A stretch of 64,000 bases of DNA, from the IMG/VR virus record IMGVR_UViG_2925891887_000001; one strand, given 5' to 3'. Of this stretch, positions 1 to 64,000 are shown piece after piece (the stretch's first letter is position 1; every line of letters starts with the position of its first letter). The translations under genes and the position numbers were made by a program. The notes beneath the pieces were generated by a model that was given only the letters and a program-made list of their open reading frames with translations, did no database searches and was not told where the DNA came from. This DNA comes from a virus. Its lineage: Duplodnaviria > Heunggongvirae > Uroviricota > Caudoviricetes.

Positions 1-447
1 TTCATCAATAAACAATACCTTCCCACTGGTATTCCCTTCAGTCTTAGCATAAGTGACAATAGGTTCTTCATTGCCAACTCTGATGTTCACTTGGCAACCC
101 GTTGTAGCCATTTCATCACAATAGAGTGTACCGTCTTGAATTTCTAAAACAATTCCAGATGGCTTCATGGCCTCGTTAGAGCTTACATTAGCGTTTTCTG
201 GTACTGCGGTCCCGTTAATTTGCAACCGTAATCTTTCTGTTCCTGCATGAAGTATTGTTTCTTCTGCGTTATCTGAGAATCTATACCAGACTGGTTGAAT
301 CAGACCTCGTGATTTGTATTTTAGTACGTCTTCAGAAGTATACATGCTGTACGTTTTTTGCATGTCAGAGACGAAATCTGATAATGCGTTGGCGGAAAAC
401 GCCGGGAGGCATATACAAGCAAGGAATAACGAAAGTTTCATTTTCAT
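1..447 (-). CDS. Secreted protein, partial (C-terminus beyond window start)
   Basis: Minus-strand frame open from window edge to ATG near 445-447; N-terminus MKMKLSLFLACICLPAFSA looks like a signal peptide. Not in ORF track because no stop lies inside the window. Confidence 0.45.
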   Translation of the reverse strand, partial: MKMKLSLFLACICLPAFSANALSDFVSDMQKTYSMYTSEDVLKYKSRGLIQPVWYRFSDNAEETILHAGTERLRLQINGTAVPENANVSSNEAMKPSGIVLEIQDGTLYCDEMATTGCQVNIRVGNEEPIVTYAKTEGNTSGKVLFIDE

Positions 448-462
448 ATCATGATAATCCAA

Positions 463-951
463 TTATTTAACATCACACTTTCTAATTTTTTCTATTTGTT
501 CTAATTTTTCATGATCATCATTTAGATTTCCTTTGACTATCTCCGTTTCAAGTTTGCTGATTAGCATGTTAAGTGCGTTGTAGTTATTGCATTTTACTTT
601 GTAGGCGTAGTATGACCTTGTCCCTGGTTTTTGTACACCCATATCATTAAAGTTAGAGCTTAAAGTATAACCTTCAAGTTCAACCCCTTTTATTGTTGGA
701 AGAATTATATTTAATGGTTCTAATTTAAATGGGTAGATATAAATATGTGATATGAAGTACTCTTCTGAAGAGATTTTCTTCATGTCTTTTGTGATTGAAA
801 CTGAATATTTACGGTCCCGAGCGATATAAAATTTTGTACATTTGTACGGCTCTAAGTTGAATAGATAATATCTGTCTTTAAAAAGAACATCTTTTCCATG
901 TGATATTTTATGTCGTAAAGAGTTAATTATTTTGTTTATAGAAATACTCAT
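463..951 (-). CDS. Hypothetical protein, low-GC
   Basis: 162-aa ORF in track; visibly AT-rich, Lys/Asn/Ile/Tyr-rich; no recognisable motif. Confidence 0.45.
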   Translation of the reverse strand: MSISINKIINSLRHKISHGKDVLFKDRYYLFNLEPYKCTKFYIARDRKYSVSITKDMKKISSEEYFISHIYIYPFKLEPLNIILPTIKGVELEGYTLSSNFNDMGVQKPGTRSYYAYKVKCNNYNALNMLISKLETEIVKGNLNDDHEKLEQIEKIRKCDVK

Positions 952-1096
952 CTACAGTATCCGACCTTAGTTATCAATTGAAAAGCCTACAAATATCGTT
1001 CAGCCAATCAAGAAATTTTTTCAGCCGGAGGTATGTACTTCAAAAAATGTGATGAATGTCACATGCAGGTGCTCTCATACACCTGCATGTAGACTA

Positions 1097-1673
1097 TTAA
1101 TCATTCAATAATCTATATTTTCTTTTGATTAAATCTTCACCTTTTTTGGTGAACACAAAACCAAATTGCGATTTTTTGTTCAGCCTAAGGACTCTGTTAT
1201 CCAACGCATCGGTTGATGGAATCAATGTTTGATCATCTATCCAATTAAGTAGCGTAAGAAAGTTCAGCAGCCTCAACGTTGTTGTGCGAAGCTCTTTCGA
1301 TATATTTTCAATGCTGGCAATTCGTCTTTCTTTTTTCTCAGGTGGTACAGATAATTGTTCTTGAGGTTTCGTGGGTAGATAATCAATTTCGTTTGCTGAA
1401 TCGAATGATATGTGTGGCGTAATTTTGCTAAAAAAGCCTTTCGCTGACTCACTTGATAATAAACCAGACCTATTCATATCGTTTGTTATTCTGTACAGGA
1501 GTGGACTGTGTTTCATTTCAGGATAACGTTGATAAAAGTTAAGCAATTCAAAAGCAGCATTAGCACCAACAAGAAAATCAGAAGGATCGCTGACTTTCCA
1601 GAAAGAATGATTTTTCTTAGCGCCAGTGGTGTCAACAAATGATAATTCTTTTAACCAACTCATGATGTGCTCC
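1097..1673 (-). CDS. Hypothetical protein
   Basis: ORF track 1097-1696; start moved to ATG (MSWLKEL) preceded by AAAGGAG on minus strand; inverted repeat at about 1059-1090 lies just downstream. Confidence 0.45.
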
Positions 1674-1728
1674 TTTCTAACAAGTGAGCACATCATAGAA
1701 TTAGTAGATAGGGGGTAAATATGAAATG

Positions 1729-2007
1729 TTACGGCAACCTGCTCAGTATTTCCTCTAGATCTTTTTTTGTCATATTGGAGTTCTCATAGATGCGCATGAT
1801 TTTCTCACGCGTCTTAGCGGAAACCCCAACGGCAGATGTGACTTTGTCAAATTCAGCCATAGTCATCGTCTCCAGAATGGCATTGATAACTTCAGCCTTA
1901 GACATCTTGATTTTTTTCTCTTTGAGTTTTATTTGAAATTTTCCAAGTTTTTCATTGGCCTTATCAGACAATGCCACTTGGCAATAAGTTGTTTTCTTTT
2001 CGCTCAT
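1729..2007 (-). CDS. Hypothetical small protein
   Basis: 92-aa ORF tightly packed between neighbours; Lys/Glu-rich. Confidence 0.4.
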   Translation of the reverse strand: MSEKKTTYCQVALSDKANEKLGKFQIKLKEKKIKMSKAEVINAILETMTMAEFDKVTSAVGVSAKTREKIMRIYENSNMTKKDLEEILSRLP

Positions 2008-2009
2008 AA

Positions 2010-3569
2010 CTAATCTCGTTTCAGAACTCCAAAATCGAATGCGCCATCAACAGGCAATACACCTTCTGCAAAGCCAGGTGTGGTGTCGATGATGTGTTTT
2101 CGCTCATAAGAGTGAGACAACAGGTATTTGTTGCTAATGTCAATGAAATCAGTGATAAAACACACGTTTGCCTGATTCTTCTTGGCTCGTAAGCCACGAC
2201 CGACACGTTGTCTCATTTCAACTTCTGCTTTCCCACCACCAGCAAGAATGACCGCACCAACGCTTGGCACATCAACACCGACATCCAGAATAGTCGAGCC
2301 TATTAAAACATCTATGTCGCCAGACGCTAAACTGTTCAGCTTTGCTTGCCTTGTCGACTGGTTCGATTCCCCATAAATGAAGTCAACTCTAAGGCCGGAC
2401 TCTTTCATCATTTCCATCAGGATTTGCCCGTGGCGTTTAAGACGAACCAGAGTCATACAATTGAGAGAATGTTGCTTATAGAGCAATGCTTCGCGAACAA
2501 TGGCCTCATTACGTCCCAAATTATACACGATCCCCAACTGATAAGCCTTTTGGTAGGCAGTGCTCATACCTACTCTAAAATTGAGGTGTTTGTTGGCAAG
2601 TTCTGCCTTGATTCTGGCCTCGTCCGGCTTGTAGGCAACTTTATGATAAAGGAAGTATGGCTTTGCCAGAATGCCTCTATCAATCAGGTACTTTTCCGTG
2701 ACTTTTATTTCAATTCGCCCGGCCACTGCCATCAGACGCATGTTGGCTTCCGTAGAATCCTTCATGAACGGCGTTGCCGTAAGCGCCAGGCGATAGTCTG
2801 CGTTCGCACATAATCTGGCAATGTCATAGAAATTAGAGCCTGAAGACTCATGCGCCTCTTCCAGAATAAGAAGAGAGACACTTGAAAGGAAGCGTTTCAC
2901 CAAGTCCCGACGTTTGAGGTGGTAGCTCTTCTTATCTGGAGTTGCATCGCGTGGTGGTTCTTCAAGGAAACTTGCCAGAGTTTGAACTGTAGCGACGTTG
3001 ATATGTCGTGATACCTGGAACTCACCCGAGCCAATGACTCCAACCTTTTGGTCTTTTAACCACGGTTCGCCATTTTCGGCGCGGTAGTCGATGGATCTCT
3101 GGAAGTTTTCGGCCATCTGAAACATCAGAACAGAGCGGGTTGTTAAAAATAATGTCATTCGACCGATACGTGCAGCTGCTTTGCAGGCAACATTAGATTT
3201 CCCGCCACCAGTAGCGATCTGCGCAATCATCATTCCCTCTCGAACCAGTGTTTCCACAGTCTGATCCTGATATGCATAATCAGGATTGTATGGGAATGGG
3301 TTGACCGCCGGATTTGGCTTTCCAAGCGCCGGAGCTTTGTCTTTGCGGATATGAACACATTTGATGCCCGCCTTGTTCAAGTTCGCCGCTACAGGCTTGG
3401 CAAAGCCAGCAGGGAACGAGTTTTTACTCCAGTTGAACATCGTGCTTGTGCCCTTCCAGTCGCCAGTCTCGACTTCGTAGCTCAACATCTGTTGCACCAG
3501 TTGCTTTACCTTGTCATCTGCGCCAGAAATAAGTGCATTTACTGCGTTAGATACAATCCGAACAGTCAT
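2010..3569 (-). CDS. Superfamily 2 DNA/RNA helicase (DEAD/DEAH-like)
   Basis: Walker A TGGGKS, motif II LILEEAHE, motif III LTATP, motif VI QRVGRGLR in the 519-aa translation. Confidence 0.75.
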   Translation of the reverse strand: MTVRIVSNAVNALISGADDKVKQLVQQMLSYEVETGDWKGTSTMFNWSKNSFPAGFAKPVAANLNKAGIKCVHIRKDKAPALGKPNPAVNPFPYNPDYAYQDQTVETLVREGMMIAQIATGGGKSNVACKAAARIGRMTLFLTTRSVLMFQMAENFQRSIDYRAENGEPWLKDQKVGVIGSGEFQVSRHINVATVQTLASFLEEPPRDATPDKKSYHLKRRDLVKRFLSSVSLLILEEAHESSGSNFYDIARLCANADYRLALTATPFMKDSTEANMRLMAVAGRIEIKVTEKYLIDRGILAKPYFLYHKVAYKPDEARIKAELANKHLNFRVGMSTAYQKAYQLGIVYNLGRNEAIVREALLYKQHSLNCMTLVRLKRHGQILMEMMKESGLRVDFIYGESNQSTRQAKLNSLASGDIDVLIGSTILDVGVDVPSVGAVILAGGGKAEVEMRQRVGRGLRAKKNQANVCFITDFIDISNKYLLSHSYERKHIIDTTPGFAEGVLPVDGAFDFGVLKRD

Positions 3570-3633
3570 AAACCTCTTTCCTTAGTGCCTTTTGTATGTT
3601 ATTTGGCTATTATAATAAGTAAGTGATTACTTA

Positions 3634-4332
3634 ATGGATTGTAGCAATAAAATGGATGTAAAAATCACGATTTTGCAGGTTGATGTTGCCAACCTTCGCC
3701 CGAATACCTGGAACACCAATTCGGTTGGTGCGCAGAATTTCGAAAAACTGAAAGGTTCTATCGAAAAATTGGGCTTTTTTAAGCCAATTTTGGCTCGTGA
3801 ACTTGAAGATGGATTTTTTGAAATCCTCGGCGGCGAACATCGCTGGCGTGCCGCTATTGAGCAAGGAATTTCAACGGTTCCGGTGCTTTCTGTGGGCAAA
3901 ATTAGCGATGTCGTAGCTAAACAGATGTCACTGGTGGACAACGAGCGATACGGTGAAGACGACCAAATCGCATTGCAACGCTTCATTGAAGAAATTCAGT
4001 CAGAGCTTGACTATCAACTGTCTGAAATCGCCCCGTATGACGACGAAATCTCGATGGTTTTAGCAAAAGAGGCGGCAATCGACCTTGAAGCACTGGAGGC
4101 GTTGTCTCGTGGTAGTGATGAGCCTGTCGATACCGACAAACGAGAGAAAACCGAACGTGTGGGTGCGGAACATCAGACCATGCGCTTCAAAGTAACTTTC
4201 GATGCGTCAGATCGTGTTGCAGAAACCATAAAAAACATCATTAAAGAGCAGGCTATTAACACCGGTAATGAAATGGAGAACGCTGGTGAGGCTCTGGTGT
4301 GGCTGGTCGACTACTACAAGGAGCGTATGTAA
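3634..4332 (+). CDS. ParB-like nuclease domain protein
   Basis: N-terminal ParB/Srx-like segment (ARELEDGFFEILGGEHRWRAAIEQGISTVPV); start could instead be the ATG near 3652. Confidence 0.55.
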   Translation: MDCSNKMDVKITILQVDVANLRPNTWNTNSVGAQNFEKLKGSIEKLGFFKPILARELEDGFFEILGGEHRWRAAIEQGISTVPVLSVGKISDVVAKQMSLVDNERYGEDDQIALQRFIEEIQSELDYQLSEIAPYDDEISMVLAKEAAIDLEALEALSRGSDEPVDTDKREKTERVGAEHQTMRFKVTFDASDRVAETIKNIIKEQAINTGNEMENAGEALVWLVDYYKERM

Positions 4333-5000
4333 TGACCAAAAAGTTTGAAATCGTATATCGCGACCCGGCAGATCTTATTCCCTATGAGATGAATGCCAAA
4401 AAGCATGATGAACAGCAGATCCGAGATCTGGCCGCAGCCATTAAAAAGCGCGGATTTGACCAGCCAATTACGGTCGATAAGAACGACGTAATTATTACTG
4501 GCCACGGCCGCCGTGAGGCTGCAATTTTTGCTGGACTTGAGCGCGTACCGGTTATTGTTCGCGATGATCTCAGTGATGACGAGGTTCGTGCGAAGCGCCT
4601 TGAAGATAACCGACTTGCCAGCATTGATTACGATGCAATTAAGCTACAGAAAGAGCTTGAGTCGCTTGTTCTGGACGATATCGAGGTTTTCGGCTTTGAA
4701 GAGCGTGAGTTGAATGTTCTCGTTGGCAGTATGACAGAAGAAATGGACACCGACTCGCTAGTTATCGATCTTGGCGAAGAAACTAAACGACAGAAGGATG
4801 AACACACCGTGATCAGTCGTGAAGTTGCAGCGGAAGAAGTACGTGTTGTCGACGTATTGGGCTTTAAAACGCTCCCTGCTGGCTCTGCCATTGTTGTTGG
4901 TGATTTGCTTGCCCACATGGAAGAAATGACGGGAGAAAGCGGGGTAGACGCATTTGTGGCATATGCGGAGAAGATCTCTTCCGGGGAGATGGCTGCATGA
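4332..5000 (+). CDS. ParB-like nuclease domain protein (second copy)
   Basis: ParB N-terminal-like motif (ITGHGRREAAIFAGLERVPVIV); ATG overlaps upstream stop (TAATG) with AAGGAG upstream; track ORF begins 4299. Confidence 0.55.
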   Translation: MTKKFEIVYRDPADLIPYEMNAKKHDEQQIRDLAAAIKKRGFDQPITVDKNDVIITGHGRREAAIFAGLERVPVIVRDDLSDDEVRAKRLEDNRLASIDYDAIKLQKELESLVLDDIEVFGFEERELNVLVGSMTEEMDTDSLVIDLGEETKRQKDEHTVISREVAAEEVRVVDVLGFKTLPAGSAIVVGDLLAHMEEMTGESGVDAFVAYAEKISSGEMAA

Positions 5001-5635
5001 GCAAATACATCATCAACGTATCGTTTCAGACACGCGTAAATAAAACCACGCGCACGTTGGAAATCGCTGAGTCGTTCGGGCTTGGCCTGGACGAAAAAGA
5101 GTGGACGCTTTACGACAATCTGGAGCTGGAAGTGAAGCAGGGCGATGTGGTGTACATTACCGGCCAATCCGGTTCCGGCAAATCCGTTGTGCTGCGCGAG
5201 CTGCAACACCAGATGAAGGATGAAGGGCTATCTGTGGCCTCCATCGATGATTTTACCTTCGATAATGAGGTTAACGTCATTGACCAACTGGGCAAAACTA
5301 CCAGTGATGCGCTTGGGTTGTTATCTATGGCTGGTCTGAACGATGCATATCTGTTTGTTCGCAAGCCTTCTGAAATGTCAGACGGTCAGAAATATCGTCT
5401 CAAGATTGCCAAACTGATTGAGTCAGGCGCTAAAGTGTGGGCTGCTGACGAGTTCGGCGCTGTTCTCGACCGTGTAACCGCTCAGGTTGTGGCATCTAAC
5501 CTCCAGCGTGCCGCTCGAAAGGTTGGTGCGACGGTAATGGTGGCGACGACTCACGAAGACCTGAAGAACGCGCTGCGCCCGGATATGCAGATCACCAAGC
5601 ACTACAAAGAACGCGTGAAGGTGGAATATGCCTGA
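4997..5635 (+). CDS. ABC-type ATPase domain protein
   Basis: Walker A GQSGSGKS, ABC signature-like SDGQKYRL, Walker B VWAADEFGAVLD, H-loop TTHE; stand-alone 212 aa. Confidence 0.6.
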   Translation: MSKYIINVSFQTRVNKTTRTLEIAESFGLGLDEKEWTLYDNLELEVKQGDVVYITGQSGSGKSVVLRELQHQMKDEGLSVASIDDFTFDNEVNVIDQLGKTTSDALGLLSMAGLNDAYLFVRKPSEMSDGQKYRLKIAKLIESGAKVWAADEFGAVLDRVTAQVVASNLQRAARKVGATVMVATTHEDLKNALRPDMQITKHYKERVKVEYA

Positions 5636-5882
5636 TTTGAAGATCGTAGAGCTGAAGCCATCGAAAGAGACTGATAACAACAACGTGGAAGTCATCCGCC
5701 TGCTGGAAGAAGCACTTCAGCACGCCAGAGAAGGAAAAAGCCAGAGCCTGGCGCTGTTGATGATCAACAACGACGGCAGTGTTCTTGATTGCTGGCATAA
5801 CGGCGGGCGCCCGTATGTCATGGTAGGGGCGATGGAGTCTCTTCGCCTGGATTTCATCAATGCCAATATCGAGCGCAGGTGA
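5628..5882 (+). CDS. Hypothetical protein
   Basis: 84-aa ORF overlapping neighbours (operon-like coupling). Confidence 0.4.
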   Translation: MPDLKIVELKPSKETDNNNVEVIRLLEEALQHAREGKSQSLALLMINNDGSVLDCWHNGGRPYVMVGAMESLRLDFINANIERR

Positions 5883-6778
5883 TCGAGATGGCAGATATCA
5901 TCATCAAACGCTACCGCCCTGAAGAGTTTCCGCGTCATCTGGACTTTCTGGAGCGAATGACTGTCACAAAGGGAACTGTAGAGGACTGGCACGCTCTTAA
6001 GTCGCTTCACTACAAAACAGACGGCAAACCTTTCGCGCCAACTTACTATCGCTGCGAACTTGATGACCGTCTGGTGGGCGTCGTGGTTATGGCTTACCCG
6101 AAACTACTGCTGGCACCTCGCCACCGCATGTTTCCTAAGTTGAAACCAACCACTAATACCACCGTGGCTAACCAGTACTGGGGTCGGTACGTGAATAACA
6201 ACTTTGCGGTGATCAGTCGCTCAGTTGTGGATACTCAGTATCGTGGCGTAGGCGTCTCTTATCGAATGATTAACCTGGTTAGCAGGATGCATGACCGGCC
6301 AATCATTGAGATCCAGTCCTCGATGAGCAAATACAATCCCTTCGCCATGAAAGCAGGGTTTAAGTTCATCCGCCCTGAGCGACCGAAGAGCTATGAAAGT
6401 GCACTGCGTGTATTCCAGCGCCATTTCCGTTCCGACCCGGGTGATAACGAGGCGATCGTCAAAGAGTTGTTCGCAATGAGCGAGTCTCGTCGTCGCCGTG
6501 CACTGCGTGATCTGGTGGCGGACTACCACAAGAACAGTTCCCTGGCAAAAGCTGGGCGGAATCGTGGCACGACGATTCAGGACATTGCCGACAGTCTGGT
6601 GGACGAGGCCAGCATTGTGAAGCTGCTCAAGGACATTCACAACCTGAGCTTTACGTCTCCGTTGTATGGTGTGTACCGAAACCCTGACTTTGGCCGTCGA
6701 CTGCCTGACACGCTGCCACTGCTGGCATTCGACAAACAACCTTTGGATAAACCGTTAGAAATTGCTTTACCGGCATAA
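5879..6778 (+). CDS. GNAT-like acetyltransferase domain protein (tentative)
   Basis: R-x-x-G-x-G-like motif YRGVGVSYRMI typical of GNAT acetyl-CoA binding; 299 aa. Confidence 0.35.
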   Translation: MIEMADIIIKRYRPEEFPRHLDFLERMTVTKGTVEDWHALKSLHYKTDGKPFAPTYYRCELDDRLVGVVVMAYPKLLLAPRHRMFPKLKPTTNTTVANQYWGRYVNNNFAVISRSVVDTQYRGVGVSYRMINLVSRMHDRPIIEIQSSMSKYNPFAMKAGFKFIRPERPKSYESALRVFQRHFRSDPGDNEAIVKELFAMSESRRRRALRDLVADYHKNSSLAKAGRNRGTTIQDIADSLVDEASIVKLLKDIHNLSFTSPLYGVYRNPDFGRRLPDTLPLLAFDKQPLDKPLEIALPA

Positions 6779-6787
6779 GGATTTGCC

Positions 6788-7054
6788 ATGACGTTAACCG
6801 ATAAACAAAAGGACATCATCAAAACGCTCAATCTCGGTTATGAGCGAGGTCATCTACTTGACCTGGACGAATTGCTTGAAGTTTTGCCGTACAAGACAAC
6901 CAAGCAAAGTATCCAGTTCTCAATTCGCGCTCTGATAAAAAAGGGGCTGGTGGAGAAAGGGCATACGCGCCAACGCAGTGACAATCGCTATCACCGCCGA
7001 ACTCTTGGGTTAACTACTTTAGGTCGAGCCAAAGCGAAGTTACTGGTGATGTAA
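6788..7054 (+). CDS. Small putative DNA-binding protein
   Basis: 88 aa, basic C-terminus, winged-helix-like segment (SIQFSIRALIKKGLVEKG). Confidence 0.35.
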   Translation: MTLTDKQKDIIKTLNLGYERGHLLDLDELLEVLPYKTTKQSIQFSIRALIKKGLVEKGHTRQRSDNRYHRRTLGLTTLGRAKAKLLVM

Positions 7055-7135
7055 TCGGTCTGGGAGCTTATTTAAAGACCTGCTTCTGTATATATAAATA
7101 ATAAGTAACTTATTAAATATATACGGAAGCAGGCT
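7055..7135. repeat. Near-perfect palindrome (~58 bp core); one copy of an inverted pair with 41728-41810
   Basis: gacctgcttctgtatatataaataataagtaacttattaaatatatacggaagcaggc; reverse complement recurs at 41728-41785 with about 2 mismatches, and the tttaaaga flank is also shared. Confidence 0.8.
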
Positions 7136-7249
7136 TCGTAAGACATGCCAGACCTAATTAAACACCCCAGAAAACAAGTTGGTTAGCAGATGCAGTAAAC
7201 AAGTTGTTTTAGAGCGCATGGACGCGCTCTGTGTGTTTTAGAGGGATCT

Positions 7250-7882
7250 ATGACGGTCGAAAAAGACGAGGTAAAAACTCGCCTGACACCAGCGGAGTGG
7301 GCCGAAGCTGAAGCCAAATGGACGTCAGGCGAATATACACTCTCAAAGCTGGAGGAAGAGTACGGCATTCGTCGTGAAACACTCTCCAGACATTTCAAAA
7401 AGCGAGGATTAGAGAAAGGCGCGGACTCTGTTGGGAAGATGGTTCGTGAGTCTCTTAAATCTGACGCAGAGCTTCGCGCTAAAGCCCGTGCGGAAAAGAT
7501 AGAAGAACGTCGTACACGTTATGACGGCTGGGCGTATGCGTTGGGGCAGATGGTGATGGTCGAAGTCACTACGGCCAAACGTGAGGGTAAGCCTTTAGGG
7601 GCGATTGAGGATTCTCTCAAGAGCTTACAGAGAGCCAGTAATACCCTTGCAAAATGCTTTGAAGTTTCGTCCAAAGCATTGGGCATGGATCATGCGGAAA
7701 ATGACGAGGAAGAAATTCCGAACCTGGTATTTGGTGAGCTTACGCCTTCCCAGGTGGCGAAATTACGTCAGGAAGACGACGAGCCTGAAATCATCGATGA
7801 CGAATTGCTTGAGACGTTGGAAGAAGAAGCTCTAAGCGAATTTGATGCGACAGATGATGGAAGTGAAGGGGAGGACGAATAA
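7250..7882 (+). CDS. Terminase small subunit (putative)
   Basis: Immediately upstream of large terminase; N-terminal HTH-like segment (YGIRRETLSRHF), acidic C-terminus; GAGG RBS. Confidence 0.6.
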   Translation: MTVEKDEVKTRLTPAEWAEAEAKWTSGEYTLSKLEEEYGIRRETLSRHFKKRGLEKGADSVGKMVRESLKSDAELRAKARAEKIEERRTRYDGWAYALGQMVMVEVTTAKREGKPLGAIEDSLKSLQRASNTLAKCFEVSSKALGMDHAENDEEEIPNLVFGELTPSQVAKLRQEDDEPEIIDDELLETLEEEALSEFDATDDGSEGEDE

Positions 7883-9138
7883 TGGCAATCCCGTCCTCGC
7901 TCAGTCTTGTGCAACTGCATTCTGGACAGATGAAAGTCTTCCAGTCTCCGCATCGATTTAAAGTTGTTTGTGCTGGTCGACGCTGGGGAAAATCCCGGTT
8001 GTCGATCTCCACTATTATTCGTGCGGCGGCAAAGGAAAAAAAGCAAAGGGTCTGGTATGTCGCTCCTACTTACCAGATGGCTCGCCAGATTTTGTGGGAC
8101 GATCTACAGGAAGTTCTGCCTCGTAAGTGGGTTAGGAAAAAGAACGACACCACGATGACAATCGTGTTGAAGAACGGTTCGGAGATCGCCCTCAAAGGTG
8201 CTGATAAGCCTGACACTCTGCGCGGCGTAGCGTTGCATTTTGTAGTGCTTGATGAATTTCAGGATATGAAGGCTGACACCTGGTACAAGGTGTTACGACC
8301 TACTCTTTCATCGACACGCGGCGGTGCACTGATCATTGGTACGCCAAAAGGCTTCTCGGAATTTCACAAACTGTGGACTATAGGCCAGAACGTAGAGCTG
8401 CAAAGAAAGGGACAGTGGAAGAGCTGGCAGTTTGTAACTGCCGATTCTCCGTTTGTGCCTACGGCGGAAATTGAAGCTGCTAAGAACGATATGGACCCCA
8501 AATCGTTCGCTCAGGAGTACCTGGCCAGCTTTGAGAACATGTCCGGGCGCGTTTACTACCCGTTCGATCGTAACGTGCATGTAAAACCGCTTCAGTTCAA
8601 CCCTCGGTTGCCTATATGGGTAGGGCAGGACTTCAACATTGACCCGATGTCTTCAGTAATTTTGCAACCTCAGCCAAATGGTGAGCTATGGGCAATTGAT
8701 GAATTGGTGCTCTTTTCCTCTAACACGGCAGAAGTTTGTGATGAGCTTGAGAGACGCTTCTGGCGCTGGAAATCACAGGTAACGGTATTTCCAGATCCGG
8801 CAGGTGCTTATCGCCAACATGCTCGTGGGGAGTCTGACGTAGACATATTCAAAGAGAAGGGATTCTTACGTGTCGATTATTCGAAAAAGCACCCGCCAAT
8901 TGCGGATCGTGTTAATGCTGTTAACCGAATGCTGATGTCCGCATCTGGAGATATCCGGCTGTATATCGATCCGAAGTGCAAGCATTTGATTGATTCACTG
9001 GAAAAAGTCATCTACAAGCCTGGAACACGAGATATGGATAAGACAGGTGGCATTGAGCATAGTGCAGACGCATTGGGCTATCCAGTACATCGTAGGTATC
9101 CAGTCAAAAACCGTGTTATTCTTGGTGGTTCTCGATAG
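7882..9138 (+). CDS. Terminase large subunit
   Basis: Walker A VVCAGRRWGKS, Walker B-like VLDEFQDM, C-terminal nuclease-like region; 418 aa. Confidence 0.85.
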   Translation: MAIPSSLSLVQLHSGQMKVFQSPHRFKVVCAGRRWGKSRLSISTIIRAAAKEKKQRVWYVAPTYQMARQILWDDLQEVLPRKWVRKKNDTTMTIVLKNGSEIALKGADKPDTLRGVALHFVVLDEFQDMKADTWYKVLRPTLSSTRGGALIIGTPKGFSEFHKLWTIGQNVELQRKGQWKSWQFVTADSPFVPTAEIEAAKNDMDPKSFAQEYLASFENMSGRVYYPFDRNVHVKPLQFNPRLPIWVGQDFNIDPMSSVILQPQPNGELWAIDELVLFSSNTAEVCDELERRFWRWKSQVTVFPDPAGAYRQHARGESDVDIFKEKGFLRVDYSKKHPPIADRVNAVNRMLMSASGDIRLYIDPKCKHLIDSLEKVIYKPGTRDMDKTGGIEHSADALGYPVHRRYPVKNRVILGGSR

Positions 9139-9164
9139 GTAAGTAATTATCTAAGGTTATTCAA

Positions 9165-10739
9165 ATGGAATTGAACGACAAACAAATTAAGGATCTGGTG
9201 GCGCGACGCCACCCGGAATACGAAAAGAAAAAAGAACATTGGGACTTCCTCGCCAGCACTTACGCTGGCGGGCGTGGTTGGTTTACAGACAATATCTTTC
9301 GTTACTTTAAAGAGGGAGATCAGGAGTTTAAGGAGCGAGTTGAACGTGCTTATCGCTTCAACCACACTCGTGAGGTGGTAAACCTCATCAACAAATATCT
9401 CTTTAAAGAAGACATTCATAGAAATATCGAAGAGGCACCAGAGCAGATCCGCAATTTCTGGAAACGTGCGACTCGCCAGAATGCCTCTATTGACTCATTT
9501 ATGGCCGCTATTGATTTGCAGTCGTCTATTTACGGTCGCATATGGGTTGTTGTCGATAGCACGATGAGTGGTGATGTTGAGTCAGTAGCTGACGAGAAAA
9601 AGAAAGATGCTCGCGCCTACGCCTACTGGATTTCACCTCAGCAAATGCTGGATGTGGCATGGGACGACGACGGGAATATGTTGTGGGCGTTAATTGTGGA
9701 AGTCGCTCGTGATGACGCAGATCCTTTTACTTCTACAGGTCAGGAATACCAACGTTATCGTCTGTGGACACAAAACGAGTGGTATCTGTTCCGTGAGGAA
9801 GTGAAGAAGGGCGCTGGTGGAGCAGGTCGCCGTCAGGCAAAAGTTATTTTAGAGGATAGCGGTGAGCATAATCTCGGCGTAGTTCCTGTGTTTCCTGTTG
9901 ATTGTATTGGAGAAAGTGAATCACCGTATTTCAGCCCATCGTTGATCGATGATATCGCTTATCTTGATCGTGCGGTTGCAAACTATCTGTCAAACCTTGA
10001 TGCCATTATTCAGGATCAGACATTTAGCCAGTTGGCTATACCGGTACAGTCGCTTTTACCTGGTGATGAAAACCACACTAAAGTGCTTGAAATGGGCACA
10101 AAGCGAGTCTTCACCTACGATTCTGAAGGTGGAAACCAGCCGTTTTATCTGTCACCAGACCCGAAACAAGCTCAGATGATCATCACTACGATTAAGACGG
10201 TGATTAACGAAATCTACCATTCAGTTGGTGTAGCTGGTGAGCGAACGAAGCAGGACAACGCACAGGGAATCGATAATTCATCTGGTGCCGCAAAAATGTA
10301 TGACTTCCAGCGTGTAAATAGCTTGCTTGTCACAAAAGCAGAGCGTCTGGAAAGGGCTGAACGCCAAATCATGCTACTGGTTGCGAAATGGATGGGGGCA
10401 GATCTGGACGAAGACCACTCTTTAATTGCGTATCCAGAAAGTTTCGATATTCGTGGCCTTACTGATGAATTTTCTGTTGCCGAGAAACTGTCATTACTTC
10501 AGGCACCGGACTCTGTACGTCGTCACCAGATGGAAATGCTTATTGAGAAGATTTTCCCGAACATTACTGAGGCGATGAAAAAGGAATTTGATAAAGATCT
10601 CTTGAATTTTCCTCCAAAAAATGATCTAAATACCCTTGAAAATAAGTCAGTACTTACTTATGATCGTGGTGCAGCCCAAGAAAGCGGGCAAGATCAACCC
10701 CGAGGGAATGGGGACTCATCTACTCAAGAGAACGAGTGA
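9165..10739 (+). CDS. Portal protein
   Basis: 524-aa protein directly after terminase; size and position typical of portal. Confidence 0.7.
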   Translation: MELNDKQIKDLVARRHPEYEKKKEHWDFLASTYAGGRGWFTDNIFRYFKEGDQEFKERVERAYRFNHTREVVNLINKYLFKEDIHRNIEEAPEQIRNFWKRATRQNASIDSFMAAIDLQSSIYGRIWVVVDSTMSGDVESVADEKKKDARAYAYWISPQQMLDVAWDDDGNMLWALIVEVARDDADPFTSTGQEYQRYRLWTQNEWYLFREEVKKGAGGAGRRQAKVILEDSGEHNLGVVPVFPVDCIGESESPYFSPSLIDDIAYLDRAVANYLSNLDAIIQDQTFSQLAIPVQSLLPGDENHTKVLEMGTKRVFTYDSEGGNQPFYLSPDPKQAQMIITTIKTVINEIYHSVGVAGERTKQDNAQGIDNSSGAAKMYDFQRVNSLLVTKAERLERAERQIMLLVAKWMGADLDEDHSLIAYPESFDIRGLTDEFSVAEKLSLLQAPDSVRRHQMEMLIEKIFPNITEAMKKEFDKDLLNFPPKNDLNTLENKSVLTYDRGAAQESGQDQPRGNGDSSTQENE

Positions 10740-10760
10740 TAAGTAACAAAAGGAATTTTT

Positions 10761-11648
10761 ATGAATCTGTGGCAAATGCTTTTGGCCCGTCGTGGTCTGA
10801 TGGATGTCGCTGAAGCGCATGAGCGTGGAGGCGCTGGCGGTGTAGCTGCTGATAATGAGCAGAGCACACAAGATCCTGACAAACAGGGTGAACAAAAAGA
10901 GCAGCCGAAGGGCGATGACGAATACGCTGGCATGACTCAGGAAGAGTTACTGGCCGAACTTCGTAAAACCAAGAAAGCTGGTGCTGAACTGCTGAAGGAG
11001 AACATGAAGCGCAAAGAGAAAGAGCGCACATTGGCCGATCAGCTTGCTCAGTACGGTGATATCGACCCGGCGCGTGCTCGCCAGCTTTTAGAAGCTGAAC
11101 AGGCCGCAGAAAATGCACGTCGTGAGGCGGAGCAAGCTGAACTGGAGCGTCGTGGTGAGTTCGATGCTGTTAAAAAACAGATGATCGAAGCACACCAGGC
11201 AGAGCTGGCACAGCGTGACGAACGTTATACAGCACTGGAAAGTGAAAACGCATCACTGAAATCTCAATTAGTCGAGATGACCGTGGGCGCTTCCTTCAGT
11301 AACTCTCTCTTCCTACGTGACAAAGTTCTGATGACCCCGGCAAAAGCCCGCGTGATCTACGGTTCTCATTTTGAAGTGGGTGAAGACGGTAGCGTAGTGG
11401 GTTATGACAAACCGGCAGGTCATAAAGAACGAGCTGTTCTGGTTGACGGTGAAGGTAAGCCGTTGCCGTTTGAATCCGCGATTGAACGCATTGTGCGGGC
11501 AGATCCGGAAGCTGACGCATTGATGCGTAGCGAAGCCAAGCAGGGTGTAGGCTCACATTCCAAATCGACCTACACAATATCCCAACCGAAGAACAAGTCG
11601 ACTATGGATAAGTTGGCCTCCGGTCTGGGGAAAATTGGACTTAAGTAA
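10761..11648 (+). CDS. Scaffolding protein (putative)
   Basis: Charged, coiled-coil-like sequence (EAEQAAENARREAEQAELERRGE) between portal and capsid genes. Confidence 0.55.
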   Translation: MNLWQMLLARRGLMDVAEAHERGGAGGVAADNEQSTQDPDKQGEQKEQPKGDDEYAGMTQEELLAELRKTKKAGAELLKENMKRKEKERTLADQLAQYGDIDPARARQLLEAEQAAENARREAEQAELERRGEFDAVKKQMIEAHQAELAQRDERYTALESENASLKSQLVEMTVGASFSNSLFLRDKVLMTPAKARVIYGSHFEVGEDGSVVGYDKPAGHKERAVLVDGEGKPLPFESAIERIVRADPEADALMRSEAKQGVGSHSKSTYTISQPKNKSTMDKLASGLGKIGLK

Positions 11649-11673
11649 CATCTAAATCAAAGGGAATTGATAG

Positions 11674-12549
11674 ATGCCATTACTGCGTGAAGAAGCTGAA
11701 AAGCTGTCTAACAACGAACTTGAACAGGGTGTGATCGAAACTATCATCGATCGCGATGACCTGTTTGCCATCCTGCCTTTTATGAAAATTAATTCAAAGG
11801 CATATCTGTACAACCGTGAAAAAACGCTGAGCGAAGCTACTTTCATTGATGTGAACGACACCATCACCGAAGGTGCAGCAACCTTCGAAGAGAAAGTTGC
11901 GAAGCTGCGCATTCTGGCTGGCGACGTTGACGTCGACAAATTCCTGGCTACCACTATGGCTGATACCAACAACCAGCTGGCTATCCAGGTTCGTCAGAAA
12001 GTCAAAGGTCTGGCTCGTGCCTTCCGTCGCAATCTGATTGTTGGCGACTCCACCACTAACAACAAGGCGTTTGACGGCATTCCACGCCTGATGCACGCAG
12101 ATCAGAAGATCGATATCGCCGGTGCATCTATGACTTTCTCCATGTTCGACGAACTGGTCGATGCGGTGAAAGATCTTGGTGCTGACTGCATCATGATGCG
12201 TTCAGAGCACCTGCGTGCTTACCGTGCGCTGCTGCGTACAGTAAACGTAGGTCCGTCTGAAATCATGATGGAGAACTTCGGTCGTCCGATGCTGTGCCAT
12301 AACGACGTTCCGTTTATCGTAAACGACTTCATTCCGACCGATGCTGGCAAAGCAAGCATCTACTGCCTGCATCTGTCAGAAGAGAACGGCGTTACTGGTC
12401 TGTATGGCGGCGACAACGCAGGTATCGTTGTTGAAAACATTGGTACTGTACAGAACAAAGACGCAGTACGTACCCGTGTGAAGTGGTACTGCTCTCTGGC
12501 GAATAAGCACGATAAGGCTATCGCTGCACTGACCAATGTAAAAATTTAA
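11674..12549 (+). CDS. Major capsid protein
   Basis: 291-aa protein after scaffold, followed by a strong intrinsic terminator. Confidence 0.65.
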   Translation: MPLLREEAEKLSNNELEQGVIETIIDRDDLFAILPFMKINSKAYLYNREKTLSEATFIDVNDTITEGAATFEEKVAKLRILAGDVDVDKFLATTMADTNNQLAIQVRQKVKGLARAFRRNLIVGDSTTNNKAFDGIPRLMHADQKIDIAGASMTFSMFDELVDAVKDLGADCIMMRSEHLRAYRALLRTVNVGPSEIMMENFGRPMLCHNDVPFIVNDFIPTDAGKASIYCLHLSEENGVTGLYGGDNAGIVVENIGTVQNKDAVRTRVKWYCSLANKHDKAIAALTNVKI

Positions 12550-12583
12550 TCAGTGTTGTAGATAAGTAATTATCTATGTTTAA

Positions 12584-12609
12584 GGGTGGGCTATACGCCC
12601 ACCCTTTTT
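12584..12609 (+). terminator. Rho-independent terminator after capsid gene
   Basis: gggtgggc-tata-gcccaccc stem-loop followed by TTTTT. Confidence 0.75.
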
Positions 12610-12622
12610 GTAGGAGCAAGAA

Positions 12623-13543
12623 ATGCCAGAACAAAAGATGAAGATTACGGAAGAGGCATTTTCGGATTTTACGGGGCATATGTGCCGCGCCGGATTTACC
12701 AATTCTATCTCCGATGAACCTTTAACCGAGCGGCAACAAAGTCAGCTATCTGCTTGTTTGCAGGCGGTTCCCTTCTCCCAATCCGTAAACATAACTCCGG
12801 CTTCACCATCAGTTTTGGTTGGGAAAACTGTTCAACTTAGTGCAGGTATTAGTATGGGTAAGAGTGCCAGTTCATTTACCTGGAAGTCAGCCAATGATCA
12901 AATTGCAACCGTTAACGGCACTGGATTAGTAACTGGCGTAGCCCCAGGCAAAGTGAAAATTACCGCAACTGATCAGGAAACCCAGCTTTCCGCGTCAGTG
13001 GAAGTCACCGTAAATCCGGTAGCCGTTAAATCCGTAACGGTAACGCCAGACTCAACCTCTGTTGAGAAAGGGAAATCAGTCAGTCTGAAAGCGAATGTTC
13101 AGCCGTCAAATGCGACGAATAAGGCAGTTACCTGGTCTTCCAAAAATGAAGACAAGGCAACGGTAGACCAGAGCGGGAACGTTACTGGTGTAGAAGTTGG
13201 CACTGCGACGATTGAGATCGTTTCCCAAGATGGCAGCAAAAAGGCAACTGCAACGGTGGAAGTAACTGCGCCTGTTGTGGCTGTTACCGGCGTCGAAATC
13301 GACCCAAATAGCACAACCGTTGAGGCAAACAAAACTGTTCAGCTGACCGCAAATGTCGAGCCGGCAGGAGCCACAAATAAAACCGTTACTTGGGAATCCA
13401 AAAATACCGAGTTTGCAACGGTGGACAGCGAAACCGGTGTTGTAACTGGTGTTGCGGCTGGTACTGCCACAATCGAGGTTACTACCCAAGATGGTAGCCA
13501 CAAAGCGACAGCGACCGTAGAGGTCACTGCCGCACAGGAATAA
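12623..13543 (+). CDS. Ig-like (Big_2) repeat protein, probable head decoration protein
   Basis: Three tandem Big_2-like units (VTWSSKNEDKATVDQSGNVTGV...; VTWESKNTEFATVDSETGVVTGV...); position after capsid gene. Confidence 0.6.
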   Translation: MPEQKMKITEEAFSDFTGHMCRAGFTNSISDEPLTERQQSQLSACLQAVPFSQSVNITPASPSVLVGKTVQLSAGISMGKSASSFTWKSANDQIATVNGTGLVTGVAPGKVKITATDQETQLSASVEVTVNPVAVKSVTVTPDSTSVEKGKSVSLKANVQPSNATNKAVTWSSKNEDKATVDQSGNVTGVEVGTATIEIVSQDGSKKATATVEVTAPVVAVTGVEIDPNSTTVEANKTVQLTANVEPAGATNKTVTWESKNTEFATVDSETGVVTGVAAGTATIEVTTQDGSHKATATVEVTAAQE

Positions 13544-13587
13544 CCGATATTGGGCGGCGAAAGCCGCCCAAGAGGAGAGAAAGCGTT

Positions 13588-14022
13588 ATGAAACCAGCAA
13601 AAATTGTTTTATTAGAACCGCAATTTTCCGGTTATTCGGGAATGCTGTGTGGCGTTCAGTTCGAGAACGGGGTATCCGTAGCGGAGTTGCCTTTTATCGA
13701 TCAGCAAAGGATTTGTGCCTCAATGCGAGCATCAACAGTCGAGGGCAAAAATGTTTCTCCGTCTGCCGCATACAGTGATCGTGGCGAGTTGACCGCAGAC
13801 CTGATTACCGAGCCAGCAGCACCTGGCATTGTGCCAATGAAACGTGGGACACCAGATGAACCGGCCAAACAGATCCAGACTTTCACACGAGAAGAGTTGG
13901 AGTCAATTGCAGACAATGAAGGCATTGCCGGTCTACGTGTGATTGGTAATCAGGTTGGTGTCAAAGCGAAAGGAATTGTCGAGATGATTGAAGGCATCCT
14001 GAAAGCACAAGGCGGTGAGTAA
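13588..14022 (+). CDS. Hypothetical head/connector protein
   Basis: 144-aa ORF in head-tail joining region. Confidence 0.4.
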   Translation: MKPAKIVLLEPQFSGYSGMLCGVQFENGVSVAELPFIDQQRICASMRASTVEGKNVSPSAAYSDRGELTADLITEPAAPGIVPMKRGTPDEPAKQIQTFTREELESIADNEGIAGLRVIGNQVGVKAKGIVEMIEGILKAQGGE

Positions 14023-14855
14023 TGGCGCAGATCGACTCGTATCGTAGCGGTGAAGCTGTTTCCCTTTCATTTGCCTTCAACGTGCTGGATATCGAATCTG
14101 CTACCTACACAGTAAAGGACAGCACCGGGGCTATTCTCGTTGATGGCGAGCCGCTAGAAATTACCAGCGGTCAAATGTCGATTCCGGTTGTCGTGTCGGC
14201 TGAATATAACCAGCTCTCTGAGAAAGAGCGAGATCTGCGGTACGTCATTGTGAAGGCTGTTGCATCGGGTCTGACGCATGAAGAGCGGCAAATGTATGTT
14301 CTGCTGAATAGTTTTGAACTGTCGATACCAGAACAGTCGTTTGCAACTGTCGCTGATGCTCAAATGCAGGCGATCGATATGCTGAATGGGGACACTTTGC
14401 TGTCGGATGGTGAAGGCTTAATGCGCAAGCGTCTCATTGAGGCTACCAGACGAATTAAAACTTTACCGTTCTCAATCCGCAAAATTCTACGTATCGACTT
14501 TGACCGATACGATCGCCCTCAAAATATGCTGAATGTGTATGACATTCCGTGGGGAGCAGATGGAGCGTACCGGCATGATTTAGTCGATTGGGAAAAGATG
14601 ACGCAGGAGAAGTTTGAAGAGTTCCCTGACTACTTCAAAGAAGCGTTGATGCTTGCCGTTGTCAACGAAGCGTGTGAGATCGCAAATGGCAATGATGTAG
14701 CCGCAGCACGAGAGGATGGCATTTTGTCAGAGTCCATCGGTGAAACAACCAACATGTACCGTACCGGTAAAGCTGCAAACGTGCATGTGGCTCGTAGTAC
14801 CTGGCGCTTGCTGGTCAGTTACATCAACAACCGTATGATTGTTCGCCGTGCGTAA
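14022..14855 (+). CDS. Hypothetical head-tail connector protein
   Basis: 277-aa ORF with start overlapping upstream stop. Confidence 0.4.
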   Translation: MAQIDSYRSGEAVSLSFAFNVLDIESATYTVKDSTGAILVDGEPLEITSGQMSIPVVVSAEYNQLSEKERDLRYVIVKAVASGLTHEERQMYVLLNSFELSIPEQSFATVADAQMQAIDMLNGDTLLSDGEGLMRKRLIEATRRIKTLPFSIRKILRIDFDRYDRPQNMLNVYDIPWGADGAYRHDLVDWEKMTQEKFEEFPDYFKEALMLAVVNEACEIANGNDVAAAREDGILSESIGETTNMYRTGKAANVHVARSTWRLLVSYINNRMIVRRA

Positions 14856-14934
14856 CGCCAGTCGCATTATTTACTTTTGGTCGAAAGGGTTTTTGGCCAG
14901 TAATGAGAGCGACCGACAACAACAGGGAGAGAGC

Positions 14935-15279
14935 ATGAATATTTCATGGCAAACAGAAATTGCGATCTACCGCTTTGGCGCAAAGAACGTTTACGGTGAG
15001 GCGCAATTACAATTCGTCAGGAAGACGAATGTCGGCGTGGTTAAGTTCGAACAGAGTAATGAGAAATCGTCAGTTCGTGCTGATAGCTCTGGTAGTCGTG
15101 GTAAGGCGAGTCTGGAGCTGTTTGATGCTGTGTTAGTAGTCCCTTTAGAAGCGGCTGTACAACTTGATGATGTACTGATCCTTGAAGGTCAAAAATTAAA
15201 GGTGTCCAGTGTTCATCGCCGCTGGGGGCTACGAGGAAGACCTGGGCATCTTGAAGTAGGGGCGAATATATGGGTCTGA
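14935..15279 (+). CDS. Head-tail joining protein (putative)
   Basis: Track ORF 14839-15279; likely start at ATG (MNISWQ) preceded by GGGAGAGAG. Confidence 0.4.
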   Translation: MNISWQTEIAIYRFGAKNVYGEAQLQFVRKTNVGVVKFEQSNEKSSVRADSSGSRGKASLELFDAVLVVPLEAAVQLDDVLILEGQKLKVSSVHRRWGLRGRPGHLEVGANIWV

Positions 15280-15743
15280 AATACGATGCGCATCAGTTCA
15301 AACGTGCGGGGAATAGACTCAACAACAGCCAGAAAGCATTTAAGCGATATCTTATTCGGGACATGGAAAAGCTGGCGCGTTTGGTTGAGCGCCTCAGCCG
15401 TGCAATGGCCCCGCTGGAAACCGGATCTCTGGAGACAGCCATCTTTGCCAGGGTGATTAAAGAAGGTTATTCAGGGCTGCGCATTGAGCTTTCTGTGTCT
15501 GGAGCAAAACCACGTCAGGGGCATCCGGGCGTAGAAGTCGGTGACTATGCTAAGTACATGGAGCTGGGTAAATACCGACTCGGTTATCTTTCTCGAATGA
15601 AGAACGTGACAAACCCACCAATTGCCGGTGTTAAACCCCGTGTTGGGCCACACTTTCTGGAAAGAGCGGTGGAAATTAGCGAGAAGCAGTTCTCAGAAGC
15701 GATTCTTGAGGCTGCCAGAAAAGCCGGATTTACGAGAGGTTAA
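15270..15743 (+). CDS. Head-tail joining / tail completion protein (putative)
   Basis: 157-aa ORF; position only. Confidence 0.4.
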   Translation: MGLKYDAHQFKRAGNRLNNSQKAFKRYLIRDMEKLARLVERLSRAMAPLETGSLETAIFARVIKEGYSGLRIELSVSGAKPRQGHPGVEVGDYAKYMELGKYRLGYLSRMKNVTNPPIAGVKPRVGPHFLERAVEISEKQFSEAILEAARKAGFTRG

Positions 15744-15744
15744 T

Positions 15745-16128
15745 GTGTTTATTGAAGCGTTTGCAAGTTTGATGCAGAAGGCAAAGATTGGCACGGTCGG
15801 GACTGACATTTTCTGTCACTACTTGCCTGCCAATGTGAAATCTGGCGTCCTGCTTATTAACCCAAATACCGGTATCAGCATCGATCATGAGCTACAGGGC
15901 TTTTACCACGAATCATTCACAATAATTGTGCGTGGTTCGTCAATTACTACGACGGTTGAGAAAGCCAATAAAATCATTGAGATGTTTCCAGTAGAGGAAA
16001 CGGAATCTGGTGGTGTTTATTTTCGACTGGTACGACCGATGGCGATGCCAATCATTTATCCCAAAAATGATGGGGCATTAATAGAAGCAGGCATTCCTAT
16101 TGAATTTGCTGGCTATTTATTGAATTAA
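15745..16128 (+). CDS. Tail terminator/completion protein (putative)
   Basis: Track ORF from 15622; probable GTG start after GAGAGG RBS, coupled to upstream stop. Confidence 0.4.
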   Translation: MFIEAFASLMQKAKIGTVGTDIFCHYLPANVKSGVLLINPNTGISIDHELQGFYHESFTIIVRGSSITTTVEKANKIIEMFPVEETESGGVYFRLVRPMAMPIIYPKNDGALIEAGIPIEFAGYLLN

Positions 16129-16202
16129 CTCAATTGGTAAGTATATACTTACTATTAGCGCAATGAATGCGTAGAATTAACGGAAAAAGGAGTTTTCCAT
16201 CA

Positions 16203-16949
16203 ATGTCTAATACCCATGTAAAAAACATCAAACTTGGTGCCTGTAAGGTGTCGTTTGGTGGTGTGGATTTGGGTTACACCAAAGGTGGTGTTCAGGTTGA
16301 AATCGCAACCGAAACGCTGAAAGTGACCGTAGACCAGCTGGGCCAGACCACGATCTCCGAGCTGATCCAGGGCCGCAACATCACCATTACTGCGCCGCTG
16401 GCTGAATCCGTGTTGAAAAACATGGTCGATCTGATGCCAGGTTCCACGCTGAGTTCTGGCGAAGATACCGTAACCATCACGTCTGCGCAGGGAGTGAACC
16501 TGATCGACGTTGCGAAAGAGTTGGTGCTGACCCCGCAGGATGCGACGGATTATGTTCTGACCATCCCTAAAGCAGCAACCGCGGGTAACTTCACCATGAC
16601 CTACCAGTCTGACGACGTTCGCGTGTTCTCAGTTGAGTTTTCCGCTTACCCGGACGACGCTGGCGTGTTGGGGAAAATGAGCCTCCCAAAGCCGGTTGAG
16701 AGCGTCACGCTGACCCCGTCTTCACCGACCGTAAAAGTGGGCACTAAAGTTCAATTGAGCGCAACCTTCACCCCGGCCGATGCAACCAATAAGACTGGCG
16801 TGTGGAGCTCTGATGCGACTGATAAAGCGACCGTAGATCAGAACGGACTGGTAACTGGTAAAGCTGTCGGTTCAGCCAATATCACCTTCACAACTAATGA
16901 CGGTGCCAAGAAGGCGACCAAAGCCGTCTCTGTAACTGCCGCAAGCTAA
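16203..16949 (+). CDS. Major tail protein with C-terminal Ig-like (Big_2) domain
   Basis: ATG after AAAAAGGAG; lambda gpV-like N-terminus (KLGACKVSFGGVDLGYTKGG); C-terminal Big_2-like domain. Confidence 0.75.
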   Translation: MSNTHVKNIKLGACKVSFGGVDLGYTKGGVQVEIATETLKVTVDQLGQTTISELIQGRNITITAPLAESVLKNMVDLMPGSTLSSGEDTVTITSAQGVNLIDVAKELVLTPQDATDYVLTIPKAATAGNFTMTYQSDDVRVFSVEFSAYPDDAGVLGKMSLPKPVESVTLTPSSPTVKVGTKVQLSATFTPADATNKTGVWSSDATDKATVDQNGLVTGKAVGSANITFTTNDGAKKATKAVSVTAAS

Positions 16950-17011
16950 ATTGTGATAACCCAAGAGGCCCATGGATGGGCCTCTGTATGAGTTTAAAAG
17001 GATTTTAACCA

Positions 17012-17329
17012 ATGACCAAATTACTCGATCTCGATTCCATTCTGCCTCCGAAGAAAAGCATCAAATTTGGCGGTCAGGAATATCCCATCGTTGAAATGAC
17101 GGTAGGTCTGTTCGTTTCCATCAAGCAGATGGAAGGCAAAGATCTCATGAACATGTCTCCTGTTGAGCAAGTGACAGCTTATGCAGATCTGGTTCGTAAG
17201 GTTATCCCTTCAGTACCTGACGAAGTTCTTGAAAAACTGACTGTTCCGCAACTCCAGCAGATCTTCACCTTCGCTATGGAAGTGATTGATGAAGAAAACG
17301 AAAAAGCGGCTGGCGAAGGGGCAAAGTAA
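17012..17329 (+). CDS. Tail assembly chaperone (gpG-like)
   Basis: 105-aa acidic protein just upstream of tape measure gene. Confidence 0.6.
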   Translation: MTKLLDLDSILPPKKSIKFGGQEYPIVEMTVGLFVSIKQMEGKDLMNMSPVEQVTAYADLVRKVIPSVPDEVLEKLTVPQLQQIFTFAMEVIDEENEKAAGEGAK

Positions 17330-17679
17330 TTTCCCGCGATGAATCCGGGACAAGGACCGTCTCAATAGATCTCGGATTCTATTTCAGTCGTGTAGTTGCT
17401 CACTACGCCGTGTCGCCATTAGAGCTACTGAACGTTCCTCTCACGATGTTCTGGATGCTCAGTCGCAATATAGACCGTCTGCGTGCGGAAGAGGATGTCC
17501 GCAACTTACAAGTCGCTCGTGCGTCCCAGGCGGATGGCGAGGCTGTGAAGGCGTTCATGGAGGGTTTGCAACTCAGGATTGGAAGACCAGTCGTAACAGA
17601 TAAAGTCTACGATCCAAGCCAGGATAAGGCAGACCCTGACGCCAAAGAGCAACTGATGCAAATATTTGGCAGAGGATGA
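17293..17679 (+). CDS. Tail assembly chaperone frameshift extension (gpT-like), candidate -1 frameshift product
   Basis: The -1 frame is open from about 17293 through 17679, overlapping the end of the G-like ORF; A-rich run gaaaaag at 17300-17306 is a candidate slip site. Confidence 0.4.
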   Translation, partial: RKRKSGWRRGKVISRDESGTRTVSIDLGFYFSRVVAHYAVSPLELLNVPLTMFWMLSRNIDRLRAEEDVRNLQVARASQADGEAVKAFMEGLQLRIGRPVVTDKVYDPSQDKADPDAKEQLMQIFGRG

Positions 17680-17686
17680 CAAGGGA

Positions 17687-20600
17687 ATGTCACAAAACGT
17701 AGAGTTTATCCTGTCGCTGGAAGACAAACAGTTTACAGCGTCAATCGATCGTGCGGGGAAACTGCTTACTCGATTTGGTGAGCAGGTAACAAAGCCTGCT
17801 CAAAAAATCCAAACCTTTGAACGCTCTTTGGGTTCGGTCGCCCGTATCATTGGCGTTCTGGAAAGCAAGCTCGATTCTACGGCAGATAAACTACAGGATG
17901 TAGCTGCCGGTTTTGAGCTTGCTTCAGATGCTACGCGTAAAATGCGTGGCAACATCACCAGCCTCAATTCTGGTCTTAAAGCCCTGATTGAGCGCGTCGA
18001 TACGACAACTTCTTCAGTAGATAAACTCACCGCGTCATTACGTAAAGTGCAATCAGAGCTAAATGATTTCTCTGATTGGGCGACCTATGCAAGCAAAAGC
18101 GCAAGCCGCTTTGGTACGGAGGTCAAAGAAGCCTCTGCGTCCGTGAGTGGCATGAATACGCGCCTTAATACCACGACGAAGCGACTCAGTAATTGGGGTG
18201 TCTCAACGAGTCAGGCTGCCGAGGGACTGAAAAAGGTTCGTGAGCAGATGGACGAAGTTATCGGACGTCAGCAACTGATTAGCAAGCCGGTACGCGTTCG
18301 TACATCTGGAGGTAGCGATGGTGGCAGCGGGCGGCGTAGCGGCTCTGGCCATAGCGGTAAAAGTAACGAAGGAGGTATGTTCTCTGGCCTTCGTGGCAAC
18401 ATTTTCCTGCTTGGCGAGATCGGAGATGCAGCCAGAACGGTTACTGACATCATGTTTGGGTGGCAGAAGCCTATTGTTGAAGCTGCGGCCGAAATGGAAC
18501 GTATGCGGGTGATGCTTCGAGGGTTGAATAAGGAGAAGTCCAACCCGGGCCAGGCTGCCGCTGATGATATGAAGTACATCGTAGACATGGCTCAAAATGC
18601 GCCGTTCGCGATGCAGGCGTTAACAGACTCCTTCGTGAAGTTTCGTTCTGCTGGCTTAGATCCAACCGATGGTTCTCTGAAGGCGCTGGTGGACTCCGTT
18701 GCTCGTTTTGGTGGTGATAGTGAGCTGTTGAAACGTGCGGCTGTGGCCGTTCAGCAGATGTCCGGTAAGGGCGTTGTGTCAATGGAAGAGCTACGTCAGC
18801 AATTAGGTGAAGCCGTTCCTAACGCGATGCAGGCAATGGCAGACGCCGCAGGCATCACTATGGGGGAACTGACTAAAGCCGTTGCCAGCGGTACGGTTGA
18901 GGCAAAACAGGCGTTGTCTCTGATGTTTGTTGGTCTGCGTGCGGAGAATGAGAACGCAGCGAAAGACATGATGCAAACCTACACAGGTGCGCTGGCGCAA
19001 CTTCAGACGTCATTCACGTTATTTGCTGATCGGGTTGGTCAGGCCGGATATCTGGATTCTCTATCGAAGGGGATGAAAGAACTGGCTTCAATCATGAATA
19101 GCGCCGAAGGGATTTCGTTTGCCAATTCTTTAGGTTCGGGGTTAACAACGGCAATCGATGGGTTGCGTCAGCTTGCTCAATGGTTAGCAAAGAACCAAGA
19201 GCTGGTAATTAATCTCGGTAAGGTCGTGGCCGCGATGGTTGCGTTCAAACTGATGCGAGCAGGGATCATGGGGGTAGTTGGCGCTGGGAGCCAGATGGTT
19301 AGCACCTTTGCCACGATGGCGACCGCCATACAGACTCCATTTAACCTCGGCGCTACAGCAGTAACTCGATTCAATCGTGCGGCACGTATGGGGCTGGCTC
19401 CGATCCCCTCTCTTATTTTCGCCATCCGTGGGGCGATTACGGGGCTTAAAGGCGCTTTTGCTGGATTAACGGCGTTCATTGCAGCAAACCCTATAGGGGC
19501 AGCATTTACAGTTGCCACAGTAGCTGTTGCTGGCCTAATCACGTACATGACCATGCTCCGCAGCGAAACTTCAAAGGTCGTTGACGAGATTAGGAAAATA
19601 CCAGAGGCGATGACGGCGGCCAAACGTGCACAGATGGCGGAGTATAAAGCGCGTCTTGAGCAACAAATCACGCAAAAGGAACAAGAGTTAAAATCTGGCG
19701 AAAAGGTGGTTTATGGGCCGGGTATGGCCGGAACTACAGTAAAGATTAATCAGGATGAACGTAAGCGTATAGAAAATGAGCTAAATGACCTTCGTGAGAA
19801 ACGCGATAAAACTACTGGGGCAATTGAACGCGGAGACACTGCTGTAGCCAAACGTCTTGCAAAAGATGCGGCAGAATCACAGATAGAGAAAATACGGGAA
19901 GAGAATAGAGACTTTGCGGCAACATTCGCTAAAGCTCGTCAAGAGGCTCTGGATAAGATCCAGAAAATCAATGATGACGGTTCACTTTCAGATGACGAAA
20001 AGAACAAGCTATTGGCACCGTTACGTGAAACGGTAAACAAAAGCTATCTGGAGCCTGCGCAAAAACTGGTTGATTCACTTTCTTCTCGTAAGAATGCGAC
20101 CGAGAAGCAAATTGCGACTCTTAATGATCAGCTTGAAAAAGCCAAAAAGGATGGAAATACCGAGCAGATCCAGAAACTGCAAGGCAGTATTCGTGGTTAT
20201 CAGGAGCATTTGGAAGCCGTTGCTCAGGAGCTGACTCAGGCAGAGTTCGAGAGAGATAACGCGGCCAAAACTGGTAAGGGCGTAATGTCAAACCAGGGGA
20301 CTGTTCTTGGGTTAGGTACAACTGATAAAGCTGCTCAGAAGGCGCTGGCGCAATATATGCGAAACCAGATGGATTCTGCGACTTATCAGCGTACTTTGCC
20401 TGACGGCACTCCGATGATGGACTTCGAAGGTAAGCCGATTATTGGGCCTAAACAACTCAAGACGCAGCTTAATTTGCAGAAAGCATCCAGCGCCAGCTCT
20501 CTGGAGAAAATGAGCGATGAAGAGCGTGCCGCAGCCATTGCTGCACTGACTAAAGCTCGTGAACAGGATGCCGCAGCCGCCGAGAAAGCAGCCCAACGAT

Positions 20601-22261
20601 CAGCTAACGCCTCGCAGCGTGCGGCCAAGAAGGAACAGGCAGCGCAACAGAAACTGGCAGCCGGATACCAGAAGGCTCTGGACAAAGCCGATCAGCTTAT
20701 GGGGCAAATGGGTGAAAGCTCTAAGGCTACGGTATCGTTTGATCAGTCTCTTCGCGATACAACGAAATCGCTGACAGATTTGGCTAATGCGGTTCCTAAC
20801 GAGTTCATCACTCAAGAGATGATCGACAAGGCGAAAAAACGTCTTGAAGACCTCAAAAATGCGACACCTGAATATCGCGAGATGTTTAATCGCCGCAATG
20901 TTGAGCAGATGATCTCCACCTGGGCACCGGAGGCGGATTCCATTATTAGTGCTGGCTATACGCCGTCTCGCGAAGAGAAAGTTGCTGATTTCGAAGACAC
21001 CTACAACCGCAATCTCAAAGCGTTGATAGAACTTCGTGATAAGGCGTCTGATCCTAAAGTTGTGGCGCTTTATACAAAGAAAATCAATCAACTGATTGCT
21101 GCTGGCAATACCGCGCTTATTAAAGAGACGGGGACTGCGACGCAGAAGTTGGCACTGGAATACGAAAACCTGGCAGAGCAGATCGAAAGCACCTGGACTG
21201 ATTTGTTTAGTGGCTTAACTGATGTCCTGACTGATTTCGTTATTAACGGGAAGATGAGCTTCTCCAGCCTATCTCAGTCCATTTTGAAAGATATCACCAA
21301 TATGGTCGTGAAGTCGCAAATCACGCTGCCTCTAATGAACATGTTGGGGATGGGAACCACCGCAGCTGGTAGTTCACAGAGTGGCAATTTGCTCACTGGA
21401 GTTGCTTCTGCCGTTGCCAATCAAGGTGTACGAATGGGCAACACTGTTAATGGCGACAAGTCGGTAGGAGAAGCCACGAAGGAGACGTCCAGTTCGGTAA
21501 CTGGATTGGGGCAAACAACACAGCAGACCACCAGCGCAATTGGCACAGCAACAAATGCGATTGGTAGCTGGGTATCGGGGCTATTTGATAGCACCGAAGC
21601 CAAAGATGCTGAGACAAAAGCAGTGAAGGACTCCATCTTCTCGATGCAGAACCTCAGCTCTGTTACCGGCGCTCTGTCTGCCGCGTTTGCAATGCTTGGA
21701 GCTAATGCTTCCGGCTCTGGTAATAAGTGGTTGAATTTCGGCGCGACAGTTGCATCTGGTTTGGTTTCAGTATGGGCTGGTGGTGGATTCGATGGATTGA
21801 TGTCCGGTTCTTCTGGCTCAACTTCCGGGTTCAACAATCTGACCAGTTCTGCTGCCGATGGCACGAATGGTATTCCTGCAATTCCGAAGTTTGCAAATGG
21901 TGGCATATTCGGAAAAGACGGCGTGATCCCGCTCCGGGCATACCAGAAAGGCGGTATCGCCAACTCACCTCAATTGGCGTTGTTTGGGGAAGGCGATATG
22001 AATGAGGCGTATGTTCCATTGCCTGATGGCCGAACAATCCCTGTAACGCTCAGTACCGATGGTATGAGTGGAGGCGGAAATGTTCTTTCTCCTGTATCAA
22101 TTGAGATCAACGTCCATAGTGACGGTAGCACGACAGAATCCGGCGATACAGAAAGCATATGGAACAATGCCGCTCAACGGATGAAAGCAATCGCGCTTGA
22201 GACTATCGCTCAAGAGAAACGCCCTGGCGGATCACTCAACCCAAACACTCAACGTAACTAA
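17687..22261 (+). CDS. Tape measure protein
   Basis: About 1525 aa, coiled-coil rich, hydrophobic Gly/Ala segments; track start 17666 is TTG, ATG at 17687 has a better RBS. Confidence 0.85.
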   Translation: MSQNVEFILSLEDKQFTASIDRAGKLLTRFGEQVTKPAQKIQTFERSLGSVARIIGVLESKLDSTADKLQDVAAGFELASDATRKMRGNITSLNSGLKALIERVDTTTSSVDKLTASLRKVQSELNDFSDWATYASKSASRFGTEVKEASASVSGMNTRLNTTTKRLSNWGVSTSQAAEGLKKVREQMDEVIGRQQLISKPVRVRTSGGSDGGSGRRSGSGHSGKSNEGGMFSGLRGNIFLLGEIGDAARTVTDIMFGWQKPIVEAAAEMERMRVMLRGLNKEKSNPGQAAADDMKYIVDMAQNAPFAMQALTDSFVKFRSAGLDPTDGSLKALVDSVARFGGDSELLKRAAVAVQQMSGKGVVSMEELRQQLGEAVPNAMQAMADAAGITMGELTKAVASGTVEAKQALSLMFVGLRAENENAAKDMMQTYTGALAQLQTSFTLFADRVGQAGYLDSLSKGMKELASIMNSAEGISFANSLGSGLTTAIDGLRQLAQWLAKNQELVINLGKVVAAMVAFKLMRAGIMGVVGAGSQMVSTFATMATAIQTPFNLGATAVTRFNRAARMGLAPIPSLIFAIRGAITGLKGAFAGLTAFIAANPIGAAFTVATVAVAGLITYMTMLRSETSKVVDEIRKIPEAMTAAKRAQMAEYKARLEQQITQKEQELKSGEKVVYGPGMAGTTVKINQDERKRIENELNDLREKRDKTTGAIERGDTAVAKRLAKDAAESQIEKIREENRDFAATFAKARQEALDKIQKINDDGSLSDDEKNKLLAPLRETVNKSYLEPAQKLVDSLSSRKNATEKQIATLNDQLEKAKKDGNTEQIQKLQGSIRGYQEHLEAVAQELTQAEFERDNAAKTGKGVMSNQGTVLGLGTTDKAAQKALAQYMRNQMDSATYQRTLPDGTPMMDFEGKPIIGPKQLKTQLNLQKASSASSLEKMSDEERAAAIAALTKAREQDAAAAEKAAQRSANASQRAAKKEQAAQQKLAAGYQKALDKADQLMGQMGESSKATVSFDQSLRDTTKSLTDLANAVPNEFITQEMIDKAKKRLEDLKNATPEYREMFNRRNVEQMISTWAPEADSIISAGYTPSREEKVADFEDTYNRNLKALIELRDKASDPKVVALYTKKINQLIAAGNTALIKETGTATQKLALEYENLAEQIESTWTDLFSGLTDVLTDFVINGKMSFSSLSQSILKDITNMVVKSQITLPLMNMLGMGTTAAGSSQSGNLLTGVASAVANQGVRMGNTVNGDKSVGEATKETSSSVTGLGQTTQQTTSAIGTATNAIGSWVSGLFDSTEAKDAETKAVKDSIFSMQNLSSVTGALSAAFAMLGANASGSGNKWLNFGATVASGLVSVWAGGGFDGLMSGSSGSTSGFNNLTSSAADGTNGIPAIPKFANGGIFGKDGVIPLRAYQKGGIANSPQLALFGEGDMNEAYVPLPDGRTIPVTLSTDGMSGGGNVLSPVSIEINVHSDGSTTESGDTESIWNNAAQRMKAIALETIAQEKRPGGSLNPNTQRN

Positions 22262-22459
22262 CTATCGACTGCCCCGACCGGGGCAGTCTCACAAGGATGT
22301 GAGATGGAAAGACAAACGTTTAATTGGTATCCAGATTACGAATCTGAAAAGAGCGTAAAACCGAATGTAACGGTACTTAATTTTGGTGATGACTACGAGC
22401 AGCGACAGGCTCAAGGTCTTAATCGTATTAAAGAAGAATGGTCGGGTAATGACTCCAAC

Positions 22460-22963
22460 TTATTGATAGTGTTTTATGTTCAGATAATGCCCGATGACTT
22501 TGTCATGCAGCTCCACCGATTTTGAGAACGACAGCGACTTCCGTCCCAGCCGTGCCAGGTGCTGCCTCAGATTCAGGTTATGCCGCTCAATTCGCTGCGT
22601 ATATCGCTTGCTGATTACGTGCAGCTTTCCCTTCAGGCGGGATTCATACAGCGGCCAGCCATCCGTCATCCATATCACCACGTCAAAGGGTGACAGCAGG
22701 CTCATAAGACGCCCCAGCGTCGCCATAGTGCGTTCACCGAATACGTGCGCAACAACCGTCTTCCGGAGCCTGTCATACGCGTAAAACAGCCAGCGCTGGC
22801 GCGATTTAGCCCCGACATAGCCCCACTGTTCGTCCATTTCCGCGCAGACGATGACGTCACTGCCCGGCTGTATGCGCGAGGTTACCGACTGCGGCCTGAG
22901 TTTTTTAAGTGACGTAAAATCGTGTTGAGGCCAACGCCCATAATGCGGGCAGTTGCCCGGCAT
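22460..22963 (-). CDS. insB: IS1 InsB (transposase C-terminal ORF)
   Basis: 167-aa translation ...[36 protein letters not shown]... recognised as IS1 InsB. Confidence 0.95.
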
Positions 22964-23157
22964 CCAACGCCATTCATGGCCATATCAATGATTTTCTGGT
23001 GCGTACCGGGTTGAGAAGCGGTGTAAGTGAACTGCAGTTGCCATGTTTTACGGCAGTGAGAGCAGAGATAGCGCTGATGTCCGGCGGTGCTTTTGCCGTT
23101 ACGCACCACCCCGTCAGTAGCTGAACAGGAGGGACAGCTGATAGAAACAGAAGCCAC
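22882..23157 (-). CDS. insA: IS1 InsA
   Basis: 91-aa translation [43 protein letters not shown]... recognised as IS1 InsA. Confidence 0.95.
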
Positions 23158-23498
23158 TGGAGCACCTCAAAAACACCATCATACACTAAATCAGTAAGTT
23201 GGCAGCATCACCGAATGGTCGTTAACCTTTACCAGATCATACAACGAAATTAATGCAATCGATGACTTCCTGACTGAGCGAGCAGGCGTTGAGTCGTTCT
23301 ATTGGGTTAATCCAAGAGGAAAACGGATTGTAGTTGTATGTGACAGTCATACGGTCAAGCGATATCAGGGGTACTGTGTCTTAACTGCTACATTCAGACA
23401 AGTATTTGAGGCTTAAGTATCTGGATAAGTAAGTACTAATTTACTATCATTGTGGCGCTGACAGGATGTTAGCGCCTACTTATTTCAAGGATGAAACA

Positions 23499-24197
23499 AT
23501 GGGAATTAAAGCTGATATTCAGAGCTTATCTCCCTCTGCACTCATTGAGTTGTTCGTACTGGATATGTCGAACACAACTTCAGGGGGGAAGTTATTCTTC
23601 CACGCCGGAACAAACGAACTGATGCAACCTGTCGTCTGGCAAGGAGTGACATACGAGCCGTGGCCAATCAAAGCATCAGGCTTTGACAAAACTGGCCAGG
23701 GAACGTTGCCACGTCCAAAAATTCAGGTATCGAACTTTGCCGGAACCGTCTCTGCGGAAGTTCAGGCGAACGACGATCTTGTTGGCTGCCGCATTATTCG
23801 CAAGATGACGCTGGCTCGCTTCCTCGATGCCGTTAATTTTAAAGACGGCAACCCAACAGCAGATCCAAACCAACATTTCCCGGATGAAATGTGGTTTATC
23901 GAACAGAAAACGCTCGAAACTCATCAGGTTGTCGAGTTTGAGTTGTCCAGTGTGTTCGATTTGATGGGGGTGCAACTGCCGTATCGTCAGATCATTAAAA
24001 ACACCTGCCCGTGGAAATACCGAGGGCCAGAATGCGGCTATACCGGTCCATATTTCGACAAAAATAACCAGCAGACGTCTATGTCTGGTGCTGATTACTG
24101 CACAAAACGTTATGACGCCTGTAATGCGCGTCGGAATTATTTTGCCAACGGAGTGATCCATTTTGGCGGGTTTATTGGAGCTACGCGATATGGGTAA
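23499..24197 (+). CDS. Minor tail protein L (lambda gpL-like)
   Basis: Clear gpL-like segments (KMTLARFLDAVNF; NTCPWKYRGPECGYTGP; FGGFIG); ATG after AAGGA; track ORF begins 23466. Confidence 0.9.
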   Translation: MGIKADIQSLSPSALIELFVLDMSNTTSGGKLFFHAGTNELMQPVVWQGVTYEPWPIKASGFDKTGQGTLPRPKIQVSNFAGTVSAEVQANDDLVGCRIIRKMTLARFLDAVNFKDGNPTADPNQHFPDEMWFIEQKTLETHQVVEFELSSVFDLMGVQLPYRQIIKNTCPWKYRGPECGYTGPYFDKNNQQTSMSGADYCTKRYDACNARRNYFANGVIHFGGFIGATRYG

Positions 24198-24987
24198 TAA
24201 AGCAATCCCTGAGCTTGGCTCTGATGTTATGCAGCAAATCTATCTCTGCGCCATAAATCGCTACCCTAATGAAGCGTGTGGCTTTCTGGTGAGAACTAAT
24301 GGCGACAAATATCGCTTTATGGAAGCGCGAAATGTTTCGGAGAACCCGCAGAACACTTTTGTAATGCACGTTGACGACATTATAGCGGCAGAGGATGCAG
24401 GTGACGTAATCGCAATCTGGCATTCACATACTGATGAATCAGCAGAAGCATCTGATGCCGATCGTGCAGGCTGTGAAGCGACGGAAGTTCCGTGGATGAT
24501 TCTGGCTATTCGCAAGAATGTTGAGGGAGATGCCCCTTTCCATTTTAGCGAGATGAATGTGATCACACCTGATGGTTTCGAAATGCCATACCTGGGTAGA
24601 CCGTATGTATTTGGCGTATTCGATTGCTGGATGTTGTGTCGGGACTATTTGAAGCGTGAGTTTAACGTCGAGCTTAACCCGAACGCACACCTGCATATTC
24701 CATCGTGGTACACCGGCGATAACGACATTCTCGACCAGAACTACCGAAACGAAGGGTTGGTACGGCTTGCGCCTGGAACAGAGCCTCAACGTGGGGACGT
24801 CTTCTTTATTCAATACGGGAAAATGCCAGATCACTGCGCGGTTTATATCGGCGATGGAATGATTCTTCATCACCAGATCGACCGTCTTAGTTGTCGTGCT
24901 TATTACGGCGGAATGTATCAGAAACATACGACGCATCACTTGCGTCACAGAGACTTGCTCAAGGGAGATGAGACGTGTCTGAGTTAG
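24163..24987 (+). CDS. Tail assembly protein K (MPN/JAMM + NlpC/P60 domains)
   Basis: JAMM motif IWHSHTDESAEASD and C-terminal NlpC/P60-like Cys/His region; start may be 24190 or later. Confidence 0.85.
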   Translation: MAGLLELRDMGNKAIPELGSDVMQQIYLCAINRYPNEACGFLVRTNGDKYRFMEARNVSENPQNTFVMHVDDIIAAEDAGDVIAIWHSHTDESAEASDADRAGCEATEVPWMILAIRKNVEGDAPFHFSEMNVITPDGFEMPYLGRPYVFGVFDCWMLCRDYLKREFNVELNPNAHLHIPSWYTGDNDILDQNYRNEGLVRLAPGTEPQRGDVFFIQYGKMPDHCAVYIGDGMILHHQIDRLSCRAYYGGMYQKHTTHHLRHRDLLKGDETCLS

Positions 24988-25568
24988 TTCATGTGCAGCT
25001 TGGCGGACCTATGGCTAAACATTTTGGTCGCCACTGGCATCTAAAGGTGCGCAATACAAAACAGGCTCTGGATTTAATTGAAGCCAACAAGCCTGGGTTT
25101 AAAGCATGGATGAAGCGCAATATCAAAACCTATGACAGTTACCACATCCAGATCACCAATAAACAGGGCCACAAGTGGTCTGTTGACGAAAGTGAATATC
25201 AGATGATGGGGCAGTCTGACAACATTGCCAAAATCCGCATTACACCTGTTCCGCGAGGAAGCGGTGGATCTGCTTTTGGGTGGTTTCAGACGGTAGTAGG
25301 GGCCGCTTTGTTGGTTGTATCGGCGGTAGTGATGCCTGCTTTAGCACCTCTCGGTTTGTCACTGATGATGGGCGGCATATCACAAATCATATCGCCGCAA
25401 GCCACTAACGAAAGTGTGAGACAGGCAGATAACTCGAACTCTTATTATTTCGACGGCCCTCAAAATACAGAAAACCAGGGCAACCCAGTACAACTTATCT
25501 ATGGCGAGGAAATTCTGGTTGGCTCACAGGTTGTGAGTTCTTCAATCACGATTGACCAGCTAATGTAA
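24975..25568 (+). CDS. Tail assembly protein I (lambda gpI-like)
   Basis: Position between K and J; C-terminal hydrophobic segment (FGWFQTVVGAALLVVSAVVMPALAPLGLSLMMGG). Confidence 0.75.
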   Translation: MSELVHVQLGGPMAKHFGRHWHLKVRNTKQALDLIEANKPGFKAWMKRNIKTYDSYHIQITNKQGHKWSVDESEYQMMGQSDNIAKIRITPVPRGSGGSAFGWFQTVVGAALLVVSAVVMPALAPLGLSLMMGGISQIISPQATNESVRQADNSNSYYFDGPQNTENQGNPVQLIYGEEILVGSQVVSSSITIDQLM

Positions 25569-25585
25569 ACAAGGATTTTTTGAAC

Positions 25586-28500
25586 ATGGAACAGTTCAAG
25601 AAGAAAAAGCTACCGCTGTTTATTGCCGGTGCGGGTGGTAAAAAAAGCAGCAAAAGCTCTAGTCGTACACCGGTTGAAGCCGACGATACCGTAAATTCTC
25701 GTGCAATGGCCGCTATCCTCGATCTTCTTGGGGAAGGGGTAATTGGCGGCTTAGTAAATGGCGCAAGATCTATTTTTATCGACGATCTGCCGATTGTAAA
25801 TGAAGACGGTTCCTCCAACTTCAGCGGAATCACATGGGATTTTCGCGACGGTTCACAAGACCAGACTCCAATGTCTGGCTTTGATTTCGTTGAAACGCCT
25901 AAATCCGTCAATATCCAGTTAAAAAAAACACATTATGTAACGGTTTCAATCGATAACGATGAAGCTGATCGGGTTCGTGTCATCATGAAGTTTCCTTCTT
26001 TGCGAAGCATAGATAAAAAAACTGGTGACACGAACGGTACGACTGTTGAGTACAAGTTCCAGATAGCAAATGGCGACTCAACATTTGTAGATGTGGTCGC
26101 GGAAGGTGAAAAAAGCGTTGGCATTAAGCTAACAGCAAAGAAGACCGGCGTTTATTACCGTAGCTACGAGCTGAAGCTGCCTAAGCCTGGACGCGCATAC
26201 AAGGTTCGTGTAGTCCGTATTACCGATGATAACAGTAGCCAGTATCTCTATAACGATACATGGGTGGATTCAATCGGGGAAATTGTCGATACACCGATGA
26301 ACTATCCAAACTCTGTTTTGGTTGGATTGAAGGTAAACTCTGAGCAATTCGGCAGCACCATGCCATCTCGCTCTTATCTGGTGCGTGGCCTAAAAATTCG
26401 AGTACCTTCAAACTATAACGAGTCCAGTAACACTTACGCTGGGGTATGGGATGGCACTTTTAAGCTGTTGTCTTCTTCGAACCCCGCGTGGATTCTCTTT
26501 GATTTGCTGACCAATGCTCGATATGGCCTTGGTCAGTATGTGTCGGAATCTATGATTGACCTTGGCCAGTTGTACCAGATTGGTCGATATTGTGACGAAG
26601 AGGTCGATGATGGCTTTGGTGGCAAAGAGAAACGCTTTGCAATCAATACGCAGATCACCAGTCGACAGGACGCATACCGGCTAATTCAGGATATTGCCGG
26701 AGCATTCCGCGGCATGGTGTTTTGGGCTGGTGGGATGGTTAACATCATGCAGGATAGCCCATCAGATCCGGTAATGATGTTTACCAACTCTAACGTCAAA
26801 GATGGATTGTTTACCTATAAAGGTTCTGCGCGTAAAGATCGCCCATCCGTTGCGCTCGTAACCTACAACAACAAGGAGGACGGTTATAAGCAAAACATCG
26901 AGTACGTCGAAGATCAGGACGCAATGCGCCGTTATGGTGAGCGTAAAACAGAAGTCGTAGCATTTGGCTGTACAAGCCGAGGGCAGGCTCACCGAGTTGG
27001 TTTGTGGCTTTTATATACCGCCAGAATGGAGTCGGATGTAATTACATTTACTGCCGGCTTAGACGCGTCATTTCTGATGCCTGGTGAAACCGTTCTGATT
27101 CAGAACAAATATCGCGCAGGCAAACGTAACTCAGGTCGAATTGTGGCGTTTACCAAAAACAGCGTCACACTCGATGCGCCTGTGTCGTTAGCCAAAGGCG
27201 GCTGCTTTATTCGAATACTGAATCAGGAAGGCAAAATCGTTGAACGCGATGTTCTTGAAACTGGCGAAAATATAACAAAAGTTACGTTTTCAAAAGCCCT
27301 GTCTTCGGCTGAAACGCCTGTTTTGAACGGCGTCTGGACTATTACAGAACCAGACCTCGAACCTATGCGCGTTCGCATCGTTAACATCGCGCAGGGGGAA
27401 ACGCCGGGTAGCTTTGACATCACCGCTGTTGAGAACAATCCGTCTAAATATGAGGCAATCGACAATGGTGCAACGCTGATCCCACAGAATACGACGGTAT
27501 TGGACCCAACTTACTCCAAGCCATCTAATCTGCAAATCACTGAAGGGACTTATCTCTCAAGCCCGGGCAACCTGTCAGTAAAACTGACTGCAACATGGGA
27601 AGGGAAATCTCCAGAGTATTGGATCAGTTGGCGACGTTCTGATGAAAACAATGTATCGAACTGGCAATCGGCGCGTGTAACCGAAGAGCAATACGAAATC
27701 GTTAATGTCGCGGAGAATGGACGCTACGACTTCCAGCTGTATGCGGTTTCATTCAACGGTAAAAAAACAGAGATTATCAGTACCGTTTATCAGGTGTTGG
27801 GCACAATGACACCGCCGGATGCCCCAACGTCATTAACGGCCGTTGGAGACTATCGTAATGTGATACTGAATTGGGTTAATCCAGATTCGGTAGACCTTGA
27901 TCACATTAATGTTTACGCATCCCAGACCAACAATCTGGATACGGCGAAACTGATCGCAGAGTCTGCAAGCACCACCTTTACACATGCTGGTCTTGGGGAT
28001 AGCGAAACGTGGTATTACTGGGTTCGAGCATCGAACAAGCGAGGTATGTTAAGTCCTCCGAACTCAAACTTGGGTACAGAGGCGACAACTCGCGATGTAC
28101 TGTCGTTCCTGACTGGCAAAATTACATCTTCCGAGCTTGGTCAGGCTCTGCTTGAGGACATCAACAGCAAAGCCTCTCAAGAAGCAGTTGACGAGTTAAA
28201 TGAGCATATCAACCAGAGCGTCGAATCTTTGGAGGGGGCGGTAAACGACGTTAAGGAAGATATAGCTGAATTAGATAAGCAGTTCAGCGATAACCTCGCG
28301 GATTTTGAAATAAAATTCAACGAGCGTAGCGATGCTTTGGAGAACGCACAAACCGAGCTTAAAGGTGAGGTTTCGGCAACGATCGACAAGGTCAATGAAG
28401 CGTTTGAAAAAATTGATGCTACTGATGCTGCAATTGTTGAAATCGAAAACACCGTATCTGAACACGATAAAGCTCTCGCTAATACAGTCGAGGCAATAAA

Positions 28501-30313
28501 GGCTGCAAGAGATGAAGCGGCGGCTCTTATTGCTAAGGAAAGCGAGGCTCGTGTTGAAGGCGATGCTGCAAACGCTAAACAACTGGAAGTGTTGCAGTCA
28601 ACGGTAGAGGAAAGCTCCGCTGCCGTTGAAGAAATGAAAAAGACGGTTGCAGAGGTCGATCGTGCCAGTGCAGAACTGACTACGAACATTGAAGCGTTAG
28701 CTAAAACAAATATTGACCTGGCTCTTCGTCAAGATGAAGACCAGCACAAGCAGATGGTCAATAACGCGAAGATCGCAACAACACAGAAAACCTTTGCTGA
28801 TGATATGTCCGCAATGGCCACGAAGGTTGAGGAAATTCGCGTAGAAATTGGCGAAGACATTAAGGCCAGTATTCTGGAAGAGTCCACCGCTCGTGCCGAT
28901 GGCGATGAAGCGTTGGCAAAGCGTGTCACTCAGCTGCAATCTAAGTTTGAAGGAGATATCAGCGCGGCGATTAGTACAGAGCAGGAGGCTCGTACATCTG
29001 CCGATGAAGCTCTGACGACACAAATCACTCAGCTTGAGTCGAAAGTAAGCAACGATATCGTCGCAGCTATTAAGGAAGAGCAAGAAGCCCGAGCAACGGA
29101 AGATTCGGCTCTGGCAAGCCAGATCACCCAACTTCAGGCAAAAGTTGATGATGATATTTCTGCTGCAATACGCAGTGAGCAGGAGGCCCGAGCAAGCGGG
29201 GACTCTGCGTTAGCCAAACAAATAAACCAGCTTCAGTCAAAGGTTGACGGTGATATATCCGCTGCCATCACTCAGGAGCAGGAGGCCAGAGCAAGTGCTG
29301 ACCAGGCGCTCTCACGAGAAATTAACAGCCTGCGAGCACAAACCGGAACTGATATTGCCGCAGCGGTTGCTGTAGAGACAAAAGCAAGGACTGATGCCGA
29401 TAGTGCATTGTCTACCCAGATTACGTCTCTTACAGCAAAAGCTAATGATCTCAAGGCGTCTCTTGCCAGAGAAACAACGGCTCGTGCAGATGGTGATACC
29501 GCTTTAACAAAAGAGGTTTCAAGTTTAAAAGCACAGACAGCGAAAGATATTAGTGCGGCCGTTGCAGTTGAAACGCAGGCTCGAACTGATGCTGACTCGG
29601 CGTTGTCGTCTCAGATCACCAAGCTGACCTCTCAATACAAAGAGGATATTAAAGCGGCTGTAGCAACCGAAACGAAAACGCGTACAGAGCAAGATGCTGC
29701 ATTGGCGACTCAAATCACAAACTTAGAGTCTCAAACGGCAGCCAACATTTCCGCGGCGGTCACAACTGAAACGAAAGCGAGAACGCAGGCAGATAATGCT
29801 CTGAGTGGGCGAATCGATACTCTGAAAGCAGAGGTGAATGGAAATACCGCGACAATTCAACAGCAGGCAACAGCTATTGCTGATACCAACAAAAAAGTGT
29901 CAACCGCGTGGACGTTGAAAATGGAGACTTCAACGAGCGGAGGGCAGAAGTATGTTGCCGGTATTGCGCTTGGTATTGACACCACTGGGCTATCTCAGTT
30001 TTTGGTTCAGGCGGACAGGTTTGGTTTGGTCAACTCTGTTAACGGGAAGATCACAACGCCATTTGTTATCGAAAACAGTATCGCCTATATGAATGGAGCG
30101 TATATCAAGGATGGCACAATCACCAATGCAAAAGTAGGCGATCTGCAATCTACCAATTTTGTTAGCGGTAGATCTGGATGGCGGTTCGGCAAAAATGGAA
30201 CGCTTGAGATCAACGGTAATAGCGGCGGCAATGGGCGATTGGTTATAAATGGTCAGCGGATTGACGTTTATGACGATAACAACGTCCTACGAGTAAGAAT
30301 TGGCCGTCTGTGA
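25586..30313 (+). CDS. Tail tip / host specificity protein J (central fibre)
   Basis: gpJ-like N-terminus (GGKKSSKSSSRTPVEADDTVNSRAMAAILDLLGEGVIGG), FN3-like region, then about 9-10 tandem 33-aa repeats; track start 25580 is TTG, ATG at 25586. Confidence 0.9.
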   Translation: MEQFKKKKLPLFIAGAGGKKSSKSSSRTPVEADDTVNSRAMAAILDLLGEGVIGGLVNGARSIFIDDLPIVNEDGSSNFSGITWDFRDGSQDQTPMSGFDFVETPKSVNIQLKKTHYVTVSIDNDEADRVRVIMKFPSLRSIDKKTGDTNGTTVEYKFQIANGDSTFVDVVAEGEKSVGIKLTAKKTGVYYRSYELKLPKPGRAYKVRVVRITDDNSSQYLYNDTWVDSIGEIVDTPMNYPNSVLVGLKVNSEQFGSTMPSRSYLVRGLKIRVPSNYNESSNTYAGVWDGTFKLLSSSNPAWILFDLLTNARYGLGQYVSESMIDLGQLYQIGRYCDEEVDDGFGGKEKRFAINTQITSRQDAYRLIQDIAGAFRGMVFWAGGMVNIMQDSPSDPVMMFTNSNVKDGLFTYKGSARKDRPSVALVTYNNKEDGYKQNIEYVEDQDAMRRYGERKTEVVAFGCTSRGQAHRVGLWLLYTARMESDVITFTAGLDASFLMPGETVLIQNKYRAGKRNSGRIVAFTKNSVTLDAPVSLAKGGCFIRILNQEGKIVERDVLETGENITKVTFSKALSSAETPVLNGVWTITEPDLEPMRVRIVNIAQGETPGSFDITAVENNPSKYEAIDNGATLIPQNTTVLDPTYSKPSNLQITEGTYLSSPGNLSVKLTATWEGKSPEYWISWRRSDENNVSNWQSARVTEEQYEIVNVAENGRYDFQLYAVSFNGKKTEIISTVYQVLGTMTPPDAPTSLTAVGDYRNVILNWVNPDSVDLDHINVYASQTNNLDTAKLIAESASTTFTHAGLGDSETWYYWVRASNKRGMLSPPNSNLGTEATTRDVLSFLTGKITSSELGQALLEDINSKASQEAVDELNEHINQSVESLEGAVNDVKEDIAELDKQFSDNLADFEIKFNERSDALENAQTELKGEVSATIDKVNEAFEKIDATDAAIVEIENTVSEHDKALANTVEAIKAARDEAAALIAKESEARVEGDAANAKQLEVLQSTVEESSAAVEEMKKTVAEVDRASAELTTNIEALAKTNIDLALRQDEDQHKQMVNNAKIATTQKTFADDMSAMATKVEEIRVEIGEDIKASILEESTARADGDEALAKRVTQLQSKFEGDISAAISTEQEARTSADEALTTQITQLESKVSNDIVAAIKEEQEARATEDSALASQITQLQAKVDDDISAAIRSEQEARASGDSALAKQINQLQSKVDGDISAAITQEQEARASADQALSREINSLRAQTGTDIAAAVAVETKARTDADSALSTQITSLTAKANDLKASLARETTARADGDTALTKEVSSLKAQTAKDISAAVAVETQARTDADSALSSQITKLTSQYKEDIKAAVATETKTRTEQDAALATQITNLESQTAANISAAVTTETKARTQADNALSGRIDTLKAEVNGNTATIQQQATAIADTNKKVSTAWTLKMETSTSGGQKYVAGIALGIDTTGLSQFLVQADRFGLVNSVNGKITTPFVIENSIAYMNGAYIKDGTITNAKVGDLQSTNFVSGRSGWRFGKNGTLEINGNSGGNGRLVINGQRIDVYDDNNVLRVRIGRL
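28870..29830 (+). repeat. Tandem 99-bp (33-aa) coding repeats inside gene J
   Basis: Repeated unit DISAAIxxEQEARxxADxALxxQITQLxSKVxx, about 9-10 copies. Confidence 0.8.
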
Positions 30314-30406
30314 TGGTGGAAAAAAAATTTTATATCGGTAAAAATAGGTAGGTATATACTTAATGGCGGGCAAGGATAGCCCGCCAAATCAAGGAGCATA
30401 TTCAAC

Positions 30407-33400
30407 ATGTGGTACAGGGAAGGTACTATCACATTTACACAGGGCAGCAATACTCTGGTTGGGGCAGGGACAGCCTGGAACGTAACAGCTAATGGTGTGT
30501 TGCCGGGGATGATCGTCATTGGCCCCGACAATAAGCTGTATGAGATCAAGCGCGTAACCAGTGATACGAACATTGTTCTCTCAGAACCTTATACCGGCGA
30601 AACTCAGTCTGAAGTTCCGTGCCGAATCATTACGACCTATGAAGGCGACTTAACACAGTTTAGCGCGCGCTTTACTGCGCTAATGTCGCGTATGTCGGCT
30701 GATTCCAAGTCCATACGCAGTTGGTTGACTGCGCTGGATGAGGTGACAATCGAGCGTGAAGACGGTACAGAAGTGACCGTTAAGCCGCTAATGCAGATCG
30801 TCAACGAGCACAACGAAAACGTTGAGTGGTATAAAAATAACACTGACGCGATTGATGCTGCTGGCGACAAAGCTCGTGAGGCGGCGGCCAGTGCTGCCGC
30901 AGCAGCAAAAAGCGCCAATGCCGCTGGAGAAAAAGCCTCTCAAGCGTCTCAAAGTGCATCCGCTGCGGCATCCTCACAAAGTGCCGCAAGTGCGAGTGCA
31001 ACTGCTGCGAAAAAATCTGAAACGAATGCTGCAGCGTCACAAAAATCTGCAGCCACTTCTGCATCCACCGCGACCACGAAGGCGTCAGAAGCTGCCACCT
31101 CAGCCCGGGATGCGGCGGCCTCAAAAGAGGCAGCGAAATCATCAGAAACGAGCGCAGCCTCGAGCGCCAGTAATGCCGCTTCCTCGGCAACGGCGGCAGG
31201 AAATTCCGCGAAGGCGGCAAAAACGTCCGAGACGAACGCCAGGTCTTCTGAAACGGCAGCGGGACAGAGCGCCTCGGCTGCGGCAGGCTCAAAAACAGCG
31301 GCTGCGTCGTCTGCCAGTGCCGCGTCAACAAGTGCCGGGCAGGCCTCAGCCAGTGCCACCGCCGCCGGAAAATCGGCAGAAAGTGCCGCATCGTCTGCTT
31401 CAACTGCCACAACGAAGGCTGGCCAAGCCACTGAACAGGCCAGCGCAGCAGCGAGGTCTGCTTCCGCAGCGAAGACATCCGAAACGAACGCGAAAGCGTC
31501 GGAAACCCGTGCAGAATCCTCAAAAACGGCAGCCGCATCGTCCGCCAGTTCGGCGGCGTCATCGGCATCATCGGCGTCTGCTTCAAAAGATGAGGCGACC
31601 AGACAGGCGTCAGCAGCGAAGGGCAGCGCCACGACGGCATCCACGAAAGCAACAGAGGCGGCAGGCAGTGCGACGGCAGCATCTCAGAGCAAAACTGCTG
31701 CTGAATCCGCTGCGACCCGTGCGGAAGCTGCTGCTGATCGTGCTGAAGAGATTGCCGGTGCAGTTGCGATGGAAGACGCAAGCCTTACAACTAAAGGTGT
31801 TGTGAAACTTAGCAGTGCTGTCGACAGCACCAGTGAATCGCTGGCCGCAACGCCAAAAGCAGTTAAAGCAGCCAATGACAATGCGAATAGCAGGGTGCCA
31901 TCTAACCGAAAAGTTAACGGTAAAGCACTGACTGCGGATATCAAATTAACGCCGAAAGATATTGGTACTTTAAATTCAGTAACGATGTCTTTCTCTGGCG
32001 GGGCAGGGTGGTTCAAACTGGCTACGGTTACCATGCCACAAGCGAGTTCCATCGTTTACATCGCATTGATTGGTGGCGCTGGTTACAACGTCGGCTCCCC
32101 ACATCAGGCAGGCATTTCAGAACTGGTTCTACGAGCAGGCAATGGAAACCCCAAAGGGATTACAGGTGCTTTGTGGAAGCGTACAGCTGTCGGATTAACG
32201 AATTTCGCCTGGATCAACACATCCGGCGATACATATGATATTTACGTTGAGATTGGCAATTATGCGACTCGTGTAAATATCCATTGGGATTGTACTGCAA
32301 ATGCGACAGTTTCTATTTATACCTCGCCAACATATTCAGCGAGTAAGCCTTCCAGCGTTACCGATGGTGTTGTTTATACGATGTATAGCACACATCAGAA
32401 ACCGACGCCGTTAGATATTGGAGCACTGCCAACAACCGGAGGAACAGTTTCAGGTCCGTTGTCTGTTACAGGTGGATTAACTGGTTCATTGAATGGTAAT
32501 GCAAGTACAGCCACGAAATTGCAGACGGCAAGATCTATCGGTGGAGTTGTTTTCGACGGTTCTGCAAATATTAACCTTCCAGGTGTAAACACTACGGGTA
32601 ATCAGAACACCACTGGTAATGCTGCAACTGCTACAAAACTTCAGACTGCAAGAAAAATATCCGGTGTTCCATTTGATGGTTCTACTGATATCACTTTAAC
32701 CGCTGCGCATGTTGCCGCTTTCGCAAGAAGGGCAACAGGGTCATATGCGGATGCTGATGGTGGCGTGCCGTGGAATGCTGAATCTGGTGCTTACAATGTA
32801 ACTAGAACAGGCGACACCTATATTCTTGCCAACTTTTATACCGGTGTAGGTAGTTGCCGGACCCTGCAGATGAAGGCGCATTACAGAAATGGAGGTCTGT
32901 TCTACCGTTCCTCAAGAGATGGCTATGGTTTTGAAAGTGGTTGGGAGCAGGTTTACACGACTGGATTTATGCCTCAGCCGGCTGATATAAACGCGCCAAC
33001 CGCTGCCGCTGGATGGTTAAATAGTGGTAACGGAACGGCATTTACGACTGCTCAATTTATAACTTGGCTAAATAATCAGGGGGCATTTACAAACAAACAT
33101 TGGATCGCACGGTGCTCATGGACTTACGCCAACAATAATTATATAGACGACACTGGTTGCGGTAGGATCGATCTATCTGGTTCCGTGATTGAGGTGTTTA
33201 GTAATAAGGCAACAAGCCACTACACTATTCGTGTTACAACGACAACAACATCGGGTCATGGTGGTGTTAACAATGCGGAATTTATTTATGTGTACAATGG
33301 AAGTGATTATGCACCAGGCTGGCGTCGTTCTTATAACACTAGAAACAAACCAACAGCTTCTGATGTAGGAGCATTACCGCTTTCAGGTGGCACATTATCT

Positions 33401-34705
33401 GGAGGGTTAACATCTTCTGGTGAGATCATTTCAAAATATGCAAATGGTTTCCGCATTGCTTACGGTAAGTTTGGGTTCTTTATCCGTAATGATGGGGTGA
33501 ACACATATTTCCTGCTAACAGCATCAGGAGACACATTAGGTTCATGGAACGGTTTGCGACCTATTACAATTAATAATACCAGCGGTGCTGTATCAATTGG
33601 TAATGGACTAAATGTGACTGGTGGCGTAAATGGTAGTTTGAACGGTAATGCTTCAACAGCTACGAAGTTGCAAACAGCGAGAAACATCAATGGTGTTAAG
33701 TTTGATGGTTCAGGCGATATCAATATTAATACATTGGTATCTCGTGGCCGAGTTACGGCGTTAAGCGGCTCTACTCAAGGCACTGCTGGCATTCAAATGT
33801 ATGAGGCGTACAACAATAGCTACCCGACCACGTATGGCAACGTATTGCACATGAAAGGTGCGAGTGCTGCTGGTGAGGGCGAGTTGCTTATTGGCTGGAG
33901 TGGTACGAGCGGTGCACATGCGCCAGTTTTCATTCGCTCACGAAGAGATAACACAGGTGCAGCATGGTCAGCGTGGGCGCAGGTATATACCGCTAAGGAT
34001 TCAATCCCTGGTGTGAATACAACTGGTAATCAGAACACTACTGGTAATGCCGCAACCGCCACAAAATTGCAGACAGCAAGGAAAATTGCTGGTGTGGCGT
34101 TTGATGGCTCTGCCGATATAACTTTGACTGCGGCTAACCTTAATGCTTACACGAAAACAGAGGTAGCAAACCTTCTAAGTTCCTATGCAAGCAGATCATC
34201 ACTGACAGGCTATAGTGGCAACCTGGATATTGTTGCTGAAACACTGGTTGTCAAATCAGGCGGTAGTGGAGGGTTTGCTATATGGGATATTGGCACAACT
34301 ACTAGCGGTGCCAATATGTACATTGATCCAAACCCAGGTATCAATACAGTTTGGCGTTCAACGTCTTCAAGGCGCTATAAAAAGGATATTGAAACATTAC
34401 AAGATCGATATGCTGATGAACTTTTGTCATTAAGACCTGTTTGGTATCGTTCAATTTGTCGAGGTGACCGAAAGGATTGGGGGTATTACGGCCTTATTGC
34501 TGAAGAGGTTGGTGAGATTGCCCCGCAATATGTCCATTGGCGTGAACCAACAAATAATGATTCTCCAGAAGATATTTCCTCAAATGGTATGGTCGCTGAA
34601 GGAGTGATGTATGAGCGTTTGGTTGTACCACTCATTTATCATATTCAGCAATTGACCAAAAGGGTTGAGGAGCTTGAAACGAAGTTAAATTCACCTAAAG
34701 AATAA
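30407..34705 (+). CDS. Side tail fibre protein with C-terminal intramolecular chaperone (peptidase S74-like) domain
   Basis: Stf-like Ala/Ser/Thr low-complexity region (KTSETNAKASE...), three copies of NGNASTATKLQTAR-x-I-x-GV-x-FDGS, and C-terminal chaperone-like segment (SRRYKKDIETLQDRYADELLSLRPVWYR). Confidence 0.85.
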   Translation: MWYREGTITFTQGSNTLVGAGTAWNVTANGVLPGMIVIGPDNKLYEIKRVTSDTNIVLSEPYTGETQSEVPCRIITTYEGDLTQFSARFTALMSRMSADSKSIRSWLTALDEVTIEREDGTEVTVKPLMQIVNEHNENVEWYKNNTDAIDAAGDKAREAAASAAAAAKSANAAGEKASQASQSASAAASSQSAASASATAAKKSETNAAASQKSAATSASTATTKASEAATSARDAAASKEAAKSSETSAASSASNAASSATAAGNSAKAAKTSETNARSSETAAGQSASAAAGSKTAAASSASAASTSAGQASASATAAGKSAESAASSASTATTKAGQATEQASAAARSASAAKTSETNAKASETRAESSKTAAASSASSAASSASSASASKDEATRQASAAKGSATTASTKATEAAGSATAASQSKTAAESAATRAEAAADRAEEIAGAVAMEDASLTTKGVVKLSSAVDSTSESLAATPKAVKAANDNANSRVPSNRKVNGKALTADIKLTPKDIGTLNSVTMSFSGGAGWFKLATVTMPQASSIVYIALIGGAGYNVGSPHQAGISELVLRAGNGNPKGITGALWKRTAVGLTNFAWINTSGDTYDIYVEIGNYATRVNIHWDCTANATVSIYTSPTYSASKPSSVTDGVVYTMYSTHQKPTPLDIGALPTTGGTVSGPLSVTGGLTGSLNGNASTATKLQTARSIGGVVFDGSANINLPGVNTTGNQNTTGNAATATKLQTARKISGVPFDGSTDITLTAAHVAAFARRATGSYADADGGVPWNAESGAYNVTRTGDTYILANFYTGVGSCRTLQMKAHYRNGGLFYRSSRDGYGFESGWEQVYTTGFMPQPADINAPTAAAGWLNSGNGTAFTTAQFITWLNNQGAFTNKHWIARCSWTYANNNYIDDTGCGRIDLSGSVIEVFSNKATSHYTIRVTTTTTSGHGGVNNAEFIYVYNGSDYAPGWRRSYNTRNKPTASDVGALPLSGGTLSGGLTSSGEIISKYANGFRIAYGKFGFFIRNDGVNTYFLLTASGDTLGSWNGLRPITINNTSGAVSIGNGLNVTGGVNGSLNGNASTATKLQTARNINGVKFDGSGDININTLVSRGRVTALSGSTQGTAGIQMYEAYNNSYPTTYGNVLHMKGASAAGEGELLIGWSGTSGAHAPVFIRSRRDNTGAAWSAWAQVYTAKDSIPGVNTTGNQNTTGNAATATKLQTARKIAGVAFDGSADITLTAANLNAYTKTEVANLLSSYASRSSLTGYSGNLDIVAETLVVKSGGSGGFAIWDIGTTTSGANMYIDPNPGINTVWRSTSSRRYKKDIETLQDRYADELLSLRPVWYRSICRGDRKDWGYYGLIAEEVGEIAPQYVHWREPTNNDSPEDISSNGMVAEGVMYERLVVPLIYHIQQLTKRVEELETKLNSPKE
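32582..32708 (+). repeat. ~125-bp direct repeat within tail fibre gene (copy 1)
   Basis: ggtgtaaacactacgggtaatcagaacaccactggtaatgctgc... recurs with few mismatches at about 34010-34136. Confidence 0.8.
34010..34136 (+). repeat. ~125-bp direct repeat within tail fibre gene (copy 2)
   Basis: Near-identical to 32582-32708; encodes GVNTTGNQNTTGNAATATKLQTARKI-GV-FDGS-DITLTAA. Confidence 0.8.
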
Positions 34706-34765
34706 ACAACTTCAATCGGGGCTGGAGCTAAACCAGCCCCTGCTTAAAAGTATAAGGATATATTT

Positions 34766-35020
34766 ATGAGCTATGGTGCACAGGTTTGGTCGCCATCAAG
34801 ACAGGAGATGGTCAATGCGTTGGCCCCTGTTTATTACCTCGATTATTTTACTCCCTCTGGTTCAGGAAGTAGAACATATGAGGTTGAGGCGGGATTGGGA
34901 ATCGACTATTACATAATGGACGTAACCAATGGAAAGTACACAAGTCTTACGGTTTCTGGAAATACCATTTCGTGGTCTGGAGCTAGTGGTAATTTAAACA
35001 TATTGGTTTTTCAAAAATAA
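34766..35020 (+). CDS. Hypothetical protein (tail fibre accessory?)
   Basis: 84-aa ORF immediately downstream of tail fibre gene. Confidence 0.35.
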   Translation: MSYGAQVWSPSRQEMVNALAPVYYLDYFTPSGSGSRTYEVEAGLGIDYYIMDVTNGKYTSLTVSGNTISWSGASGNLNILVFQK

Positions 35021-35628
35021 TGTACGGAAGCAAGATATATCGATCTGACGGGAAGGTCTGGATGTCTCCTTCTTTGTCTCCTATCGTTTTTCAGAGAAAG
35101 CAGGTTGTTTCTTTGTCCGGCGGGACAGAGTTTAACACCAAAATATCTCCAGATCGTTCACCGATTATTTTTGTTGCCTATTCGAAAGCTGTTTCATTAA
35201 TAGCCAACAGAATAGTGCGTAACAACCAGGTGATTTACAGTTTCGGAGGTCAGGGTAGCGACTCTAGTGCCACGATATACGTATTTTCGAAAGGTATAGC
35301 CAAAAAAGAAACTTGGGGCATGAGTTTTTTCAATGCACAAGGGGAGGAAATCTATAATACGGCAAATATCCCACTTTCATTTACCTTTCTTAATAATACG
35401 GAGTGGAACAGCTCTGGAGGGCATGTTTTTGATTACCCTCCAGCGATAATCCCAACATATGCGAATGTGTTCGCTGTTCCAGTACCGGGCGGAGCCATGA
35501 CAATGGTTTATGGATATGCGGCATATGGAAATACTGTTAGCTCGATATTCGTAAACCAACTTAATGGCGGCCATAGTTTTAGCGTAAATGGCAGAGTACC
35601 GGTAATAAATAGAAATCTGTATAACTGA
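35020..35628 (+). CDS. Hypothetical protein (tail fibre accessory?)
   Basis: 202-aa ORF coupled to upstream ORF (ATG overlaps stop). Confidence 0.35.
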   Translation: MYGSKIYRSDGKVWMSPSLSPIVFQRKQVVSLSGGTEFNTKISPDRSPIIFVAYSKAVSLIANRIVRNNQVIYSFGGQGSDSSATIYVFSKGIAKKETWGMSFFNAQGEEIYNTANIPLSFTFLNNTEWNSSGGHVFDYPPAIIPTYANVFAVPVPGGAMTMVYGYAAYGNTVSSIFVNQLNGGHSFSVNGRVPVINRNLYN

Positions 35629-35635
35629 TGAGTAG

Positions 35636-35869
35636 ATGATGAAAAGATTATTTCTAACAATAGCTGTTGTTCTCTCTCTTACTGGCTGCCAGAAATTGCC
35701 GACACCTATATGTTACGGTGAGGCTATCATTGGTGGACAGGAGACAGTCATACCCATATATGCTGTTAAAAAAGTGAACGACTATACCTTATACAAAGCG
35801 GGTAGCATCTATAACTGGCGATGGGTAGGAGTAGGTGCTTTCTCATCAGTCCGTTGCAATGCTGAATGA
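35636..35869 (+). CDS. Small lipoprotein, Cor/Llp-like superinfection-exclusion candidate
   Basis: 77 aa; signal peptide plus lipobox (MMKRLFLTIAVVLSLTGC); sits just downstream of receptor-binding genes. Confidence 0.5.
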   Translation: MMKRLFLTIAVVLSLTGCQKLPTPICYGEAIIGGQETVIPIYAVKKVNDYTLYKAGSIYNWRWVGVGAFSSVRCNAE

Positions 35870-35950
35870 TAGGTAAGTACACACCTACAACAAAAGGGTG
35901 AAATGTGATATAAATCCGCCATCCCGATTTGACTTTTCATGGAGGAAAAC

Positions 35951-36274
35951 ATGTCGAACGAGATGGCGGGCGTTACAACAGAGCAAGTTGAGCGTATTGC
36001 CGCGATCGTTGCTCGGGAGGTTGTTGGCAAATTAGGTAAAGAGCTACGTGAAGAAATTGGCCAGGAGGTCAACGATCAGCTGAAAACCTACTTTGGTGAT
36101 ATGACCCCGGCGCAACATAGTATTCAACACTCCAACCTGGACAAACTCCTTAACCGGTTAGATTCCATCTCAAGTGGGTTCTTTGGCGGCATTGTTTCTA
36201 AAATAACGTCGTTCATTATTACCGCACTGCTTTTGGGGTTAGCCGCGTATGGCGTAAAAAATGGACTGCAATAA
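35951..36274 (+). CDS. Holin-like small membrane protein (putative)
   Basis: ATG after GGAGG; one C-terminal transmembrane segment (ITSFIITALLLGLAAYGV); directly upstream of lysis genes. Confidence 0.35.
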   Translation: MSNEMAGVTTEQVERIAAIVAREVVGKLGKELREEIGQEVNDQLKTYFGDMTPAQHSIQHSNLDKLLNRLDSISSGFFGGIVSKITSFIITALLLGLAAYGVKNGLQ

Positions 36275-36287
36275 CAGGAGATCAAGG

Positions 36288-36980
36288 ATGAAGACTCCGA
36301 GAGGTATTCGTAATAATAACCCCGGTAATCTTGATAAAGGATCACCGTGGCAAGGTCTGGTTGCGAATCCAGACGAACCGCGCTTTTGCACGTTTAAAGA
36401 CCCTGTTTGGGGGATTCGTGCACTGGCGGTGACTCTAATTACCTACCACGACAAGCGTCGCGCAAAAGACGGCTCAAGTATCGATACCATTCGTGAAGTT
36501 ATTGAACGTTGGGCACCGCCGAATGAAAACAACACTGACGCCTACATTAATGAGGTGTCTAAAGCCGTTGGTGTAACCGCAGACATGATTATCGATCTGC
36601 ATGATTACGACATTCTTCGACCTTTGGTTGAGGCAATCATTCGCCATGAGAATGGGCGAGGTCCGCTAAAAACGCTGAACACCTGGTATGCGGCAGAAGT
36701 TATTGAGGAAGGTCTGCGTCGAGCTGGCGTCGTTAAGCCGGTGAAAACCGTGAAGGCTGTTCCTGTAACTAAAGAAACAGCAGGCGCAACTGTTACAGCA
36801 GGTATTGGTCTGGCGCAGCTGGCCGATGTTATGCCGCAGGTTTCCGCTGCTATGGATAAAGCACAAGGTCATATCTCTAGCGGGGATACAGTACGCATCA
36901 TCTTCGGTATTGCCACTATTGTTGTGGCTGGATTTATCGCCTGGTCGCAGGTAAGAAGACACCAGAAAGGGATGGTCTAA
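36288..36980 (+). CDS. Lysis cassette protein, endolysin candidate with C-terminal membrane anchor
   Basis: Sits between holin-like gene and Rz/Rz1; conserved-looking N-terminal motif RNNNPGNLDKGSPWQG; C-terminal TM (IIFGIATIVVAGFIAW). Enzymatic class not resolved. Confidence 0.4.
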   Translation: MKTPRGIRNNNPGNLDKGSPWQGLVANPDEPRFCTFKDPVWGIRALAVTLITYHDKRRAKDGSSIDTIREVIERWAPPNENNTDAYINEVSKAVGVTADMIIDLHDYDILRPLVEAIIRHENGRGPLKTLNTWYAAEVIEEGLRRAGVVKPVKTVKAVPVTKETAGATVTAGIGLAQLADVMPQVSAAMDKAQGHISSGDTVRIIFGIATIVVAGFIAWSQVRRHQKGMV

Positions 36981-36981
36981 T

Positions 36982-37233
36982 ATGCTAGGCAGCCTGATGA
37001 CAAAGCTAAAAGTTGCTTTGATTACGCTGGCTGCCGTTCTTTTCGTTCTGGTCGGCGCTTACACGATGGGCGGAAATGCGGCGCGACGAGCAATGGAAGA
37101 GAAGGCAAAACAGGAAGACAGAAAACGACTTCAAAGCACAGTGGATGTCAAAAATGAAACGGTTAATGAAGTGCGGCAAAAAGATGCCTCTGGTGTTCAT
37201 CGCGAGCTGTTTGATAAATGGGTGCGTGATTAA
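36982..37233 (+). CDS. Rz-like inner-membrane spanin (i-spanin)
   Basis: N-terminal TM (LKVALITLAAVLFVLVGAY) then charged coiled-coil region; 83 aa. Confidence 0.6.
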   Translation: MLGSLMTKLKVALITLAAVLFVLVGAYTMGGNAARRAMEEKAKQEDRKRLQSTVDVKNETVNEVRQKDASGVHRELFDKWVRD

Positions 37234-37381
37234 GACGCAGGCTCCAGGCGTGCTATTCTGCGATGCTGCAAATCCTATCTATGTGAGTAGAGAGGATTTT
37301 ATGACTGAGGAAACGGAGCGACAGTTGCTTATCCACAATACGATAGGTGAAAGGCTGTGTGAGTGGGGGCACCTGAACTGA
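37145..37381 (+). CDS. Rz1-like outer-membrane lipoprotein spanin (o-spanin), overlapping Rz in +1 frame
   Basis: Alternate-frame ORF begins inside Rz and extends past its stop; signal peptide with lipobox (MKRLMKCGKKMPLVFIASC); exact start among several in-frame ATGs unresolved. Confidence 0.55.
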   Translation: MSKMKRLMKCGKKMPLVFIASCLINGCVIKTQAPGVLFCDAANPIYVSREDFMTEETERQLLIHNTIGERLCEWGHLN

Positions 37382-37605
37382 GTCGATGATTGATGAGTGG
37401 TCTCAGTTTACCTTTTATCCTAAAGATGGCATCTTCACTCATATACACGCCTGTTCACTCAAGCTCATGTTGAATCATTTAGTAATTTGATGTAGATTTA
37501 TTAGGCATCCACGTAAGTGGGCACATACAGGCTACGCATCCTCGTAGCCTTCAACCCCGAGAGGGGTGCCGCAATGACACTTGTGTTAACGGCTAAGGTG
37601 GATAT

Positions 37606-38025
37606 ATGCTAAATTATCATGACAATACGCGTTCTATGCAGACGATCCGCACCAATACTGCGGTCATCGACAGCTTTCCTATGCGTATTCACAACAGTGA
37701 AGACGCAGTAGAAGTGCGACGTATGTTGTGCCGTGAATCAGCTAACCGCCAGCACTTCATCGTCACTTTTAAGAGCGATGTGGCGCGTGCCGAAAAGATC
37801 TCTAATTCTACGTCACTGGTTAAACCGTTGGCCGAGGTTGTCGCTAACGGTAAACGAACCTCTTTTGTTTTAGATGTTGCTGAACAATATCCTGACTTGA
37901 AGTGTTTAGATCGTGATATTTCTTCACGAATCAAACAAGTTGTAGAGTCTTTTATGAAGAAATTCTGTAAAATCGATGATATGGAACCATCAACGGCACA
38001 GAATACTTCATGGCACCATCTCTAA
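37606..38025 (+). CDS. Hypothetical protein
   Basis: 139-aa ORF from track. Confidence 0.35.
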   Translation: MLNYHDNTRSMQTIRTNTAVIDSFPMRIHNSEDAVEVRRMLCRESANRQHFIVTFKSDVARAEKISNSTSLVKPLAEVVANGKRTSFVLDVAEQYPDLKCLDRDISSRIKQVVESFMKKFCKIDDMEPSTAQNTSWHHL

Positions 38026-38783
38026 TTGGTCAGGCGAACAGATTAATCCCTGAAATAGAAGACTACAGCAAGGTCTTGTCTGAAATGCCGAGAGCGACGA
38101 GAATTATCGCTCTCGGTGAGTTCTATTTTATCTCCCGAGGTTTCGATCTAATTCGATTTACCGAATACGAGCTTGTTGATTCGGCCTATGAACGCTGTAT
38201 TGTTGGCGAGTGTCTTGAGTCATGTGATCCTGATTACCAAGAGCAGGAAGTTAAGCGACTCAAACGTGCTGGTTACACACCTCTTGAGATAGGAGCAGAA
38301 ATTGAATCCTACAAGTTGCATGTGGGGCAGCCAGTCCAAACAGTCTTCCGCGTGGCCTACTGCGAGTTTCCAATCAAGGATAAATCTGGAGTAAAAGTCA
38401 GCGCCAAGCAGATTAGAGGGGTTTTTACTCATGCTGATTATATGGGATTAGGCATCGCAAGTTTTGCTTACCTTTATCTCGTAGATAAGTATCAGTACTT
38501 GGTTTGCGATACGTTACAGACGGTAAAAGGCGCAACTCTTTGGGCTGTGAGTATGCGCAAACATGGACTGGTCGAAATTTACGATACGAAGAACGAAAAT
38601 TTTATAGAGGAATTGGGTGAGGATGCCTGTGGCGTAAGTGGTTTTATTCCGTGGGATATCGGTAAGTCTGACGGAGGCCAGATGCGAAGACGTGAAGAGT
38701 GGGGGACTAATAAAATCAATCTCACCCCAGGTGCTTGTACTCATATAGTGAACATTCTGACTAAACGATCTATGAATCAATAA
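38010..38783 (+). CDS. Hypothetical protein
   Basis: 257-aa ORF from track; followed by intrinsic terminator. Confidence 0.35.
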   Translation: MAPSLIGQANRLIPEIEDYSKVLSEMPRATRIIALGEFYFISRGFDLIRFTEYELVDSAYERCIVGECLESCDPDYQEQEVKRLKRAGYTPLEIGAEIESYKLHVGQPVQTVFRVAYCEFPIKDKSGVKVSAKQIRGVFTHADYMGLGIASFAYLYLVDKYQYLVCDTLQTVKGATLWAVSMRKHGLVEIYDTKNENFIEELGEDACGVSGFIPWDIGKSDGGQMRRREEWGTNKINLTPGACTHIVNILTKRSMNQ

Positions 38784-38805
38784 ACCCGCTACGGCGGGTT
38801 TTTTG
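38784..38805 (+). terminator. Rho-independent terminator
   Basis: acccgc-tacg-gcgggt stem followed by TTTTT. Confidence 0.7.
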
Positions 38806-38932
38806 TTATTAAGCCCCCCCTATGTACCTATCATTAAACCTTTACACCGCAGCCGTAGGCATTTAGGCTATATCACATATAAGAAAACAAGTTGTTTCAG
38901 ACGATAATTATATACGCAAAGGGAACTCTCCA

Positions 38933-39601
38933 ATGACCAAGATCTTTGTGGTTGGCGGCACAAAGGGCGGGCCTGGCAAATCCACCGTTGCCCAGCAAAT
39001 TGCCGTTTGCCTGAAAGTCAAAAAGAAGAAGAAGGTTTATATTACCGATATAGATATTCAGCGCACGACAACGAGCTGGTGTGAAGACCGTCGACAGAAC
39101 GAAGACCTTGAGCTGATTCCTTTCGCATACGTTCAGGATGACATCATTAAGCACCTAAAATCGCTTCAGGGTAGAGCTGAGTTTGTAGTGGTAGATGCTG
39201 GTGGCTTCGACTCCGAAATTCAGCGACAAGCGATGCTGATGGCTGACGTTATCATTATCCCGCTGCGTCCTAAGCGTCGTGATTTGAAATCTTTACGTGA
39301 CATCGATCCTATTATCGACAATGTTCGCAATGTAAACGATAAAGTGAAGGTCCGCGCGGTCATGAACCAGTGCCCGGCTTTGCCATCACAAGTGTCTCGC
39401 ATTCTGGCGGCTAAAGAGATTGTTGAGACGTTTGGCATCGAGTCTGCGCCAGTCAATCTATATAACCGCAACGTCTATGATGATGCGGAAGAGTCTGGTC
39501 GTTCTATCTTTGAAATGACCGGTAGCGAGCGCGACAAAAAGGCGGAAGCCGAGTTTGAAGAATTTGTAGATTATCTGTTGAGTCTGGAGGAAGAAGAATA
39601 A
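38933..39601 (+). CDS. ParA/ParF-like partition ATPase (type Ib)
   Basis: Deviant Walker A GGTKGGPGKST, small size (222 aa), acidic C-terminus. Confidence 0.8.
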   Translation: MTKIFVVGGTKGGPGKSTVAQQIAVCLKVKKKKKVYITDIDIQRTTTSWCEDRRQNEDLELIPFAYVQDDIIKHLKSLQGRAEFVVVDAGGFDSEIQRQAMLMADVIIIPLRPKRRDLKSLRDIDPIIDNVRNVNDKVKVRAVMNQCPALPSQVSRILAAKEIVETFGIESAPVNLYNRNVYDDAEESGRSIFEMTGSERDKKAEAEFEEFVDYLLSLEEEE

Positions 39602-39960
39602 TGTCCATGAAAATGGGTGACCTAGCAAAGCGCAAAGAGCCTGATGCACCGGCTAAGAACACAACTCCTTTGCGCCAACCAGTCAGACCACAGGGACGCC
39701 CGACTCGTGGCAAAGAGAAAATTAAAAGCCGCACAATGTCACTGGAGGACGAATACTTCGAACTGCTGGAGATGATGAAGTTCATCCCTCGCTTCGAGAA
39801 GTTCACTCGTTCTGACGTGATTCGTGCTGCTATTTTCCATCTTGCGGAGAAGACACCGCAGGAAATCGAGGACATCGTGAAACTTAACGAGGCGATCACA
39901 GCTGCCGATGTCACGATGCGTACCGATGAAATTAAACGCGAGTTGATGAAGAAAGGGTGA
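39601..39960 (+). CDS. Partition centromere-binding protein (ParG/RHH-like), putative
   Basis: Small basic protein coupled to ParA (start overlaps stop); unstructured basic N-terminus, C-terminal helix-rich region. Confidence 0.5.
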   Translation: MSMKMGDLAKRKEPDAPAKNTTPLRQPVRPQGRPTRGKEKIKSRTMSLEDEYFELLEMMKFIPRFEKFTRSDVIRAAIFHLAEKTPQEIEDIVKLNEAITAADVTMRTDEIKRELMKKG

Positions 39961-40011
39961 TTATATTGGGCGTTTGTTACGCCCAATATATGAGTTGAAG
40001 GATAGACACCA

Positions 40012-41718
40012 ATGGAATCGATAGAAGTATTTTTAAAAAATTTTTTGGACTCAGATCATCGGGTTGCTGTCATAAAAGGAAATTGGGGAGTAGGTAAAAC
40101 GCATTATTGGAATAGCTTTTATACTAAACATTCTAAAAAATTAGATTTTAATGCATATTCATATGTTTCTTTGTTTGGAATAAATTCTATTGGAGACATT
40201 AAAAAAGCTCTTTATCATTGTGCCACACCAATTAATGAAAAGAAATATAAAGAACTGATTTTATCTGAAACGGATCGAACTATGATTCGTTATAGAAATG
40301 GGTTTTGGGGATGGTTGAAATACAACTCCTTGTCAAAATTTATAATACATTTTGGAAAGAACGATTTTTTTGGGTTCAAAACTGATAATCTGCTGTCATC
40401 TCTTGAGTATAAATTTGTTAATAATTATTTGGTTTGCATTGATGATATTGAACGAAAAGGTAGTGCGCTAGAAATTAAAGAGATTATGGGGGTAATTGAT
40501 GAGTTGGCAAGAAGAAAAAATTGCAAGGTTGTTCTAATATTAAATGAAGATAACTTACATGAAGAAACTGCACAACAACAGTTTTTAGAGTATAGAGAAA
40601 AAATAATTGATGTGGAAATAAAATACGATCCCACGCCTGAGAAAAACTTAAGAAAAGTTTTTTATGAGACTGACCCTGATTTTCTTTTGTTAAAAAACCT
40701 AGCAAATGATTTAAACATCAAAAACATTAGAATATTAAATAAAATAAAATCATCTCTAGTTATATTTAGAGATGTGCTAAAGTTAGCAGAGGATAAGGTT
40801 AGAGAAAGTTTTATTAATAGATTGGTCTTATTTTCAGTGGTTTACTATTTTGGTGTTCCTAGCGTTGATTATGCTTCATTTAAGGAGTCAATCAAAAATA
40901 TACATGCATTCGACTATATGTTAGATGATAAAGATGAAAAGGAAGAAGTTAACTCTGTATATTCATTTGTTAATAGCCTTGATGTTATTTATGAACGAGC
41001 AGAAAGTGCTTTCGATGATGATATAGATTTTTACCTTAAGAACGGTTATGTTTCTTCTGAAAGCAATATTCTAAATATAATAAAAGAAAAAAATGAACAA
41101 TATAGAGATAATAGGGTTTTATGTGAGGTTTATAAAATTTGGGATGTTTTTAGAAACTCTTTTAAAGATAATGAATCAGAGTTTATTTTTCAAATTGAGC
41201 GCGTAATTAACGATAGTCTGTTGCGTATACCAATTGGACAGTTCGTAGGTTTAATAAATGTCCTAATTAAATTGGATAGAGATTGTAATAATATTATAGA
41301 GGCATATGCAGATGCTTTTGTTAATAAAGACAATGCGTATGCTACATTTAATTCTTTGCGAGTAGAGATCTTCGGAAATGAAGAATTAGGTTTCAGAATT
41401 GAAAAAAAATTGAAAGATAGAAATCCAGATGACTATAACTTAGATAAAATTATAAAAAAAATAGCTGGTGGAAGATTTAACCATAGTGATGTGAATATTC
41501 TTAACAGTTTTTCTAAAGATGATTACGTAAACTGGATATTATCCTGTGATCAGGATGCTTTGAATTTAGTAGAAGAGACTATGCTCAAGTTCAAGGGTAT
41601 GCAACACCCGACAGACGAACAGAAGAGCATCACTGATAAAGCAATAGAAGCTTTGGAGGAAGTTGCTTCAAAATCAACACTTAATAAGCTGCGTGTTAAT
41701 AAAATACTCAATCATTAA
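40012..41718 (+). CDS. KAP-family P-loop NTPase-like protein, low-GC cargo gene
   Basis: Walker A GNWGVGKT and Walker B LVCIDDIER about 120 aa later (KAP-like spacing); strongly AT-rich versus flanks; bracketed by hairpin 39962-39990 and palindrome 41728-41785. Confidence 0.55.
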   Translation: MESIEVFLKNFLDSDHRVAVIKGNWGVGKTHYWNSFYTKHSKKLDFNAYSYVSLFGINSIGDIKKALYHCATPINEKKYKELILSETDRTMIRYRNGFWGWLKYNSLSKFIIHFGKNDFFGFKTDNLLSSLEYKFVNNYLVCIDDIERKGSALEIKEIMGVIDELARRKNCKVVLILNEDNLHEETAQQQFLEYREKIIDVEIKYDPTPEKNLRKVFYETDPDFLLLKNLANDLNIKNIRILNKIKSSLVIFRDVLKLAEDKVRESFINRLVLFSVVYYFGVPSVDYASFKESIKNIHAFDYMLDDKDEKEEVNSVYSFVNSLDVIYERAESAFDDDIDFYLKNGYVSSESNILNIIKEKNEQYRDNRVLCEVYKIWDVFRNSFKDNESEFIFQIERVINDSLLRIPIGQFVGLINVLIKLDRDCNNIIEAYADAFVNKDNAYATFNSLRVEIFGNEELGFRIEKKLKDRNPDDYNLDKIIKKIAGGRFNHSDVNILNSFSKDDYVNWILSCDQDALNLVEETMLKFKGMQHPTDEQKSITDKAIEALEEVASKSTLNKLRVNKILNH

Positions 41719-41727
41719 TAGATTATG

Positions 41728-41810
41728 ACCTGCTTCCGTATGTATTTAATAAGTTACTTATTATTTGTATATACAGAAGCAGGTCTTTTAAAGACGCCCA
41801 CCAGAACAAG
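41728..41810. repeat. Near-perfect palindrome; inverted copy of element at 7055-7135
   Basis: gacctgcttccgtatgtatttaataagttacttattatttgtatatacagaagcaggtc; reverse complement matches 7078-7135 with about 2 mismatches. Confidence 0.8.
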
Positions 41811-41890
41811 TCCCTTCCGTTTCCACTTCCAAAAACTGCCACCAGTCGCTATCATCCGCTCATTGTGATAAGTAAGTAACTACCTACCAG

Positions 41891-42640
41891 GTGAGCCACA
41901 TGAGCCAAATCTTTTTCGATACCATCGACAACGACCAGTACGACTTCATGACAGAGTGGAATACCGCTGTTATGGACAAGTGGGTTGCTGAAAACATTGG
42001 TTTGTCGCGCTGCAAAGACGAGGCTGAACTGTTTGAGACGAAGTGGTTTGATTACCGCGATATGCATCCTCTCATGGCCACCTGTCTGTTTACGGAGGCA
42101 TACAAACGTCAGTACTCAAATATCATGCTGACGCACGGTCGTGAACACTTTGAAACAGCTCCGTTCACCACCGGGTTAAAACGCTTGCCTTATCAGGAGT
42201 TGTCGACTGCTAATAAAACGTCGCTATGGAAAGCACGCCAGTTTGCGGATCGCTATTGCTGCTCATACGACTACTTTATCTCCACTGTTCTTTCCGCAGC
42301 TGCACGACGTCTGTGGGACAAGCTGCCTCGCCCACAGCATTTGTGGCAGCCAGAACTGATTGAGATATTTGAAGAGAAATTAGCCAGACGCGCAACAACC
42401 CGTCTGGATGACTCTCTGGTTAGCTTTAAGCATATGGGAGACATGCAGTTCAACCCGATTCAGGAAAGCTATTTTGAGTGGATTCTGGAGCGTTTGCGCA
42501 CCATCCCTCGCAGTAAGCGCATACGCGCAATTTTCTCCGCTATCTGGCTAATGGAAATCGTTCCAGAGCGCCTTATTTCCGCCCACTTTCCAGAAGAACT
42601 GGAAGAAGCACGGCGGTTTATTGATCCCCTATCTAATTAA
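41891..42640 (+). CDS. Hypothetical protein (replication module)
   Basis: 249-aa ORF immediately upstream of DnaB-like helicase. Confidence 0.35.
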   Translation: MSHMSQIFFDTIDNDQYDFMTEWNTAVMDKWVAENIGLSRCKDEAELFETKWFDYRDMHPLMATCLFTEAYKRQYSNIMLTHGREHFETAPFTTGLKRLPYQELSTANKTSLWKARQFADRYCCSYDYFISTVLSAAARRLWDKLPRPQHLWQPELIEIFEEKLARRATTRLDDSLVSFKHMGDMQFNPIQESYFEWILERLRTIPRSKRIRAIFSAIWLMEIVPERLISAHFPEELEEARRFIDPLSN

Positions 42641-42683
42641 CTAATACTAGAAAACAATTTGTTTAAAAAACAAAGGAAAGCAC

Positions 42684-44024
42684 ATGACCGAACTTTGCCA
42701 TACAGGACGCGGGCTGTCCGAAGAGTTTGATGAAGATTTCCAGAACAGACTGACGGCATATTTTTGTCGTGATCACGAGTTTCTTACTCGTGCGGGAGAT
42801 CTGGTTGTGCCTAGCCAATTTGCCAATGCGGCCAATGCCATATTGGTTAATATGGTTTCGGGCTATTACCGTATGTACAAGAGCGCGCCCTCTTCATCTG
42901 CAATTCTGGATATGCTTAAGCGTGCGAAACGCGATAAGACTATCCGTGAGGAACTATTCGCCGATGTTGTTGTTGCGTTTAAGCGCATCCTTGCAGAAAA
43001 ATTGTCCGATACCTCGTACATGGTTGACCAGGTATCAACCTTCGCAAAAAGCGTAGCGTTTGATGATGCTCTGATTAAGGCTGCTGAACTGAAAGAGAAG
43101 GGCGACTTTCAGGGGGCGATGGCAATCATGGCCAAGGTTCAGCAGATTGGATCGAACGAAGCGACCGGAATCTATGACTACTACACCTCCGCAAGTGAGC
43201 GATTGAAAGCGCGTGAATATGAGGCTTCAGAGGAGTATGTACCAAACAGTATTACAACTGGACTCCCTCTTCTCGATAGGTTGCTGTACCAAAAAGGCTG
43301 GGCAAAGCGCGAAATGGTGCTCTTCATGGGGTTCGCTAAATCCGGTAAATCGACCGCAATGGGTGAGTTTTCCATAAACGCAACGCTTGCTGGCTACAAT
43401 GTTCTGTATCTCTCGCTGGAGGTTCACACCAACATTTTGTCCGACCGTTTTGATGCAAGATTGTCGGAGACGGAAATGTCCAAGTTGGTGGAACGGCGCG
43501 ATGAAGTTCATCGTAAGTTGGCAGAGTTGGGAGCCTCTAAGGGGATTGGTAGTTTGTGGGTTGTTGAGCGTCCGTCAGGAAGTATGTCACCGGCAGATCT
43601 GGACCGTATGCTTAACAGCATGAAAGCCAACGGCATGGTGCCTGACATGGTTGTTGTCGACTACGCAGATTTGATGCGTGCCAGTTATGACCTTCGTGAT
43701 GATCGCGCCAACATTCGTAGTATCTACACCGATTTACGTGCTCTTTATGACAAGCATAACGTTGCTGGGATCACGGCATCGCAGACAAACCGTGAAGGTG
43801 GCGCGTCAGAAGTTGCCACAATGATGCACGCTGCCGACAACATCGAAAAAGTACGTATTGCTGACCTGGTAATAACGATCAACAAAACCGAAGAAGAAGA
43901 AGCGAAAGGAGAGGCTCGTCTCTACTTTGCCGGTTCACGTAACCAGCAGGGAGGGATCAGCATTCGCGTTAAACAAAACCTCGAACAAATGCGCTTCATT
44001 GAGCGAATCTTAGACGTTACCTAA
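42684..44024 (+). CDS. DnaB-like replicative DNA helicase
   Basis: Walker A GFAKSGKST, RecA-like C-terminal domain with DYADLM and arginine finger region; 446 aa. Confidence 0.8.
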   Translation: MTELCHTGRGLSEEFDEDFQNRLTAYFCRDHEFLTRAGDLVVPSQFANAANAILVNMVSGYYRMYKSAPSSSAILDMLKRAKRDKTIREELFADVVVAFKRILAEKLSDTSYMVDQVSTFAKSVAFDDALIKAAELKEKGDFQGAMAIMAKVQQIGSNEATGIYDYYTSASERLKAREYEASEEYVPNSITTGLPLLDRLLYQKGWAKREMVLFMGFAKSGKSTAMGEFSINATLAGYNVLYLSLEVHTNILSDRFDARLSETEMSKLVERRDEVHRKLAELGASKGIGSLWVVERPSGSMSPADLDRMLNSMKANGMVPDMVVVDYADLMRASYDLRDDRANIRSIYTDLRALYDKHNVAGITASQTNREGGASEVATMMHAADNIEKVRIADLVITINKTEEEEAKGEARLYFAGSRNQQGGISIRVKQNLEQMRFIERILDVT

Positions 44025-44105
44025 AAAATAAGCGTGGAGAACACCTCCACGCTTGATTCATTGGTGAAACAACTTTTCTTTTGCCAAACCACAAAAGAAA
44101 AACAC

Positions 44106-45287
44106 ATGAGCCTTTATGTTATATCAACATTTAGGTTGGTCACAATATTGCCTGTTAAAAGTGGAATTATCGTGAGCGAGCTGAAAGAGCTAATTGCCGA
44201 ATTAGATTTTGAACAATGGTTGGATACTGAAGGTATCGTTTATCGACGTGGAGGCGTGAGTGCTCGCGGTCGTGAAGTGAATATCAAAGAGTGTCCGGTA
44301 TGCGGCAGCTCCAACTGGAAGGTATATTTCAATCTGACCAGTGGCGTCGGCAAATGCTTCGCTGGTGATCATCCCGAAGAGATTCAGTTCAATAAGCTGG
44401 TCTTCCTCAAGCACTACAGCGGTAAATCACGACGACAGTTCGAGGAATATGTGCAGAACGCTCTTCTTTCCCAGGGGTGGACACCAAAGAAAGAAGAGCT
44501 AGTGCTTGCAAGCACAGTCGAGTTAGAGGGGCCAGTTGCACTCCCTCGTCATTACGAGCTTCCTATAGATGGCCGTCTTCCAGACTATCTGGTTGAACGA
44601 AACATATCACCTGAAATGGCAAAGTATTTTGACCTACGATACTGCGTCGAAGGCAAGCACGCTTATGTAGATCCGTATACAGATCAGGTAAAAGGGCAGA
44701 TATTCGATATGCGAATACTGATACCGGTTTACGATCTGGATGGGGTAATGAAGACATTTCAGGGACGAGACATTACCGGTACAGCAGAACGCCGCTACCT
44801 CTTTCCTATGCAGCTTCCAGCTTCAGGTAAATTTCTCTACAACGGCCATAATGCAGTCGGCAAACAGACTGTAGTTGTCTGTGAGGGTTCGTTCGATGTT
44901 ATGGGGGTCAAACGAGCTATTTTCGACGAAGAAACATTACGTGATTACGTGGAGCCAATAGGAACGTTCGGGATGCATCTATCTGGCAACACCACTCAGG
45001 ATGCAGAAGATCAGTTGGGCGCGTTCCTGACGCTCAAGGCGCGTGGATTACGTAATGTGATCATGATGTGGGATAGTGAAAAGCAAGCTATACGAAACAC
45101 GATGGCCGCAGCCAGGCGACTGACCAGTATTGGTCTTAATGTCAAAGTTGCGTGTTTGGGCGAGGAAGGACTCGACCCCGGCGATGCGACACCGGGGCAG
45201 ATTATCAAAGCCTACTATTGCGCAAAACCTTATTCACGACAGCTTGAACTTTTAAGCAAGGTAAAAGGTATAGCAGCATTAGTTTGA
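44106..45287 (+). CDS. DNA primase (zinc finger + TOPRIM)
   Basis: Zn-binding-like CPVCGSS...KCFAGDH; TOPRIM motifs VVVCEGSFDVMGV and MWDSE; track ORF starts 44034 but includes a hairpin, so start is probably 44106 or 44173. Confidence 0.7.
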   Translation: MSLYVISTFRLVTILPVKSGIIVSELKELIAELDFEQWLDTEGIVYRRGGVSARGREVNIKECPVCGSSNWKVYFNLTSGVGKCFAGDHPEEIQFNKLVFLKHYSGKSRRQFEEYVQNALLSQGWTPKKEELVLASTVELEGPVALPRHYELPIDGRLPDYLVERNISPEMAKYFDLRYCVEGKHAYVDPYTDQVKGQIFDMRILIPVYDLDGVMKTFQGRDITGTAERRYLFPMQLPASGKFLYNGHNAVGKQTVVVCEGSFDVMGVKRAIFDEETLRDYVEPIGTFGMHLSGNTTQDAEDQLGAFLTLKARGLRNVIMMWDSEKQAIRNTMAAARRLTSIGLNVKVACLGEEGLDPGDATPGQIIKAYYCAKPYSRQLELLSKVKGIAALV

Positions 45288-46532
45288 ACCAGTATTAGTC
45301 ACGTAAACATTGACCGAAAATGATTTAACTTCTGTGTTGAAGTTGTCAGTCATTACCGCGAGGTAGGCATTCTTGGTATCTCTGAATTGCTTCAGGATGA
45401 TTTGAACGTTATCGGTGCAAACAAACGAGGTAGCCAGATTGCCTCCTTTCTCTGAAAAATCCTTCAAGAAGGTGCAGTCAACTTTGCCATCATTAGCGGT
45501 GAAGACGGCATCATCACCCTGCCAGGTAAATGTTGCGTTAACGCCTTTATCAATGGATTTAGCAATAAGTCGCTGAGTGTCAGATTTGGCATTTTGCTGT
45601 TTTGAAGGCGAACGGAACGTACCTTTTGCTTTCATTGCAGCAACGTTTTCGCAGCCCGTTTCGTCATCTTTATCGCAAGCAGCTTGGTAAAGCTCTGATG
45701 CTTTCCGATAATCCTGTTTGACGCCCAATCCCTTAAGATACATGTAACCAAGGTGGTTCATGGCATAATCATTTCCTAAGCTGATTGCTTGTTCTAAAAG
45801 ACTTCTGGCCTTCGAATAGTCTTTTTTTATACCTTCTCCATGCATCAACTTGTATCCAAGCGCGCTCATGGCGTTATTATTTCCTAATTCAGCTGCTTTC
45901 AAGTACCACTTAATTGCCTCTTTATTGTTGCGCTTAACAGCAACACCATCGTCGTACATAGAGCCTAGCCCATACATTCCTGCGGCATTTCCACTATCCG
46001 CAGCCTTTTTATAAGATTTAAATGCTTTCTTGTAATCTTTCGGAACTCCCTTACCGTATTGATATAAATATCCCATATAGGCAAGCGAAGGTATATCACC
46101 AGCTTCTACTGCTAGTTTGTGATATTTTAAAGCAGCTTCTGGGTCCTCCTTTCCAGTCCAACCTCGTTCGTATATAACGGCAAGATTATGGTAAGCACTG
46201 CCGTTGCGAGCATTTCCTGCTAGTTTGTAGTACTCAACGGCCTTATTTAGATCTTTATCTACTCCCTTCCCAATTGTGTACATAACCCCAAGCGCATAAT
46301 ATGCTACTTTATCTCCCTTTTCTGCGGCGAGATCGATCCACTTCTTGGCCTCTACTAAATCCTCATCAAAGCCATTAGCCCCATCCAAATAATTTGTCCC
46401 TAACGCACTTTGTGCTGTGGTATCTCCTGCGGTGGCGGCGTCGATCAGCGTTTGTTTATTATCTGCGTTAACGTATCCAGGGCCGAAAAGCAAAGCTAAT
46501 GCCAGCAACGATGAAGGTTTTATGAGTTTCAT
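45279..46532 (-). CDS. Sel1-repeat (TPR-like) secreted protein
   Basis: Signal peptide (MKLIKPSSLLALALLFGPGYVNA), then at least 8 Sel1-like repeats (A..YxLGxMYxxGxGVxxDxxxAxxWYxKAA); only minus-strand gene in this block. Confidence 0.7.
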   Translation of the reverse strand: MKLIKPSSLLALALLFGPGYVNADNKQTLIDAATAGDTTAQSALGTNYLDGANGFDEDLVEAKKWIDLAAEKGDKVAYYALGVMYTIGKGVDKDLNKAVEYYKLAGNARNGSAYHNLAVIYERGWTGKEDPEAALKYHKLAVEAGDIPSLAYMGYLYQYGKGVPKDYKKAFKSYKKAADSGNAAGMYGLGSMYDDGVAVKRNNKEAIKWYLKAAELGNNNAMSALGYKLMHGEGIKKDYSKARSLLEQAISLGNDYAMNHLGYMYLKGLGVKQDYRKASELYQAACDKDDETGCENVAAMKAKGTFRSPSKQQNAKSDTQRLIAKSIDKGVNATFTWQGDDAVFTANDGKVDCTFLKDFSEKGGNLATSFVCTDNVQIILKQFRDTKNAYLAVMTDNFNTEVKSFSVNVYVTNTGSN

Positions 46533-46759
46533 ATTTTATGTTCTGTTGATATAGGATGAACAGTTTAGACGCGGCAAGCGTCAAGTGTGCGAAAAGGGTA
46601 CTTAAATTTAGTTAATCTGTCAGCTTTGATAATTTATGAACTGTAAAGTTGATGTGATATTAATCACTGATGGAAATAATGAGCTATGGAATTATTGTGA
46701 CACGGCTCGTGTTTTGGTTAACTAATACCTACGATAAATATAAATAAAGGGAAGTCAAA

Positions 46760-47173
46760 ATGAGCAAAAAGAAGTTGATTTTAACAGGTGCTTTATTGTC
46801 GTTGTTTGCATTAGTTGGGTGTAAGCCTACAGACGAGAAGGCTATTACTCTGGGCCAACAGGCAATTGCGGATGATATGAAAGATCCCACGTCGGTGATG
46901 TTTAGGAAAGATAAGTTTGTCAGGACTGATCATGATGATGGGAGTGTGACAGGCTTTGTGTGTGGTGAATTAAACGCCAAAAATGGCTTTGGTGCATACG
47001 TGGGCTATCACTCATATGTTGTTGAACTCGAAATGAAGCCAAAGGGCATGTTTTCAAAAGGGGTGGTATACAAAATCCTATCGAAGTCGTTGGCACCTAA
47101 TGATCCTCATGATTTACAGCGTTATAAGCAGGTCTACAGAAAGATGTGCAACAGTGAGGCTGTAGCTCATTAA
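46760..47173 (+). CDS. Lipoprotein, hypothetical
   Basis: Signal peptide plus lipobox (LSLFALVGC); 137 aa. Confidence 0.5.
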   Translation: MSKKKLILTGALLSLFALVGCKPTDEKAITLGQQAIADDMKDPTSVMFRKDKFVRTDHDDGSVTGFVCGELNAKNGFGAYVGYHSYVVELEMKPKGMFSKGVVYKILSKSLAPNDPHDLQRYKQVYRKMCNSEAVAH

Positions 47174-47298
47174 AGGTGAATGCTGGGCTGAGGATATGCC
47201 CGGCATCTTAGTATAAAGAACTATTGCACCTAAAATGATAAGTAGATACATACTTAAGTTTTTGTAAGAATACTTTCATCCGTTAGCTAGGAGTTGGT

Positions 47299-48081
47299 AT
47301 GAAAGAAGAAATTAAGAGATTAGCCTGCAACATCATTGATAAAACTGGTTTAGAAATCAGCGAGAGCAATCGGCTAGACATCATTGAAAAAGCCGTCAAT
47401 ACGGCAATGGATCATATCGCCACTCGTTTGGTCGAGATCCCTCTACCGGGGCTACCTTATCTGAAGGTTAAGTTGTGCGTATGGGACGAACCTGCACATG
47501 CACGACGTTCTGCATTAGTTGTTTTTGTACGCAAAGAAAACTTACGAACTCTAAAAGTGCAGGTTGGGGCGTGGTTTGATGGCAGAGTCATCTATACAGA
47601 TACCATTATCTGTCCTCCAGGTGACGAACATATTGAAGCCGTTATTCGAGAATCAATTCGAGCTATGCGTAGTTTAGCTTTGCTGGAAGACAAGCAAAAC
47701 TTTGAAGATTACTTGCTGTCGGTAAAAGCTGAACCAACATTGTCTCTGAAAGCCGATTTCGTCACCCCGACAAATCTGTTGGAGGTTTTGATTAATAAAG
47801 GGGCTAATGATGCTGTAAACCTAATCAGGGAGAGCGAATATTCGACTCTTTGGGACATGTGCAAAAGCCAGTTGGATCTTGTGCATATCATTGTTGATGC
47901 GGGTAAGGCGTGTGATGGCGTAATGGCGGAATTTGCTGGGAAGATGGTCAGGATTGCTAACGAATTACCGATGATAGAGCAAGAGGCCAAATCATACGCC
48001 ACCAATCATGTCACAGAGCTTCTTGCCCCCTATCGCTTAGAAAGCGATCAGCGCAAGATGATTAGCTGGGGAAGTTGGTAA
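47299..48081 (+). CDS. Hypothetical protein
   Basis: 260-aa ORF from track; preceded by GATAAGTA motif. Confidence 0.35.
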   Translation: MKEEIKRLACNIIDKTGLEISESNRLDIIEKAVNTAMDHIATRLVEIPLPGLPYLKVKLCVWDEPAHARRSALVVFVRKENLRTLKVQVGAWFDGRVIYTDTIICPPGDEHIEAVIRESIRAMRSLALLEDKQNFEDYLLSVKAEPTLSLKADFVTPTNLLEVLINKGANDAVNLIRESEYSTLWDMCKSQLDLVHIIVDAGKACDGVMAEFAGKMVRIANELPMIEQEAKSYATNHVTELLAPYRLESDQRKMISWGSW

Positions 48082-48148
48082 GCTCTCTGTGTGTCGTTTT
48101 TTACGCAAATAATGATAAGTAAGCACAAGATTATTTCTGGCGGTAATT

Positions 48149-48619
48149 GTGAAAGCTGATTTGTCAAAAGTCCCTTCTATTTCAGGAAATAACGGTTATT
48201 CACTTCGTTGTGAGGAAGTAAAGATAAACGGTGAGTCGGCATATTGCAGCTACTCCGTTTGCCAGCACACCATTCTTGCCTTCAAAGAAAACCGTCTTCC
48301 TCGAACGTCTTTCCAGTCGTGCGCAACCGCTATTAAAGCAGGCAAATGCAAGGCGTTAAAAATGATGGTTGAAGAGATTCGTAAAGGAGAATCTCTGTAT
48401 TTCGAAGATATGACCGCACTCATTAAGGAGGTTGAAGAACGGAATAAACAAGCCAGAACTATAAAACGAAAACGTGACAGTGTAACGATTAATAGCATGG
48501 TTAAGAAGAGCGCCACATCACAAACAGCGATCACTGACGTGTATGCGGCGTTGATTGAAGAAACAACAAAAGAAACACATGAGCAAATCGATCAACATAT
48601 GGAGGCAAAACAACAATGA
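48149..48619 (+). CDS. Hypothetical Cys-rich protein
   Basis: 156 aa with N-terminal Cys cluster; coupled to ligase gene. Confidence 0.35.
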   Translation: MKADLSKVPSISGNNGYSLRCEEVKINGESAYCSYSVCQHTILAFKENRLPRTSFQSCATAIKAGKCKALKMMVEEIRKGESLYFEDMTALIKEVEERNKQARTIKRKRDSVTINSMVKKSATSQTAITDVYAALIEETTKETHEQIDQHMEAKQQ

Positions 48620-49938
48620 AAAAGTTGATCGCACTTAAGCATAAGCTGGACGAAATGAAAGCTATAGGAACCAATGCAAAAAAAGAGGCATTGGCCAACA
48701 TGGATGACTTTGAACAAAGCATGGTTTCATTGATGCTCAACCCTTTCATCCGTTTTGGGGTAAAGAAATACAAAGTGGCAGAGCCGCTTAGTGAGTCCAT
48801 CCCAAGTGACGTAAAAGCCATTGATGTACTGAATAAGCTGGCCTCTCGCGAGCTAACGGGGAACGCAGCAATAGCAGCTGTTGAGTCTATCGTGGCGTCA
48901 ATGTGCGCCGATGGGCAGGACGTGTTCCGTCGTTTCCTCTTAAAAGACCCGAAAGCAGGTGTTGGGATTAGCCTATGCAACAAGGTTTTTGAAAATCCCA
49001 TTCCGAAATTCGAGGTGCAGCTGGCGTCACCGTATAAAGAAAAAGGCGACAAATACCCCTTCAAGCCAAATCCTAAAGCAAAATGGCCGATGATTGGCAG
49101 TCTTAAGCTCGATGGTTTGCGAGTAATTTGCGAGGTTATTGTTGACGAGGAAGAGGTTAACTTCCTTTCTCGTACTGGTAATCCAATCACGTCTCTCGAT
49201 CACCTAAAGCCAGCAATGCTCGAATTAGGCAAACTTTCAGGCCACAAACACATCTTCTTCGATGGTGAAGGAACAGCCGGTTCATTTAACCAGTCCGTAT
49301 CTGCATTGCGCAAAAAGAACGTGCAGGCAATTGGCGCTATTTATCATGTTTTCGACTTCTTCCTACCGGAATGGCGAGCACAGGCTAAATCCAAAGAGTA
49401 TGCAAAGACAGGTATGAAGCTGAAAGAGCGCCTGGCTATTCTCGTGGCGTTGTTCAAAAACGATCGCAGTGAAGGCTACACACAAGACATTCACCTGCAT
49501 CCGTTCTATATCATCCATAGCCACGAAGACTTCATCGAACGCTTCATGAAACGCCTGGACGATAATGAAGAAGGGGAGATGGGCAAAGATCCGAACTCTG
49601 TTTACGAGTTTAAACGTACCCGCAGCTGGTGGAAGTTAAAAGACGAAGATTCAGAAGATGGTGAAATTATCGATTTTGAGCCGGGCGATCCGGACTCTGG
49701 TTTTGCCAACACGCTTGGAAAAATTGTTATTCGTCTTGAAAACGGCGTCATCGTTCGTGCGAGCGGTATTAAGCATAAATATCTGGACGAGATCTGGAAC
49801 AACAAAGAGAAGTACCGTGGTCGTATTGTTGAGGTTCATTGTCACGAGAAAACACCGGATGGCAGCTTACGCCACCCCCGACTGAAATGGCCGCGTTGCT
49901 TACGCGATACAGAAGATCGAATCGGAGATAAAGAATGA
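48616..49938 (+). CDS. ATP-dependent DNA ligase
   Basis: Motif I KLDGLR (adenylation lysine), motif III-like FFDGEG, motif V-like WWKLK; 440 aa. Confidence 0.75.
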   Translation: MKKLIALKHKLDEMKAIGTNAKKEALANMDDFEQSMVSLMLNPFIRFGVKKYKVAEPLSESIPSDVKAIDVLNKLASRELTGNAAIAAVESIVASMCADGQDVFRRFLLKDPKAGVGISLCNKVFENPIPKFEVQLASPYKEKGDKYPFKPNPKAKWPMIGSLKLDGLRVICEVIVDEEEVNFLSRTGNPITSLDHLKPAMLELGKLSGHKHIFFDGEGTAGSFNQSVSALRKKNVQAIGAIYHVFDFFLPEWRAQAKSKEYAKTGMKLKERLAILVALFKNDRSEGYTQDIHLHPFYIIHSHEDFIERFMKRLDDNEEGEMGKDPNSVYEFKRTRSWWKLKDEDSEDGEIIDFEPGDPDSGFANTLGKIVIRLENGVIVRASGIKHKYLDEIWNNKEKYRGRIVEVHCHEKTPDGSLRHPRLKWPRCLRDTEDRIGDKE

Positions 49939-50114
49939 TGCTCGGCTGGATGATTGCATTTTTAGCAGTTGGTTTTTTCATAGGTATTGTGGTGATGTCC
50001 AGTTGCATCAATGACTACATTAAAAGCGGTGTTATAGAAAGACGCGGTCGTATTTATCGCATTGTAGAAATAACCAACACCCTGAAGGAGATTAAGGATG
50101 ATCGTATTAAGTAA
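49935..50114 (+). CDS. Small membrane protein (59 aa), not in ORF track
   Basis: ATG overlaps ligase stop; one TM helix (LGWMIAFLAVGFFIGIVVM) then basic tail RRGRIYRIVEIT; paralogous to 50310-50462. Confidence 0.4.
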   Translation: MMLGWMIAFLAVGFFIGIVVMSSCINDYIKSGVIERRGRIYRIVEITNTLKEIKDDRIK

Positions 50115-50313
50115 ACGGGAGAAGGAAACGCTTCATGAAATCAGTAAGTGGCCGGAGTTCCCTGAGTACTGGAAGCCTAAAACGCGAGCTAAGTTAGAGC
50201 GTTTAGGGTTGGTTGCAAACGTTTCTGAAACGTGGTGTTCGGCCAACTACCAGTTAACTGATAAAGGGAAAGTATTGCTACAGCAATTAGTAGAATCAGG
50301 AGTGTTAAAATGA
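50098..50313 (+). CDS. Hypothetical small protein
   Basis: 71-aa ORF from track. Confidence 0.35.
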   Translation: MIVLSKREKETLHEISKWPEFPEYWKPKTRAKLERLGLVANVSETWCSANYQLTDKGKVLLQQLVESGVLK

Positions 50314-50462
50314 TTCCATACATCTCATTAGCTTTTATGGGTGGCTTCCTTATCGGCTTCGGCATCTGTCGTGATTTAGTTAAGCAGGAACTTAAAACCA
50401 AAACACTGTGCATCGGAAAGCGTGTGTATCGGGTAGTTCATGAAACAAAGGTGAAAAAATGA
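50310..50462 (+). CDS. Small membrane protein (50 aa), not in ORF track
   Basis: One TM helix (ISLAFMGGFLIGFGIC) then basic tail GKRVYRVVHET; same architecture as 49935-50114. Confidence 0.4.
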   Translation: MIPYISLAFMGGFLIGFGICRDLVKQELKTKTLCIGKRVYRVVHETKVKK

Positions 50463-50749
50463 GCAATTTAACTTCTTGGGAATGGTGGTTGGCCACCTAT
50501 TTCTTAGCGGCCGGAGTCGCATTCGCCTTTTACGTAGGTCAGTTAGTCGTAAAACTGTTGCTGATTAAATTTGCTAGTCATAAACGTATCGATGATGGTC
50601 TGTGGCGTCTTGGCGCCCTGGTGGAAACTCGCTACGGGCAACTTAAGGAGAACGAAACCATTACTATCCAAGCGAAACGATTCACTGCCACCATTACAAG
50701 AACACCTAGTCGTAGAGTGGCCTTGATCAAAAAAGTCACAACCGAATAA
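50459..50749 (+). CDS. Small membrane protein
   Basis: 96 aa with N-terminal TM (WWLATYFLAAGVAFAFYVGQLVV). Confidence 0.4.
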   Translation: MSNLTSWEWWLATYFLAAGVAFAFYVGQLVVKLLLIKFASHKRIDDGLWRLGALVETRYGQLKENETITIQAKRFTATITRTPSRRVALIKKVTTE

Positions 50750-51527
50750 AAACATATTGATAAGTATTTACTTACTTATCTTTTGTGTATAAGATGACTT
50801 TGTTTTCGTTGAGACGCGACTGTTTGAACTTAAATACAAGTGCAAACGAAGAAGTCTATCTGGCAGTAGCCTAATAAGCCAAACACCAGCGAGGTCAGTT
50901 TCCAGCCTCGTTACCGAAATGGGACACACTGAGCGAGTGTGATTGCAGAACGCAGGAGGGAACATTCATGTTCCCTCCGATGAAGTAACAGAATGGGCGG
51001 TTGGTATATTTTCAACTCCATATGACTCCCGGATTCTTAGCCACTGACCGCCCATCCTGTTACGTCATTTTGTTCAATTATGTCGTTTATACTGGGTTAA
51101 AAAGCGGCGACGTAGCCCGGCTGGTATGGTTAGCCAGCACACAACGTTGAGGCCATTACATTTTTATCAATTCTAAGGTTCTATTCACAGAGATACCGGC
51201 GAGCGTTGATATGTAACATGTTGGGCAAACATTCAATCGGAGTAGTGGCCTCAACGTTGTGAAGACGGGATTGTTGTGTAGGTTTAACCACTGTTGCCAT
51301 TGGTGCCTGTTTTCACAACAAATGATTCCATACATCACATTGTATAAATTACAAAGTAGGTGCTGTCCTCAGAAACATCATCTACTTAAAGATTTTGCCT
51401 TCTACTATTGAGCGAAGTCGAAAGCGTCTGGCACTAACGAAAAGTGCAAGTAGCGGTGCGTTTCCTGGCAGAAACTAAACCGTCGCGATTGGCACTGTTG
51501 AGTAATAAATACTGGCAGTGCTGAATT

Positions 51528-51602
51528 GATGGTGTAGCTCAGCGGTAGAGCAGTTGGCTGTTAACCAACTGGTCGGTGGTTCGAATCCACCCACCATCGC
51601 CA
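51528..51602 (+). tRNA. tRNA-Asn (anticodon GTT)
   Basis: Manual fold: acceptor gatggtg/caccatc, D-arm tagctcagcggtagagca, anticodon loop ctGTTaa, T-loop ggttcgaatcc, encoded CCA. Confidence 0.8.
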
Positions 51603-51607
51603 ATTTA

Positions 51608-51694
51608 GGGGAGTTAGTCCGTAGAGGTAGCGGTGTAGACTGTAAATCTACTGTCATGGCGACTCGGGTGGTTCGACTCCATCACTCCCCACCA
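51608..51694 (+). tRNA. tRNA-Tyr (anticodon GTA), long variable arm
   Basis: Acceptor ggggagt/actcccc, anticodon loop ctGTAaa, long variable arm, T-loop ttcgact, encoded CCA; D-arm pairing weak. Confidence 0.7.
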
Positions 51695-51698
51695 AATT

Positions 51699-51774
51699 GC
51701 CGGTTTAGCTCAGTTGGTAGAGCAGTCGCTTTGTAAGCGAATGGCCAGCGGTTCAAGTCCGTTAACCGGCACCA
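51699..51774 (+). tRNA. tRNA-Thr (anticodon TGT), tentative isotype
   Basis: Acceptor gccggtt/aaccggc, D-arm tagctcagttggtagagca, anticodon loop ttTGTaa, T-loop ttcaagt, encoded CCA. Confidence 0.7.
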
Positions 51775-52094
51775 ACACAACAGGTAAGAGCATTGGGCGA
51801 ATCGGCGATACTGACCCACAAGGCCGTAAATCGATAGAGTCAGACCAGTGCTCTTACCGTTGTGAGGAAGTGCAGCTCTTTGAAGCAACCAGAAGATAAG
51901 CATCTGGCTTCACAACACAACGATAATATCATTACGGTTAATCGTCGTTCATGTGCACAATGACTGGTCGAAAGGTAGTGATCTTACCGTTGTGATGAAT
52001 GCACAGGCTGATGTGCCGCAACTACAGTAGTGCGCGCTTTGCGGGGCTTGCTACAACCCTGTGTCGGAGTTCAGCACCGACCATCACAATAGCT

Positions 52095-52181
52095 GGAGAG
52101 TAGGGAGCATGGTGCTCAAGCGGTCTTGAAAACCGTCCCATTGTGCAAACGATGATGGTTCGATTCCATTACTCTCCGCCA
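52095..52181 (+). tRNA. tRNA-Ser (anticodon TGA), atypical D-arm
   Basis: Acceptor ggagagt/actctcc, anticodon loop ctTGAaa, long variable arm, T-loop ttcgatt, CCA; D-arm lacks canonical GG. Confidence 0.55.
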
Positions 52182-52335
52182 GACACAGCGTTGAGCGGTT
52201 TGGCCTTTTAATCAACTCGATTAAGACTCCGCTAACATAAACCAGACCGCTCAACGCTGTGATAGATAATTACGGCAGACGTTCTTAACCATAGCTTGCT
52301 AACATCCTAGCAACACTTTTTTCAGCGCAAAATTC

Positions 52336-52358
52336 AAAGGGGCTTCGGCCCCTTTTTT
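52336..52358. terminator. Bidirectional rho-independent terminator
   Basis: aaaggggc-ttcg-gcccctttttt; serves plus-strand tRNA cluster and minus-strand gene ending at 52374. Confidence 0.8.
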
Positions 52359-52373
52359 GTTGAACAGTGCAAT

Positions 52374-53636
52374 TTACTTTGCATAGTCGCCCAATTTTAA
52401 TATTTCGCGCTTATATTCATTAACCATGCTACTGGATTCAGTATAAATTCGATTTAAAAGATTATCGTTATCTTTATTTTCATTTATCTTAATTAGTGCT
52501 AATTTATATTCATAGTCATCAAATGCCACAATTAAATGGTGGCCTGGGATTATATCTTCGTCACTCTTAAAGTATATATCTTCAAGTATGTAATCTAGTT
52601 GATTAGATTTTCTTTTCTCGATGTAATCTTCAGCCATAGCTATTACATCATTCCTGTCATTTAACCTGTTTTTTTCGGAAGGCACATCTTCGTAATGTTG
52701 CACGATTGAACAACCAATAAGGCGTGGGATGTAAACGTCAAAATGAGTAACTCTATCATTCGCGGTTTTAAGTAGTTCCTCAAAGTAGTTTCTTACATGT
52801 AAAGGCAACTTCTCAAAGTAATCATTAATTATAGGAGAACAAGGAGTTTTATAATTCATAAGAACCGACGGTACGAGCTTTGGGTGTCGAAACATCCAGT
52901 CCCTTTTAACGTCCGATGGAACATAATAACTTTTAATGATATTATCAAAATAATTTATCATTCGAGATTTGAATATTTTGTTGAATCTAAGGTTTATGAA
53001 TGTATCCAGATAAGGCATATTTGAATAAGCATCATCAAAAAATATTTCATCATTGAAAAAATCATATTTATTCAATAAACAACACAGTTTTTCCGAATTA
53101 ATATGTTCACAATAATCGATTTTTAATCCAAAGATAGCAATGATCAACTTCATCTGAGGTGGGATTTTAAAAATTAATTGTGACACATACGCTCTTTTTT
53201 CCTTGAGACATTCCCCATCAATATAAAATGAACCATCCACATACTCAAATATATTAATAATATGCTTCACATACTGTATTACCTCATGCTGTCTTACCAA
53301 TGGATAATATAGTCTATGTAACTCATCGCTGTTTAAATTAATTTTGTGTTTATCGATAATTTGTTTTGCAAGAAGACATAACTCATCATGTTGATTTAAT
53401 AAGGAATCAAACCATTGTTTAAATGCACTCTTTCGCATTTCGAACAATGATTCAGTTGTTAATTGAAGGGCTGAAAAAGCTGCTTTTGCACTTTTTCTCG
53501 CTTCGTAGGCATTCCATGCTGTTGCTATAAAAGCAAATGCTGTAGCCAATGTTCCAACAGTTTGACCATTTAAAACAACCCAATCCCAAAAAATGACGGT
53601 GAGCAGTAGTATAATAATGAAAATTAAAAAAGGCAT
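52374..53636 (-). CDS. Hypothetical membrane protein, low-GC cargo gene
   Basis: 420 aa; N-terminal hydrophobic segments (FLIFIIILLLTVIFWDWVV; LATAFAFIATAW); strongly AT-rich; only minus-strand gene here. Confidence 0.5.
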   Translation of the reverse strand: MPFLIFIIILLLTVIFWDWVVLNGQTVGTLATAFAFIATAWNAYEARKSAKAAFSALQLTTESLFEMRKSAFKQWFDSLLNQHDELCLLAKQIIDKHKINLNSDELHRLYYPLVRQHEVIQYVKHIINIFEYVDGSFYIDGECLKEKRAYVSQLIFKIPPQMKLIIAIFGLKIDYCEHINSEKLCCLLNKYDFFNDEIFFDDAYSNMPYLDTFINLRFNKIFKSRMINYFDNIIKSYYVPSDVKRDWMFRHPKLVPSVLMNYKTPCSPIINDYFEKLPLHVRNYFEELLKTANDRVTHFDVYIPRLIGCSIVQHYEDVPSEKNRLNDRNDVIAMAEDYIEKRKSNQLDYILEDIYFKSDEDIIPGHHLIVAFDDYEYKLALIKINENKDNDNLLNRIYTESSSMVNEYKREILKLGDYAK

Positions 53637-53810
53637 GTATGTATTTCACTCTACTAACTATAAAATATTAGGCTAATGTTAACCAAACAATGCCTTAATT
53701 AATAGATTGATCGAGGCTTTAATAGCTTTATAATGCAGACTTTAAAGATAAGTATGCACATACCTATCTTCTTTGTAAGTAAAGTTGCATATCAATTCTA
53801 TGAGGTAACA

Positions 53811-54056
53811 ATGACGATCACTATCTACGGACGAGATAACTGCTCATACTGCAAACGTGCGGTCGAGCTGGCGAAGCAACTAAAGGGACATGGCTACGGT
53901 GATTATGAGTACATCGACATCACCACTGCCGGTATCGACAAGGAAAAACTAAGTGAAATTGTTGGTAAACCGGTAGAGACTATCCCCCAAGTGCTGATCG
54001 ATGGCCAACCGATTGGCGGATACACAGAACTGGCTGCATACGTCAGCACCCTCTGA
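53811..54056 (+). CDS. Glutaredoxin (GrxA-like)
   Basis: CxxC active site (NCSYC) and strong resemblance to E. coli glutaredoxin 1 layout (KPVETIPQVLIDGQPIGGYTELAAYV); ATG after GAGGT; terminator at 54061-54083. Confidence 0.85.
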   Translation: MTITIYGRDNCSYCKRAVELAKQLKGHGYGDYEYIDITTAGIDKEKLSEIVGKPVETIPQVLIDGQPIGGYTELAAYVSTL

Positions 54057-54060
54057 TTTT

Positions 54061-54083
54061 AACGGCTCACAGGAGCCGTTTTT
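54061..54083 (+). terminator. Rho-independent terminator
   Basis: aacggctc-acag-gagccgtt followed by TTT. Confidence 0.7.
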
Positions 54084-54266
54084 ATTCCCACCAAACTCAC
54101 TCCCGTTTCCCTTAAAATTCAAAAAACAACGTCAAAATGATTCCATACCTACTATGTATGGAATCATTACTGAAAATGAGTTACTTTTACTCTTGATCCT
54201 ATAAGAATCTATGCCTAATATACTGTTTACTTATACAGTAAATCGGCGTAACTCGGTGATTGTCAT

Positions 54267-55370
54267 ATGAAAAATAGCTTTGACAGAGCACGCGCTGCGG
54301 AGAACACCTCAAAAGAGGCGATTGAGTATCTCGAAAGAGCATCTCAAATGCAGGCCGTTATGATCTCGCAGGTCAGCAATGACATGAGATTCTCGGACGC
54401 ATTCATGTTATTCACTCGCTTATCTCTGCTGATAACAAGACGTCGGCCAGAGATCGCTGTTCATTGTATTTTGATACATGTTTTGCCGCACATTGCCGAT
54501 GTAAAAGTAAGTGACATTAATAGGTTCATGGTGAACCAACTGGTCAACCCACTAATACTGGATGGCAAAATTGTTATGGGCCGCCGCGTTTTCTCTCTGA
54601 TGAAGCAGTTCCTTAGCTGGTGCGCCTTCCAGGGGATGATAGACGTGTCACCGTTAAACGATATGTCACTAAACAAAGTTGCCGGTGGCGCAAAGCCCAC
54701 ACCTCGCGAGCGGAAGCTGACCGACGCAGAGGTATGGGTGTTCTGGAATATATGGGACTACTTCAATGTGTGCGCTGGTACAAAATGGGCGGCCAGGCTG
54801 TGTCTTGTATCCGCAAGACGACCTGACGAAGTACTGCGGGCTAAAAAAAGTGAGTTCAATCTTAAGCGTGGGGTTTGGAATCAAGGCAAGAGGAACAAAT
54901 CTGCCCGTGAGCATTCGCTGCCTTTAAGCACATTAATGCGCACATGTATTGAAGAGTTGTTCGAATACGGTAAAGGCAGCCAGTGGCTCGTGCCTTCGAA
55001 TAAAAAAATCGGGAAAGACCTTCCTATGTCTAAAGTGGCAATAGCCCAGGCATTACGTCGTATCCTGGAACGACCAGAACTGATGGAGCTTGAGCCATTT
55101 ACACCCCGAGACTTGCGCCGTACTGCGCGTAGTTACTTCCCAGCATTAGGCATAAGCCAGGAGGTCTCACGCAAAATCATGAACCACAGTCTTGAGGGGA
55201 TAGATCGAGTCTACGACCGGCACGATTATATGGACGAGATGCGAGACGCCTTAGAAAGTTTCTCGACGTACATCGCATCAATCGTAGAGCAACCGGATTT
55301 AGACGAAATTGACCACAAATTCAAGGGAGATCGTCTATCAACAGAGCTTATTCGTGTAAATTTTTCATAG
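54267..55370 (+). CDS. Tyrosine recombinase / integrase family protein
   Basis: C-terminal catalytic region with conserved Arg (LVSARRPDEV), box II-like PRDLRRTARSY, then NHSLEGIDRVYDRHDY with candidate catalytic Tyr; 367 aa. Confidence 0.65.
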   Translation: MKNSFDRARAAENTSKEAIEYLERASQMQAVMISQVSNDMRFSDAFMLFTRLSLLITRRRPEIAVHCILIHVLPHIADVKVSDINRFMVNQLVNPLILDGKIVMGRRVFSLMKQFLSWCAFQGMIDVSPLNDMSLNKVAGGAKPTPRERKLTDAEVWVFWNIWDYFNVCAGTKWAARLCLVSARRPDEVLRAKKSEFNLKRGVWNQGKRNKSAREHSLPLSTLMRTCIEELFEYGKGSQWLVPSNKKIGKDLPMSKVAIAQALRRILERPELMELEPFTPRDLRRTARSYFPALGISQEVSRKIMNHSLEGIDRVYDRHDYMDEMRDALESFSTYIASIVEQPDLDEIDHKFKGDRLSTELIRVNFS

Positions 55371-55751
55371 AGACTTTATGGCCTCAACAACCTTTTGTGA
55401 TGCGCCTTTCTCTTTACCGAATCGCTCGTTATATGCAGCAAGAACCTGTTTTTCGTCCTCGTTAAGAGGAGCGGTGCCTTCTTTGTATAAAAATGCTGCG
55501 AGTTCAGGTTGGCGTTCTTCCAGCACCATCATCATAAGACGACTTGGCTCAATACCCAGCGCCAGCGCCAACGGACGAACCTTATCGATAGGCAAAGGAA
55601 TTTTGCCACTTTTAATTAAAGAAAGGTTGTTGGCATTTTTATAACCAATAAGTCTGGCTATTTGGGCCTGACTCATAGGTGAGGATTCAATCAGCCCTGC
55701 GATAAAAGCGGCATAGCGACTTTCTATAAATTCAATCTTGTTGTCAGACAT
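55365..55751 (-). CDS. XRE-family HTH transcriptional regulator (repressor-like)
   Basis: HTH segment SQAQIARLIGYKNANNLSLIKSG; 128 aa; divergent from 56002 ORF, with palindrome GGTAAGTGCTTACC about 32 bp upstream of its start. Confidence 0.65.
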   Translation of the reverse strand: MSDNKIEFIESRYAAFIAGLIESSPMSQAQIARLIGYKNANNLSLIKSGKIPLPIDKVRPLALALGIEPSRLMMMVLEERQPELAAFLYKEGTAPLNEDEKQVLAAYNERFGKEKGASQKVVEAIKSL

Positions 55752-56001
55752 TGTTACAACCTTTGCGCGTTCAATTCTCTCTGGTAAGTGCTTACCGATA
55801 TTACATCAAAGGTTAGGGTTGTAAAGCTATTATCATTTTTTCGATAGGCACTTAAAAGACCGGTTAAAGGCCATTGCACGGAGAAAAATTAGCCCAAAAC
55901 AGGTAAGAAAATTAACTTGCATATGATATGAATGTATTCAGTATTGATATAAATTTTAGTAGTATTCCTTACCATAGTATAAGTTAGAATGGATTGATTG
56001 A

Positions 56002-56214
56002 ATGAACACCACTATTTCCAGCCTAATCGCTCTTGAGATCGGACACGTACAGAAATTAGCTGATGAGTGTGTAGCTGACATCCTCACCGATCTACCGAAT
56101 GAGCAGATTCAGGTTGGTGTGAATGACACAACTGGCTTTATATTCGAACTTAACAACAAACGCTTCACGCTTCTCAATATCGGCTCCGGGTCTTTAGCCG
56201 TCAGAATCTGTTAA
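56002..56214 (+). CDS. Hypothetical small protein
   Basis: 70-aa ORF divergent from XRE regulator; followed by hairpin at about 56229-56263. Confidence 0.3.
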   Translation: MNTTISSLIALEIGHVQKLADECVADILTDLPNEQIQVGVNDTTGFIFELNNKRFTLLNIGSGSLAVRIC

Positions 56215-56312
56215 CCCCTCTTCTCCCTGCGCGAATGGCTTAGTTCCCTGTTCGCGCAGTGCTACATTAAACACACTAGTAAATAATTTGTTTTCATAAC
56301 AAAGGATTAGCC

Positions 56313-58421
56313 ATGTCTAAAAAACGTTCCATCAAAGAGGTTCAGGACTTCCGTGACAGTGTAAAACGAGTAGTCGCTCTCCTTTCAGGTAAAAACATCC
56401 CTGTTGCAGAACGAGGGGACGACGCTTATGTACGCTATAACGATGATGGAGAGCCAATTCTCGTAAACATCCCATCAATCCCGGATAACGCAACACCGGC
56501 ATTGATGAATGCTGTGCGCGGATTTCTCGATCATGAGGTTGCTCACATTTTGTTTACCGATATTCGTGTGTCCAACAAAATGAGAGAAAAAGGACGCGTT
56601 CCTTCCTGGTCGCTATGGAATGCCTTAGAAGACGTGTTCATCGAGCGAAAAATGGGTCAGGTCTTTAACGGAACAAGACGTAATCTGATGGCAACTCAGC
56701 GCCTTATAATCGAAAAAGTCTTTAAACCAAAGGCTTCAGAGGCTATTGCTTATTGTGGCAAAGATCAGCGCGCGCTTTTTCTAAACTTCTTTCTCTGTCC
56801 GGTTGTAAGAGCCTGGGATGGCCAAGCACCGTTCGTAGATTTCATGGATGAACATTGGCCTGTCATTGAGAAACCAATTTCATTATTAAAAGAACATGGT
56901 ATCGATGTGGCCGTGCGTAACATGTCTTGCACCGAGGATTGTGTAAAGGTGGCTGCGACCATAGCTAAGATCCTCAAAGACACTGAAAGTGAAAGCAAAG
57001 GTAAGGAGTCAGCTCCGGGAAAAACTTCCGATCCTTCAGACGCTGACCAGACGGATGCCTCTGGAGAAAACAATGAAGACAACGAAGATCATGAGACTCC
57101 CTCAGTGTTAGATAATCACAAATCTATCAAATCAGAATCACATAGTAAGTACAAACATGATAATAACAACAGTGATGATTCAGATAATTCTGAATCATCA
57201 GAAACAATATTCGATGATACAGAAAATGATAAAGAGGTATCAGATTCTGATGCTTCTGATAACGCGGCGTCAGAATCATTAACCGCTGACCACGAAAAAA
57301 GAAAAACGACAGAAGACGGCTCTTCAGATATCCCAACTCCGTCAAAAATGAGTCTGGAAGAGGCTTTAGAGGAGCTGGATAGCATAGAAGATGAAGTCGG
57401 AGGCATGACAGAAGATGCTCTATCCGAAACGATTAAAAGCGAGTTAACAGAAAGCTCGAAAAGCGAATACAGGCCATACAATCGCTCATACGACTTCATC
57501 GGCTCGATTGATCAGGCAGAAGCCCATATCAAACGGCTTATTAAAACATTCTCCGATATTGATTTGGGAGGATATCCAATCAGCCGCTATCGCATCGTTC
57601 CTGAAGGCAACCAGCTCTTCGACAAATATATTGAAAAGCATCTTTCGTCAGGTGTTTCGTCGACGCTGGCAAAAGACCTGGAGCGAGCAATAGCAAGCAG
57701 AAACAGAGTTCAGTTTATACCGGGCCAGCGTCGGGGGCGCATTCATGGTTCTAGTATCTACAGATTAGCAATGAATGATGCTCGCGTGTTTCGTAAAAAA
57801 GAAGAATCTAAAGCCGTTAACGCCTGTGTTCAACAAGTGATTGATTTATCAGGTTCAATGAGTGGTATAACGATTAAACTGGCTCTTGCAAGTGCATATA
57901 CCATCGCCGATGCCCTTGATCGAATAAATGTTCCCAACATTATCACTGGCTTCACTACATTTGGTAGTCATATGGCGGCAGGAGAACTTAAGGCTGTCAA
58001 GTATGAGTTCTCTCGCTTTGAATCTTTAATGCTACCTATCATCAAAAATTGGAATGAAAAGGTAAATTCTCGCGAAGTTCGCTCACGTATGGGGTGCGTA
58101 GGCTACACATTCCCACTTCTTAATAACGTGGATGGTGAAAGCATAGCCAGCCTTGCATCGTTATTTTCCGGTCGCATGGAGGACAGGAAGATCATGCTTG
58201 TTCTGAGTGATGGCGCGCCGTGGGCTGTTGGGAGAGGTTTTGACGCTCATTTGCGTTCAGTTGCGAAGCAAATTGAAACGCAGACTGATATTGATTTGAT
58301 GGCAATTGGCATCATGACTGACGCACCGGAGAGATTTTACTCAAATCATGCCCTGGTAACGAGCGTTGATAGTCTTGGTTCATCTGTAGTTACTGAACTA
58401 TCTCGTATCATTTTAAAGTGA
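56313..58421 (+). CDS. von Willebrand factor A domain protein (CobT-like) with long acidic linker
   Basis: MIDAS-type motif DLSGSMSG in C-terminal VWA region; central acidic, Ser/Asp/Glu-rich low-complexity stretch; 702 aa. Confidence 0.65.
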   Translation: MSKKRSIKEVQDFRDSVKRVVALLSGKNIPVAERGDDAYVRYNDDGEPILVNIPSIPDNATPALMNAVRGFLDHEVAHILFTDIRVSNKMREKGRVPSWSLWNALEDVFIERKMGQVFNGTRRNLMATQRLIIEKVFKPKASEAIAYCGKDQRALFLNFFLCPVVRAWDGQAPFVDFMDEHWPVIEKPISLLKEHGIDVAVRNMSCTEDCVKVAATIAKILKDTESESKGKESAPGKTSDPSDADQTDASGENNEDNEDHETPSVLDNHKSIKSESHSKYKHDNNNSDDSDNSESSETIFDDTENDKEVSDSDASDNAASESLTADHEKRKTTEDGSSDIPTPSKMSLEEALEELDSIEDEVGGMTEDALSETIKSELTESSKSEYRPYNRSYDFIGSIDQAEAHIKRLIKTFSDIDLGGYPISRYRIVPEGNQLFDKYIEKHLSSGVSSTLAKDLERAIASRNRVQFIPGQRRGRIHGSSIYRLAMNDARVFRKKEESKAVNACVQQVIDLSGSMSGITIKLALASAYTIADALDRINVPNIITGFTTFGSHMAAGELKAVKYEFSRFESLMLPIIKNWNEKVNSREVRSRMGCVGYTFPLLNNVDGESIASLASLFSGRMEDRKIMLVLSDGAPWAVGRGFDAHLRSVAKQIETQTDIDLMAIGIMTDAPERFYSNHALVTSVDSLGSSVVTELSRIILK

Positions 58422-58516
58422 ACAAAACAGCCTTAACGATAAGTAACCACTTACGATATATAATGATATATTTATATAAGAAGTTGAACGCTCATTAGAG
58501 AACAAAGGAAAAACGC

Positions 58517-59752
58517 ATGACGACTACTGCACTGCAAAATGAAAAAAATCCTTCTGATTACCTTGTTTGCAAGTGGTGCGGCAAATCATTTCACTATTTT
58601 AAGTCCCATGTAGCCAATGGTAATTGCGAGGGCATTCCTGAGTCAGTAAAAGATGCCGATCCTGACACCGTACTGAAAATGTACACAACGCAGTTTCCAG
58701 ATGAACCAACGCTATCGAAAAAGGCACTTGATGCAATTCAAGCTAAACGTGCCGAGCAAAAAAGCGAAATGGCCAAATCTTCTGGCTTGACCAGTAGCCC
58801 TGGCTACACAGGCACAGTTGAGTACAAGACAGATCTGGTCGCAGCTCACGAACTGCTAAACGTAACAGTGGAAGAACTCGGAACAAAACGTGGGACGCCG
58901 CTCATGGTTAGCGTCAACGTCAATACGCCGTATCCAGAGTTCGTTCCCGAAGTGAAGAAAGGCTACGTATATGGCGACTTCGAACTGATCAAAGATATTT
59001 TCATGATGCTTGAACTTGGCATACCTGGCTATTTGTGGGGTCATGCAGGAACAGGCAAATCGTCATTGCCTACACAGCTATGTGCTTTGCTCAATCGTCC
59101 GTTGATCCGTGCCCAACATACAGCATCAATGGAAGAGGCACATGTTACGGGGCAAATTCTGGCGCGTGATGGCTCTACGTATTTCGAACCTGGCTTGCTT
59201 GCGCTCGCAATGAAGCATGGCTGGGTTTACCTCGCGGATGAATACGACTTTGCGTTTCCACAAATTCTTGGCGTGTATCAGCCAGTGCTGGAAGGTGAAG
59301 CGTTGGTCATCAAAGAGGCAACTCCAGAATGGCGTCGCATTACTCCGCATGAACGGTTTGCTTTCATTGGCACTGGCAACACGAACGGATCTGGTGATGA
59401 AACCGGCTTGTACCAGGGTACAAACATCCAGAACGCCGCGAACTTTTCGCGTTTTGGCATCGTTTCGAATGTGAAATACATGAGCAAAGACGCAGAGATC
59501 AACATGTTGACAAATGCAGGCATCGTGGATGAATACGCTGAAAAGATGGTTAAGTTTGCCGGTATCGTTCGCGATGGATACGAAGAACACCTCATTAGTC
59601 AGCCAATTGGCCCTCGTGAACTTTTGTTGTCGGCCAAGATTGGAATGATGCGAGGCGACTTTGTGACAGGTATTGAGCGTTCTTTCATTAACAAACTCCC
59701 TTCAGCTTCTGCACAAGCGGCTCGTGAAGTTGTTCAAAAAATATTTGGTTAA
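58517..59752 (+). CDS. AAA+ ATPase (CobS/MoxR-like)
   Basis: Walker A GHAGTGKSS, Walker B VYLADEYDF; 411 aa; paired with downstream-facing VWA protein. Confidence 0.7.
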   Translation: MTTTALQNEKNPSDYLVCKWCGKSFHYFKSHVANGNCEGIPESVKDADPDTVLKMYTTQFPDEPTLSKKALDAIQAKRAEQKSEMAKSSGLTSSPGYTGTVEYKTDLVAAHELLNVTVEELGTKRGTPLMVSVNVNTPYPEFVPEVKKGYVYGDFELIKDIFMMLELGIPGYLWGHAGTGKSSLPTQLCALLNRPLIRAQHTASMEEAHVTGQILARDGSTYFEPGLLALAMKHGWVYLADEYDFAFPQILGVYQPVLEGEALVIKEATPEWRRITPHERFAFIGTGNTNGSGDETGLYQGTNIQNAANFSRFGIVSNVKYMSKDAEINMLTNAGIVDEYAEKMVKFAGIVRDGYEEHLISQPIGPRELLLSAKIGMMRGDFVTGIERSFINKLPSASAQAAREVVQKIFG

Positions 59753-59754
59753 TC

Positions 59755-59958
59755 GTGCGTAAAGGATGTTTCGGCTCTCTTATCGCTGCTTCTGAAACTG
59801 GTAAGGCTTGTCTGGTGTGTCCAGACAAGCCCGATTGTCACCAATCAGCAAAAGAAGTTGCGATTTCGATGCATGGGAAGTTCGTAGGCTTCCCCAATGA
59901 CAAAATCAAAAAAACCAGAAAGGTAAAAACACATGAAGGCACTGATGGTTCGAACTGA
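59755..59958 (+). CDS. Hypothetical small Cys-rich protein
   Basis: 67-aa ORF (GTG start) between CobS-like and polymerase genes; weak support. Confidence 0.25.
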   Translation: MRKGCFGSLIAASETGKACLVCPDKPDCHQSAKEVAISMHGKFVGFPNDKIKKTRKVKTHEGTDGSN

Positions 59959-62296
59959 CTTCTCACTTGGGGAGTCGGCTCTAAAAGCAGAAAACGCGGT
60001 GAAGATTGCCAGAGAAGCTGGCTACACCGCTGTAATTTCAGCAGATAGCATGAATATTGCGAGCGTTATTCCACTACAACGTGCCGCTGGTGACGACATG
60101 GCGGTTATTTGTGGTGTGAAACTAAACATTGTTGATGATCCCACATACGAGCACCGGGCTAAACTTGCTAAAGAATCTATGAGATGTATGGAATCATTAG
60201 AGCGAGGACGTAACTACTCGTTTACCGCTCTAATTAAAAATGAGAAAGGATATCGCGACATCTGCGAACTAATGACGGCGGCCAACACACGAGAACAGTT
60301 CTACTTTGTACCGCGTCTCTCGCTCGAACAGTTGGTTTCTACATATGCCAAAGGCAACATCATCCTGCTTACTTCCGACATCGGTAGCGTGTTCCAACGC
60401 AACGATTTTGCAAAAATCATAAGCACACTGATTACAGCGGGTGGAAAAGACAACTTCTATAGTGTGGTTTATCCGCACCCTACCCCATTCTACGACCAGA
60501 TTAACGTCCGGGCGATGAAAGTCGCCAGCGCATTGAAAATAGAGCCAGTGGCGTTCTATCCCGCTTATTACGAATCGATCGACGATGCAGACATTAAAGA
60601 CATTGCGCACATGGTTACGAACAACATCAAAATCGACCAGCCGCATCGTCTGCGTATCCCCCACCAGCGAGATAACGCCGTCAATGGTCGCCGCCATCTC
60701 CTTGAGGCGCTTAAAGCCTTCTCCGTTCGCATGGATGTGCCGGTAACAGCTGCAATGGCCTCAACAACGCAGGATACCATTATCGATGCCTGCACATGGC
60801 GCTGGCATGAATTGCCGCCAGCACTGCCAAAGATGGCAGACGACGAGCCTGCAACGCTGATGAAACTGGCTGTTGCAGGGCTGCGTAAACGTCTTACCAC
60901 AAAAGAGTTTGGCTACACACCACCTGCTTCTGAGAACAGGGTTTATGTTGAGCGGCTAAAGTACGAAATGGACACGCTGACTCGCCTGGGATTCTGTGGT
61001 TACTTCCTGATGGTGCGCGATCTGATGAATCATAGTCGTGAAACTGGCATTCCCGTTGGGCCTGGTCGTGGTTCCTCTGCCGGTTCTCTGGTGGCGTGGT
61101 GCATAGGCATAACCAACGTCGACCCAATCCGTCACGGTCTTCTGTTTGAGCGTTTCATCAACCCTGAGCGTCTCGACTTGCCGGATGCGGACTTGGACTT
61201 CAGCCAGGCACGTCGCCATGAGGTGATCGAGTATCTGAATGAACGCTACGGCGAAGATTACGTTGCAGGCATTCCGAACTTCACCTACCTGGGCGCAGCC
61301 TCTGCACTACGTGATACCGCTCGTATTTATGGTGTGGAGTCCGCAGATATGGCGGTATCAAAAGAGCTGAAGAACGTCGAGGATGATAGCCTTCCATTGG
61401 AGGAGCTGCGCGAACAACTGGCAAGTCTCGACAAATACGCAACAAAATATCCTGATGCATTCAATGCAGCCTGCAAGTTACAAAGCCTTATGCGTGGCTT
61501 TGGTAGACATGCGGCAGGGATGATCGTAGCAGGTGTTCCTCTGACAGAACGTACACCGGTTGAACGCCGTGGTGACGCGCGTTGTATCGCATTTGACAAG
61601 CGTTACTGCGAGGCTATGGGCCTAATTAAGCTGGACGTGCTTGGCCTGGCAACTCTCGATTTGCTCGATAGTGCAAAACGCTACATAAAAGAGAACACAG
61701 GTGAAGATATCAATCTTGATGCCATTTCTCTTGAAGATCGCAAGGTGCTGGATGGTTTTGCTGCAGGGTATACACAGGGCGTATTCCAGCTTGAATCAGG
61801 CCCAATGCGCAAGCTGCTTAAAGATTTAGGTGGTGGAATTGAGCCAATGAGCTTTAAAACGGTCGTCGCTACAACTGCGCTCTTCCGACCTGGCCCGATT
61901 CAATCCGGCATGTTGGACGATTATGTGTCCGTGGCCAAAGGCTTCATGGCCCCACATTCCTTACACCCAATGCTGGACGACATCTCTCGCGACACAAACG
62001 GAGTTCTGATTTATCAGGAACAGATCATGGCTGCTACGCGAATCTTGGCGGGGTTCTCAATGGCGGAAGCAGACTCGGTCAGGAAAGCGATCGGGAAAAA
62101 AGATATGGAGAAAATGAAATCCATTGGCGGCGACTTCATTAAGCGAGCGGAGGAAGGCTGGGTGACAGTGTCACTGGATGATGGTTCTACGAGAAAAATC
62201 CATAAAGCAGCACGCCTACTTTGTGCTGATGGTGAGCGTCGCACTTATGCCGAAGCAATGGCAATAAATGCCGACATAACGAGCTTCGATATTTGA
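59933..62296 (+). CDS. dnaE: DNA polymerase III alpha (DnaE-type), N-terminal segment ending at interruption
   Basis: Degenerate PHP-like N-terminus, palm motifs GPGRGSSAGSLVAWCIGIT and PDADLDF, FRPGP fingers motif; about 43 codons before the stop stop resembling DnaE. Confidence 0.85.
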   Translation: MKALMVRTDFSLGESALKAENAVKIAREAGYTAVISADSMNIASVIPLQRAAGDDMAVICGVKLNIVDDPTYEHRAKLAKESMRCMESLERGRNYSFTALIKNEKGYRDICELMTAANTREQFYFVPRLSLEQLVSTYAKGNIILLTSDIGSVFQRNDFAKIISTLITAGGKDNFYSVVYPHPTPFYDQINVRAMKVASALKIEPVAFYPAYYESIDDADIKDIAHMVTNNIKIDQPHRLRIPHQRDNAVNGRRHLLEALKAFSVRMDVPVTAAMASTTQDTIIDACTWRWHELPPALPKMADDEPATLMKLAVAGLRKRLTTKEFGYTPPASENRVYVERLKYEMDTLTRLGFCGYFLMVRDLMNHSRETGIPVGPGRGSSAGSLVAWCIGITNVDPIRHGLLFERFINPERLDLPDADLDFSQARRHEVIEYLNERYGEDYVAGIPNFTYLGAASALRDTARIYGVESADMAVSKELKNVEDDSLPLEELREQLASLDKYATKYPDAFNAACKLQSLMRGFGRHAAGMIVAGVPLTERTPVERRGDARCIAFDKRYCEAMGLIKLDVLGLATLDLLDSAKRYIKENTGEDINLDAISLEDRKVLDGFAAGYTQGVFQLESGPMRKLLKDLGGGIEPMSFKTVVATTALFRPGPIQSGMLDDYVSVAKGFMAPHSLHPMLDDISRDTNGVLIYQEQIMAATRILAGFSMAEADSVRKAIGKKDMEKMKSIGGDFIKRAEEGWVTVSLDDGSTRKIHKAARLLCADGERRTYAEAMAINADITSFDI

Positions 62297-62344
62297 GAAT
62301 TAATTTATAAGATAAGAAAACAATTTGTTTAGTGAGTCTTAGAA

Positions 62345-63079
62345 ATGCCGAGTACGAAGTACAAAATCACAGAAGAATGGTTACGTCAGCGTTACATGGT
62401 TGACCTGATGAGAAAAGAAGACATTGCCGCCGAAGCTGGTTGCAGCAAGGCAAATATTGACCGCTTATTAGCCAAATGGGGGATCAGGCGCGGAAGCGCG
62501 CGGATCTCCGCTACCCCAGCCTGGAATCGTGGCAAAAACAAAAATAATGACGAACGTATGAAGCGTCTCTCCGAAGCCCGGACTGGCACTGGCAACCCTA
62601 TGTATGGGAAAACCTCGTGGAATGCCGGTCTGCGTGCTGATATCGATGAGCGAGTGGCCACCGTTTCGAAAAAGCTAACCGGCAGAACAATCCGCGCGGA
62701 GACGAAGGAAAAGCTGGCGGCTGCCAAACGCGGAAAGATCGGAGAAGAAGCGAACAACTACAAAGGTGGCATCATCGTAAAAACCAACGGCTACATGATG
62801 CAGCTGGTTGGTAACAATGGCGTTTCGCAATACGAATACGTTCATCGATTGATAGCGAAAGAACGTCTCGGTCGGGAGCTACGTGACGATGAACATGTCC
62901 ACCATATTAACCGCGATACGATAGATAACGCCCCTGGGAATCTTGTAGCACTTCCAGAAGACGCCCACATTCGCCTGCATAGTGAAATGCGTGAAGAGAT
63001 ATGGAGCTGGGAGCGCCAACGGAACTGGCTGGCCTCCAATGGGTATGAGTTCGTGAAGATTGATGAGGTGACTGCATGA
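62345..63079 (+). CDS. HNH homing endonuclease with NUMOD-like motifs
   Basis: HNH motif EHVHHINRDTIDNAPGNLVALPEDAHIRLH; NUMOD3-like repeats (GKTSWNAGL; TIRAETKEKLAAAKRG); sits inside the polymerase gene. Confidence 0.8.
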   Translation: MPSTKYKITEEWLRQRYMVDLMRKEDIAAEAGCSKANIDRLLAKWGIRRGSARISATPAWNRGKNKNNDERMKRLSEARTGTGNPMYGKTSWNAGLRADIDERVATVSKKLTGRTIRAETKEKLAAAKRGKIGEEANNYKGGIIVKTNGYMMQLVGNNGVSQYEYVHRLIAKERLGRELRDDEHVHHINRDTIDNAPGNLVALPEDAHIRLHSEMREEIWSWERQRNWLASNGYEFVKIDEVTA

Positions 63080-64000
63080 AAATTACCGGTGTTGTCGAAG
63101 AGAGCAATGGCCTGACGCACGAACGAGCCGAAGAAATCTGGAATATGTTTGAGAAATCCGGCGCGTATGCCTTCAACAAATCACACTCTGTTGCTTACTC
63201 CTTAATCAGTTATCAATCTATGTGGTTGAAAACTCATTATCCCGCAGAGTTTTTCGCTGCTGCTCTCACTATTCTTGGCGAAGATAAACACCAGGGGCTG
63301 GTTAAAGATGCGCTGACCTATGGCATTCGCGTATTGCCACCAGACGTTAACGTGTCATCTAACCGAATCGAGATCCGCACGCTTGAAGATGGCAGCCAGG
63401 TGCTGTATGCGCCCTTCTCTGCTGTGAAGGGGTGTTCTGAGAATGGCTGCCAAGCCATCATGAGAGCGCGAGAAAAAGTTGGCGGCAAATTCGAGTCACT
63501 GGCGCAATTCGAAGAAGCTGTCGAGAAACGTGCCTGTAATAGTCGAGTGCGCGAATCGCTGCAAAAAGTAGGGGCGTTTGCATCCATCGAGCCAGGCAGT
63601 CTGCCAGCAACTGATCCAGAGCGCCTACGCGACCAGGCTGAATTGATGGGAAACCTTGTCATAGACGCAGTTAAAGCCTCACGTCCGTTTGAGATGAACC
63701 CCAAACGTTCGGCTGAAATTAACGTACTCATGACGCGGATGGCGGCTGAAATGGGCTTAGGTGATGAACTAATCCGCCCCAGCATTGGTATTAAGCCGAA
63801 AATCATGATCATTCTGGACAATGCGAACGGCAATGATGCTCGAACCGGTTACTTTATGGAGAACGGATACGACGACTTTAAGGCCAAGCTATTGACGGCT
63901 GGAGATTTACGCATGGGCGATCTCTATGTCACAGGTGTTTGCAAGAAGGTTAAAGACAAAGAAAAAGACTACACCAAAGACGAGATCGGCCAGTTCACCG
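63076..64000 (+). CDS. dnaE: DNA polymerase III alpha (DnaE-type), C-terminal segment, partial (runs off window)
   Basis: ATG overlaps HNH stop (ATGA) with GAGGTG 6 nt upstream; frame open to window end; carries the conserved AYAFNKSHSVAYSLISYQSMWLKTHYPAEF block. Confidence 0.8.
   Translation, partial: MKITGVVEESNGLTHERAEEIWNMFEKSGAYAFNKSHSVAYSLISYQSMWLKTHYPAEFFAAALTILGEDKHQGLVKDALTYGIRVLPPDVNVSSNRIEIRTLEDGSQVLYAPFSAVKGCSENGCQAIMRAREKVGGKFESLAQFEEAVEKRACNSRVRESLQKVGAFASIEPGSLPATDPERLRDQAELMGNLVIDAVKASRPFEMNPKRSAEINVLMTRMAAEMGLGDELIRPSIGIKPKIMIILDNANGNDARTGYFMENGYDDFKAKLLTAGDLRMGDLYVTGVCKKVKDKEKDYTKDEIGQFT

Follow-up and report, generated by a model that had tools for sequence, protein, structure and literature searches.

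In phage P1, the operators of a single repressor, C1, have an asymmetric 17-bp consensus (ATTGCTCTAATAAATTT) and are scattered over a phage-plasmid of ~100 kb, in which they overlap the promoters of dispersed operons, including one with a gene for a DnaB-type helicase (ban). In plasmid RK2, the KorB operator OB (TTTAGCSGCTAAA) is a 13-bp palindrome with one central base, present in about a dozen copies and centered near -39 in class I promoters, and one factor serves the genes for replication, partition, and transfer/propagation. The MarR family acts as dimers on short palindromes over -35, -10, or +1, blocking polymerase at one efflux or stress operon. Global repression of the IncP plasmid RK2/RP4 through KorA and its operator OA has also been described (PMC2665229), while FljA, the phase-1 flagellin repressor (PF03614), acts at the 5' UTR of fliC and is reported to block translation of the fliC mRNA (PMC2652032; 10.1101/2025.10.27.684867).

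The DNA analyzed here (referred to as the window) comes from an SSU5/pHCM2-like phage-plasmid of E. coli, of which it covers 64 kb. It contains a recurrent palindrome, AAACAA-N-TTGTTT, to which one repressor specific to this family most likely binds. To our knowledge, the control of the ~100 phage genes in the plasmid state of SSU5/pHCM2/pMT1-like elements is essentially uncharacterized; in the searchable literature, we found no description of this motif, no paper with its sequence, and none on operators of these elements. As in P1, the copies are associated with dispersed operons of a phage-plasmid, one of which encodes a DnaB-type helicase; however, the core found here (AAACAANTTGTTT) is a perfect 13-bp palindrome of a different sequence, and the fixed predicted positions at -38 and +14 (see below) are particular to the SSU5/pHCM2/pMT1 family. 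OB has the same 6+1+6 shape and a similar position (near -39 versus ~-38 here), but only these two features are common: the sequences are unrelated and RK2 has no +14 class. Two ParB_N proteins encoded by the SSU5-like element are further candidate binders, but nothing connects these ParB-like proteins with the motif.

Copies of the palindrome in the window

The following sites were found (bits are scores of the position weight matrix described below).

7169..7186, + strand: copy 1 (AGAAAACAAGTTGGTTAG), core 7172-7184 with one mismatch (AAACAAGTTGGTT), first of a pair in the terS leader; 26.9 bits
7194..7211, + strand: copy 2 (AGTAAACAAGTTGTTTTA), exact core 7197-7209, 25 bp past copy 1 and abutting the hairpin; 26.0 bits
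7210..7241, + strand: terminator-like hairpin (AGAGCGC-ATGGAC-GCGCTCT and a T run) between copy 2 and the terS ribosome site
38882..38899, + strand: copy 3, exact core 38885-38897, in the parA leader; 26.6 bits
42649..42666, + strand: copy 4, exact core 42652-42664, in a 43-nt gap, 19 nt 5' of the ATG of the DnaB-like helicase gene; 30.1 bits
56278..56295, + strand: copy 5 (AGTAAATAATTTGTTTTC), core 56281-56293 with one mismatch (AAATAATTTGTTT), before the CobT-like gene (56313); 21.1 bits
62315..62332, + strand: copy 6, exact core 62318-62330, 14 nt 5' of the HNH endonuclease gene; 29.3 bits

A preliminary description of this DNA gave the motif as GAAAACAA-N2-TTGTTT, which was incorrect: the core is 13 bp, with an odd length and a single central base. 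All five copies reported there were recovered, with coordinates off by a few bases at most, before the genes named (terS-like, ParA, DnaB-like helicase, and HNH endonuclease), and the "ataag" noted in front of two copies was seen at 38880 and 62313. The tandem pair before terS does consist of two copies, the first of which is imperfect, while copy 5, 19 nt 5' of the CobT-like gene, had been overlooked.

Four exact cores were present in the 64-kb window, where 0.01 would be expected by chance, and this number was never reached in 100 shuffles; two further copies had one mismatch. Using a position weight matrix trained on 24 sites from two related genomes, the six sites scored 21-30 bits, and the next best elsewhere scored 12 bits (+ strand) and 16 bits (- strand). 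The motif did not occur at a similar density in coding sequence: all six copies were intergenic, with intergenic DNA making up 12% of the window (P = 3e-6). The palindrome is, thus, real and far beyond chance. Each of the six had the asymmetric extension AGAAAACAA, read on the strand that codes for the gene 3' of it, and the start codon of this gene followed at a distance of about 15-41 nt. The copies before dnaB and the HNH gene occupy gaps of just 43-48 nt between co-directional neighbors.

Copy 1 was kept in most lineages, and some relatives lacked a 25-bp unit containing one copy of the pair in the alignment. The adjacent hairpin (-15.2 kcal/mol; z = -3.1) had compensatory changes in a distant relative (GAGCGC/GCGCTC to CGGCGC/GCGCCG), and is part of the late-operon control region. 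Orthologues of copies 4 and 5 were found in SSU5 (34385 and 42729, respectively), and that of copy 4 also in LR890700 (17120). The HNH endonuclease gene behind copy 6 interrupts dnaE; in LR890700, dnaE is likewise split and the gap holds a palindrome copy, with the HNH gene missing. A structured RNA element or intrinsic terminator formed by the palindrome itself was not supported: as RNA, the motif gave -0.5 to -0.7 kcal/mol (z ~0), its variants in NZ_CP113488.1 and SSU5 were single-sided without compensation, and no Rfam family matched it.

Distribution in the family and position relative to predicted promoters

Complete relatives (NZ_CP113488.1, SSU5, and LR890700.1) had 18-20 copies each at ≤1 mismatch; carriers of this number comprised E. 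coli plasmids, phage SSU5, and one distant Klebsiella plasmid, and 15-16 of the 18-20 copies per genome were intergenic in four complete genomes (P ≤ 5e-10). Five copies were found in a 40.5-kb segment of Y. pestis pMT1. AAACAA-N-TTGTTT was the commonest 6-N-6 palindrome even in Klebsiella plasmids with 25-65% protein identity, and was unchanged in Escherichia, Salmonella, Klebsiella, and Yersinia elements and a Nissabacter-type contig, with most proteins deeply diverged. In the genomes of relatives, the genes that follow most copies are those of nucleotide metabolism and small early genes with no known function. Since the window holds only six of ~20 copies, the initial view of the sites as specific markers at the start of the packaging, partition, and replication units was too narrow.

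Promoter positions were all predicted from sequence. Among 89 unique contexts, -10-like hexamers showed two peaks relative to the palindrome center: -20 (18 cases, 11 with TGn) and +31 (23 cases, 20 with TGn), placing the center at ~+14 (class F) and ~-38 (class R) of the predicted promoters, respectively. Class R promoters contain TGn and GATAAT with no recognizable -35 element, and class R copies, which predominate in Klebsiella lineages, would be outside the transcript because they are 5' of the promoter to which they are spaced. Several promoters carry both the +14 and -38 copies, 51 bp (five helical turns) apart. In front of two genes (the DUF4942 gene and one encoding 160 aa), E. coli elements have the palindrome at +14, but in LR890700 the orthologues have it at -38. 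Spacing was fixed relative to the -10 element and not to the start codon, with the -10 register differing by 1-2 nt between copies; 20/20 copies had a T 14 nt 5' of the core start, a position that the search pattern did not include. The distance from the end of a class F copy to the ATG is 11-40 nt, and the Shine-Dalgarno sequence often begins 2-4 nt after the copy; copies of some relatives that end 11-15 nt before the ATG leave no room for a -10 downstream.

All six window copies had the class F form. They are placed before genes, as first described, but not as generic upstream sites: they belong to the 5' leader, 3' of the predicted -10, which is a repressor position. For parA, the likely promoter consists of TTTACA (38841-38846), a 17-nt spacer, and TAGGCT (38864-38869), with the palindrome center at a predicted ~+15; the block from the -35 element through the ATG was conserved and the sequence 5' of it was not, and a terminator (38782-38801) lies directly 5' of the block. 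Copy 5 was 19 nt 3' of the last T in an extended -10, TGcTACATT (56260-56268). A strict -35/-10 scan upstream of the window copies flagged nothing, and the dnaB, HNH, and terS copies had no convincing -10 at the expected offset. The flank was asymmetric in the E. coli/SSU5 lineage, with AGA on the 5' side only, and this was not kept in LR890700; an AGA flank on one side is not explained by a symmetric dimer. Phage late and middle activators use sites upstream of the start, near -22 (the P1 Lpa repeat) and near -30 (the T4 MotA box). An upstream activator site at -22 to -30 was not supported by the observed centers (+14 and -38), and the short distance to the ATG (15-41 nt from the end of the window copies, 11-13 nt for some copies of relatives) leaves no space for a -10 on the 3' side.

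Operator reading and its alternatives

Many dispersed copies, restricted to where separate operons have their promoters and lying at a constant distance from predicted core promoter elements within the polymerase footprint, are what a global repressor's operator set would show. We infer binding by a protein and a repressive effect, and estimate a probability of roughly 0.55 that the palindrome is a DNA operator, with ~20 sites per genome, read by one dimeric regulator of the SSU5/pHCM2/pMT1 family that represses inside the RNA polymerase footprint. Each copy would lie within the footprint of a sigma-70 promoter, usually of the extended -10 type: class F in the initial transcribed region and class R in the place of the -35 element. 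A protein on either position would block polymerase binding or promoter escape, and, thus, one factor would negatively control the replication, nucleotide-metabolism, partition, small early, and packaging operons together. The terS copies are far 3' of the likely promoter and beside the terminator hairpin, such that the bound protein may function there as a roadblock or attenuator partner. The swap of orthologous genes between +14 and -38 fits one repressor within the footprint, and a single regulatory sign at both positions points to repression. Although the parA operon has a copy, Cyrano lysogens express genes immediately behind parA (PMC9928086), suggesting that any repression of this operon is partial. 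The earlier proposal of a dyad for a dimeric DNA-binding protein stands as the best-supported reading, favored by the fixed -10 spacing, the copies outside the transcript, and the absence of an RNA fold; its binder is at the level of candidates.

One factor with two signs, activating from -38 in place of the missing -35 element and repressing from +14 in an early-to-middle switch, appears unlikely. The architecture of class R promoters would suit it, as would a palindrome near the position of class II activators, which bind at about -41.5, and class F positions can only repress; however, extended -10 promoters need neither a -35 element nor an activator, an exchange of +14 for -38 copies on orthologous genes would reverse their regulation, and both copies coexist on several promoters. 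We consider it improbable that the motif is an RNA operator in 5' leaders, bound by an FljA-like protein in a post-transcriptional regulon like that of T4 RegA. The gene for a PF03614 protein (E = 1e-80; Hfq/LSM similarity weak) lies ~150 bp beyond the window start and belongs to the core genes of the family (834 PLSDB records), the 5' flank is strand-specific, and the location of class F copies just 5' of the ribosome site resembles that of CAAGTTGT, an 8-mer of the motif core 19 nt before the ATG in the Salmonella fliC leader. Nevertheless, the site matrix ranked the fliC leader outside the top matches in every 8-kb fliC locus, the class R copies dominant in Klebsiella lineages are outside the transcript and, thus, not in sense leaders, the spacing follows the -10, and the FljA-like protein falls to 25-34% identity without any change in the motif. 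An equally improbable variant is that the same 13 nt are read twice, as DNA by a winged-helix repressor and as RNA, in ~15 leaders, by the FljA-like Sm-fold protein, a core-gene product of all family members; translational control across the genome, as by T4 RegA, would then be superimposed on transcriptional control, with a possible link to host flagellin.

The constancy of the motif across elements of several genera despite protein divergence might also be expected if a conserved DNA-binding protein of the Enterobacterales hosts, and not an element protein, read it. This is very improbable: we know of no E. coli regulator consensus (CRP, FNR, Fis, IHF, LexA, KdgR, PurR, Zur, Lrp, NrdR, and others) that fits AAACAA-N-TTGTTT, and the element encodes an equally conserved, family-restricted winged-helix protein. 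It is more doubtful still that there is no dedicated binder and that a promoter/leader module was kept by descent, with TTGTTT as a weak -35 at long spacing and the unstructured, A/C-rich leader as a translation enhancer. Promoter cassettes are clearly paralogous (e.g., AAYAATTTGTTTTCYRCCTT..TGnGAWAAT) and the leader ACCAACAAGAA is shared even without the palindrome, but descent explains poorly a strict 6+1+6 dyad with a free central base at two positions, on both promoter sides, in distant lineages with changing flanks; moreover, TTGTTT is 19 nt from the -10, beyond the usual 16-18 nt.

Candidate regulators and significance for the family

Two proteins encoded in the window were considered as readers of the putative operator.

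6788..7054, + strand: 88-aa winged-helix protein, directly 5' of the terS double site
55365..55751, - strand: XRE-type HTH "putative repressor", homologue of CYRAN_45

The 88-aa protein is the best candidate, the FljA-like and XRE proteins being weaker, and its assignment as the regulator is tentative. Its AlphaFold2 model (pLDDT 80.7, pTM 0.71) had MarR-family DNA-binding domains as best Foldseek matches (TM 0.7-0.78), whereas the Pfam match to the LexA_DNA_bind winged-helix model was insignificant (E = 0.072). The residues of its putative recognition helix (TxKQSxQFSxR) were invariant, and the protein, found in SSU5-like elements only, retained 74-89% identity in the most distant relatives, in which the FljA-like protein had 25%. 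Although the predicted DNA-binding fold is that of MarR, the candidate is shorter (88 versus ~140 aa), is without ligand-binding or long dimerization helices, and would govern ~20 promoters. No motif copy was found before its own operon, and it was absent among the genes listed as expressed in lysogens (PMC9928086). The XRE protein is less likely: it is missing from phage SSU5, though SSU5 keeps the motif, its LR890700 counterpart has 46% identity over 71 aa only, and in its control region the palindrome, at 55783, is a different one (GGTAAGTGCTTACC), with AAACAA copies absent.

SSU5/pHCM2/pMT1-like phage-plasmids are very common, with >800 PLSDB records matching their structural genes, in E. 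coli, Klebsiella, Salmonella, Enterobacter, and Yersinia pestis; the family includes the plague plasmid pMT1, and some members carry resistance genes (blaCTX-M-15 in the reference relative). The motif provides a sequence signature for recognizing family members and their promoters. It also outlines a candidate regulon, in which ~20 promoters follow a clear geometry and few proteins come into question as regulators, making the lysis/lysogeny and plasmid-maintenance circuit of these elements directly testable.

The AAACAA palindrome in the window and across the family

All five copies listed in the preliminary description were found at their places (7172 and 7197 before terS, 38885 before parA, 42652 before dnaB, and 62318 before the HNH endonuclease gene), but the half sites were separated by a single central base, AAACAA-N-TTGTTT, instead of the two proposed there. 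A sixth copy, overlooked earlier, was located at 56281 before a CobT-like gene and carried one mismatch, as did the copy at 7172; exact copies numbered 4, against 0.01 expected. The extended form AGAAAACAANTTGTTT was present in 6/6 copies, always in the orientation of the downstream gene. When the motif scan that had been suggested as a check was performed using a position weight matrix derived from two related genomes (24 sites), the six sites were clearly set apart (21-30 bits vs ≤16 bits anywhere else in the window). A similar density in coding sequence, named beforehand as an observation against the motif, was not seen: 6/6 copies were intergenic (P = 3e-6).

The copies in the window are only part of a larger, family-wide set. 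NZ_CP113488.1, a complete and closely related E. coli plasmid, contained 9 exact and 11 one-mismatch copies, and phage SSU5 contained 11 and 9, respectively, at orthologous places (the terS pair, parA, dnaB, the cobT-like gene, nrdB, and a run of small early genes). Twenty copies were detected in LR890700.1 (a complete, distant Klebsiella plasmid) and 5 in a 40.5-kb segment of Y. pestis pMT1, and 2-12 were carried by each of the 50 sufficiently long viral contigs retrieved around the FljA-like gene. In the four complete genomes analysed, 15-16 of 18-20 copies were in non-coding DNA, which accounted for 12-15% of the sequence (P ≤ 5e-10). The motif was also the commonest 6-N-6 palindrome in Klebsiella plasmids whose proteins share just 25-65% identity with the window's. 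When IMG/VR was scanned for AGAAAACAANTTGTTT, the matches were mostly single chance ones, plus clusters on ~100-kb SSU5-like contigs. Ten small genes downstream of sites were annotated, and all belonged to PHROG families of unknown function.

Judged from its matches to ~110-kb E. coli plasmids (99.5-99.9% identity), the phage-plasmids Cyrano and PhiR41_1 (~97%), and Salmonella phage SSU5 (82%), the window is 64 kb of an SSU5/pHCM2-like phage-plasmid; 821 PLSDB records were related elements, from Klebsiella, Escherichia, Enterobacter, Yersinia (pMT1), Salmonella, and others. It contained a virion module, lysis genes, parA, dnaB with primase, a ligase, three tRNA genes, an integrase with an XRE repressor, CobT/CobS-like genes, and a split dnaE, together with the following:

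40012-41718, 568-aa ORF of low GC (0.31) between the parA operon and the dnaB module
45279-46532, minus strand, Sel1-repeat protein gene after the primase gene
51528-51771, three consecutive tRNA genes

The first two look like accessory insertions because they were missing or different in close relatives, where alignments covered only 60-77% of this stretch. At the place corresponding to the tRNA genes, Cyrano has annotated Asn, Thr, and Ser tRNAs. The gene for DNA polymerase III alpha (dnaE) was interrupted: an N-terminal part of 787 aa with PHP, NTPase, and finger domains (59933-62296) came first, then a free-standing gene for an HNH endonuclease (62345-63079), which has a motif copy of its own, and the start of the C-terminal part (from 63076) overlapped the HNH stop codon as ATGA. 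dnaE was intact in SSU5 and Cyrano (1172 aa), and was split at the same place in LR890700, with the HNH gene absent and a motif copy in the gap.

The terS region and a second palindrome

3634-7054, highly conserved operon upstream of terS
7073-7131 and 41722-41790, TAAGT..ACTTA palindromes (also 3620, 10643, 15341, 16138, 50381, 50761, 58440)
7210-7241, terminator-like hairpin and T run, directly before the terS ribosome site

The operon encoded two ParB_N proteins, an ABC-type ATPase, and 84-aa, 299-aa, and 88-aa winged-helix proteins; in the most distant relative, the ATPase was 86% and the 299-aa protein 81% identical. Alignment of the terS region across lineages revealed a common order: a AATAAGTnACTTATT palindrome by TATATAC, a variable stretch, one or two AAACAA copies depending on the lineage (a 25-bp unit was missing in some), the hairpin with its T run, and the ribosome site. 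The hairpin, the pairing of which was maintained by compensatory changes, suggests that the late operon is controlled by attenuation or antitermination. The AAACAA copies are, from this layout, probably well inside the leader, where a protein bound to them would serve as a roadblock or work jointly with the terminator.

TAAGT..ACTTA formed a second recurrent family (TAAG-N6-CTTA, seven times in the window), and is probably the palindrome described as the first in the preliminary description. It included two ~55-bp near-perfect inverted repeats, CCTGCTTC-GTATATAT-AATAAGTnACTTATT-ATATATAC-GAAGCAGG, which precede terS and the dnaB module, respectively. The family may be a marker of late promoters, of an origin, or of a pac-type site.

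Predicted promoter geometry and probable mode of action

In an ungapped alignment of 20 copies anchored on the core, a T located 14 nt upstream of the core start, outside the search pattern, was invariant and had A-rich positions on either side. Early genes typically showed the context TGcGATAAT-waacaccaaca-AGAAAACAAnTTGTTT-aaGGAG-ATG: an extended -10, ~13 nt, the palindrome, and the ribosome site. Six genomes supplied 89 unique contexts, in which -10-like hexamers piled up 20 nt upstream of the palindrome centre (18 cases, 11 with TGn) and, in a second peak, 31 nt downstream of it (23 cases, 20 with TGn), from which we infer centres at ~+14 in the 5' leader (class F) and at ~-38 (class R), respectively. 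All copies in the window had the form of class F; class R prevailed in the distant Klebsiella lineage, e.g. CGTAAACAACTTGTTTACTgcct-N12-TGgGATAAT. Several promoters carried one copy of each class, 51 bp apart, and the class was switched between lineages for the DUF4942 gene and a 160-aa gene: +14 in E. coli elements vs -38 in LR890700. In a strict scan for sigma-70 -35/-10 pairs, none of the window copies had a canonical promoter upstream.

The proposal that the dyad serves a DNA-binding protein gained support from this spacing and from the properties of the motif as RNA, while the binder itself is represented only by candidates. The -10 element to which a class R copy is spaced lies downstream of it, which leaves the copy outside the transcript made from that element. 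The motif as RNA had essentially no fold (~-0.6 kcal/mol, z about 0), which, together with one-sided variants without compensation and no Rfam match, ruled out an RNA hairpin or terminator. The distance to the start codon led to rejection of an Lpa- or MotA-type upstream activator box: several class F copies ended only 11-15 nt from ATG and, therefore, cannot be activator boxes for a -10 further downstream. A phage RNA polymerase promoter was also rejected because the 787-aa ORF is N-terminal DNA polymerase III alpha, and no RNA polymerase was annotated in any relative. A dual activator/repressor is possible, but the regulation of orthologues would then flip between lineages. The simplest reading is a single protein that acts with the same sign whichever edge of the polymerase footprint it occupies; such a protein would be a repressor.

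Candidate regulators and kind of system

6788-7054, 88-aa winged-helix protein
55365-55751, minus strand, XRE HTH protein
55752-56001, control region that separates the divergent genes for the XRE repressor and a 70-aa protein
55783-55796, perfect 14-bp palindrome GGTAAGTGCTTACC in this control region
CP056250.1 72624-73148 (locus L129 625-1149), FljA homologue (PF03614, E = 1e-80), just outside the window start

The FljA-like protein is a core gene product of SSU5/pHCM2/pMT1-like plasmids (834 PLSDB records), and its binding of the motif at the RNA level is an attractive alternative: FljA, the repressor of phase-1 flagellin, blocks translation of fliC mRNA (PMC2652032), and the Salmonella fliC leader contains the same 8-mer, CAAGTTGT, at a similar distance from ATG. 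However, this candidate was downgraded because the site matrix left the fliC leader unranked and class R copies are not within leaders; furthermore, identity of the protein fell to 25-34% with the motif unchanged. The XRE protein, a "putative repressor" expressed in Cyrano lysogens (CYRAN_45; PMC9928086), is core to plasmids of the family, in which the FljA-like and XRE genes were both near-universal, but was judged unlikely as the binder. SSU5 alone lacked the XRE/integrase module, yet kept the motif; the homologue in LR890700 was only 46% identical over 71 aa; and the control region of the XRE gene in the window had a different palindrome, with related GGTAAG/CTTACC half sites, and no AAACAA copy. 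This region looks like an immunity switch apart from the AAACAA regulon. Co-variation between motif and regulator was uninformative because the motif was unvaried in every lineage examined.

The AlphaFold2 model of the 88-aa protein was a winged helix (pLDDT 80.7), with MarR-family DNA-binding domains as the closest solved folds and an invariant putative recognition helix. The protein was confined to the SSU5-like family and retained 74-89% identity in the most distant relatives, below only the large terminase among the proteins compared; its gene ended 115 nt before the terS double site. It is the best fit among the candidates and may be the binder, on circumstantial grounds and at odds well short of even.

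The searchable literature yielded no description of regulatory sites in SSU5-like elements and no occurrence of the motif sequence, and sequences given only in figures would escape such a search. The logic is similar to that of phage-plasmid P1, with its dispersed C1 operators, and of RK2, where KorB and KorA operators form a network. OB of RK2 is likewise palindromic, 13 bp long around a single central base, and in class I promoters it lies near -39. A structure of KorA is available in PMC2665229. The present motif differs from the P1 C1 and RK2 sites in sequence, the feature that defines each of them, and belongs to neither family. On the evidence of its distribution and spacing, AAACAA-N-TTGTTT is a real motif, strongly non-random and coupled to promoters, which as a probable operator defines a candidate regulon shared across the family, and the system is predicted to be of the kind with a global repressor and dispersed operators, in which both the regulator and the sign of regulation are predictions.

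What the first reader, a model, noticed from the sequence alone, without database searches (positions are those of the whole stretch)
17293..17329. Candidate programmed -1 frameshift joining the tail chaperone to a T-like extension
The -1 frame is open from about 17293 to 17679, overlapping the end of the G-like ORF, the usual G/GT arrangement upstream of tape measure genes. The only A-rich candidate slip site is gaaaaag at 17300-17306, which is not a canonical X-XXY-YYZ heptamer in the G frame, so the mechanism would be atypical.
Basis: partly seen in the sequence, partly recalled or inferred. Interest (0 to 1): 0.4.

Follow-up and report, generated by a model that had tools for sequence, protein, structure and literature searches.

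The report
Tail chaperone G/GT frameshift, site relocated

Summary
The -1 frame is open from 17293 to 17679 and overlaps the end of a 105-aa ORF (17012-17329) lying between the Ig-bearing major tail protein gene and the tape measure gene.

The G/GT frameshift reading is strongly supported by comparison:
- All about 126 related loci examined keep the downstream ORF at -1.
- Substitutions switch from third positions of the G frame to third positions of the -1 frame exactly at the G stop, about 80 nt before any start codon.
- 27 of 29 distant relatives carry an in-phase canonical heptamer in the overlap.

The proposed slip site, gaaaaag at 17300-17306, is rejected. In 36 of 87 close relatives and 5 of 9 intermediate ones a -1-frame TGA lies downstream of it. 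Seven of the 9 intermediate relatives lack it altogether.

The invariant element is [GCA/GTA]_AAG_TA[A/G] (window 17321-17329). The overlap shrinks to 10 or even 7 nt around it. This is a known non-heptameric motif class (A_AAG, as in IS1222 and B. subtilis cdd), here next to the stop codon.

A stem-loop starting 8 nt downstream is probable but weakly supported. No record annotates the frameshift.

Verdict: an ordinary phage feature, unannotated in this family, with a mildly unusual slip site.

The parts
16167..16949 (+). Major tail protein gene with a C-terminal Big_2 Ig-like domain (upstream context)
   Evidence: Pfam Big_2 E 4.9e-23 at residues 176-254. PHROG hits to an Ig-domain protein and to major tail proteins.
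17012..17329 (+). G: tail assembly chaperone candidate, 105 aa, zero-frame product
   Evidence: ORF. phrog_893 (unknown function) E 4.5e-49. AlphaFold model pLDDT 72.6. Foldseek against BFVD: top hit is named 'Tail assembly chaperone' (E 5.2e-4) and at least 12 proteins so named are among the top 40. Lies between the major tail protein and tape measure genes.
17300..17306 (+).
   Evidence: Followed by a -1-frame TGA in 36 of 87 SSU5-like loci and in 5 of 9 intermediate relatives. Absent in 7 of those 9.
17321..17326 (+). Proposed slip motif GCA_AAG (A_AAG at 17323-17326): tRNA-Lys re-pairs from AAG to AAA
   Evidence: GCAAAGTA is invariant in 88 SSU5-like loci (59 unique sequences). It is GCA or GTA, then AAG, in all 9 intermediate relatives, while flanking codons vary. 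The overlap narrows to 10 nt, and to 7 nt in L138, around it.
17327..17329 (+). G stop codon TAA (TAG in some relatives), directly 3' of the slip codon; possible 'shifty stop' stimulator
   Evidence: A stimulatory role is inferred, not shown.
17326..17679 (+). T extension in the -1 frame (117 codons plus TGA). Predicted GT = join(17012..17326,17326..17679), 222 aa
   Evidence: - Variable columns in 17330-17409 fall 15/4/2 on T-frame codon positions 3/1/2 (chi-square p = 0.001).
- In-frame 3-nt insertions occur in relatives.
- tblastn alignments to relatives at 27-37% identity reach upstream of any start codon.
- The motif (I/V)D(L/F)xFxF is conserved upstream of GTG 17410.
- phrog_1131 E 4.9e-40.
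17335..17392 (+). Candidate stimulatory stem-loop (outer helix 17335-17340 with 17387-17392; inner helix 17341-17348 with 17372-17379), starting 8 nt after the slip codon
   Evidence: - RNAalifold consensus.
- The inner 8 bp are paired in 14 of 14 distinct sequences, with one compensatory U-A to G-C change.
- The same topology gives z = -4.8 in Photorhabdus L131 and -2.1 in L133, but only -1.0 in the window.
- Synonymous diversity dips across 17255-17410.
- Shuffle controls are weak (36/500).
17687..22261 (+). Tape measure protein gene (downstream context)
   Evidence: Pfam TMP_3 E 4.3e-27 and Tape_meas_lam_C E 6.1e-13. phrog_1292 matches full length.

Best explanation
Genes 17012-17329 and 17326-17679 are the G/GT tail-assembly-chaperone pair of an SSU5-like E. 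coli phage-plasmid.

Most ribosomes translate G (105 aa) and terminate at TAA 17327-17329. A minority slip back one nucleotide on GCA_AAG (17321-17326): the single tRNA-Lys leaves AAG (17324-17326) and re-pairs with AAA (17323-17325). The next codon read is GTA (17326-17328), and translation continues in the -1 frame to TGA 17677-17679. The product is a 222-aa G-T fusion with the junction ...EGAK-VISRDESG....

The slip may happen in either of two ways, which give the same protein:
- with tRNA-Lys in the A site and tRNA-Ala on GCA in the P site (hexanucleotide mode); or
- with tRNA-Lys in the P site while the A site holds the slowly decoded stop codon ('shifty stop').

A stem-loop starting 8 nt downstream (17335-17392) probably raises efficiency.

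By analogy with lambda gpG/gpGT, G and the G part of GT coat the tape measure protein, and the T part recruits the major tail protein.

Shown here: the frame arrangement, its conservation, protein-coding selection on the start-less -1 region, and confinement of the slip to 7-10 nt. Inferred: the slipping event itself, its efficiency, its stimulators and the chaperone function.
For: 1. Gene order is major tail protein (Big_2), then G, then T, then tape measure.
2. In 88 SSU5-like loci, 9 intermediate relatives and 29 distant relatives (Pseudomonas nickie-like, Rhizobium and Stenotrophomonas phages, and metagenomic contigs), the T ORF is always -1 relative to G and its frame opens inside G.
3. 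The phase of substitution flips at the G stop. G-frame positions 3/1/2 carry 80/31/12 variable columns before it. T-frame positions 3/1/2 carry 15/4/2 in 17330-17409, which has no start codon (p = 0.001). Indels there are multiples of 3.
4. GTG 17410 is not conserved (GTA, GTT or GTC in more than 20 loci). Gene callers give T lengths of 74 to 116 aa.
5. 27 of 29 distant relatives carry an in-phase canonical heptamer in the overlap: G_GGA_AAG 9, G_GGA_AAC 7, C_CCA_AAG 6, A_AAA_AAA 3, G_GGA_AAA 2. The baseline is 10 of 88 ORFs in this window.
6. [GCA/GTA]_AAG_TA[A/G] is invariant in all 97 close and intermediate loci, although Ala, Val and Lys codons elsewhere vary freely. The overlap is only 10 nt in 36 of 87 close loci and in 4 intermediate loci, and 7 nt in L138.
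7. In E. coli, A_AAG is the most shift-prone -1 tetramer (A_AA.G > U_UU.Y > C_CC.Y > A_AA.A; PMC4066793). NNA_AAG motifs are used by IS1222 and occur in B. subtilis cdd (PMC5009743).
8. The G model's best BFVD fold matches are proteins named tail assembly chaperone.
Against: - There is no protein-level evidence of a fusion.
- The motif is not a canonical heptamer. In reporter assays tetramers alone are barely above background without a strong 3' stimulator (PMC4066793).
- The candidate hairpin is not significant in the window sequence itself (z = -1.0). Its covariation support is one compensatory pair, and it lies inside a conserved protein motif.
- A second trough of synonymous diversity at 17536-17680 shows that such troughs are not specific to the slip site.
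- Some intermediate relatives have an ATG or GTG just before the conserved SIDLGF motif, so independent T translation is conceivable there.
- G and T have no significant Pfam, NCBIfam or PDB sequence hits.
Confidence: 0.75

Rival explanations
1. The frameshift is real but occurs, in this window's lineage, at the reader's site: tRNA-Lys slips on the in-phase A_AAA (17302-17305, within gaaaaag), giving the junction ...EENEK-SGWRRGKVISR.... It could act alone or alongside the A_AAG site.
For: In the window and in 51 of 87 SSU5-like loci the -1 frame is open from 17293, so a slip here would yield a full-length GT. A_AA.A is one of the four shift-prone tetramers in E. coli (PMC4066793).
Against: - A -1-frame TGA follows the site in 36 of 87 close loci, including SSU5, and in 5 of 9 intermediate relatives.
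- The A run is replaced by GAA GCN in 7 of those 9.
- Variation in 17293-17320 falls on G-frame third positions, which are T-frame first positions. It includes the GGC/GGT change that toggles a stop, so the T frame is not under selection there.
- A_AA.A ranks below A_AA.G.
- The candidate hairpin would be 30 nt away.
Confidence: 0.08
2. There is no frameshift. T is an independent small protein started at GTG 17410, at ATG 17446 or at a non-canonical codon such as ATT 17329. The conserved upstream sequence is a regulatory or RNA element.
For: - All public annotations call two separate hypothetical proteins.
- AAGGGG (17316-17321) lies 7 nt before ATT 17329 and could act as a Shine-Dalgarno sequence.
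- Some intermediate relatives have an ATG or GTG before SIDLGF.
- One metagenomic variant has ATG at the ATT position (L136).
Against: - 17330-17409 shows third-position-biased substitution and 3-nt indels in the -1 frame.
- The peptide directly after the stop, K-V-I-(S/T)-R-(D/E/G)-E, is conserved.
- Conserved T residues (D26 and F29 of the alignment) precede every start codon in this clade.
- GTG 17410 is not conserved. ATT becomes ATA, ATC, GAA or GTA. The AAGGGG becomes AAGAAG, ACGACG or AAGACG in relatives.
- The -1 offset plus canonical heptamers in 27 of 29 distant relatives would be unexplained.
Confidence: 0.1
3. The frame change is made at the RNA level, by transcriptional slippage of RNA polymerase on an A run, or is an assembly or sequencing indel artefact.
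For: One ENA assembly (P0001) reads through from G into the T frame at a shortened GAAAAG.
Against: - The A runs are only 5 nt (17301-17305) and 3 nt (17323-17325). By general knowledge, productive transcriptional slippage needs longer homopolymers.
- P0001 carries further frame breaks downstream and looks like a low-quality assembly.
- The same -1 offset is present in 231 complete E. coli plasmids at up to 100% identity and in more than 120 independent loci.
Confidence: 0.02

Closest known systems
Phage lambda gpG/gpGT tail assembly chaperone frameshift (Levin, Hendrix and Casjens 1993; Xu, Hendrix and Duda 2004, 2013, 2014; as summarised in PMC5009743)
   Same: - Two overlapping ORFs between the major tail protein and tape measure genes.
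- The second ORF is at -1 and has no start of its own.
- The slip is near the 3' end of G, on a lysine AAG codon.
- Distant homologues of this very gene pair use lambda's own heptamer G_GGA_AAG.
   Different: - The window has GCA_AAG, not G_GGA_AAG. The P-site codon cannot re-pair canonically, and the base before it is not even conserved (G or A).
- The slip codon abuts the stop codon.
- G and T have no detectable sequence similarity to the lambda G and T Pfam families.
Tetra/hexanucleotide -1 frameshift motifs A_AAG / NNA_AAG: IS1222 transposase (G_CGA_AAG) and B. subtilis cdd (A_CGA_AAG) (PMC5009743; PMC4066793)
   Same: - An in-phase A_AAG with a non-repetitive 5' codon ending in A.
- The single tRNA-Lys re-pairs from AAG to AAA.
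- Low efficiency is expected, and the slip is near the end of the ORF.
- The 5' codons here (GCA, GUA) are read in E. coli by cmo5U34 tRNAs with extended wobble. That is the class reported to favour this kind of slip (review text; the tRNA identities are from my own knowledge).
   Different: - The 5' codon is GCA or GUA rather than CGA.
- The stop codon is immediately adjacent.
- The biological role is a phage tail chaperone rather than a transposase or an incidental product.
E. coli dnaX A_AAA_AAG frameshift cassette (upstream SD-like element plus downstream hairpin)
   Same: The same tRNA-Lys AAG to AAA slip, and a stem-loop a few nucleotides downstream.
   Different: - There is no heptamer.
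- No well-spaced SD-like element: GGNGA at 17312-17316 lies only 4-6 nt upstream and encodes a conserved Gly-Glu/Asp.
- The frameshift product is longer than the zero-frame product, not shorter.

Membership tests
Phage tail assembly chaperone G/GT programmed frameshift (lambda paradigm) | Two overlapping ORFs located between the major tail protein gene and the tape measure gene | tested here: met
   Major tail protein 16167-16949, G 17012-17329, T frame 17293-17679, tape measure 17687-22261.
Phage tail assembly chaperone G/GT programmed frameshift (lambda paradigm) | The downstream ORF is in a shifted frame, overlaps the 3' end of G and lacks a conserved start of its own | tested here: met
   The -1 offset holds in all about 126 loci examined. 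There is no start before GTG 17410, which is itself not conserved.
Phage tail assembly chaperone G/GT programmed frameshift (lambda paradigm) | Canonical slippery heptamer X_XXY_YYZ in phase within the overlap | tested here: not met
   There is no in-phase heptamer in 17293-17329. Only the A_AAA (17302-17305) and A_AAG (17323-17326) tetramers are present. The feature is met in 27 of 29 distant homologues.
Phage tail assembly chaperone G/GT programmed frameshift (lambda paradigm) | The start-less extension is under protein-coding selection and is conserved in relatives | tested here: met
   T-frame third-position bias 15/4/2 (p = 0.001). In-frame indels. tblastn alignments at 27-37% identity cover the extension.
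Phage tail assembly chaperone G/GT programmed frameshift (lambda paradigm) | G has the tail-assembly-chaperone fold or belongs to a chaperone sequence family | tested here: inconclusive
   - No significant Pfam, NCBIfam or PDB sequence hit. One relative gave a sub-threshold Phage_TAC_7 hit, E 0.032.
- Model pLDDT 72.6.
- Foldseek against BFVD: top hit named 'Tail assembly chaperone', E 5.2e-4, and many proteins so named follow.
Phage tail assembly chaperone G/GT programmed frameshift (lambda paradigm) | A G-T fusion protein is made at a few percent of G, and both are needed for tail assembly | not testable with these tools
   Needs a western blot, mass spectrometry, a reporter assay and genetics.
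A_AAG / NNA_AAG tetra- or hexanucleotide -1 frameshift motifs | [quoted passage not shown] | tested here: met
   The G frame reads GCA AAG TAA and the -1 frame reads GGC AAA GTA. Invariant in 97 close and intermediate loci.
A_AAG / NNA_AAG tetra- or hexanucleotide -1 frameshift motifs | A 3' stimulatory structure at a suitable spacing, needed for appreciable efficiency | tested here: inconclusive
   A stem-loop starts 8 nt downstream and its topology is conserved. There is one compensatory pair. z = -4.8 in L131 but -1.0 in the window. Shuffle controls give 36/500.
dnaX-type cassette | SD-like stimulator about 10-14 nt upstream of the slip site | tested here: not met
   Only GGNGA at 17312-17316, 4-6 nt upstream. 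The AAGGGG adjacent to the motif is not conserved.

The most novel reading that the evidence does not exclude
SSU5-like phage-plasmids have replaced the ancestral canonical heptamer of this chaperone family with a minimal GYA_AAG_UAR signal. In it, the -1 slip of peptidyl-tRNA-Lys is driven by slow decoding of the adjacent stop codon ('shifty stop') together with a hairpin 8 nt downstream. The G:GT ratio would then depend on release-factor activity and host physiology. The same AAG-plus-stop design (C_CCA_AAG_UAR) attaches the Ig-like domain to the major tail protein in sister lineages. In this window that junction has been fused in frame, and a slip there would instead remove the Ig domain.
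Probability: 0.3. Interest if true: 0.45.

Novelty: new member of a known kind. Interest (0 to 1): 0.3.

Why it matters
SSU5-like phage-plasmids are common. This exact module is on plasmids in 231 of 5426 complete E. coli genomes. It also occurs in Salmonella, Klebsiella, Kluyvera, Cronobacter and Yersinia pestis contigs.

Every record inspected annotates G and T as two unrelated hypothetical proteins, with inconsistent T starts. Recognising join(17012..17326,17326..17679) as the GT chaperone corrects the annotation of the tail module. It also assigns a function to two PHROG families now marked 'unknown function' (phrog_893 and phrog_1131).

The case is a natural example of a phage chaperone frameshift on a non-heptameric A_AAG motif next to a stop codon. 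Frameshift predictors that look only for X_XXY_YYZ will miss it. Biologically it is the expected, well-understood lambda-type mechanism, so the surprise value is low.

Tried and rejected
2. Stop-codon readthrough was rejected. The zero frame after TAA ends at TAG 17365-17367, and SSU5 has an earlier TAA.
3. The short ORF ATG 17340 to TAG 17367 is not conserved: SSU5 has a stop after 4 codons.
4. G_GGG-type slips: GGG 17318-17320 is GAG or GAA in relatives, so it was rejected.
5. An SD-like AAGGGG acting as stimulator or as ribosome-binding site for ATT 17329 is not conserved.
6. The search for related loci with the diverse T alignment failed for lack of a conserved stretch. Single-protein queries were used instead.
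7. The search with the fused GT query returned only 6 odd or chimeric hits and no annotated fusion. P0001 is a read-through at a shortened A run in a low-quality assembly and is not evidence.
8. Sequence searches of G and T against Pfam, NCBIfam and PDB gave nothing significant.
9. The T-domain model had low confidence (pLDDT 65). Its fold search returned only one uncharacterised sequence homologue.
10. No paper linking SSU5 or these phage-plasmids to a chaperone frameshift was found in the library.

Full report
**What the window is.** Region 16100-17800 is 84-92% identical to Salmonella phage SSU5, Escherichia phage Cyrano and several Klebsiella phage-plasmids. Region 16990-17700 is 100% identical to E. 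coli plasmids of about 110 kb. It occurs in 231 of 5426 complete E. coli genomes, always on plasmids. The window is therefore an SSU5-like phage-plasmid.

**Checking the observation.**
- The ORF 17012-17329 (ATG to TAA, 105 aa) reads ...GAA AAA GCG GCT GGC GAA GGG GCA AAG TAA at its end.
- The -1 frame has TGA TGA at 17287-17292 and is then open from 17293 to TGA 17677-17679.
- The first start codon in that frame is GTG 17410.
- Upstream lies a major tail protein gene with a Big_2 domain (16167-16949). Downstream lies the tape measure gene (ATG 17687 to 22261; Pfam TMP_3 and Tape_meas_lam_C).

So the description is accurate, except for the claim that this is the only candidate slip site. An in-phase A_AAG (17323-17326) directly precedes the stop.

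The raw pattern alone is not beyond chance. Of 88 ORFs of at least 100 aa in the window, 16 have a -1 frame open for at least 100 codons past their stop, and 10 have an in-phase heptamer near their end. Of the three ORFs that end in A_AAG plus stop, only this one has a long -1 extension: 117 codons, against 26 and 30.

**Is the -1 extension translated?** I collected three sets of relatives:
- 88 SSU5-like loci (59 unique 690-nt segments) from viral and genome collections.
- 9 intermediate relatives with 60-75% identical G, from Photorhabdus, Raoultella, Klebsiella and metagenomes.
- 29 distant relatives: Pseudomonas nickie-like phages, Rhizobium phages such as RHEph10 and V1VFA-S, Stenotrophomonas phages, and metagenomic contigs.

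In every one of them the T ORF is -1 relative to G and its frame opens inside G.

Among the SSU5-like sequences the phase of substitution flips exactly at the G stop:
- Before it, variable columns fall 80/31/12 on G-frame codon positions 3/1/2.
- In 17330-17409, after the stop and before any start codon, they fall 15/4/2 on T-frame positions 3/1/2 (chi-square p = 0.001).

Indels in this stretch are multiples of three. The peptide directly after the stop, K-V-I-(S/T)-R-(D/E/G)-E, is conserved in the intermediate relatives. tblastn alignments to phages with 27-37% identical T run through the start-less part. The most conserved N-terminal motif, (I/V)D(L/F)xFxF, lies upstream of GTG 17410.

That GTG is GTA, GTT or GTC in more than 20 loci. 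Public gene calls for T range from 74 to 116 aa, which suggests there is no genuine conserved start. No record annotates a frameshift.

**Where is the slip?**

Distant relatives answer this for the family. 27 of 29 carry an in-phase canonical heptamer in the overlap, 3-27 nt before the G stop: G_GGA_AAG 9, G_GGA_AAC 7, C_CCA_AAG 6, A_AAA_AAA 3, G_GGA_AAA 2. The other two have G_GGG_GAR.

- SSU5 and 36 of 87 close loci have GGT rather than GGC at 17312-17314. This makes TGG TGA in the -1 frame and leaves only 10 nt of overlap.
- Four intermediate relatives have the same 10-nt overlap, and L138 has only 7 nt: TGA immediately before GGC.AAA.GTA.
- Seven of the nine intermediate relatives read GAA GCN and so have no A run at all.

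What is invariant in all 97 close and intermediate loci is [GCA or GTA]_AAG_TA[A or G]. The codons before it vary (GGG, GAG, GAA, GAC). Ala, Val and Lys codons elsewhere in G vary synonymously.

The slip is therefore confined to GCA_AAG (17321-17326). tRNA-Lys moves from AAG to AAA, and the next codon read is GTA 17326-17328. The predicted product is join(17012..17326,17326..17679), 222 aa.

**Mechanistic context from the literature.**
- A Z_ZZN tetramer is the minimal -1 motif. In E. coli the ranking is A_AA.G > U_UU.Y > C_CC.Y > A_AA.A, but tetramers are barely above background without a 3' stimulator (PMC4066793).
- A_AAG frameshifting occurs at A_CGA_AAG in B. subtilis cdd and is used at G_CGA_AAG by IS1222.
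- Its efficiency depends on the wobble flexibility of the tRNA reading the 5' NNA codon (PMC5009743).
- From my own knowledge, GCA and GUA are read in E. coli by cmo5U34 tRNAs with extended wobble, which fits the favourable class.
- The adjacent stop codon could add a 'shifty stop' effect. This is inferred, not tested.

**Stimulators.** RNAalifold predicts a stem-loop at 17335-17392, with an inner helix 17341-17348 / 17372-17379, starting 8 nt after the slip codon.
- The inner 8 bp are paired in 14 of 14 distinct sequences. One change is a compensatory U-A to G-C and several are wobble-compatible.
- The shuffle controls are weak: 36/500 and 141/500.
- The same topology is very stable in Photorhabdus L131 (-26 kcal/mol, z = -4.8) and moderately so in L133 (z = -2.1). 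It is not significant in the window (z = -1.0).
- Synonymous diversity dips across 17255-17410, but there is a second dip at 17536-17680.

I rate the hairpin as probable, not established. No well-placed SD-like element is conserved.

**Is G a chaperone?**
- G and T match only PHROG families of unknown function: phrog_893 and phrog_1131.
- There is no Pfam, NCBIfam or PDB sequence hit.
- The G model (pLDDT 72.6, a beta-hairpin plus four helices) has as its best BFVD match a protein named 'Tail assembly chaperone' (E 5.2e-4), with many proteins so named following.
- The T model was poor (pLDDT 65) and its fold search was uninformative.

Function therefore rests mainly on gene order and on the frameshift architecture.

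**Rivals.**
- Independent initiation of T: contradicted by coding selection on the start-less region and by the family-wide -1 offset with heptamers.
- Transcriptional slippage or an assembly error: the A runs are too short and the arrangement is present in hundreds of independent assemblies.

**Verdict.** This is the classical lambda-type G/GT tail chaperone frameshift, unannotated in SSU5-like phage-plasmids. The slip motif is a known non-heptameric class placed at the stop codon, which is mildly unusual for this gene pair. Novelty: a new member of a known kind. Interest is low to moderate.

Noticed in passing
window 16685-16691 (within the major tail protein gene 16167-16949); relatives L132 858-894, L133 859-895, L135 851-887: In three intermediate relatives the major tail protein ORF (163 aa) ends GCC CCA AAG TAA or TAG. 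That is a canonical C_CCA_AAG heptamer plus a stop. The Big_2 Ig-like domain ORF lies in the -1 frame with a 34-nt overlap, which suggests a second -1 frameshift that attaches the Ig domain. In the window the same heptamer is in phase but the Ig domain is fused in the zero frame. A -1 slip here would stop after CCC AAA GCC GGT TGA and give a tail protein without the Ig domain.
   Followed up: partly
window 17536-17680: There is a second trough of synonymous-site diversity at the 3' end of the T frame, running into the tape measure start (ATG 17687). It might reflect translational coupling, a ribosome-binding-site constraint or a recent recombination tract.
   Followed up: no
L102 around 985-1004 and L103 around 980-998 (distant relatives): Two distant relatives lack a canonical heptamer and instead have G_GGG_GAA or G_GGG_GAG just before the G stop. 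This is another non-heptameric variant within the same gene family.
   Followed up: no
protein P0001 (ENA contig of 111.5 kb): One assembly encodes a read-through from G into the T frame at a shortened A run (EENEK-SGWRRGKVISR...). Further frame breaks follow, so it looks like homopolymer sequencing error rather than biology.
   Followed up: partly
L094 (Yersinia pestis NCTC5923, 108-kb contig); L091 and L095 (metagenome-assembled genomes labelled Bacillota and Fimivivens): The same G/T module, with T 93% identical, is on a 108-kb Y. pestis contig. It also appears in metagenome bins labelled as Firmicutes, which is probably a binning artefact for an enterobacterial phage-plasmid.
   Followed up: no
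L006 about 1540-1580 (Rhizobium phage RHEph10): A strong hairpin (-24.9 kcal/mol, z = -3.4) begins about 8 nt after the G_GGA_AAC heptamer. A 3' stem-loop may therefore be a general feature of this chaperone family's frameshift cassette.
   Followed up: partly

Follow-up and report, generated by a model that had tools for sequence, protein, structure and literature searches.

A complete IS1A-type element divides the gpM-like distal tail gene of p22AR0322A, an SSU5-group phage-plasmid of Escherichia coli

In phage lambda, gpM is the distal tail protein, a hexamer that fixes the tip of the tail to the tube, and its contacts with the tube and with J/L are specific (PMC10721106). The elements closest to the one described here are the E. 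coli phage-plasmids of the pSLy3 type, which belong to the SSU5 supergroup (PMC12977533) and for which a gene pair composed of DUF3927 and a tellurite/colicin-resistance gene is a named marker (PMC9600943). A relative, Cyrano, is inducible by ciprofloxacin and produces siphovirus particles with tails of ~259 nm, and its plasmid form is present at 5.5 copies per cell (PMC9928086). Since Cyrano has an intact M and makes particles, the SSU5-like family can be regarded as functional phage when M is intact. Some of the E. coli pSLy3-type phage-plasmids, 166F4 being an example, are not packaged, with no lesion or other cause reported (PMC9600943; PMC12977533), and loss-of-function mutation has been described as a way by which phage-plasmids turn into plasmids (PMC10879196; PMC12977533). 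SSU5-group plasmids differing only by the gain or loss of an IS have also been noted, in a surveillance preprint (10.1101/2025.09.12.675607). As to the insertion sequence concerned here, IS1A is the transpositionally dominant consensus copy of IS1, the A6C motif is the site of a programmed −1 frameshift, and the active IS1 transposase is 232 aa long (PMC12428005).

The window, a stretch of 64,000 nucleotides from IMG/VR virus record IMGVR_UViG_2925891887_000001, is part of plasmid p22AR0322A (NZ_CP195468.1; 109,442 bp, circular) of E. coli 22AR0322, a strain isolated in New Zealand by human groin screening, on which a literature search found nothing. A 24.4-kb stretch of the window matches the plasmid at 100.0% in one piece. 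The plasmid genes include RepB, ParB-family genes, nrdAB, dnaE, a ligase, tRNAs, and dfrA51 (the last at record positions 96917-97393), together with a full siphovirus module (terminase, portal, capsid, TMP, and tail genes), which is intact throughout except for M. Over the TMP-M-L-K locus the identity is 98.5% to Cyrano/pLF82 (OV696614) and 78% to Salmonella phage SSU5, which places the replicon in the SSU5 supergroup. The DUF3927 and tellurite/colicin-resistance gene pair is present as well, and by its gene content p22AR0322A is probably of the E. coli pSLy3 type. It is one among hundreds of near-identical E. coli SSU5-group phage-plasmids.

Several other features of the plasmid were seen along the way. 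Four tRNA genes (Asn-GTT, Tyr-GTA, Thr-TGT, and Ser-TGA) are clustered at window positions 51528-52181. The dnaE gene for DNA polymerase III alpha (window about 59932-64000, record 9729-14041) is broken by a free-standing HNH endonuclease gene (~62344-63078), and PGAP calls the downstream part a pseudogene; dnaE may be a gene split by a homing endonuclease rather than one in decay. Just beyond the window there is a gene for a LAGLIDADG endonuclease. Also outside the window, at NZ_CP195468.1 83105-86477, the plasmid carries the chromosomal housekeeping genes metG and apbC beside a 75-bp IS1 transposase remnant, which implies that IS1 mediated a capture of chromosomal DNA at an earlier time.

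The interruption of the tail module is laid out in Table 1. The block between the two 9-bp repeats is exactly 768 bp, and its terminal inverted repeats are imperfect, matching at 18 of 23 positions, with the ends GGTAATGACTCCAACTTATTGAT and GGTGATGCTGCCAACTTACTGAT. A degenerate pattern for IS1 ends has 2 matches in the 64-kb window, and these are the two ends of this element, where 0.01 would be expected by chance. Within or adjoining the left terminal repeat there is a promoter-like site on the minus strand (23205-23178). A −1 slip at the A6C motif would produce an InsAB' fusion of 232 aa, spanning 23157-22460 on the minus strand, in agreement with the active-transposase length given in PMC12428005. 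Aligned with IS1A of K-12, the element is identical at 766 of 768 positions, the two substitutions being at window positions 22769 and 22951. By its length, its ends, its insA/insB'/A6C organization, its 9-bp duplication, and its near-identity to the reference, this is a member of the IS1 family. The initial annotation had placed here a 768-bp IS1 with InsA/InsB and both terminal repeats, bounded by 9-bp direct repeats, and all of its coordinates are exact. In RefSeq, PGAP already marks both halves of the gene as pseudogenes, with an 'IS1-like element IS1A family transposase, programmed frameshift' between them.

Table 1. Coordinates in the window of the IS1 element, the divided gene, and the neighboring tail genes
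Feature	Position	Strand	Size or basis
Tape measure protein gene, immediately upstream of M	17687-22261	plus	Pfam TMP_3, Tape_meas_lam_C
gpM-like gene 5' fragment, codons 1-47	22304-22444	plus	PGAP pseudo 'phage tail protein, missing C-terminus'
Left copy of 9-bp target-site duplication GAATGGTCG	22436-22444
IS1 (IS1A type), complete, 768 bp	22445-23212	minus (transposase genes)	Ends, Pfam, K-12 IS1A identity, PGAP
Right IS1 terminal inverted repeat (insB'-distal end)	22445-22467		23 bp
insB' frame, DDE domain	22460-22963	minus	Pfam PF03400 (DDE_Tnp_IS1), E 2e-78
insA, 91 aa, zinc ribbon and HTH	22882-23157	minus	Pfam PF03811, PF12759 (Zn_ribbon_InsA, HTH_Tnp_IS1)
A6C (AAAAAAC) programmed −1 frameshift motif	22900-22906	minus
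Left IS1 terminal inverted repeat (insA-proximal end)	23190-23212		23 bp
Right copy of 9-bp target-site duplication GAATGGTCG	23213-23221
gpM-like gene 3' fragment, codons 48-111 and stop	23222-23416	plus	PGAP pseudo 'missing N-terminus'
L-like tail-tip gene	23499-24197	plus	Pfam Phage_tail_L; PGAP
K-like tail-tip gene (JAB and NlpC/P60)	24190-24987	plus	Pfam NLPC_P60, Prok-JAB; PGAP
I-like tail-tip gene	24975-25568	plus	PHROG, PGAP
J-like tail-tip gene	25586-30313	plus	PHROG, PGAP

Identical 9-mers at both flanks of the element would arise by chance with a probability of 3.8e-6. In 4 aligned relatives GAATGGTCG is found as a single copy, bordered exactly by the sequences of the left and right junctions of the window, so the empty site can be read directly. 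The perfect duplication indicates a true transposition, not a chimeric assembly. IS1 prefers AT-rich targets, and the site fits that preference, with a GC content of 28% within ±10 bp of the insertion point as compared to 46% window-wide. A composite transposon or an adjacent deletion was considered and rejected, as the alignment to the sibling plasmid described below omits only IS1 and one repeat; by the same match, no divergence, deletion, or inversion accompanied the insertion.

Joining 22304-22444 to 23222-23416, which removes IS1 and one repeat, gives an ORF of 336 nt and 111 aa, and the intact genes annotated in relatives have this length too. The rejoined ORF matches Pfam PF05939 (Phage_min_tail) at 120.6 bits, where the cutoff is 39 (E = 5e-35), with residues 4-109 aligned to profile positions 1-108 of 108, which is the full length. 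It matches phrog_14 'minor tail protein' among the PHROG families (E = 1.7e-36), and its match in the solved structures is 'Tail tip protein M' of lambda, 8iyk_M (E = 9.7e-10, 41.6 bits), query residues 4-107 aligning to residues 2-106 of the chain. Judged by these matches, the rejoined ORF clearly belongs to the gpM family. By sequence homology its product is predicted to have a tube-like beta-sandwich fold and would be expected to form a ring of six subunits that links tail tip and tube. The ~111-aa ORF with lambda gpM-like features that the initial annotation had predicted on removal of IS1 and one repeat is recovered, and the likeness to the gpM family on which its reading hinged is plain.

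As the gene stands in the window, the 5' fragment reads into IS1 for a product of 73 aa (47 native and 26 IS1-derived residues) that ends at 22525. The 3' fragment has no in-frame ATG, GTG, or TTG, and an in-frame stop lies just upstream of it, inside IS1. A compensating M paralogue on the plasmid was sought and rejected, since tblastn finds no second M-like sequence on the whole 109-kb plasmid. Classical lambda genetics has M as needed for tail assembly, and we infer from lambda that it is likewise essential for SSU5-like phages. The question is whether the protein might instead be dispensable here, or supplied in trans, for example by the M of a lambdoid prophage, so that infectious tailed particles are still made. 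Lambdoid prophages with M genes are indeed frequent on E. coli chromosomes, but the plasmid has no second copy of its own, and the M of lambda is so distant a relative (E = 1e-9; 41.6 bits, full-length) that cross-fitting into a heterologous J/L/tube interface is unlikely. The contacts of gpM with the tube and J/L are specific (PMC10721106). Of the 217 E. coli genomes with the gene, 216 have it uninterrupted, a pattern that points to purifying selection. We consider it very unlikely that M is either replaced or not needed.

The gene order tape measure-M-L-K-I-J is the lambda order by Pfam, PHROG, and PGAP, and the PHROG matches among the downstream tail-tip genes L-J include phrog_18, phrog_30, and phrog_32. 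IS1 is classically polar in both orientations, so the expression of L-K-I-J may drop as a consequence of the insertion. The spacer between M and L contains a terminator-like hairpin at 23454-23476 (a 10-bp stem and then a T-rich tail) and a promoter-like site at 23422-23450, in a region where neither class of site exceeds the level found in shuffled sequence. In the spacer between TMP and M there is a GC-rich hairpin at 22269-22286 (CTGCCCC-GACC-GGGGCAG) that has no T-tail. The hairpins in the two spacers bear on whether polarity from IS1 reaches L-J.

A second lesion in the tail module was suggested by a PGAP flag, 'missing N-terminus', on the tail-fibre gene downstream of J, and was rejected as an annotation artefact: the gene at 30407-34705 is an unbroken ORF of 1,432 aa with an ATG and a Shine-Dalgarno-like sequence. 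One relative has this region arranged differently, with a minus-strand ORF followed by a fibre of 1,184 aa, and the comparison suggests a fibre N-terminus that is variable or mosaic rather than decayed. Downstream of the tail fibre genes is a cor gene for the phage exclusion lipoprotein Cor (35636-35869). Cor in other phages blocks FhuA-dependent superinfection, and its presence hints at something about the receptor used by the SSU5-like phage-plasmid family.

How widely the insertion is shared can be asked with the junctions. Among 5,426 complete E. coli genomes, the left junction of IS1 with M is present at 100% identity in 1, on p22AR0322A itself. The same insertion is found neither in PLSDB nor in the phage collection, and exact searches with the 33-mer junction found nothing in 185,579 species-representative genomes (GTDB) or in JGI metagenome contigs. 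Used as a query, the reconstructed empty site is recovered almost in full from 216 complete E. coli genomes, where it lies on plasmids of ~100-120 kb; the search returned 219 matching records, of which 216 have a single stretch that spans at least 80% of the query and 3 do not. Two of these 3 are presumably the source, split by IS1, and a CRISPR match. M is likewise uninterrupted in phages Cyrano, PhiR41_1, and CMS-2020a. Among the collections searched, then, the insertion is private to one isolate, as far as the junction sequences tell. These searches bear out what the initial annotation had proposed about the surroundings of the insertion, namely that flank alignment would find M uninterrupted in related phages and that the element is a resident prophage or plasmid of an IS1-bearing enterobacterial host, which is now specified as an E. 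coli plasmid. Relatives sharing the insertion, which would have told against its reading, turned up in none of the plasmid, E. coli, phage, GTDB, or JGI sets.

The CRISPR match is a 32-nt spacer in a type I-E array by cas1e-cas2e in the bovine E. coli EC42405 (NZ_CP043414.1), and it is exact to the 3' part of M at window positions 23349-23380. In the window, GTC/TCA stands at the 5' flank of the protospacer where the canonical PAM would be AAG, and the length of the spacer unit is 60 nt, not 61. With a spacer matching M exactly, some E. coli evidently hold an immunity memory against the SSU5-like phage-plasmid family.

The age of the insertion is best judged from plasmid pCR-0543_1 (E. coli 205, urine, Houston), a sibling that is 100.0% identical over window positions 6000-30400, in two pieces omitting only the IS1 block. 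The comparison is by BLAST identity, alignments, and protein comparison. The protein accessions of the two plasmids agree across the module, to which the sibling adds an intact M (WP_000442112.1); the one accession that differs, for the gpI-like protein, translates identically. Identity at this level over 24.4 kb, with IS1 the only exception, indicates that the insertion is very recent. It could even be only a few generations old, and the question arises whether it came about in laboratory culture, or coexists with intact copies in a heteroplasmic state, with the phage-plasmid population of the strain still competent for virions. That the insertion is private to one isolate and that related plasmids are kept at ~5.5 copies per cell would suit such an account. 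In the other direction, the complete assembly gives the IS1 allele as the consensus, implying a majority or fixed form, the perfect target duplication speaks for transposition and not an assembly chimera, and no feature of the sequence dates the event to the laboratory. We regard this account as unlikely. It does leave a caveat for the phenotype, in that p22AR0322A is probably multicopy, as its relatives are (Cyrano at 5.5 per cell), and the assembly shows the consensus allele only, so that a minority of intact copies could complement in trans.

Two other plasmids with IS1, both matching at ~100% coverage, were considered as carriers of the same insertion and rejected. The AR_0104 plasmid has its IS1 in J, and the copy is of a different isoform, which makes it an independent event; in the JB2 plasmid M is intact, the IS1 being located outside the structural module. 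Elsewhere on p22AR0322A no donor IS1 is found, only the 75-bp transposase remnant, so the donor must be another replicon.

A further reading has the insertion selected, an adaptive domestication by which a useful plasmid (dfrA51, metG, apbC) was locked into a non-infectious form. The plasmid does carry dfrA51 and a captured metG-apbC pair beside an IS1 remnant, the decay of phage-plasmids into plasmids is a known path (PMC10879196; PMC12977533), and another family member has suffered its own IS1 insertion, of another isoform, in tail gene J. A knockout of the tail, however, leaves induction, replication, and lysis in place and so gives the host no protection; the allele is confined to one isolate; and 2 insertions among ~220 elements are what random landing of IS1 in AT-rich DNA would give. 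Selection for the insertion is thus quite improbable.

Our preferred reading is a simple insertion of an IS1A-type element into the gpM-like gene of the SSU5-group phage-plasmid p22AR0322A, very recent and private, which would leave the plasmid maintained without infectious virions; to this we give a probability of roughly 0.9. The IS1, a transpositionally competent copy, most likely came from the chromosome of E. coli 22AR0322 or from another of its replicons, and made a simple insertion at codon 47/48 of the gpM-like gene. The InsAB' DDE transposase makes a 9-bp staggered cut, here at the AT-rich target, and repair of the stagger left the perfect duplication of GAATGGTCG. M is now in two pieces, a 5' one that encodes 47 native residues with 26 residues from IS1 and a 3' one that has no start codon. 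On induction, we would expect replication, DNA packaging, and lysis to be kept and functional tails not to be assembled. Because the gpM ring joins the tip to the tube and there is no second copy of M, p22AR0322A probably replicates and partitions as a plasmid, with no tube-to-tip junction and no infectious virions. It would be passed on vertically only, as a plasmid having functions of the RepB and ParB type, and the insertion in M would be one small step in the already known conversion of a phage-plasmid into a plain plasmid. Unpackaged members such as 166F4 suggest that M may not be the sole determinant of activity in this group.

Precise excision of IS1 between its 9-bp repeats occurs at low frequency, so rare revertants could regain infectivity. 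Taken further, the IS1 might be viewed as a reversible off-switch, with excision restoring M, or filled heads lacking tails might be completed by the tails of a related co-resident siphophage. Either idea is far-fetched in our estimation; if true, a mainly plasmid-like carrier of dfrA51 would keep some horizontal mobility.

The event is routine in kind, an IS-generated pseudogene of a sort already known and already flagged by PGAP, although the M::IS1 allele itself is apparently undescribed in the searchable literature. Among P1-like elements the conversion of phage-plasmids to plasmids is already on record, and this instance has little significance beyond isolate 22AR0322. What it offers is a clean example of the first step from phage-plasmid to mere plasmid, and one that can be dated, because its flanks do not diverge at all from those of a sibling without the IS. 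In practice, typing tools based on gene content will still call p22AR0322A a phage-plasmid, though viral transfer has probably been lost. For the need for gpM in SSU5-like phages, p22AR0322A and pCR-0543_1 form a natural near-isogenic control pair.

Set beside the known systems, the element resembles IS1A/IS1E of K-12 in its 768 bp, its terminal repeats, its insA/insB' frames with A6C, its 232-aa InsAB', and its 9-bp duplication, and differs in two base substitutions and a new genomic location. The interrupted gene resembles lambda gpM (PDB 8iyk/8k35/8xcg; PF05939) in size, at 111 aa in the window and 109 aa in lambda with alignment over the full length, and in its position between the tape measure gene and L-K-I-J, but the sequence is distant (41.6 bits) and the window gene is split by IS1, with no full-length product. 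The AR_0104 plasmid unitig_6 (NZ_CP020118.1) is of the same phage-plasmid family and also has a tail gene split by IS1, but there the gene hit is J (tail tip/host specificity), not M, and the IS1 is of a clearly different isoform. As a replicon, p22AR0322A resembles Cyrano/pLF82 and other E. coli SSU5-group phage-plasmids, being a circular plasmid of ~110 kb with the same structural module; Cyrano, which forms inducible siphovirus particles, and 216 E. coli relatives have M uninterrupted, whereas in p22AR0322A IS1 lies in it.

Follow-up and report, generated by a model that had tools for sequence, protein, structure and literature searches.

Does the periodic C-terminal half of the host-specificity protein J gene in this phage genome encode a genuine tandem repeat, and, if so, could the repeat do anything beyond setting the length of a tail fibre? 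Across the window analysed, a stretch of 64,000 nucleotides, identity to Escherichia phage Cyrano (pLF82) is 99.2%; the phage is a phage-plasmid of the SSU5/Cyrano type. A first-pass annotation made from the sequence alone had described nine to ten tandem 33-residue repeats at 28870..29830, predicted a periodic coiled-coil-like rod, and suggested that the copy number of a 99-bp unit changes easily by recombination and may thereby tune fibre length or receptor reach.

The assignment of the gene to host-specificity protein J was borne out by agreement among its Pfam domains (FNIII-A_GpJ, Phage-tail_3, fn3 and Phage_Tail_Tip), its placement in PHROG 31 ('central tail fiber J'), the annotation of Cyrano and alignments to solved J proteins. 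The 99.2%-identical Cyrano counterpart is CYRAN_20 'tail host specificity protein J', for which the start is annotated at an ATG 6 nt downstream of the TTG at 25580, and the gene order at the Cyrano locus is TMP-M-L-K-I-J followed by the side fibre. Over residues 19-860 the protein aligns with three solved structures, those of lambda J, T1 gp33 and the F2 fibre, with E values of 1e-124 to 1e-153. With the hub, FN3 domains, gene order and PF09327 domain all present, the J ORF is a lambda-J-type central tail fibre (TipJ/PHROG 31), and the solved homologues suggest that it would form a trimer at the virion tail tip. The array lies between the hub with its FN3 domains and the PF09327 tail-tip domain. 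This tip domain matches lambda J 840-971, T1 gp33 985-1168 and DEV gp56 in sequence, was all-beta in both of the AF2 models described below, and had Foldseek matches to 8xcj and 8xci (lambda central fibre) and to 7z4b (SU10 tip fibre).

Written in rows of 33 residues, the translation showed ten tandem in-register units spanning aa 1093-1421, which corresponds to nt 28856..29842; nine units have 33 residues and one has 32, for a total of 329 residues (Table 1). The short unit results from the loss of one residue at the unit 6/7 boundary, and the same 32-residue spacing occurs in Cyrano, CMS-2020a and PhiR41_1. The array consensus, DIxAAIxxExxARxxADxALxxQITxLxxKVxx, agrees with the one proposed in the first-pass annotation; seven columns are invariant (A4, E9, R13, D17, A19, L20 and L27), and the mean pairwise protein identity between units is 48.5%. 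The periodicity held on careful alignment, with a protein identity at lag 33 of 0.49 compared with a maximum of 0.19 in 500 shuffles. An isolated eleventh unit upstream of the array is kept at equal spacing in Cyrano, CMS-2020a, PhiR41_1, SSU5 and the Kluyvera and Yersinia relatives. The non-repetitive shaft part in which it sits showed no significant lag-33 identity; it has a hydrophobic Fourier peak of 3.54 residues, and its Pfam matches were weak, of coiled-coil type and all sub-threshold. The idea that this upstream part is a 'spine' scaling with the array was rejected, given that it measures 233 aa in SSU5 and 258 aa here with 5 and 10 units, respectively. DNA identity of J to CMS-2020a SCU-175 falls from 92-98% to 59-71% past gene nt ~2400, indicating that shaft and tip constitute a separate divergent module.

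Table 1. Coordinates of the J gene, its repeat units and adjoining features in the window.
Feature	Position	Strand	Residues (aa)	Remarks
J-like central tail-fibre/tip-attachment gene	25580..30313	+	1577 aa from TTG at 25580	From ORF list and translation
Non-repetitive helical shaft part	28082..28855	+	~835-1092	Heptad-like periodicity
Isolated eleventh unit	28514..28612	+	979-1011	EAAALIAKESEARVEGDAANAKQLEVLQSTVEE; unit-HMM match 114 aa upstream of unit 1
Unit 1	28856..28954	+	1093-1125	
Unit 2	28955..29053	+	1126-1158	
Unit 3	29054..29152	+	1159-1191	
Unit 4	29153..29251	+	1192-1224	Lost or duplicated in 4/4 copy-number variants found
Unit 5	29252..29350	+	1225-1257	
Unit 6	29351..29446	+	1258-1289	32 residues; one-residue register skip
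Unit 7	29447..29545	+	1290-1322	Most divergent
Unit 8	29546..29644	+	1323-1355	Helical in AF2 run 1; a pair of beta strands in run 2
Unit 9	29645..29743	+	1356-1388	
Unit 10	29744..29842	+	1389-1421	Second half a beta strand even in the helical model
12-nt exact repeat GAGCAGGAGGCC	29177..29188; second copy 29276..29287	+		Longest exact repeat in the array
Phage_Tail_Tip/central-straight-fibre beta-prism domain	29852..30256	+	1425-1559	Pfam PF09327, E 1e-41
Side tail-fibre gene	30407..34705	+	1432 aa	Directly 3' of J, outside the array; Pfam Gp34_trimer, Peptidase_S74; tail-fibre PHROGs

The regularity of the protein is not matched in the DNA. Units are on average 52% identical to one another in nucleotide sequence (maximum 65%), and the lag-99 DNA identity of 0.53, compared with 0.28 at other in-frame lags, drops to only 0.36 at third codon positions. 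The longest exact direct repeat in the array, 12 nt, is similar to what shuffles give (mean 9.3, maximum 13). Tandem Repeats Finder reported no 99-bp array in the DNA, not because the repeat is absent but because its units are only 52% identical at this level. The repeat is thus a protein-level feature: the earlier 99-bp unit stands as a 33-residue unit of protein and is weak as a repeat of DNA. Pfam returned only sub-threshold coiled-coil-like noise for the array alone (Mitofilin, 25 bits, below the cut-off), no curated Pfam repeat family covering the 33-residue unit was found, and literature searches found no earlier description of a 33-residue repeat. In the light of the comparisons given below, the array belongs to a known kind of fibre-shaft element and is unusual within it for its length and regularity.

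Copy number does differ among relatives, always by whole units. There are 5-7 units in relatives from Salmonella, Kluyvera, Yersinia and a MAG, and 9, 10 or 11 in near-identical E. coli plasmids; full-length copy numbers were counted from loci, the homologous proteins retrieved being mostly partial (<850 aa). The Klebsiella SSU5-like phages, whose J has an entirely different C-terminus of >2200 aa, are uninformative in this respect. The array was found in 167 of 5426 complete E. coli genomes, the match covering at least 80% of the query in 164 of the 167 matching plasmid records. Among the roughly 85 of these that were listed, all complete plasmid records at 95-100% identity, all but three span the same length of 1401 nt, the three being length variants. 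The four copy-number events found are single-unit changes with microhomologies of 5-12 nt, all in frame and all confined to units 3-5. In the 9-unit plasmid of strain HCP30S3_I2 a unit 3/4 hybrid stands in place of units 3 and 4, in pCUPF07B, which has 11 units, the aligner placed a 99-bp insertion at 29176, and in the CT01 plasmid, which has nine, it placed a 99-bp deletion at 29201. PhiR41_1 likewise has nine units. The repeat GAGCAGGAGGCC lies at or next to the junctions of the 11-unit variant and of one 9-unit variant.

Could the array then be a hypermutable contingency repeat, recombining frequently through its DNA, or a count mis-assembled from short reads? Four independent one-unit changes are what such an explanation would call upon. 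However, near-identical units and frequent polymorphism among close relatives, the marks of a DNA tandem repeat or contingency locus, were both absent, nearly all of the listed plasmid records keep ten units, and every variant is in frame and falls within the same three units. The low DNA identity, the 12-nt limit on exact repeats and the empty Tandem Repeats Finder output also make an assembly artefact implausible, as the array contains nothing of a length that would mislead an assembler. We therefore regard both forms of this explanation as very improbable. Copy-number changes are rare and microhomology-mediated; the predicted change by recombination holds insofar as whole-unit differences exist between relatives, while 'easily' overstated it for units that share no DNA stretch of more than 12 nt.

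The hydrophobic period of the array in Fourier analysis is 3.65, corresponding to a hendecad (11/3) rather than a heptad (3.5), and 33 equals three times 11. On a helical wheel drawn at 11/3, I2, I6, E9, R13, D17, L20, I24 and V31 fall within +/-33 degrees and L27 at -65 degrees, while the small residues at columns 4, 12, 14, 19, 21 and 29 lie 65-164 degrees off the core stripe, i.e. exposed. An E9-R13-D17 triad, invariant across units, would accordingly be buried in the predicted coiled-coil core. Residues 927-1193 of the F2 pyocin fibre (25vf) align to J aa 1276-1548 with an E value of 9e-24, and this F2 shaft segment is a solved three-stranded coiled coil that also serves as the side-fibre docking site (PDB 25vf, PMC13455828). 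Predicted helix, hydrophobic period and homology to a solved F-type pyocin shaft all support the rod proposed in the first-pass annotation.

A static rod is not the only state described for such a shaft. The F7 pyocin has a coiled coil of 163 residues that refolds into a beta prism, opening the tail (He et al. 2026, bioRxiv 10.64898/2026.01.28.702463). SxSxxMxxLxS is the switch motif of F7, in which Glu occupies the M position and Arg lies at +4; mutants in which corner Ala residues were changed to Gln assemble and do not kill, and the F7 mutant positions are A987, A995, V1010 and A1017 (bioRxiv 10.64898/2026.01.28.702463). We found this motif in the forward direction at columns 19-29 and in reverse at columns 4-14, with all five positions fitting in 10/10 units; one perfect fit arises by chance in 1.3% of column permutations. 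On the 11/3 wheel its M and L positions belong to the core stripe or border it, all lying within 33 degrees apart from L27 at -65, and its S positions are exposed; E9-R13 of the array matches the published Glu1039-Arg1043 pair of F7. Eighty distant homologues yielded 386 units, in which a small residue occupies columns 4, 12, 19, 21 and 29 in 97-99% of cases and E9, R13 and D17 are kept in 96%, 96% and 93%, percentages that are biased by the use of an HMM built from the present array. The two opposite orientations of the motif suggest that one unit could form one beta hairpin.

Structure prediction returned two folds for the same residues. AF2 run 1, a five-unit construct, gave helix for units 6-10 (pLDDT 80-93 in units 6-8 and 50-68 in units 9-10); the helix ended at model residue 152 and a strand at 154-162 (aa 1411-1419, inside unit 10) made the second half of unit 10 the only beta element among the five units. 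In run 2, units 8-10 became a beta meander to which each unit contributes exactly two strands (pLDDT 90-97, mean 90.9). Units 8-10 were thus helix in one run and beta in the other, both runs being of monomers that differ in construct and alignment, so that they are not a controlled comparison of deep and shallow alignments. Foldseek searches of both models against the PDB found relatives for the tip domain only (lambda J and SU10), and no solved post-ejection pyocin prism was retrieved with the beta model. Two strands per 33 residues were counted here, against the '5-6 strands' given by He et al.

The closest comparison is with the central fibre of F-type pyocins, which shares the lambda-J-type hub, the FN3 domains, a long three-stranded helical shaft and a PF09327-type beta-prism tip. 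F2 has the same ~33-residue unit, in the form AASLQSEQTARANADSALAQRIDTVQAS, directly before the tip domain, and F-type pyocins carry SxSxxMxxLxS with Glu at M and Arg at +4. Pyocin units are degenerate, however, and the switching segment amounts to 163 residues (~5 units), compared with ten sharply conserved units over 329 residues here; the word 'repeat' is not used for the pyocin segment in the text of He et al. A pyocin is, moreover, a bacteriocin, whereas the present element comes from a DNA-containing temperate phage-plasmid, and the fold switch demonstrated for F7 is for the present J inferred by analogy. T1 gp33 (PDB 9L9P, PMC11945409) and other Drexlerviridae central fibres share the J-type hub (E 5e-132) and have 33-residue units, for instance DDIQASLTDIREVIATETEALSREIDQLKAQIG, immediately ahead of the tip domain, differing in that for T1 about three or four units appear in the alignments. 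In T1 gp33 the equivalent C-terminal region (821-1172) could not be resolved because of its flexibility, and an alpha/beta fibre of 37 nm is what AF3 predicts for it (PMC11945409). Lambda J (PDB 8IYK, 8XCI/8XCJ) has the hub domains and the PF09327 central-straight-fibre prism, but it matched in the hub and tip domain only, so that no equivalent of the array was seen; it also has a separate LamB-binding domain after the prism, and no large fold switch has been reported for it. He et al. note that no such extensive switch is seen in lambda and T5, which counts against a switch here (bioRxiv 10.64898/2026.01.28.702463). The J homologues of SSU5 (SSU5_020), Yersinia pestis pMT1-type and Kluyvera plasmids share the gene, the isolated upstream unit and the position and register of the array, with five units in SSU5 and Kluyvera and six in Y. 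pestis against ten here; the Yersinia protein differs in extending past the tip domain. Three recognisable units followed by a shared C-terminal motif occur in Pseudomonas phage DEV gp56 (PDB 9ZE4, PMC12892993), which, unlike J, stands alone as a fibre of 429 aa with no J hub fused to it and belongs to an N4-like podovirus. The coiled-coil domain of DEV gp56 contacts the tail plug gp74, and LptD binding has been proposed to destabilise this contact and unplug the tail tip (PMC12892993).

We favour, at a probability of roughly 55%, a reading in which the array is a distal trimeric fibre shaft that is a coiled coil in the virion and switches to a beta prism upon receptor engagement. In the assembled virion three J chains would most likely wind into a three-stranded coiled coil that is almost straight, each 33-residue unit contributing three hendecads, and the ten-unit rod would be ~49 nm long at 0.15 nm per residue, keeping the PF09327 tip domain at a distance from the tail cone. 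The second fold of each unit would be the beta hairpin suggested by its paired motifs, for which the tip prism, starting at aa 1425 just after the array ends at aa 1421, could act as the seed. By analogy with F7, receptor engagement would then let the tip prism grow upward unit by unit, converting the rod into a compact triangular prism of ~20 strands and roughly 10 nm; this conversion would draw the cone toward the membrane, opening it so that tape-measure protein and DNA could leave. A point against a switch is that the region involved would be twice as long as that of F7, the sole switching region observed.

Two other readings keep only one of the folds. The array may be a static three-stranded helical spacer that never refolds, whose ~4.9 nm per unit sets the reach of the tip through O-antigen or capsule. 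We hold this to be less likely, at about one chance in four: hendecad periodicity and the helical AF2 model fit it, as do the solved F2 shaft, which doubles as a docking site, and the variation of copy number by host. What it leaves unexplained is the near-invariant Ala/Ser/Thr at six exposed columns, in the ten units and in the distant ones alike, a charged E-R-D triad in the core, and a high-confidence beta prediction for residues that were also modelled as helix. The converse proposal, which we find doubtful, is that the array is at all times a triangular beta prism running on into PF09327, as in the central straight fibre of lambda, with no coiled-coil state. The beta confidence of run 2 exceeds the helix confidence of run 1 for units 9-10, and Foldseek matched the run 2 model to the lambda central fibre 8xci with a probability of 0.98. 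However, experiments have shown the homologous segment of assembled F2 and F7 pyocins to be helical, and both the 11/3 hydrophobic stripe and the i/i+4 spacing of the E-R-D triad are helix-specific and have no role in a hairpin. He et al. report that CF-random yields both folds for F7 itself, whose assembled state is a solved coiled coil, and that 30% of the regions they examined in related phage fibres came out as prisms in AF3 (bioRxiv 10.64898/2026.01.28.702463). With its exposed small residues and its buried E-R-D triad, the array probably does more than passively set length, and tuning of fibre length or receptor reach by copy number, as first suggested, is plausible.

If the fold switch did not occur, the array would be an ordinary length-setting fibre shaft. 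If it did, each unit might be a quantal hairpin module of a protein spring, with unit number setting both reach and contraction stroke and being adaptively tuned to the thickness of the host surface layer, an extension that we offer tentatively. Each unit would then add ~4.9 nm to the pre-infection rod and ~1 nm to the post-switch prism, for a stroke of ~4 nm per unit; the counts of 5, 6 and 7 in distant relatives and of 9, 10 and 11 among near-isogenic plasmids of E. coli would represent a host-surface tuning series, and a ready-made allelic series for the scaling of stored folding energy with length. SSU5/Cyrano-type phage-plasmids are common in E. coli, and some phage-plasmids spread resistance genes. 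Given a switch, the natural 9-, 10- and 11-unit variants in near-identical backgrounds would make the effect of its length on host range and penetration directly testable.

The gene carrying the array encodes a J-like protein that PHROGs labels 'central tail fiber J'. At the DNA level it is 99.2% identical to the gene for 'tail host specificity protein J' of Escherichia phage Cyrano, in whose annotation the tape-measure, M, L, K and I genes precede J and a side-fibre gene follows it. Cyrano is pLF82, an SSU5-like phage-plasmid of E. coli LF82 (PMC9928086). Residues 19-860 matched the solved lambda J, T1 gp33 and F2 pyocin fibres (E 1e-124 to 1e-153). The ORF opens with a TTG, and the Cyrano annotation uses the ATG at 25586, two codons later (MEQFKKKK...), which is probably the true start.

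Features of the J-like gene, its repeat array and the neighbouring fibre gene
Feature	Residues (aa)	Nucleotides	Strand	Length or source
J-like ORF		25580..30313	+	1577 aa; window ORF list and translation
FNIII-A_GpJ	104-238			Pfam
Phage-tail_3	360-523			Pfam
fn3	747-826			Pfam
Isolated eleventh unit, upstream of array	979-1011		+	
Ten-unit array	1093-1421	28856..29842	+	33-residue row layout
Phage_Tail_Tip PF09327	1425-1559			Pfam
Side tail-fibre gene		30407..34705		1432 aa

The first-pass annotation was right to place tandem 33-aa repeats in the C-terminal half of J: there are ten units, and protein identity at lag 33 was 0.49, compared with at most 0.19 in 500 shuffles. Nine units are 33 residues long, and unit 6, at 32, moves the register by one residue; A4, E9, R13, D17, A19, L20 and L27 are invariant across all ten, with a pairwise mean protein identity of 48.5%. 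Tandem Repeats Finder did not detect the array in the DNA, and the periodicity is present at the protein level instead. DNA identity between units is only 52% (maximum 65%), and third codon positions at lag 99 (0.36) lie near background, indicating that the duplications are old and were kept by protein-level selection. Since the longest exact DNA repeat is 12 nt, as expected from shuffles, and Tandem Repeats Finder was silent, an assembler would have had nothing to collapse or expand, and a repeat count arising as an assembly artefact is disfavoured. Many database entries for the J protein are fragments beginning within the array, such as P0003 and P0001 (339 aa at 99% identity, with 102 member sequences drawn from Logan assemblies); as the array DNA has no long repeats, these starts could reflect contig ends, internal start calls or an index length limit.

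The same annotation had proposed a coiled-coil-like rod, and this is well supported. Fourier analysis of hydrophobicity peaked at 3.65 residues (11/3) across the array, indicating that each unit consists of three hendecads, and the non-repetitive shaft upstream (aa ~851-1092) gave a heptad-like peak of 3.54. On an 11/3 helical wheel, I2, I6, E9, R13, D17, L20, I24 and V31 fall in one stripe. The F2 pyocin fibre (25vf) matched aa 1276-1548 (E 9e-24) and, like the window J, carries a ~33-residue unit just before the tip domain; in its solved structure, the region matching the array forms a three-stranded alpha-helical shaft (PMC13455828). F-type pyocin fibres are thus the closest solved relatives having an array-like segment; T1 gp33 also has 33-residue units, its C-terminus not being resolved in the structure.

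In the F7 pyocin central fibre, a 163-residue coiled coil reportedly refolds when the cell is contacted, yielding a triangular beta prism and leading to tip opening and tape-measure ejection. Its strands each bear SxSxxMxxLxS, with Glu/Asp at M pairing with Arg at +/-4, and Gln replacing small prism-corner residues stops killing but not assembly (bioRxiv 10.64898/2026.01.28.702463). When this motif was scored on the array, all five positions fitted twice per unit in 10/10 units, reversed at columns 4-14 (A4, I6, E9, A12, A/T14, with R13 at E9+4) and forward at columns 19-29 (A19, A/S/T21, I/V24, L27, S/A29); one perfect fit arose by chance in 1.3% of column permutations. On the wheel, S columns are exposed, the core stripe holds the M columns, and L columns fall within that stripe or next to it, in agreement with the description of the F7 pyocin by He et al. 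Among 386 units of 80 distant PF09327 proteins, residues at the motif S columns were small in 97-99% of cases and E9, R13 and D17 were 93-96% conserved, figures biased by the HMM with which the units were found.

Two monomer structure predictions gave different folds for the same residues. Units 6-10 plus tip, with a 40-sequence alignment, gave long helices (pLDDT 80-93 for units 6-8 and 50-68 for units 9-10), beta beginning within unit 10. Units 8-10 plus tip, with a 60-sequence alignment, gave a beta meander of exactly two strands per unit (E2-14/E18-31, E35-48/E51-65, E68-80/E84-97; mean pLDDT 90.9, units 90-97), coinciding with the two motif matches per unit. Two folds from the same residues is the reported behaviour of fold-switching fibres (bioRxiv 10.64898/2026.01.28.702463), and the predictions may hint at such behaviour; they are suggestive only, because constructs and alignments differ and the runs were not trimers. 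By Foldseek, only the tip domain of the models links to lambda and SU10 fibres.

We therefore weighed three readings of the array. That it is a static rod agrees with the hendecad period and the helical F2 shaft, and leaves unexplained the small exposed residues kept in every unit, the charged E-R-D core and the beta prediction; we consider this unlikely. A constitutive prism, which fits the beta meander and has the 11/3 wheel and the solved helical relative to contend with, appears less likely still. We prefer, at a probability of roughly 0.55, a hendecad coiled-coil shaft of ten hairpin-competent units that probably refolds during infection, in which case the coiled coil of the virion would give way to a beta prism. 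The array is an unusually long and regular case of a fibre shaft type described in 2026; the type itself is not new.

Copy number differs among relatives: ten units in the window, Cyrano and both CMS-2020a records, nine in PhiR41_1, seven in one MAG, six in a Yersinia pestis 108-kb contig (NCTC5923, locus L011), and five in SSU5, Kluyvera and a Bacillota MAG (L012). Across the array, PhiR41_1 differs from CMS-2020a SCU-175 by two mismatches and one exact 99-bp deletion, whose junction falls inside an 11-nt microhomology. The array occurred in 167 of 5426 complete E. coli genomes, always plasmid-borne (166 at 95% identity or more), and the match spanned the exact query length in all but three of the ~85 matches listed. 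Plasmid pCUPF07B is 99 bp longer and has 11 units; its additional unit is a unit-5/unit-4 hybrid, and the aligner puts the insertion next to the 12-nt repeat GAGCAGGAGGCC. In strains HCP30S3_I2 and CT01 the plasmid is 99 bp shorter, leaving nine units. These three and PhiR41_1 are four independent events, all in frame, of one unit each and within units 3-5, the most similar neighbouring units. Copy number thus does change by whole units, but rarely and via microhomology, so that the earlier suggestion of easy change by recombination was overstated.

Unit lengths in other homologues are 32, 36, 39 or 40 residues, all sums of 7s and 11s. The distant homologues P0060, P0062, P0076, P0085, P0095, P0109 and P0120 have arrays of the same unit with periods of 36, 39 or 40 and up to 12 copies, some without PF09327 annotation; the unit accepts 3-7-residue insertions, presumably in turns. 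The J homologues of L011 (1549 aa) and L012 (1540 aa) have an excess length that would imply ~120-140 residues past the PF09327 tip, which may form a receptor-binding domain of their own, absent from the window J. In the E. coli AR_0104 plasmid (NZ_CP020118.1 41787..43963), otherwise 98.7% identical, an IS1 family transposase within the J array region splits the gene, and this phage-plasmid is probably tail-defective.

The side tail-fibre protein differs in length from its Cyrano counterpart (1341 aa, 4026 nt) despite the near-identity of the J genes. Its sequence includes a long low-complexity segment rich in Ala and Ser (about aa 150-450) and four 'GNA(S/A)TATKLQTAR...FDGS' motif copies, together with a T4 Gp34_trimer domain and, at the C-terminus, a Peptidase_S74 chaperone. 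The Cyrano tail measured 259 +/- 12 nm versus 229 nm predicted from its 1525-aa tape measure (PMC9928086); some of the ~30-nm difference could come from the tip cone and a portion of the central fibre, the paper describing no fibre.

Klebsiella phage vB_KpnS_p4727 (L005 4001..10609, and likewise L006) is SSU5-like and has the same J hub, 75% identical in DNA. Past aa ~860 its J continues for more than 1300 residues, beyond the end of the locus sequence, with coiled-coil-like stretches alternating with globular modules, probably carbohydrate-binding, and the 33-residue array absent. In the Klebsiella relatives, all J sequence past aa ~860 is swapped for this other region, over 1300 aa long. Between the window and CMS-2020a SCU-175, DNA identity is 92-98% at gene nt 900-2400 and only 59-71% over the remainder of the gene, beginning at nt ~2400 (aa ~800). 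Judged from these sequence comparisons, shaft and tip behave jointly as an exchangeable host-range module.
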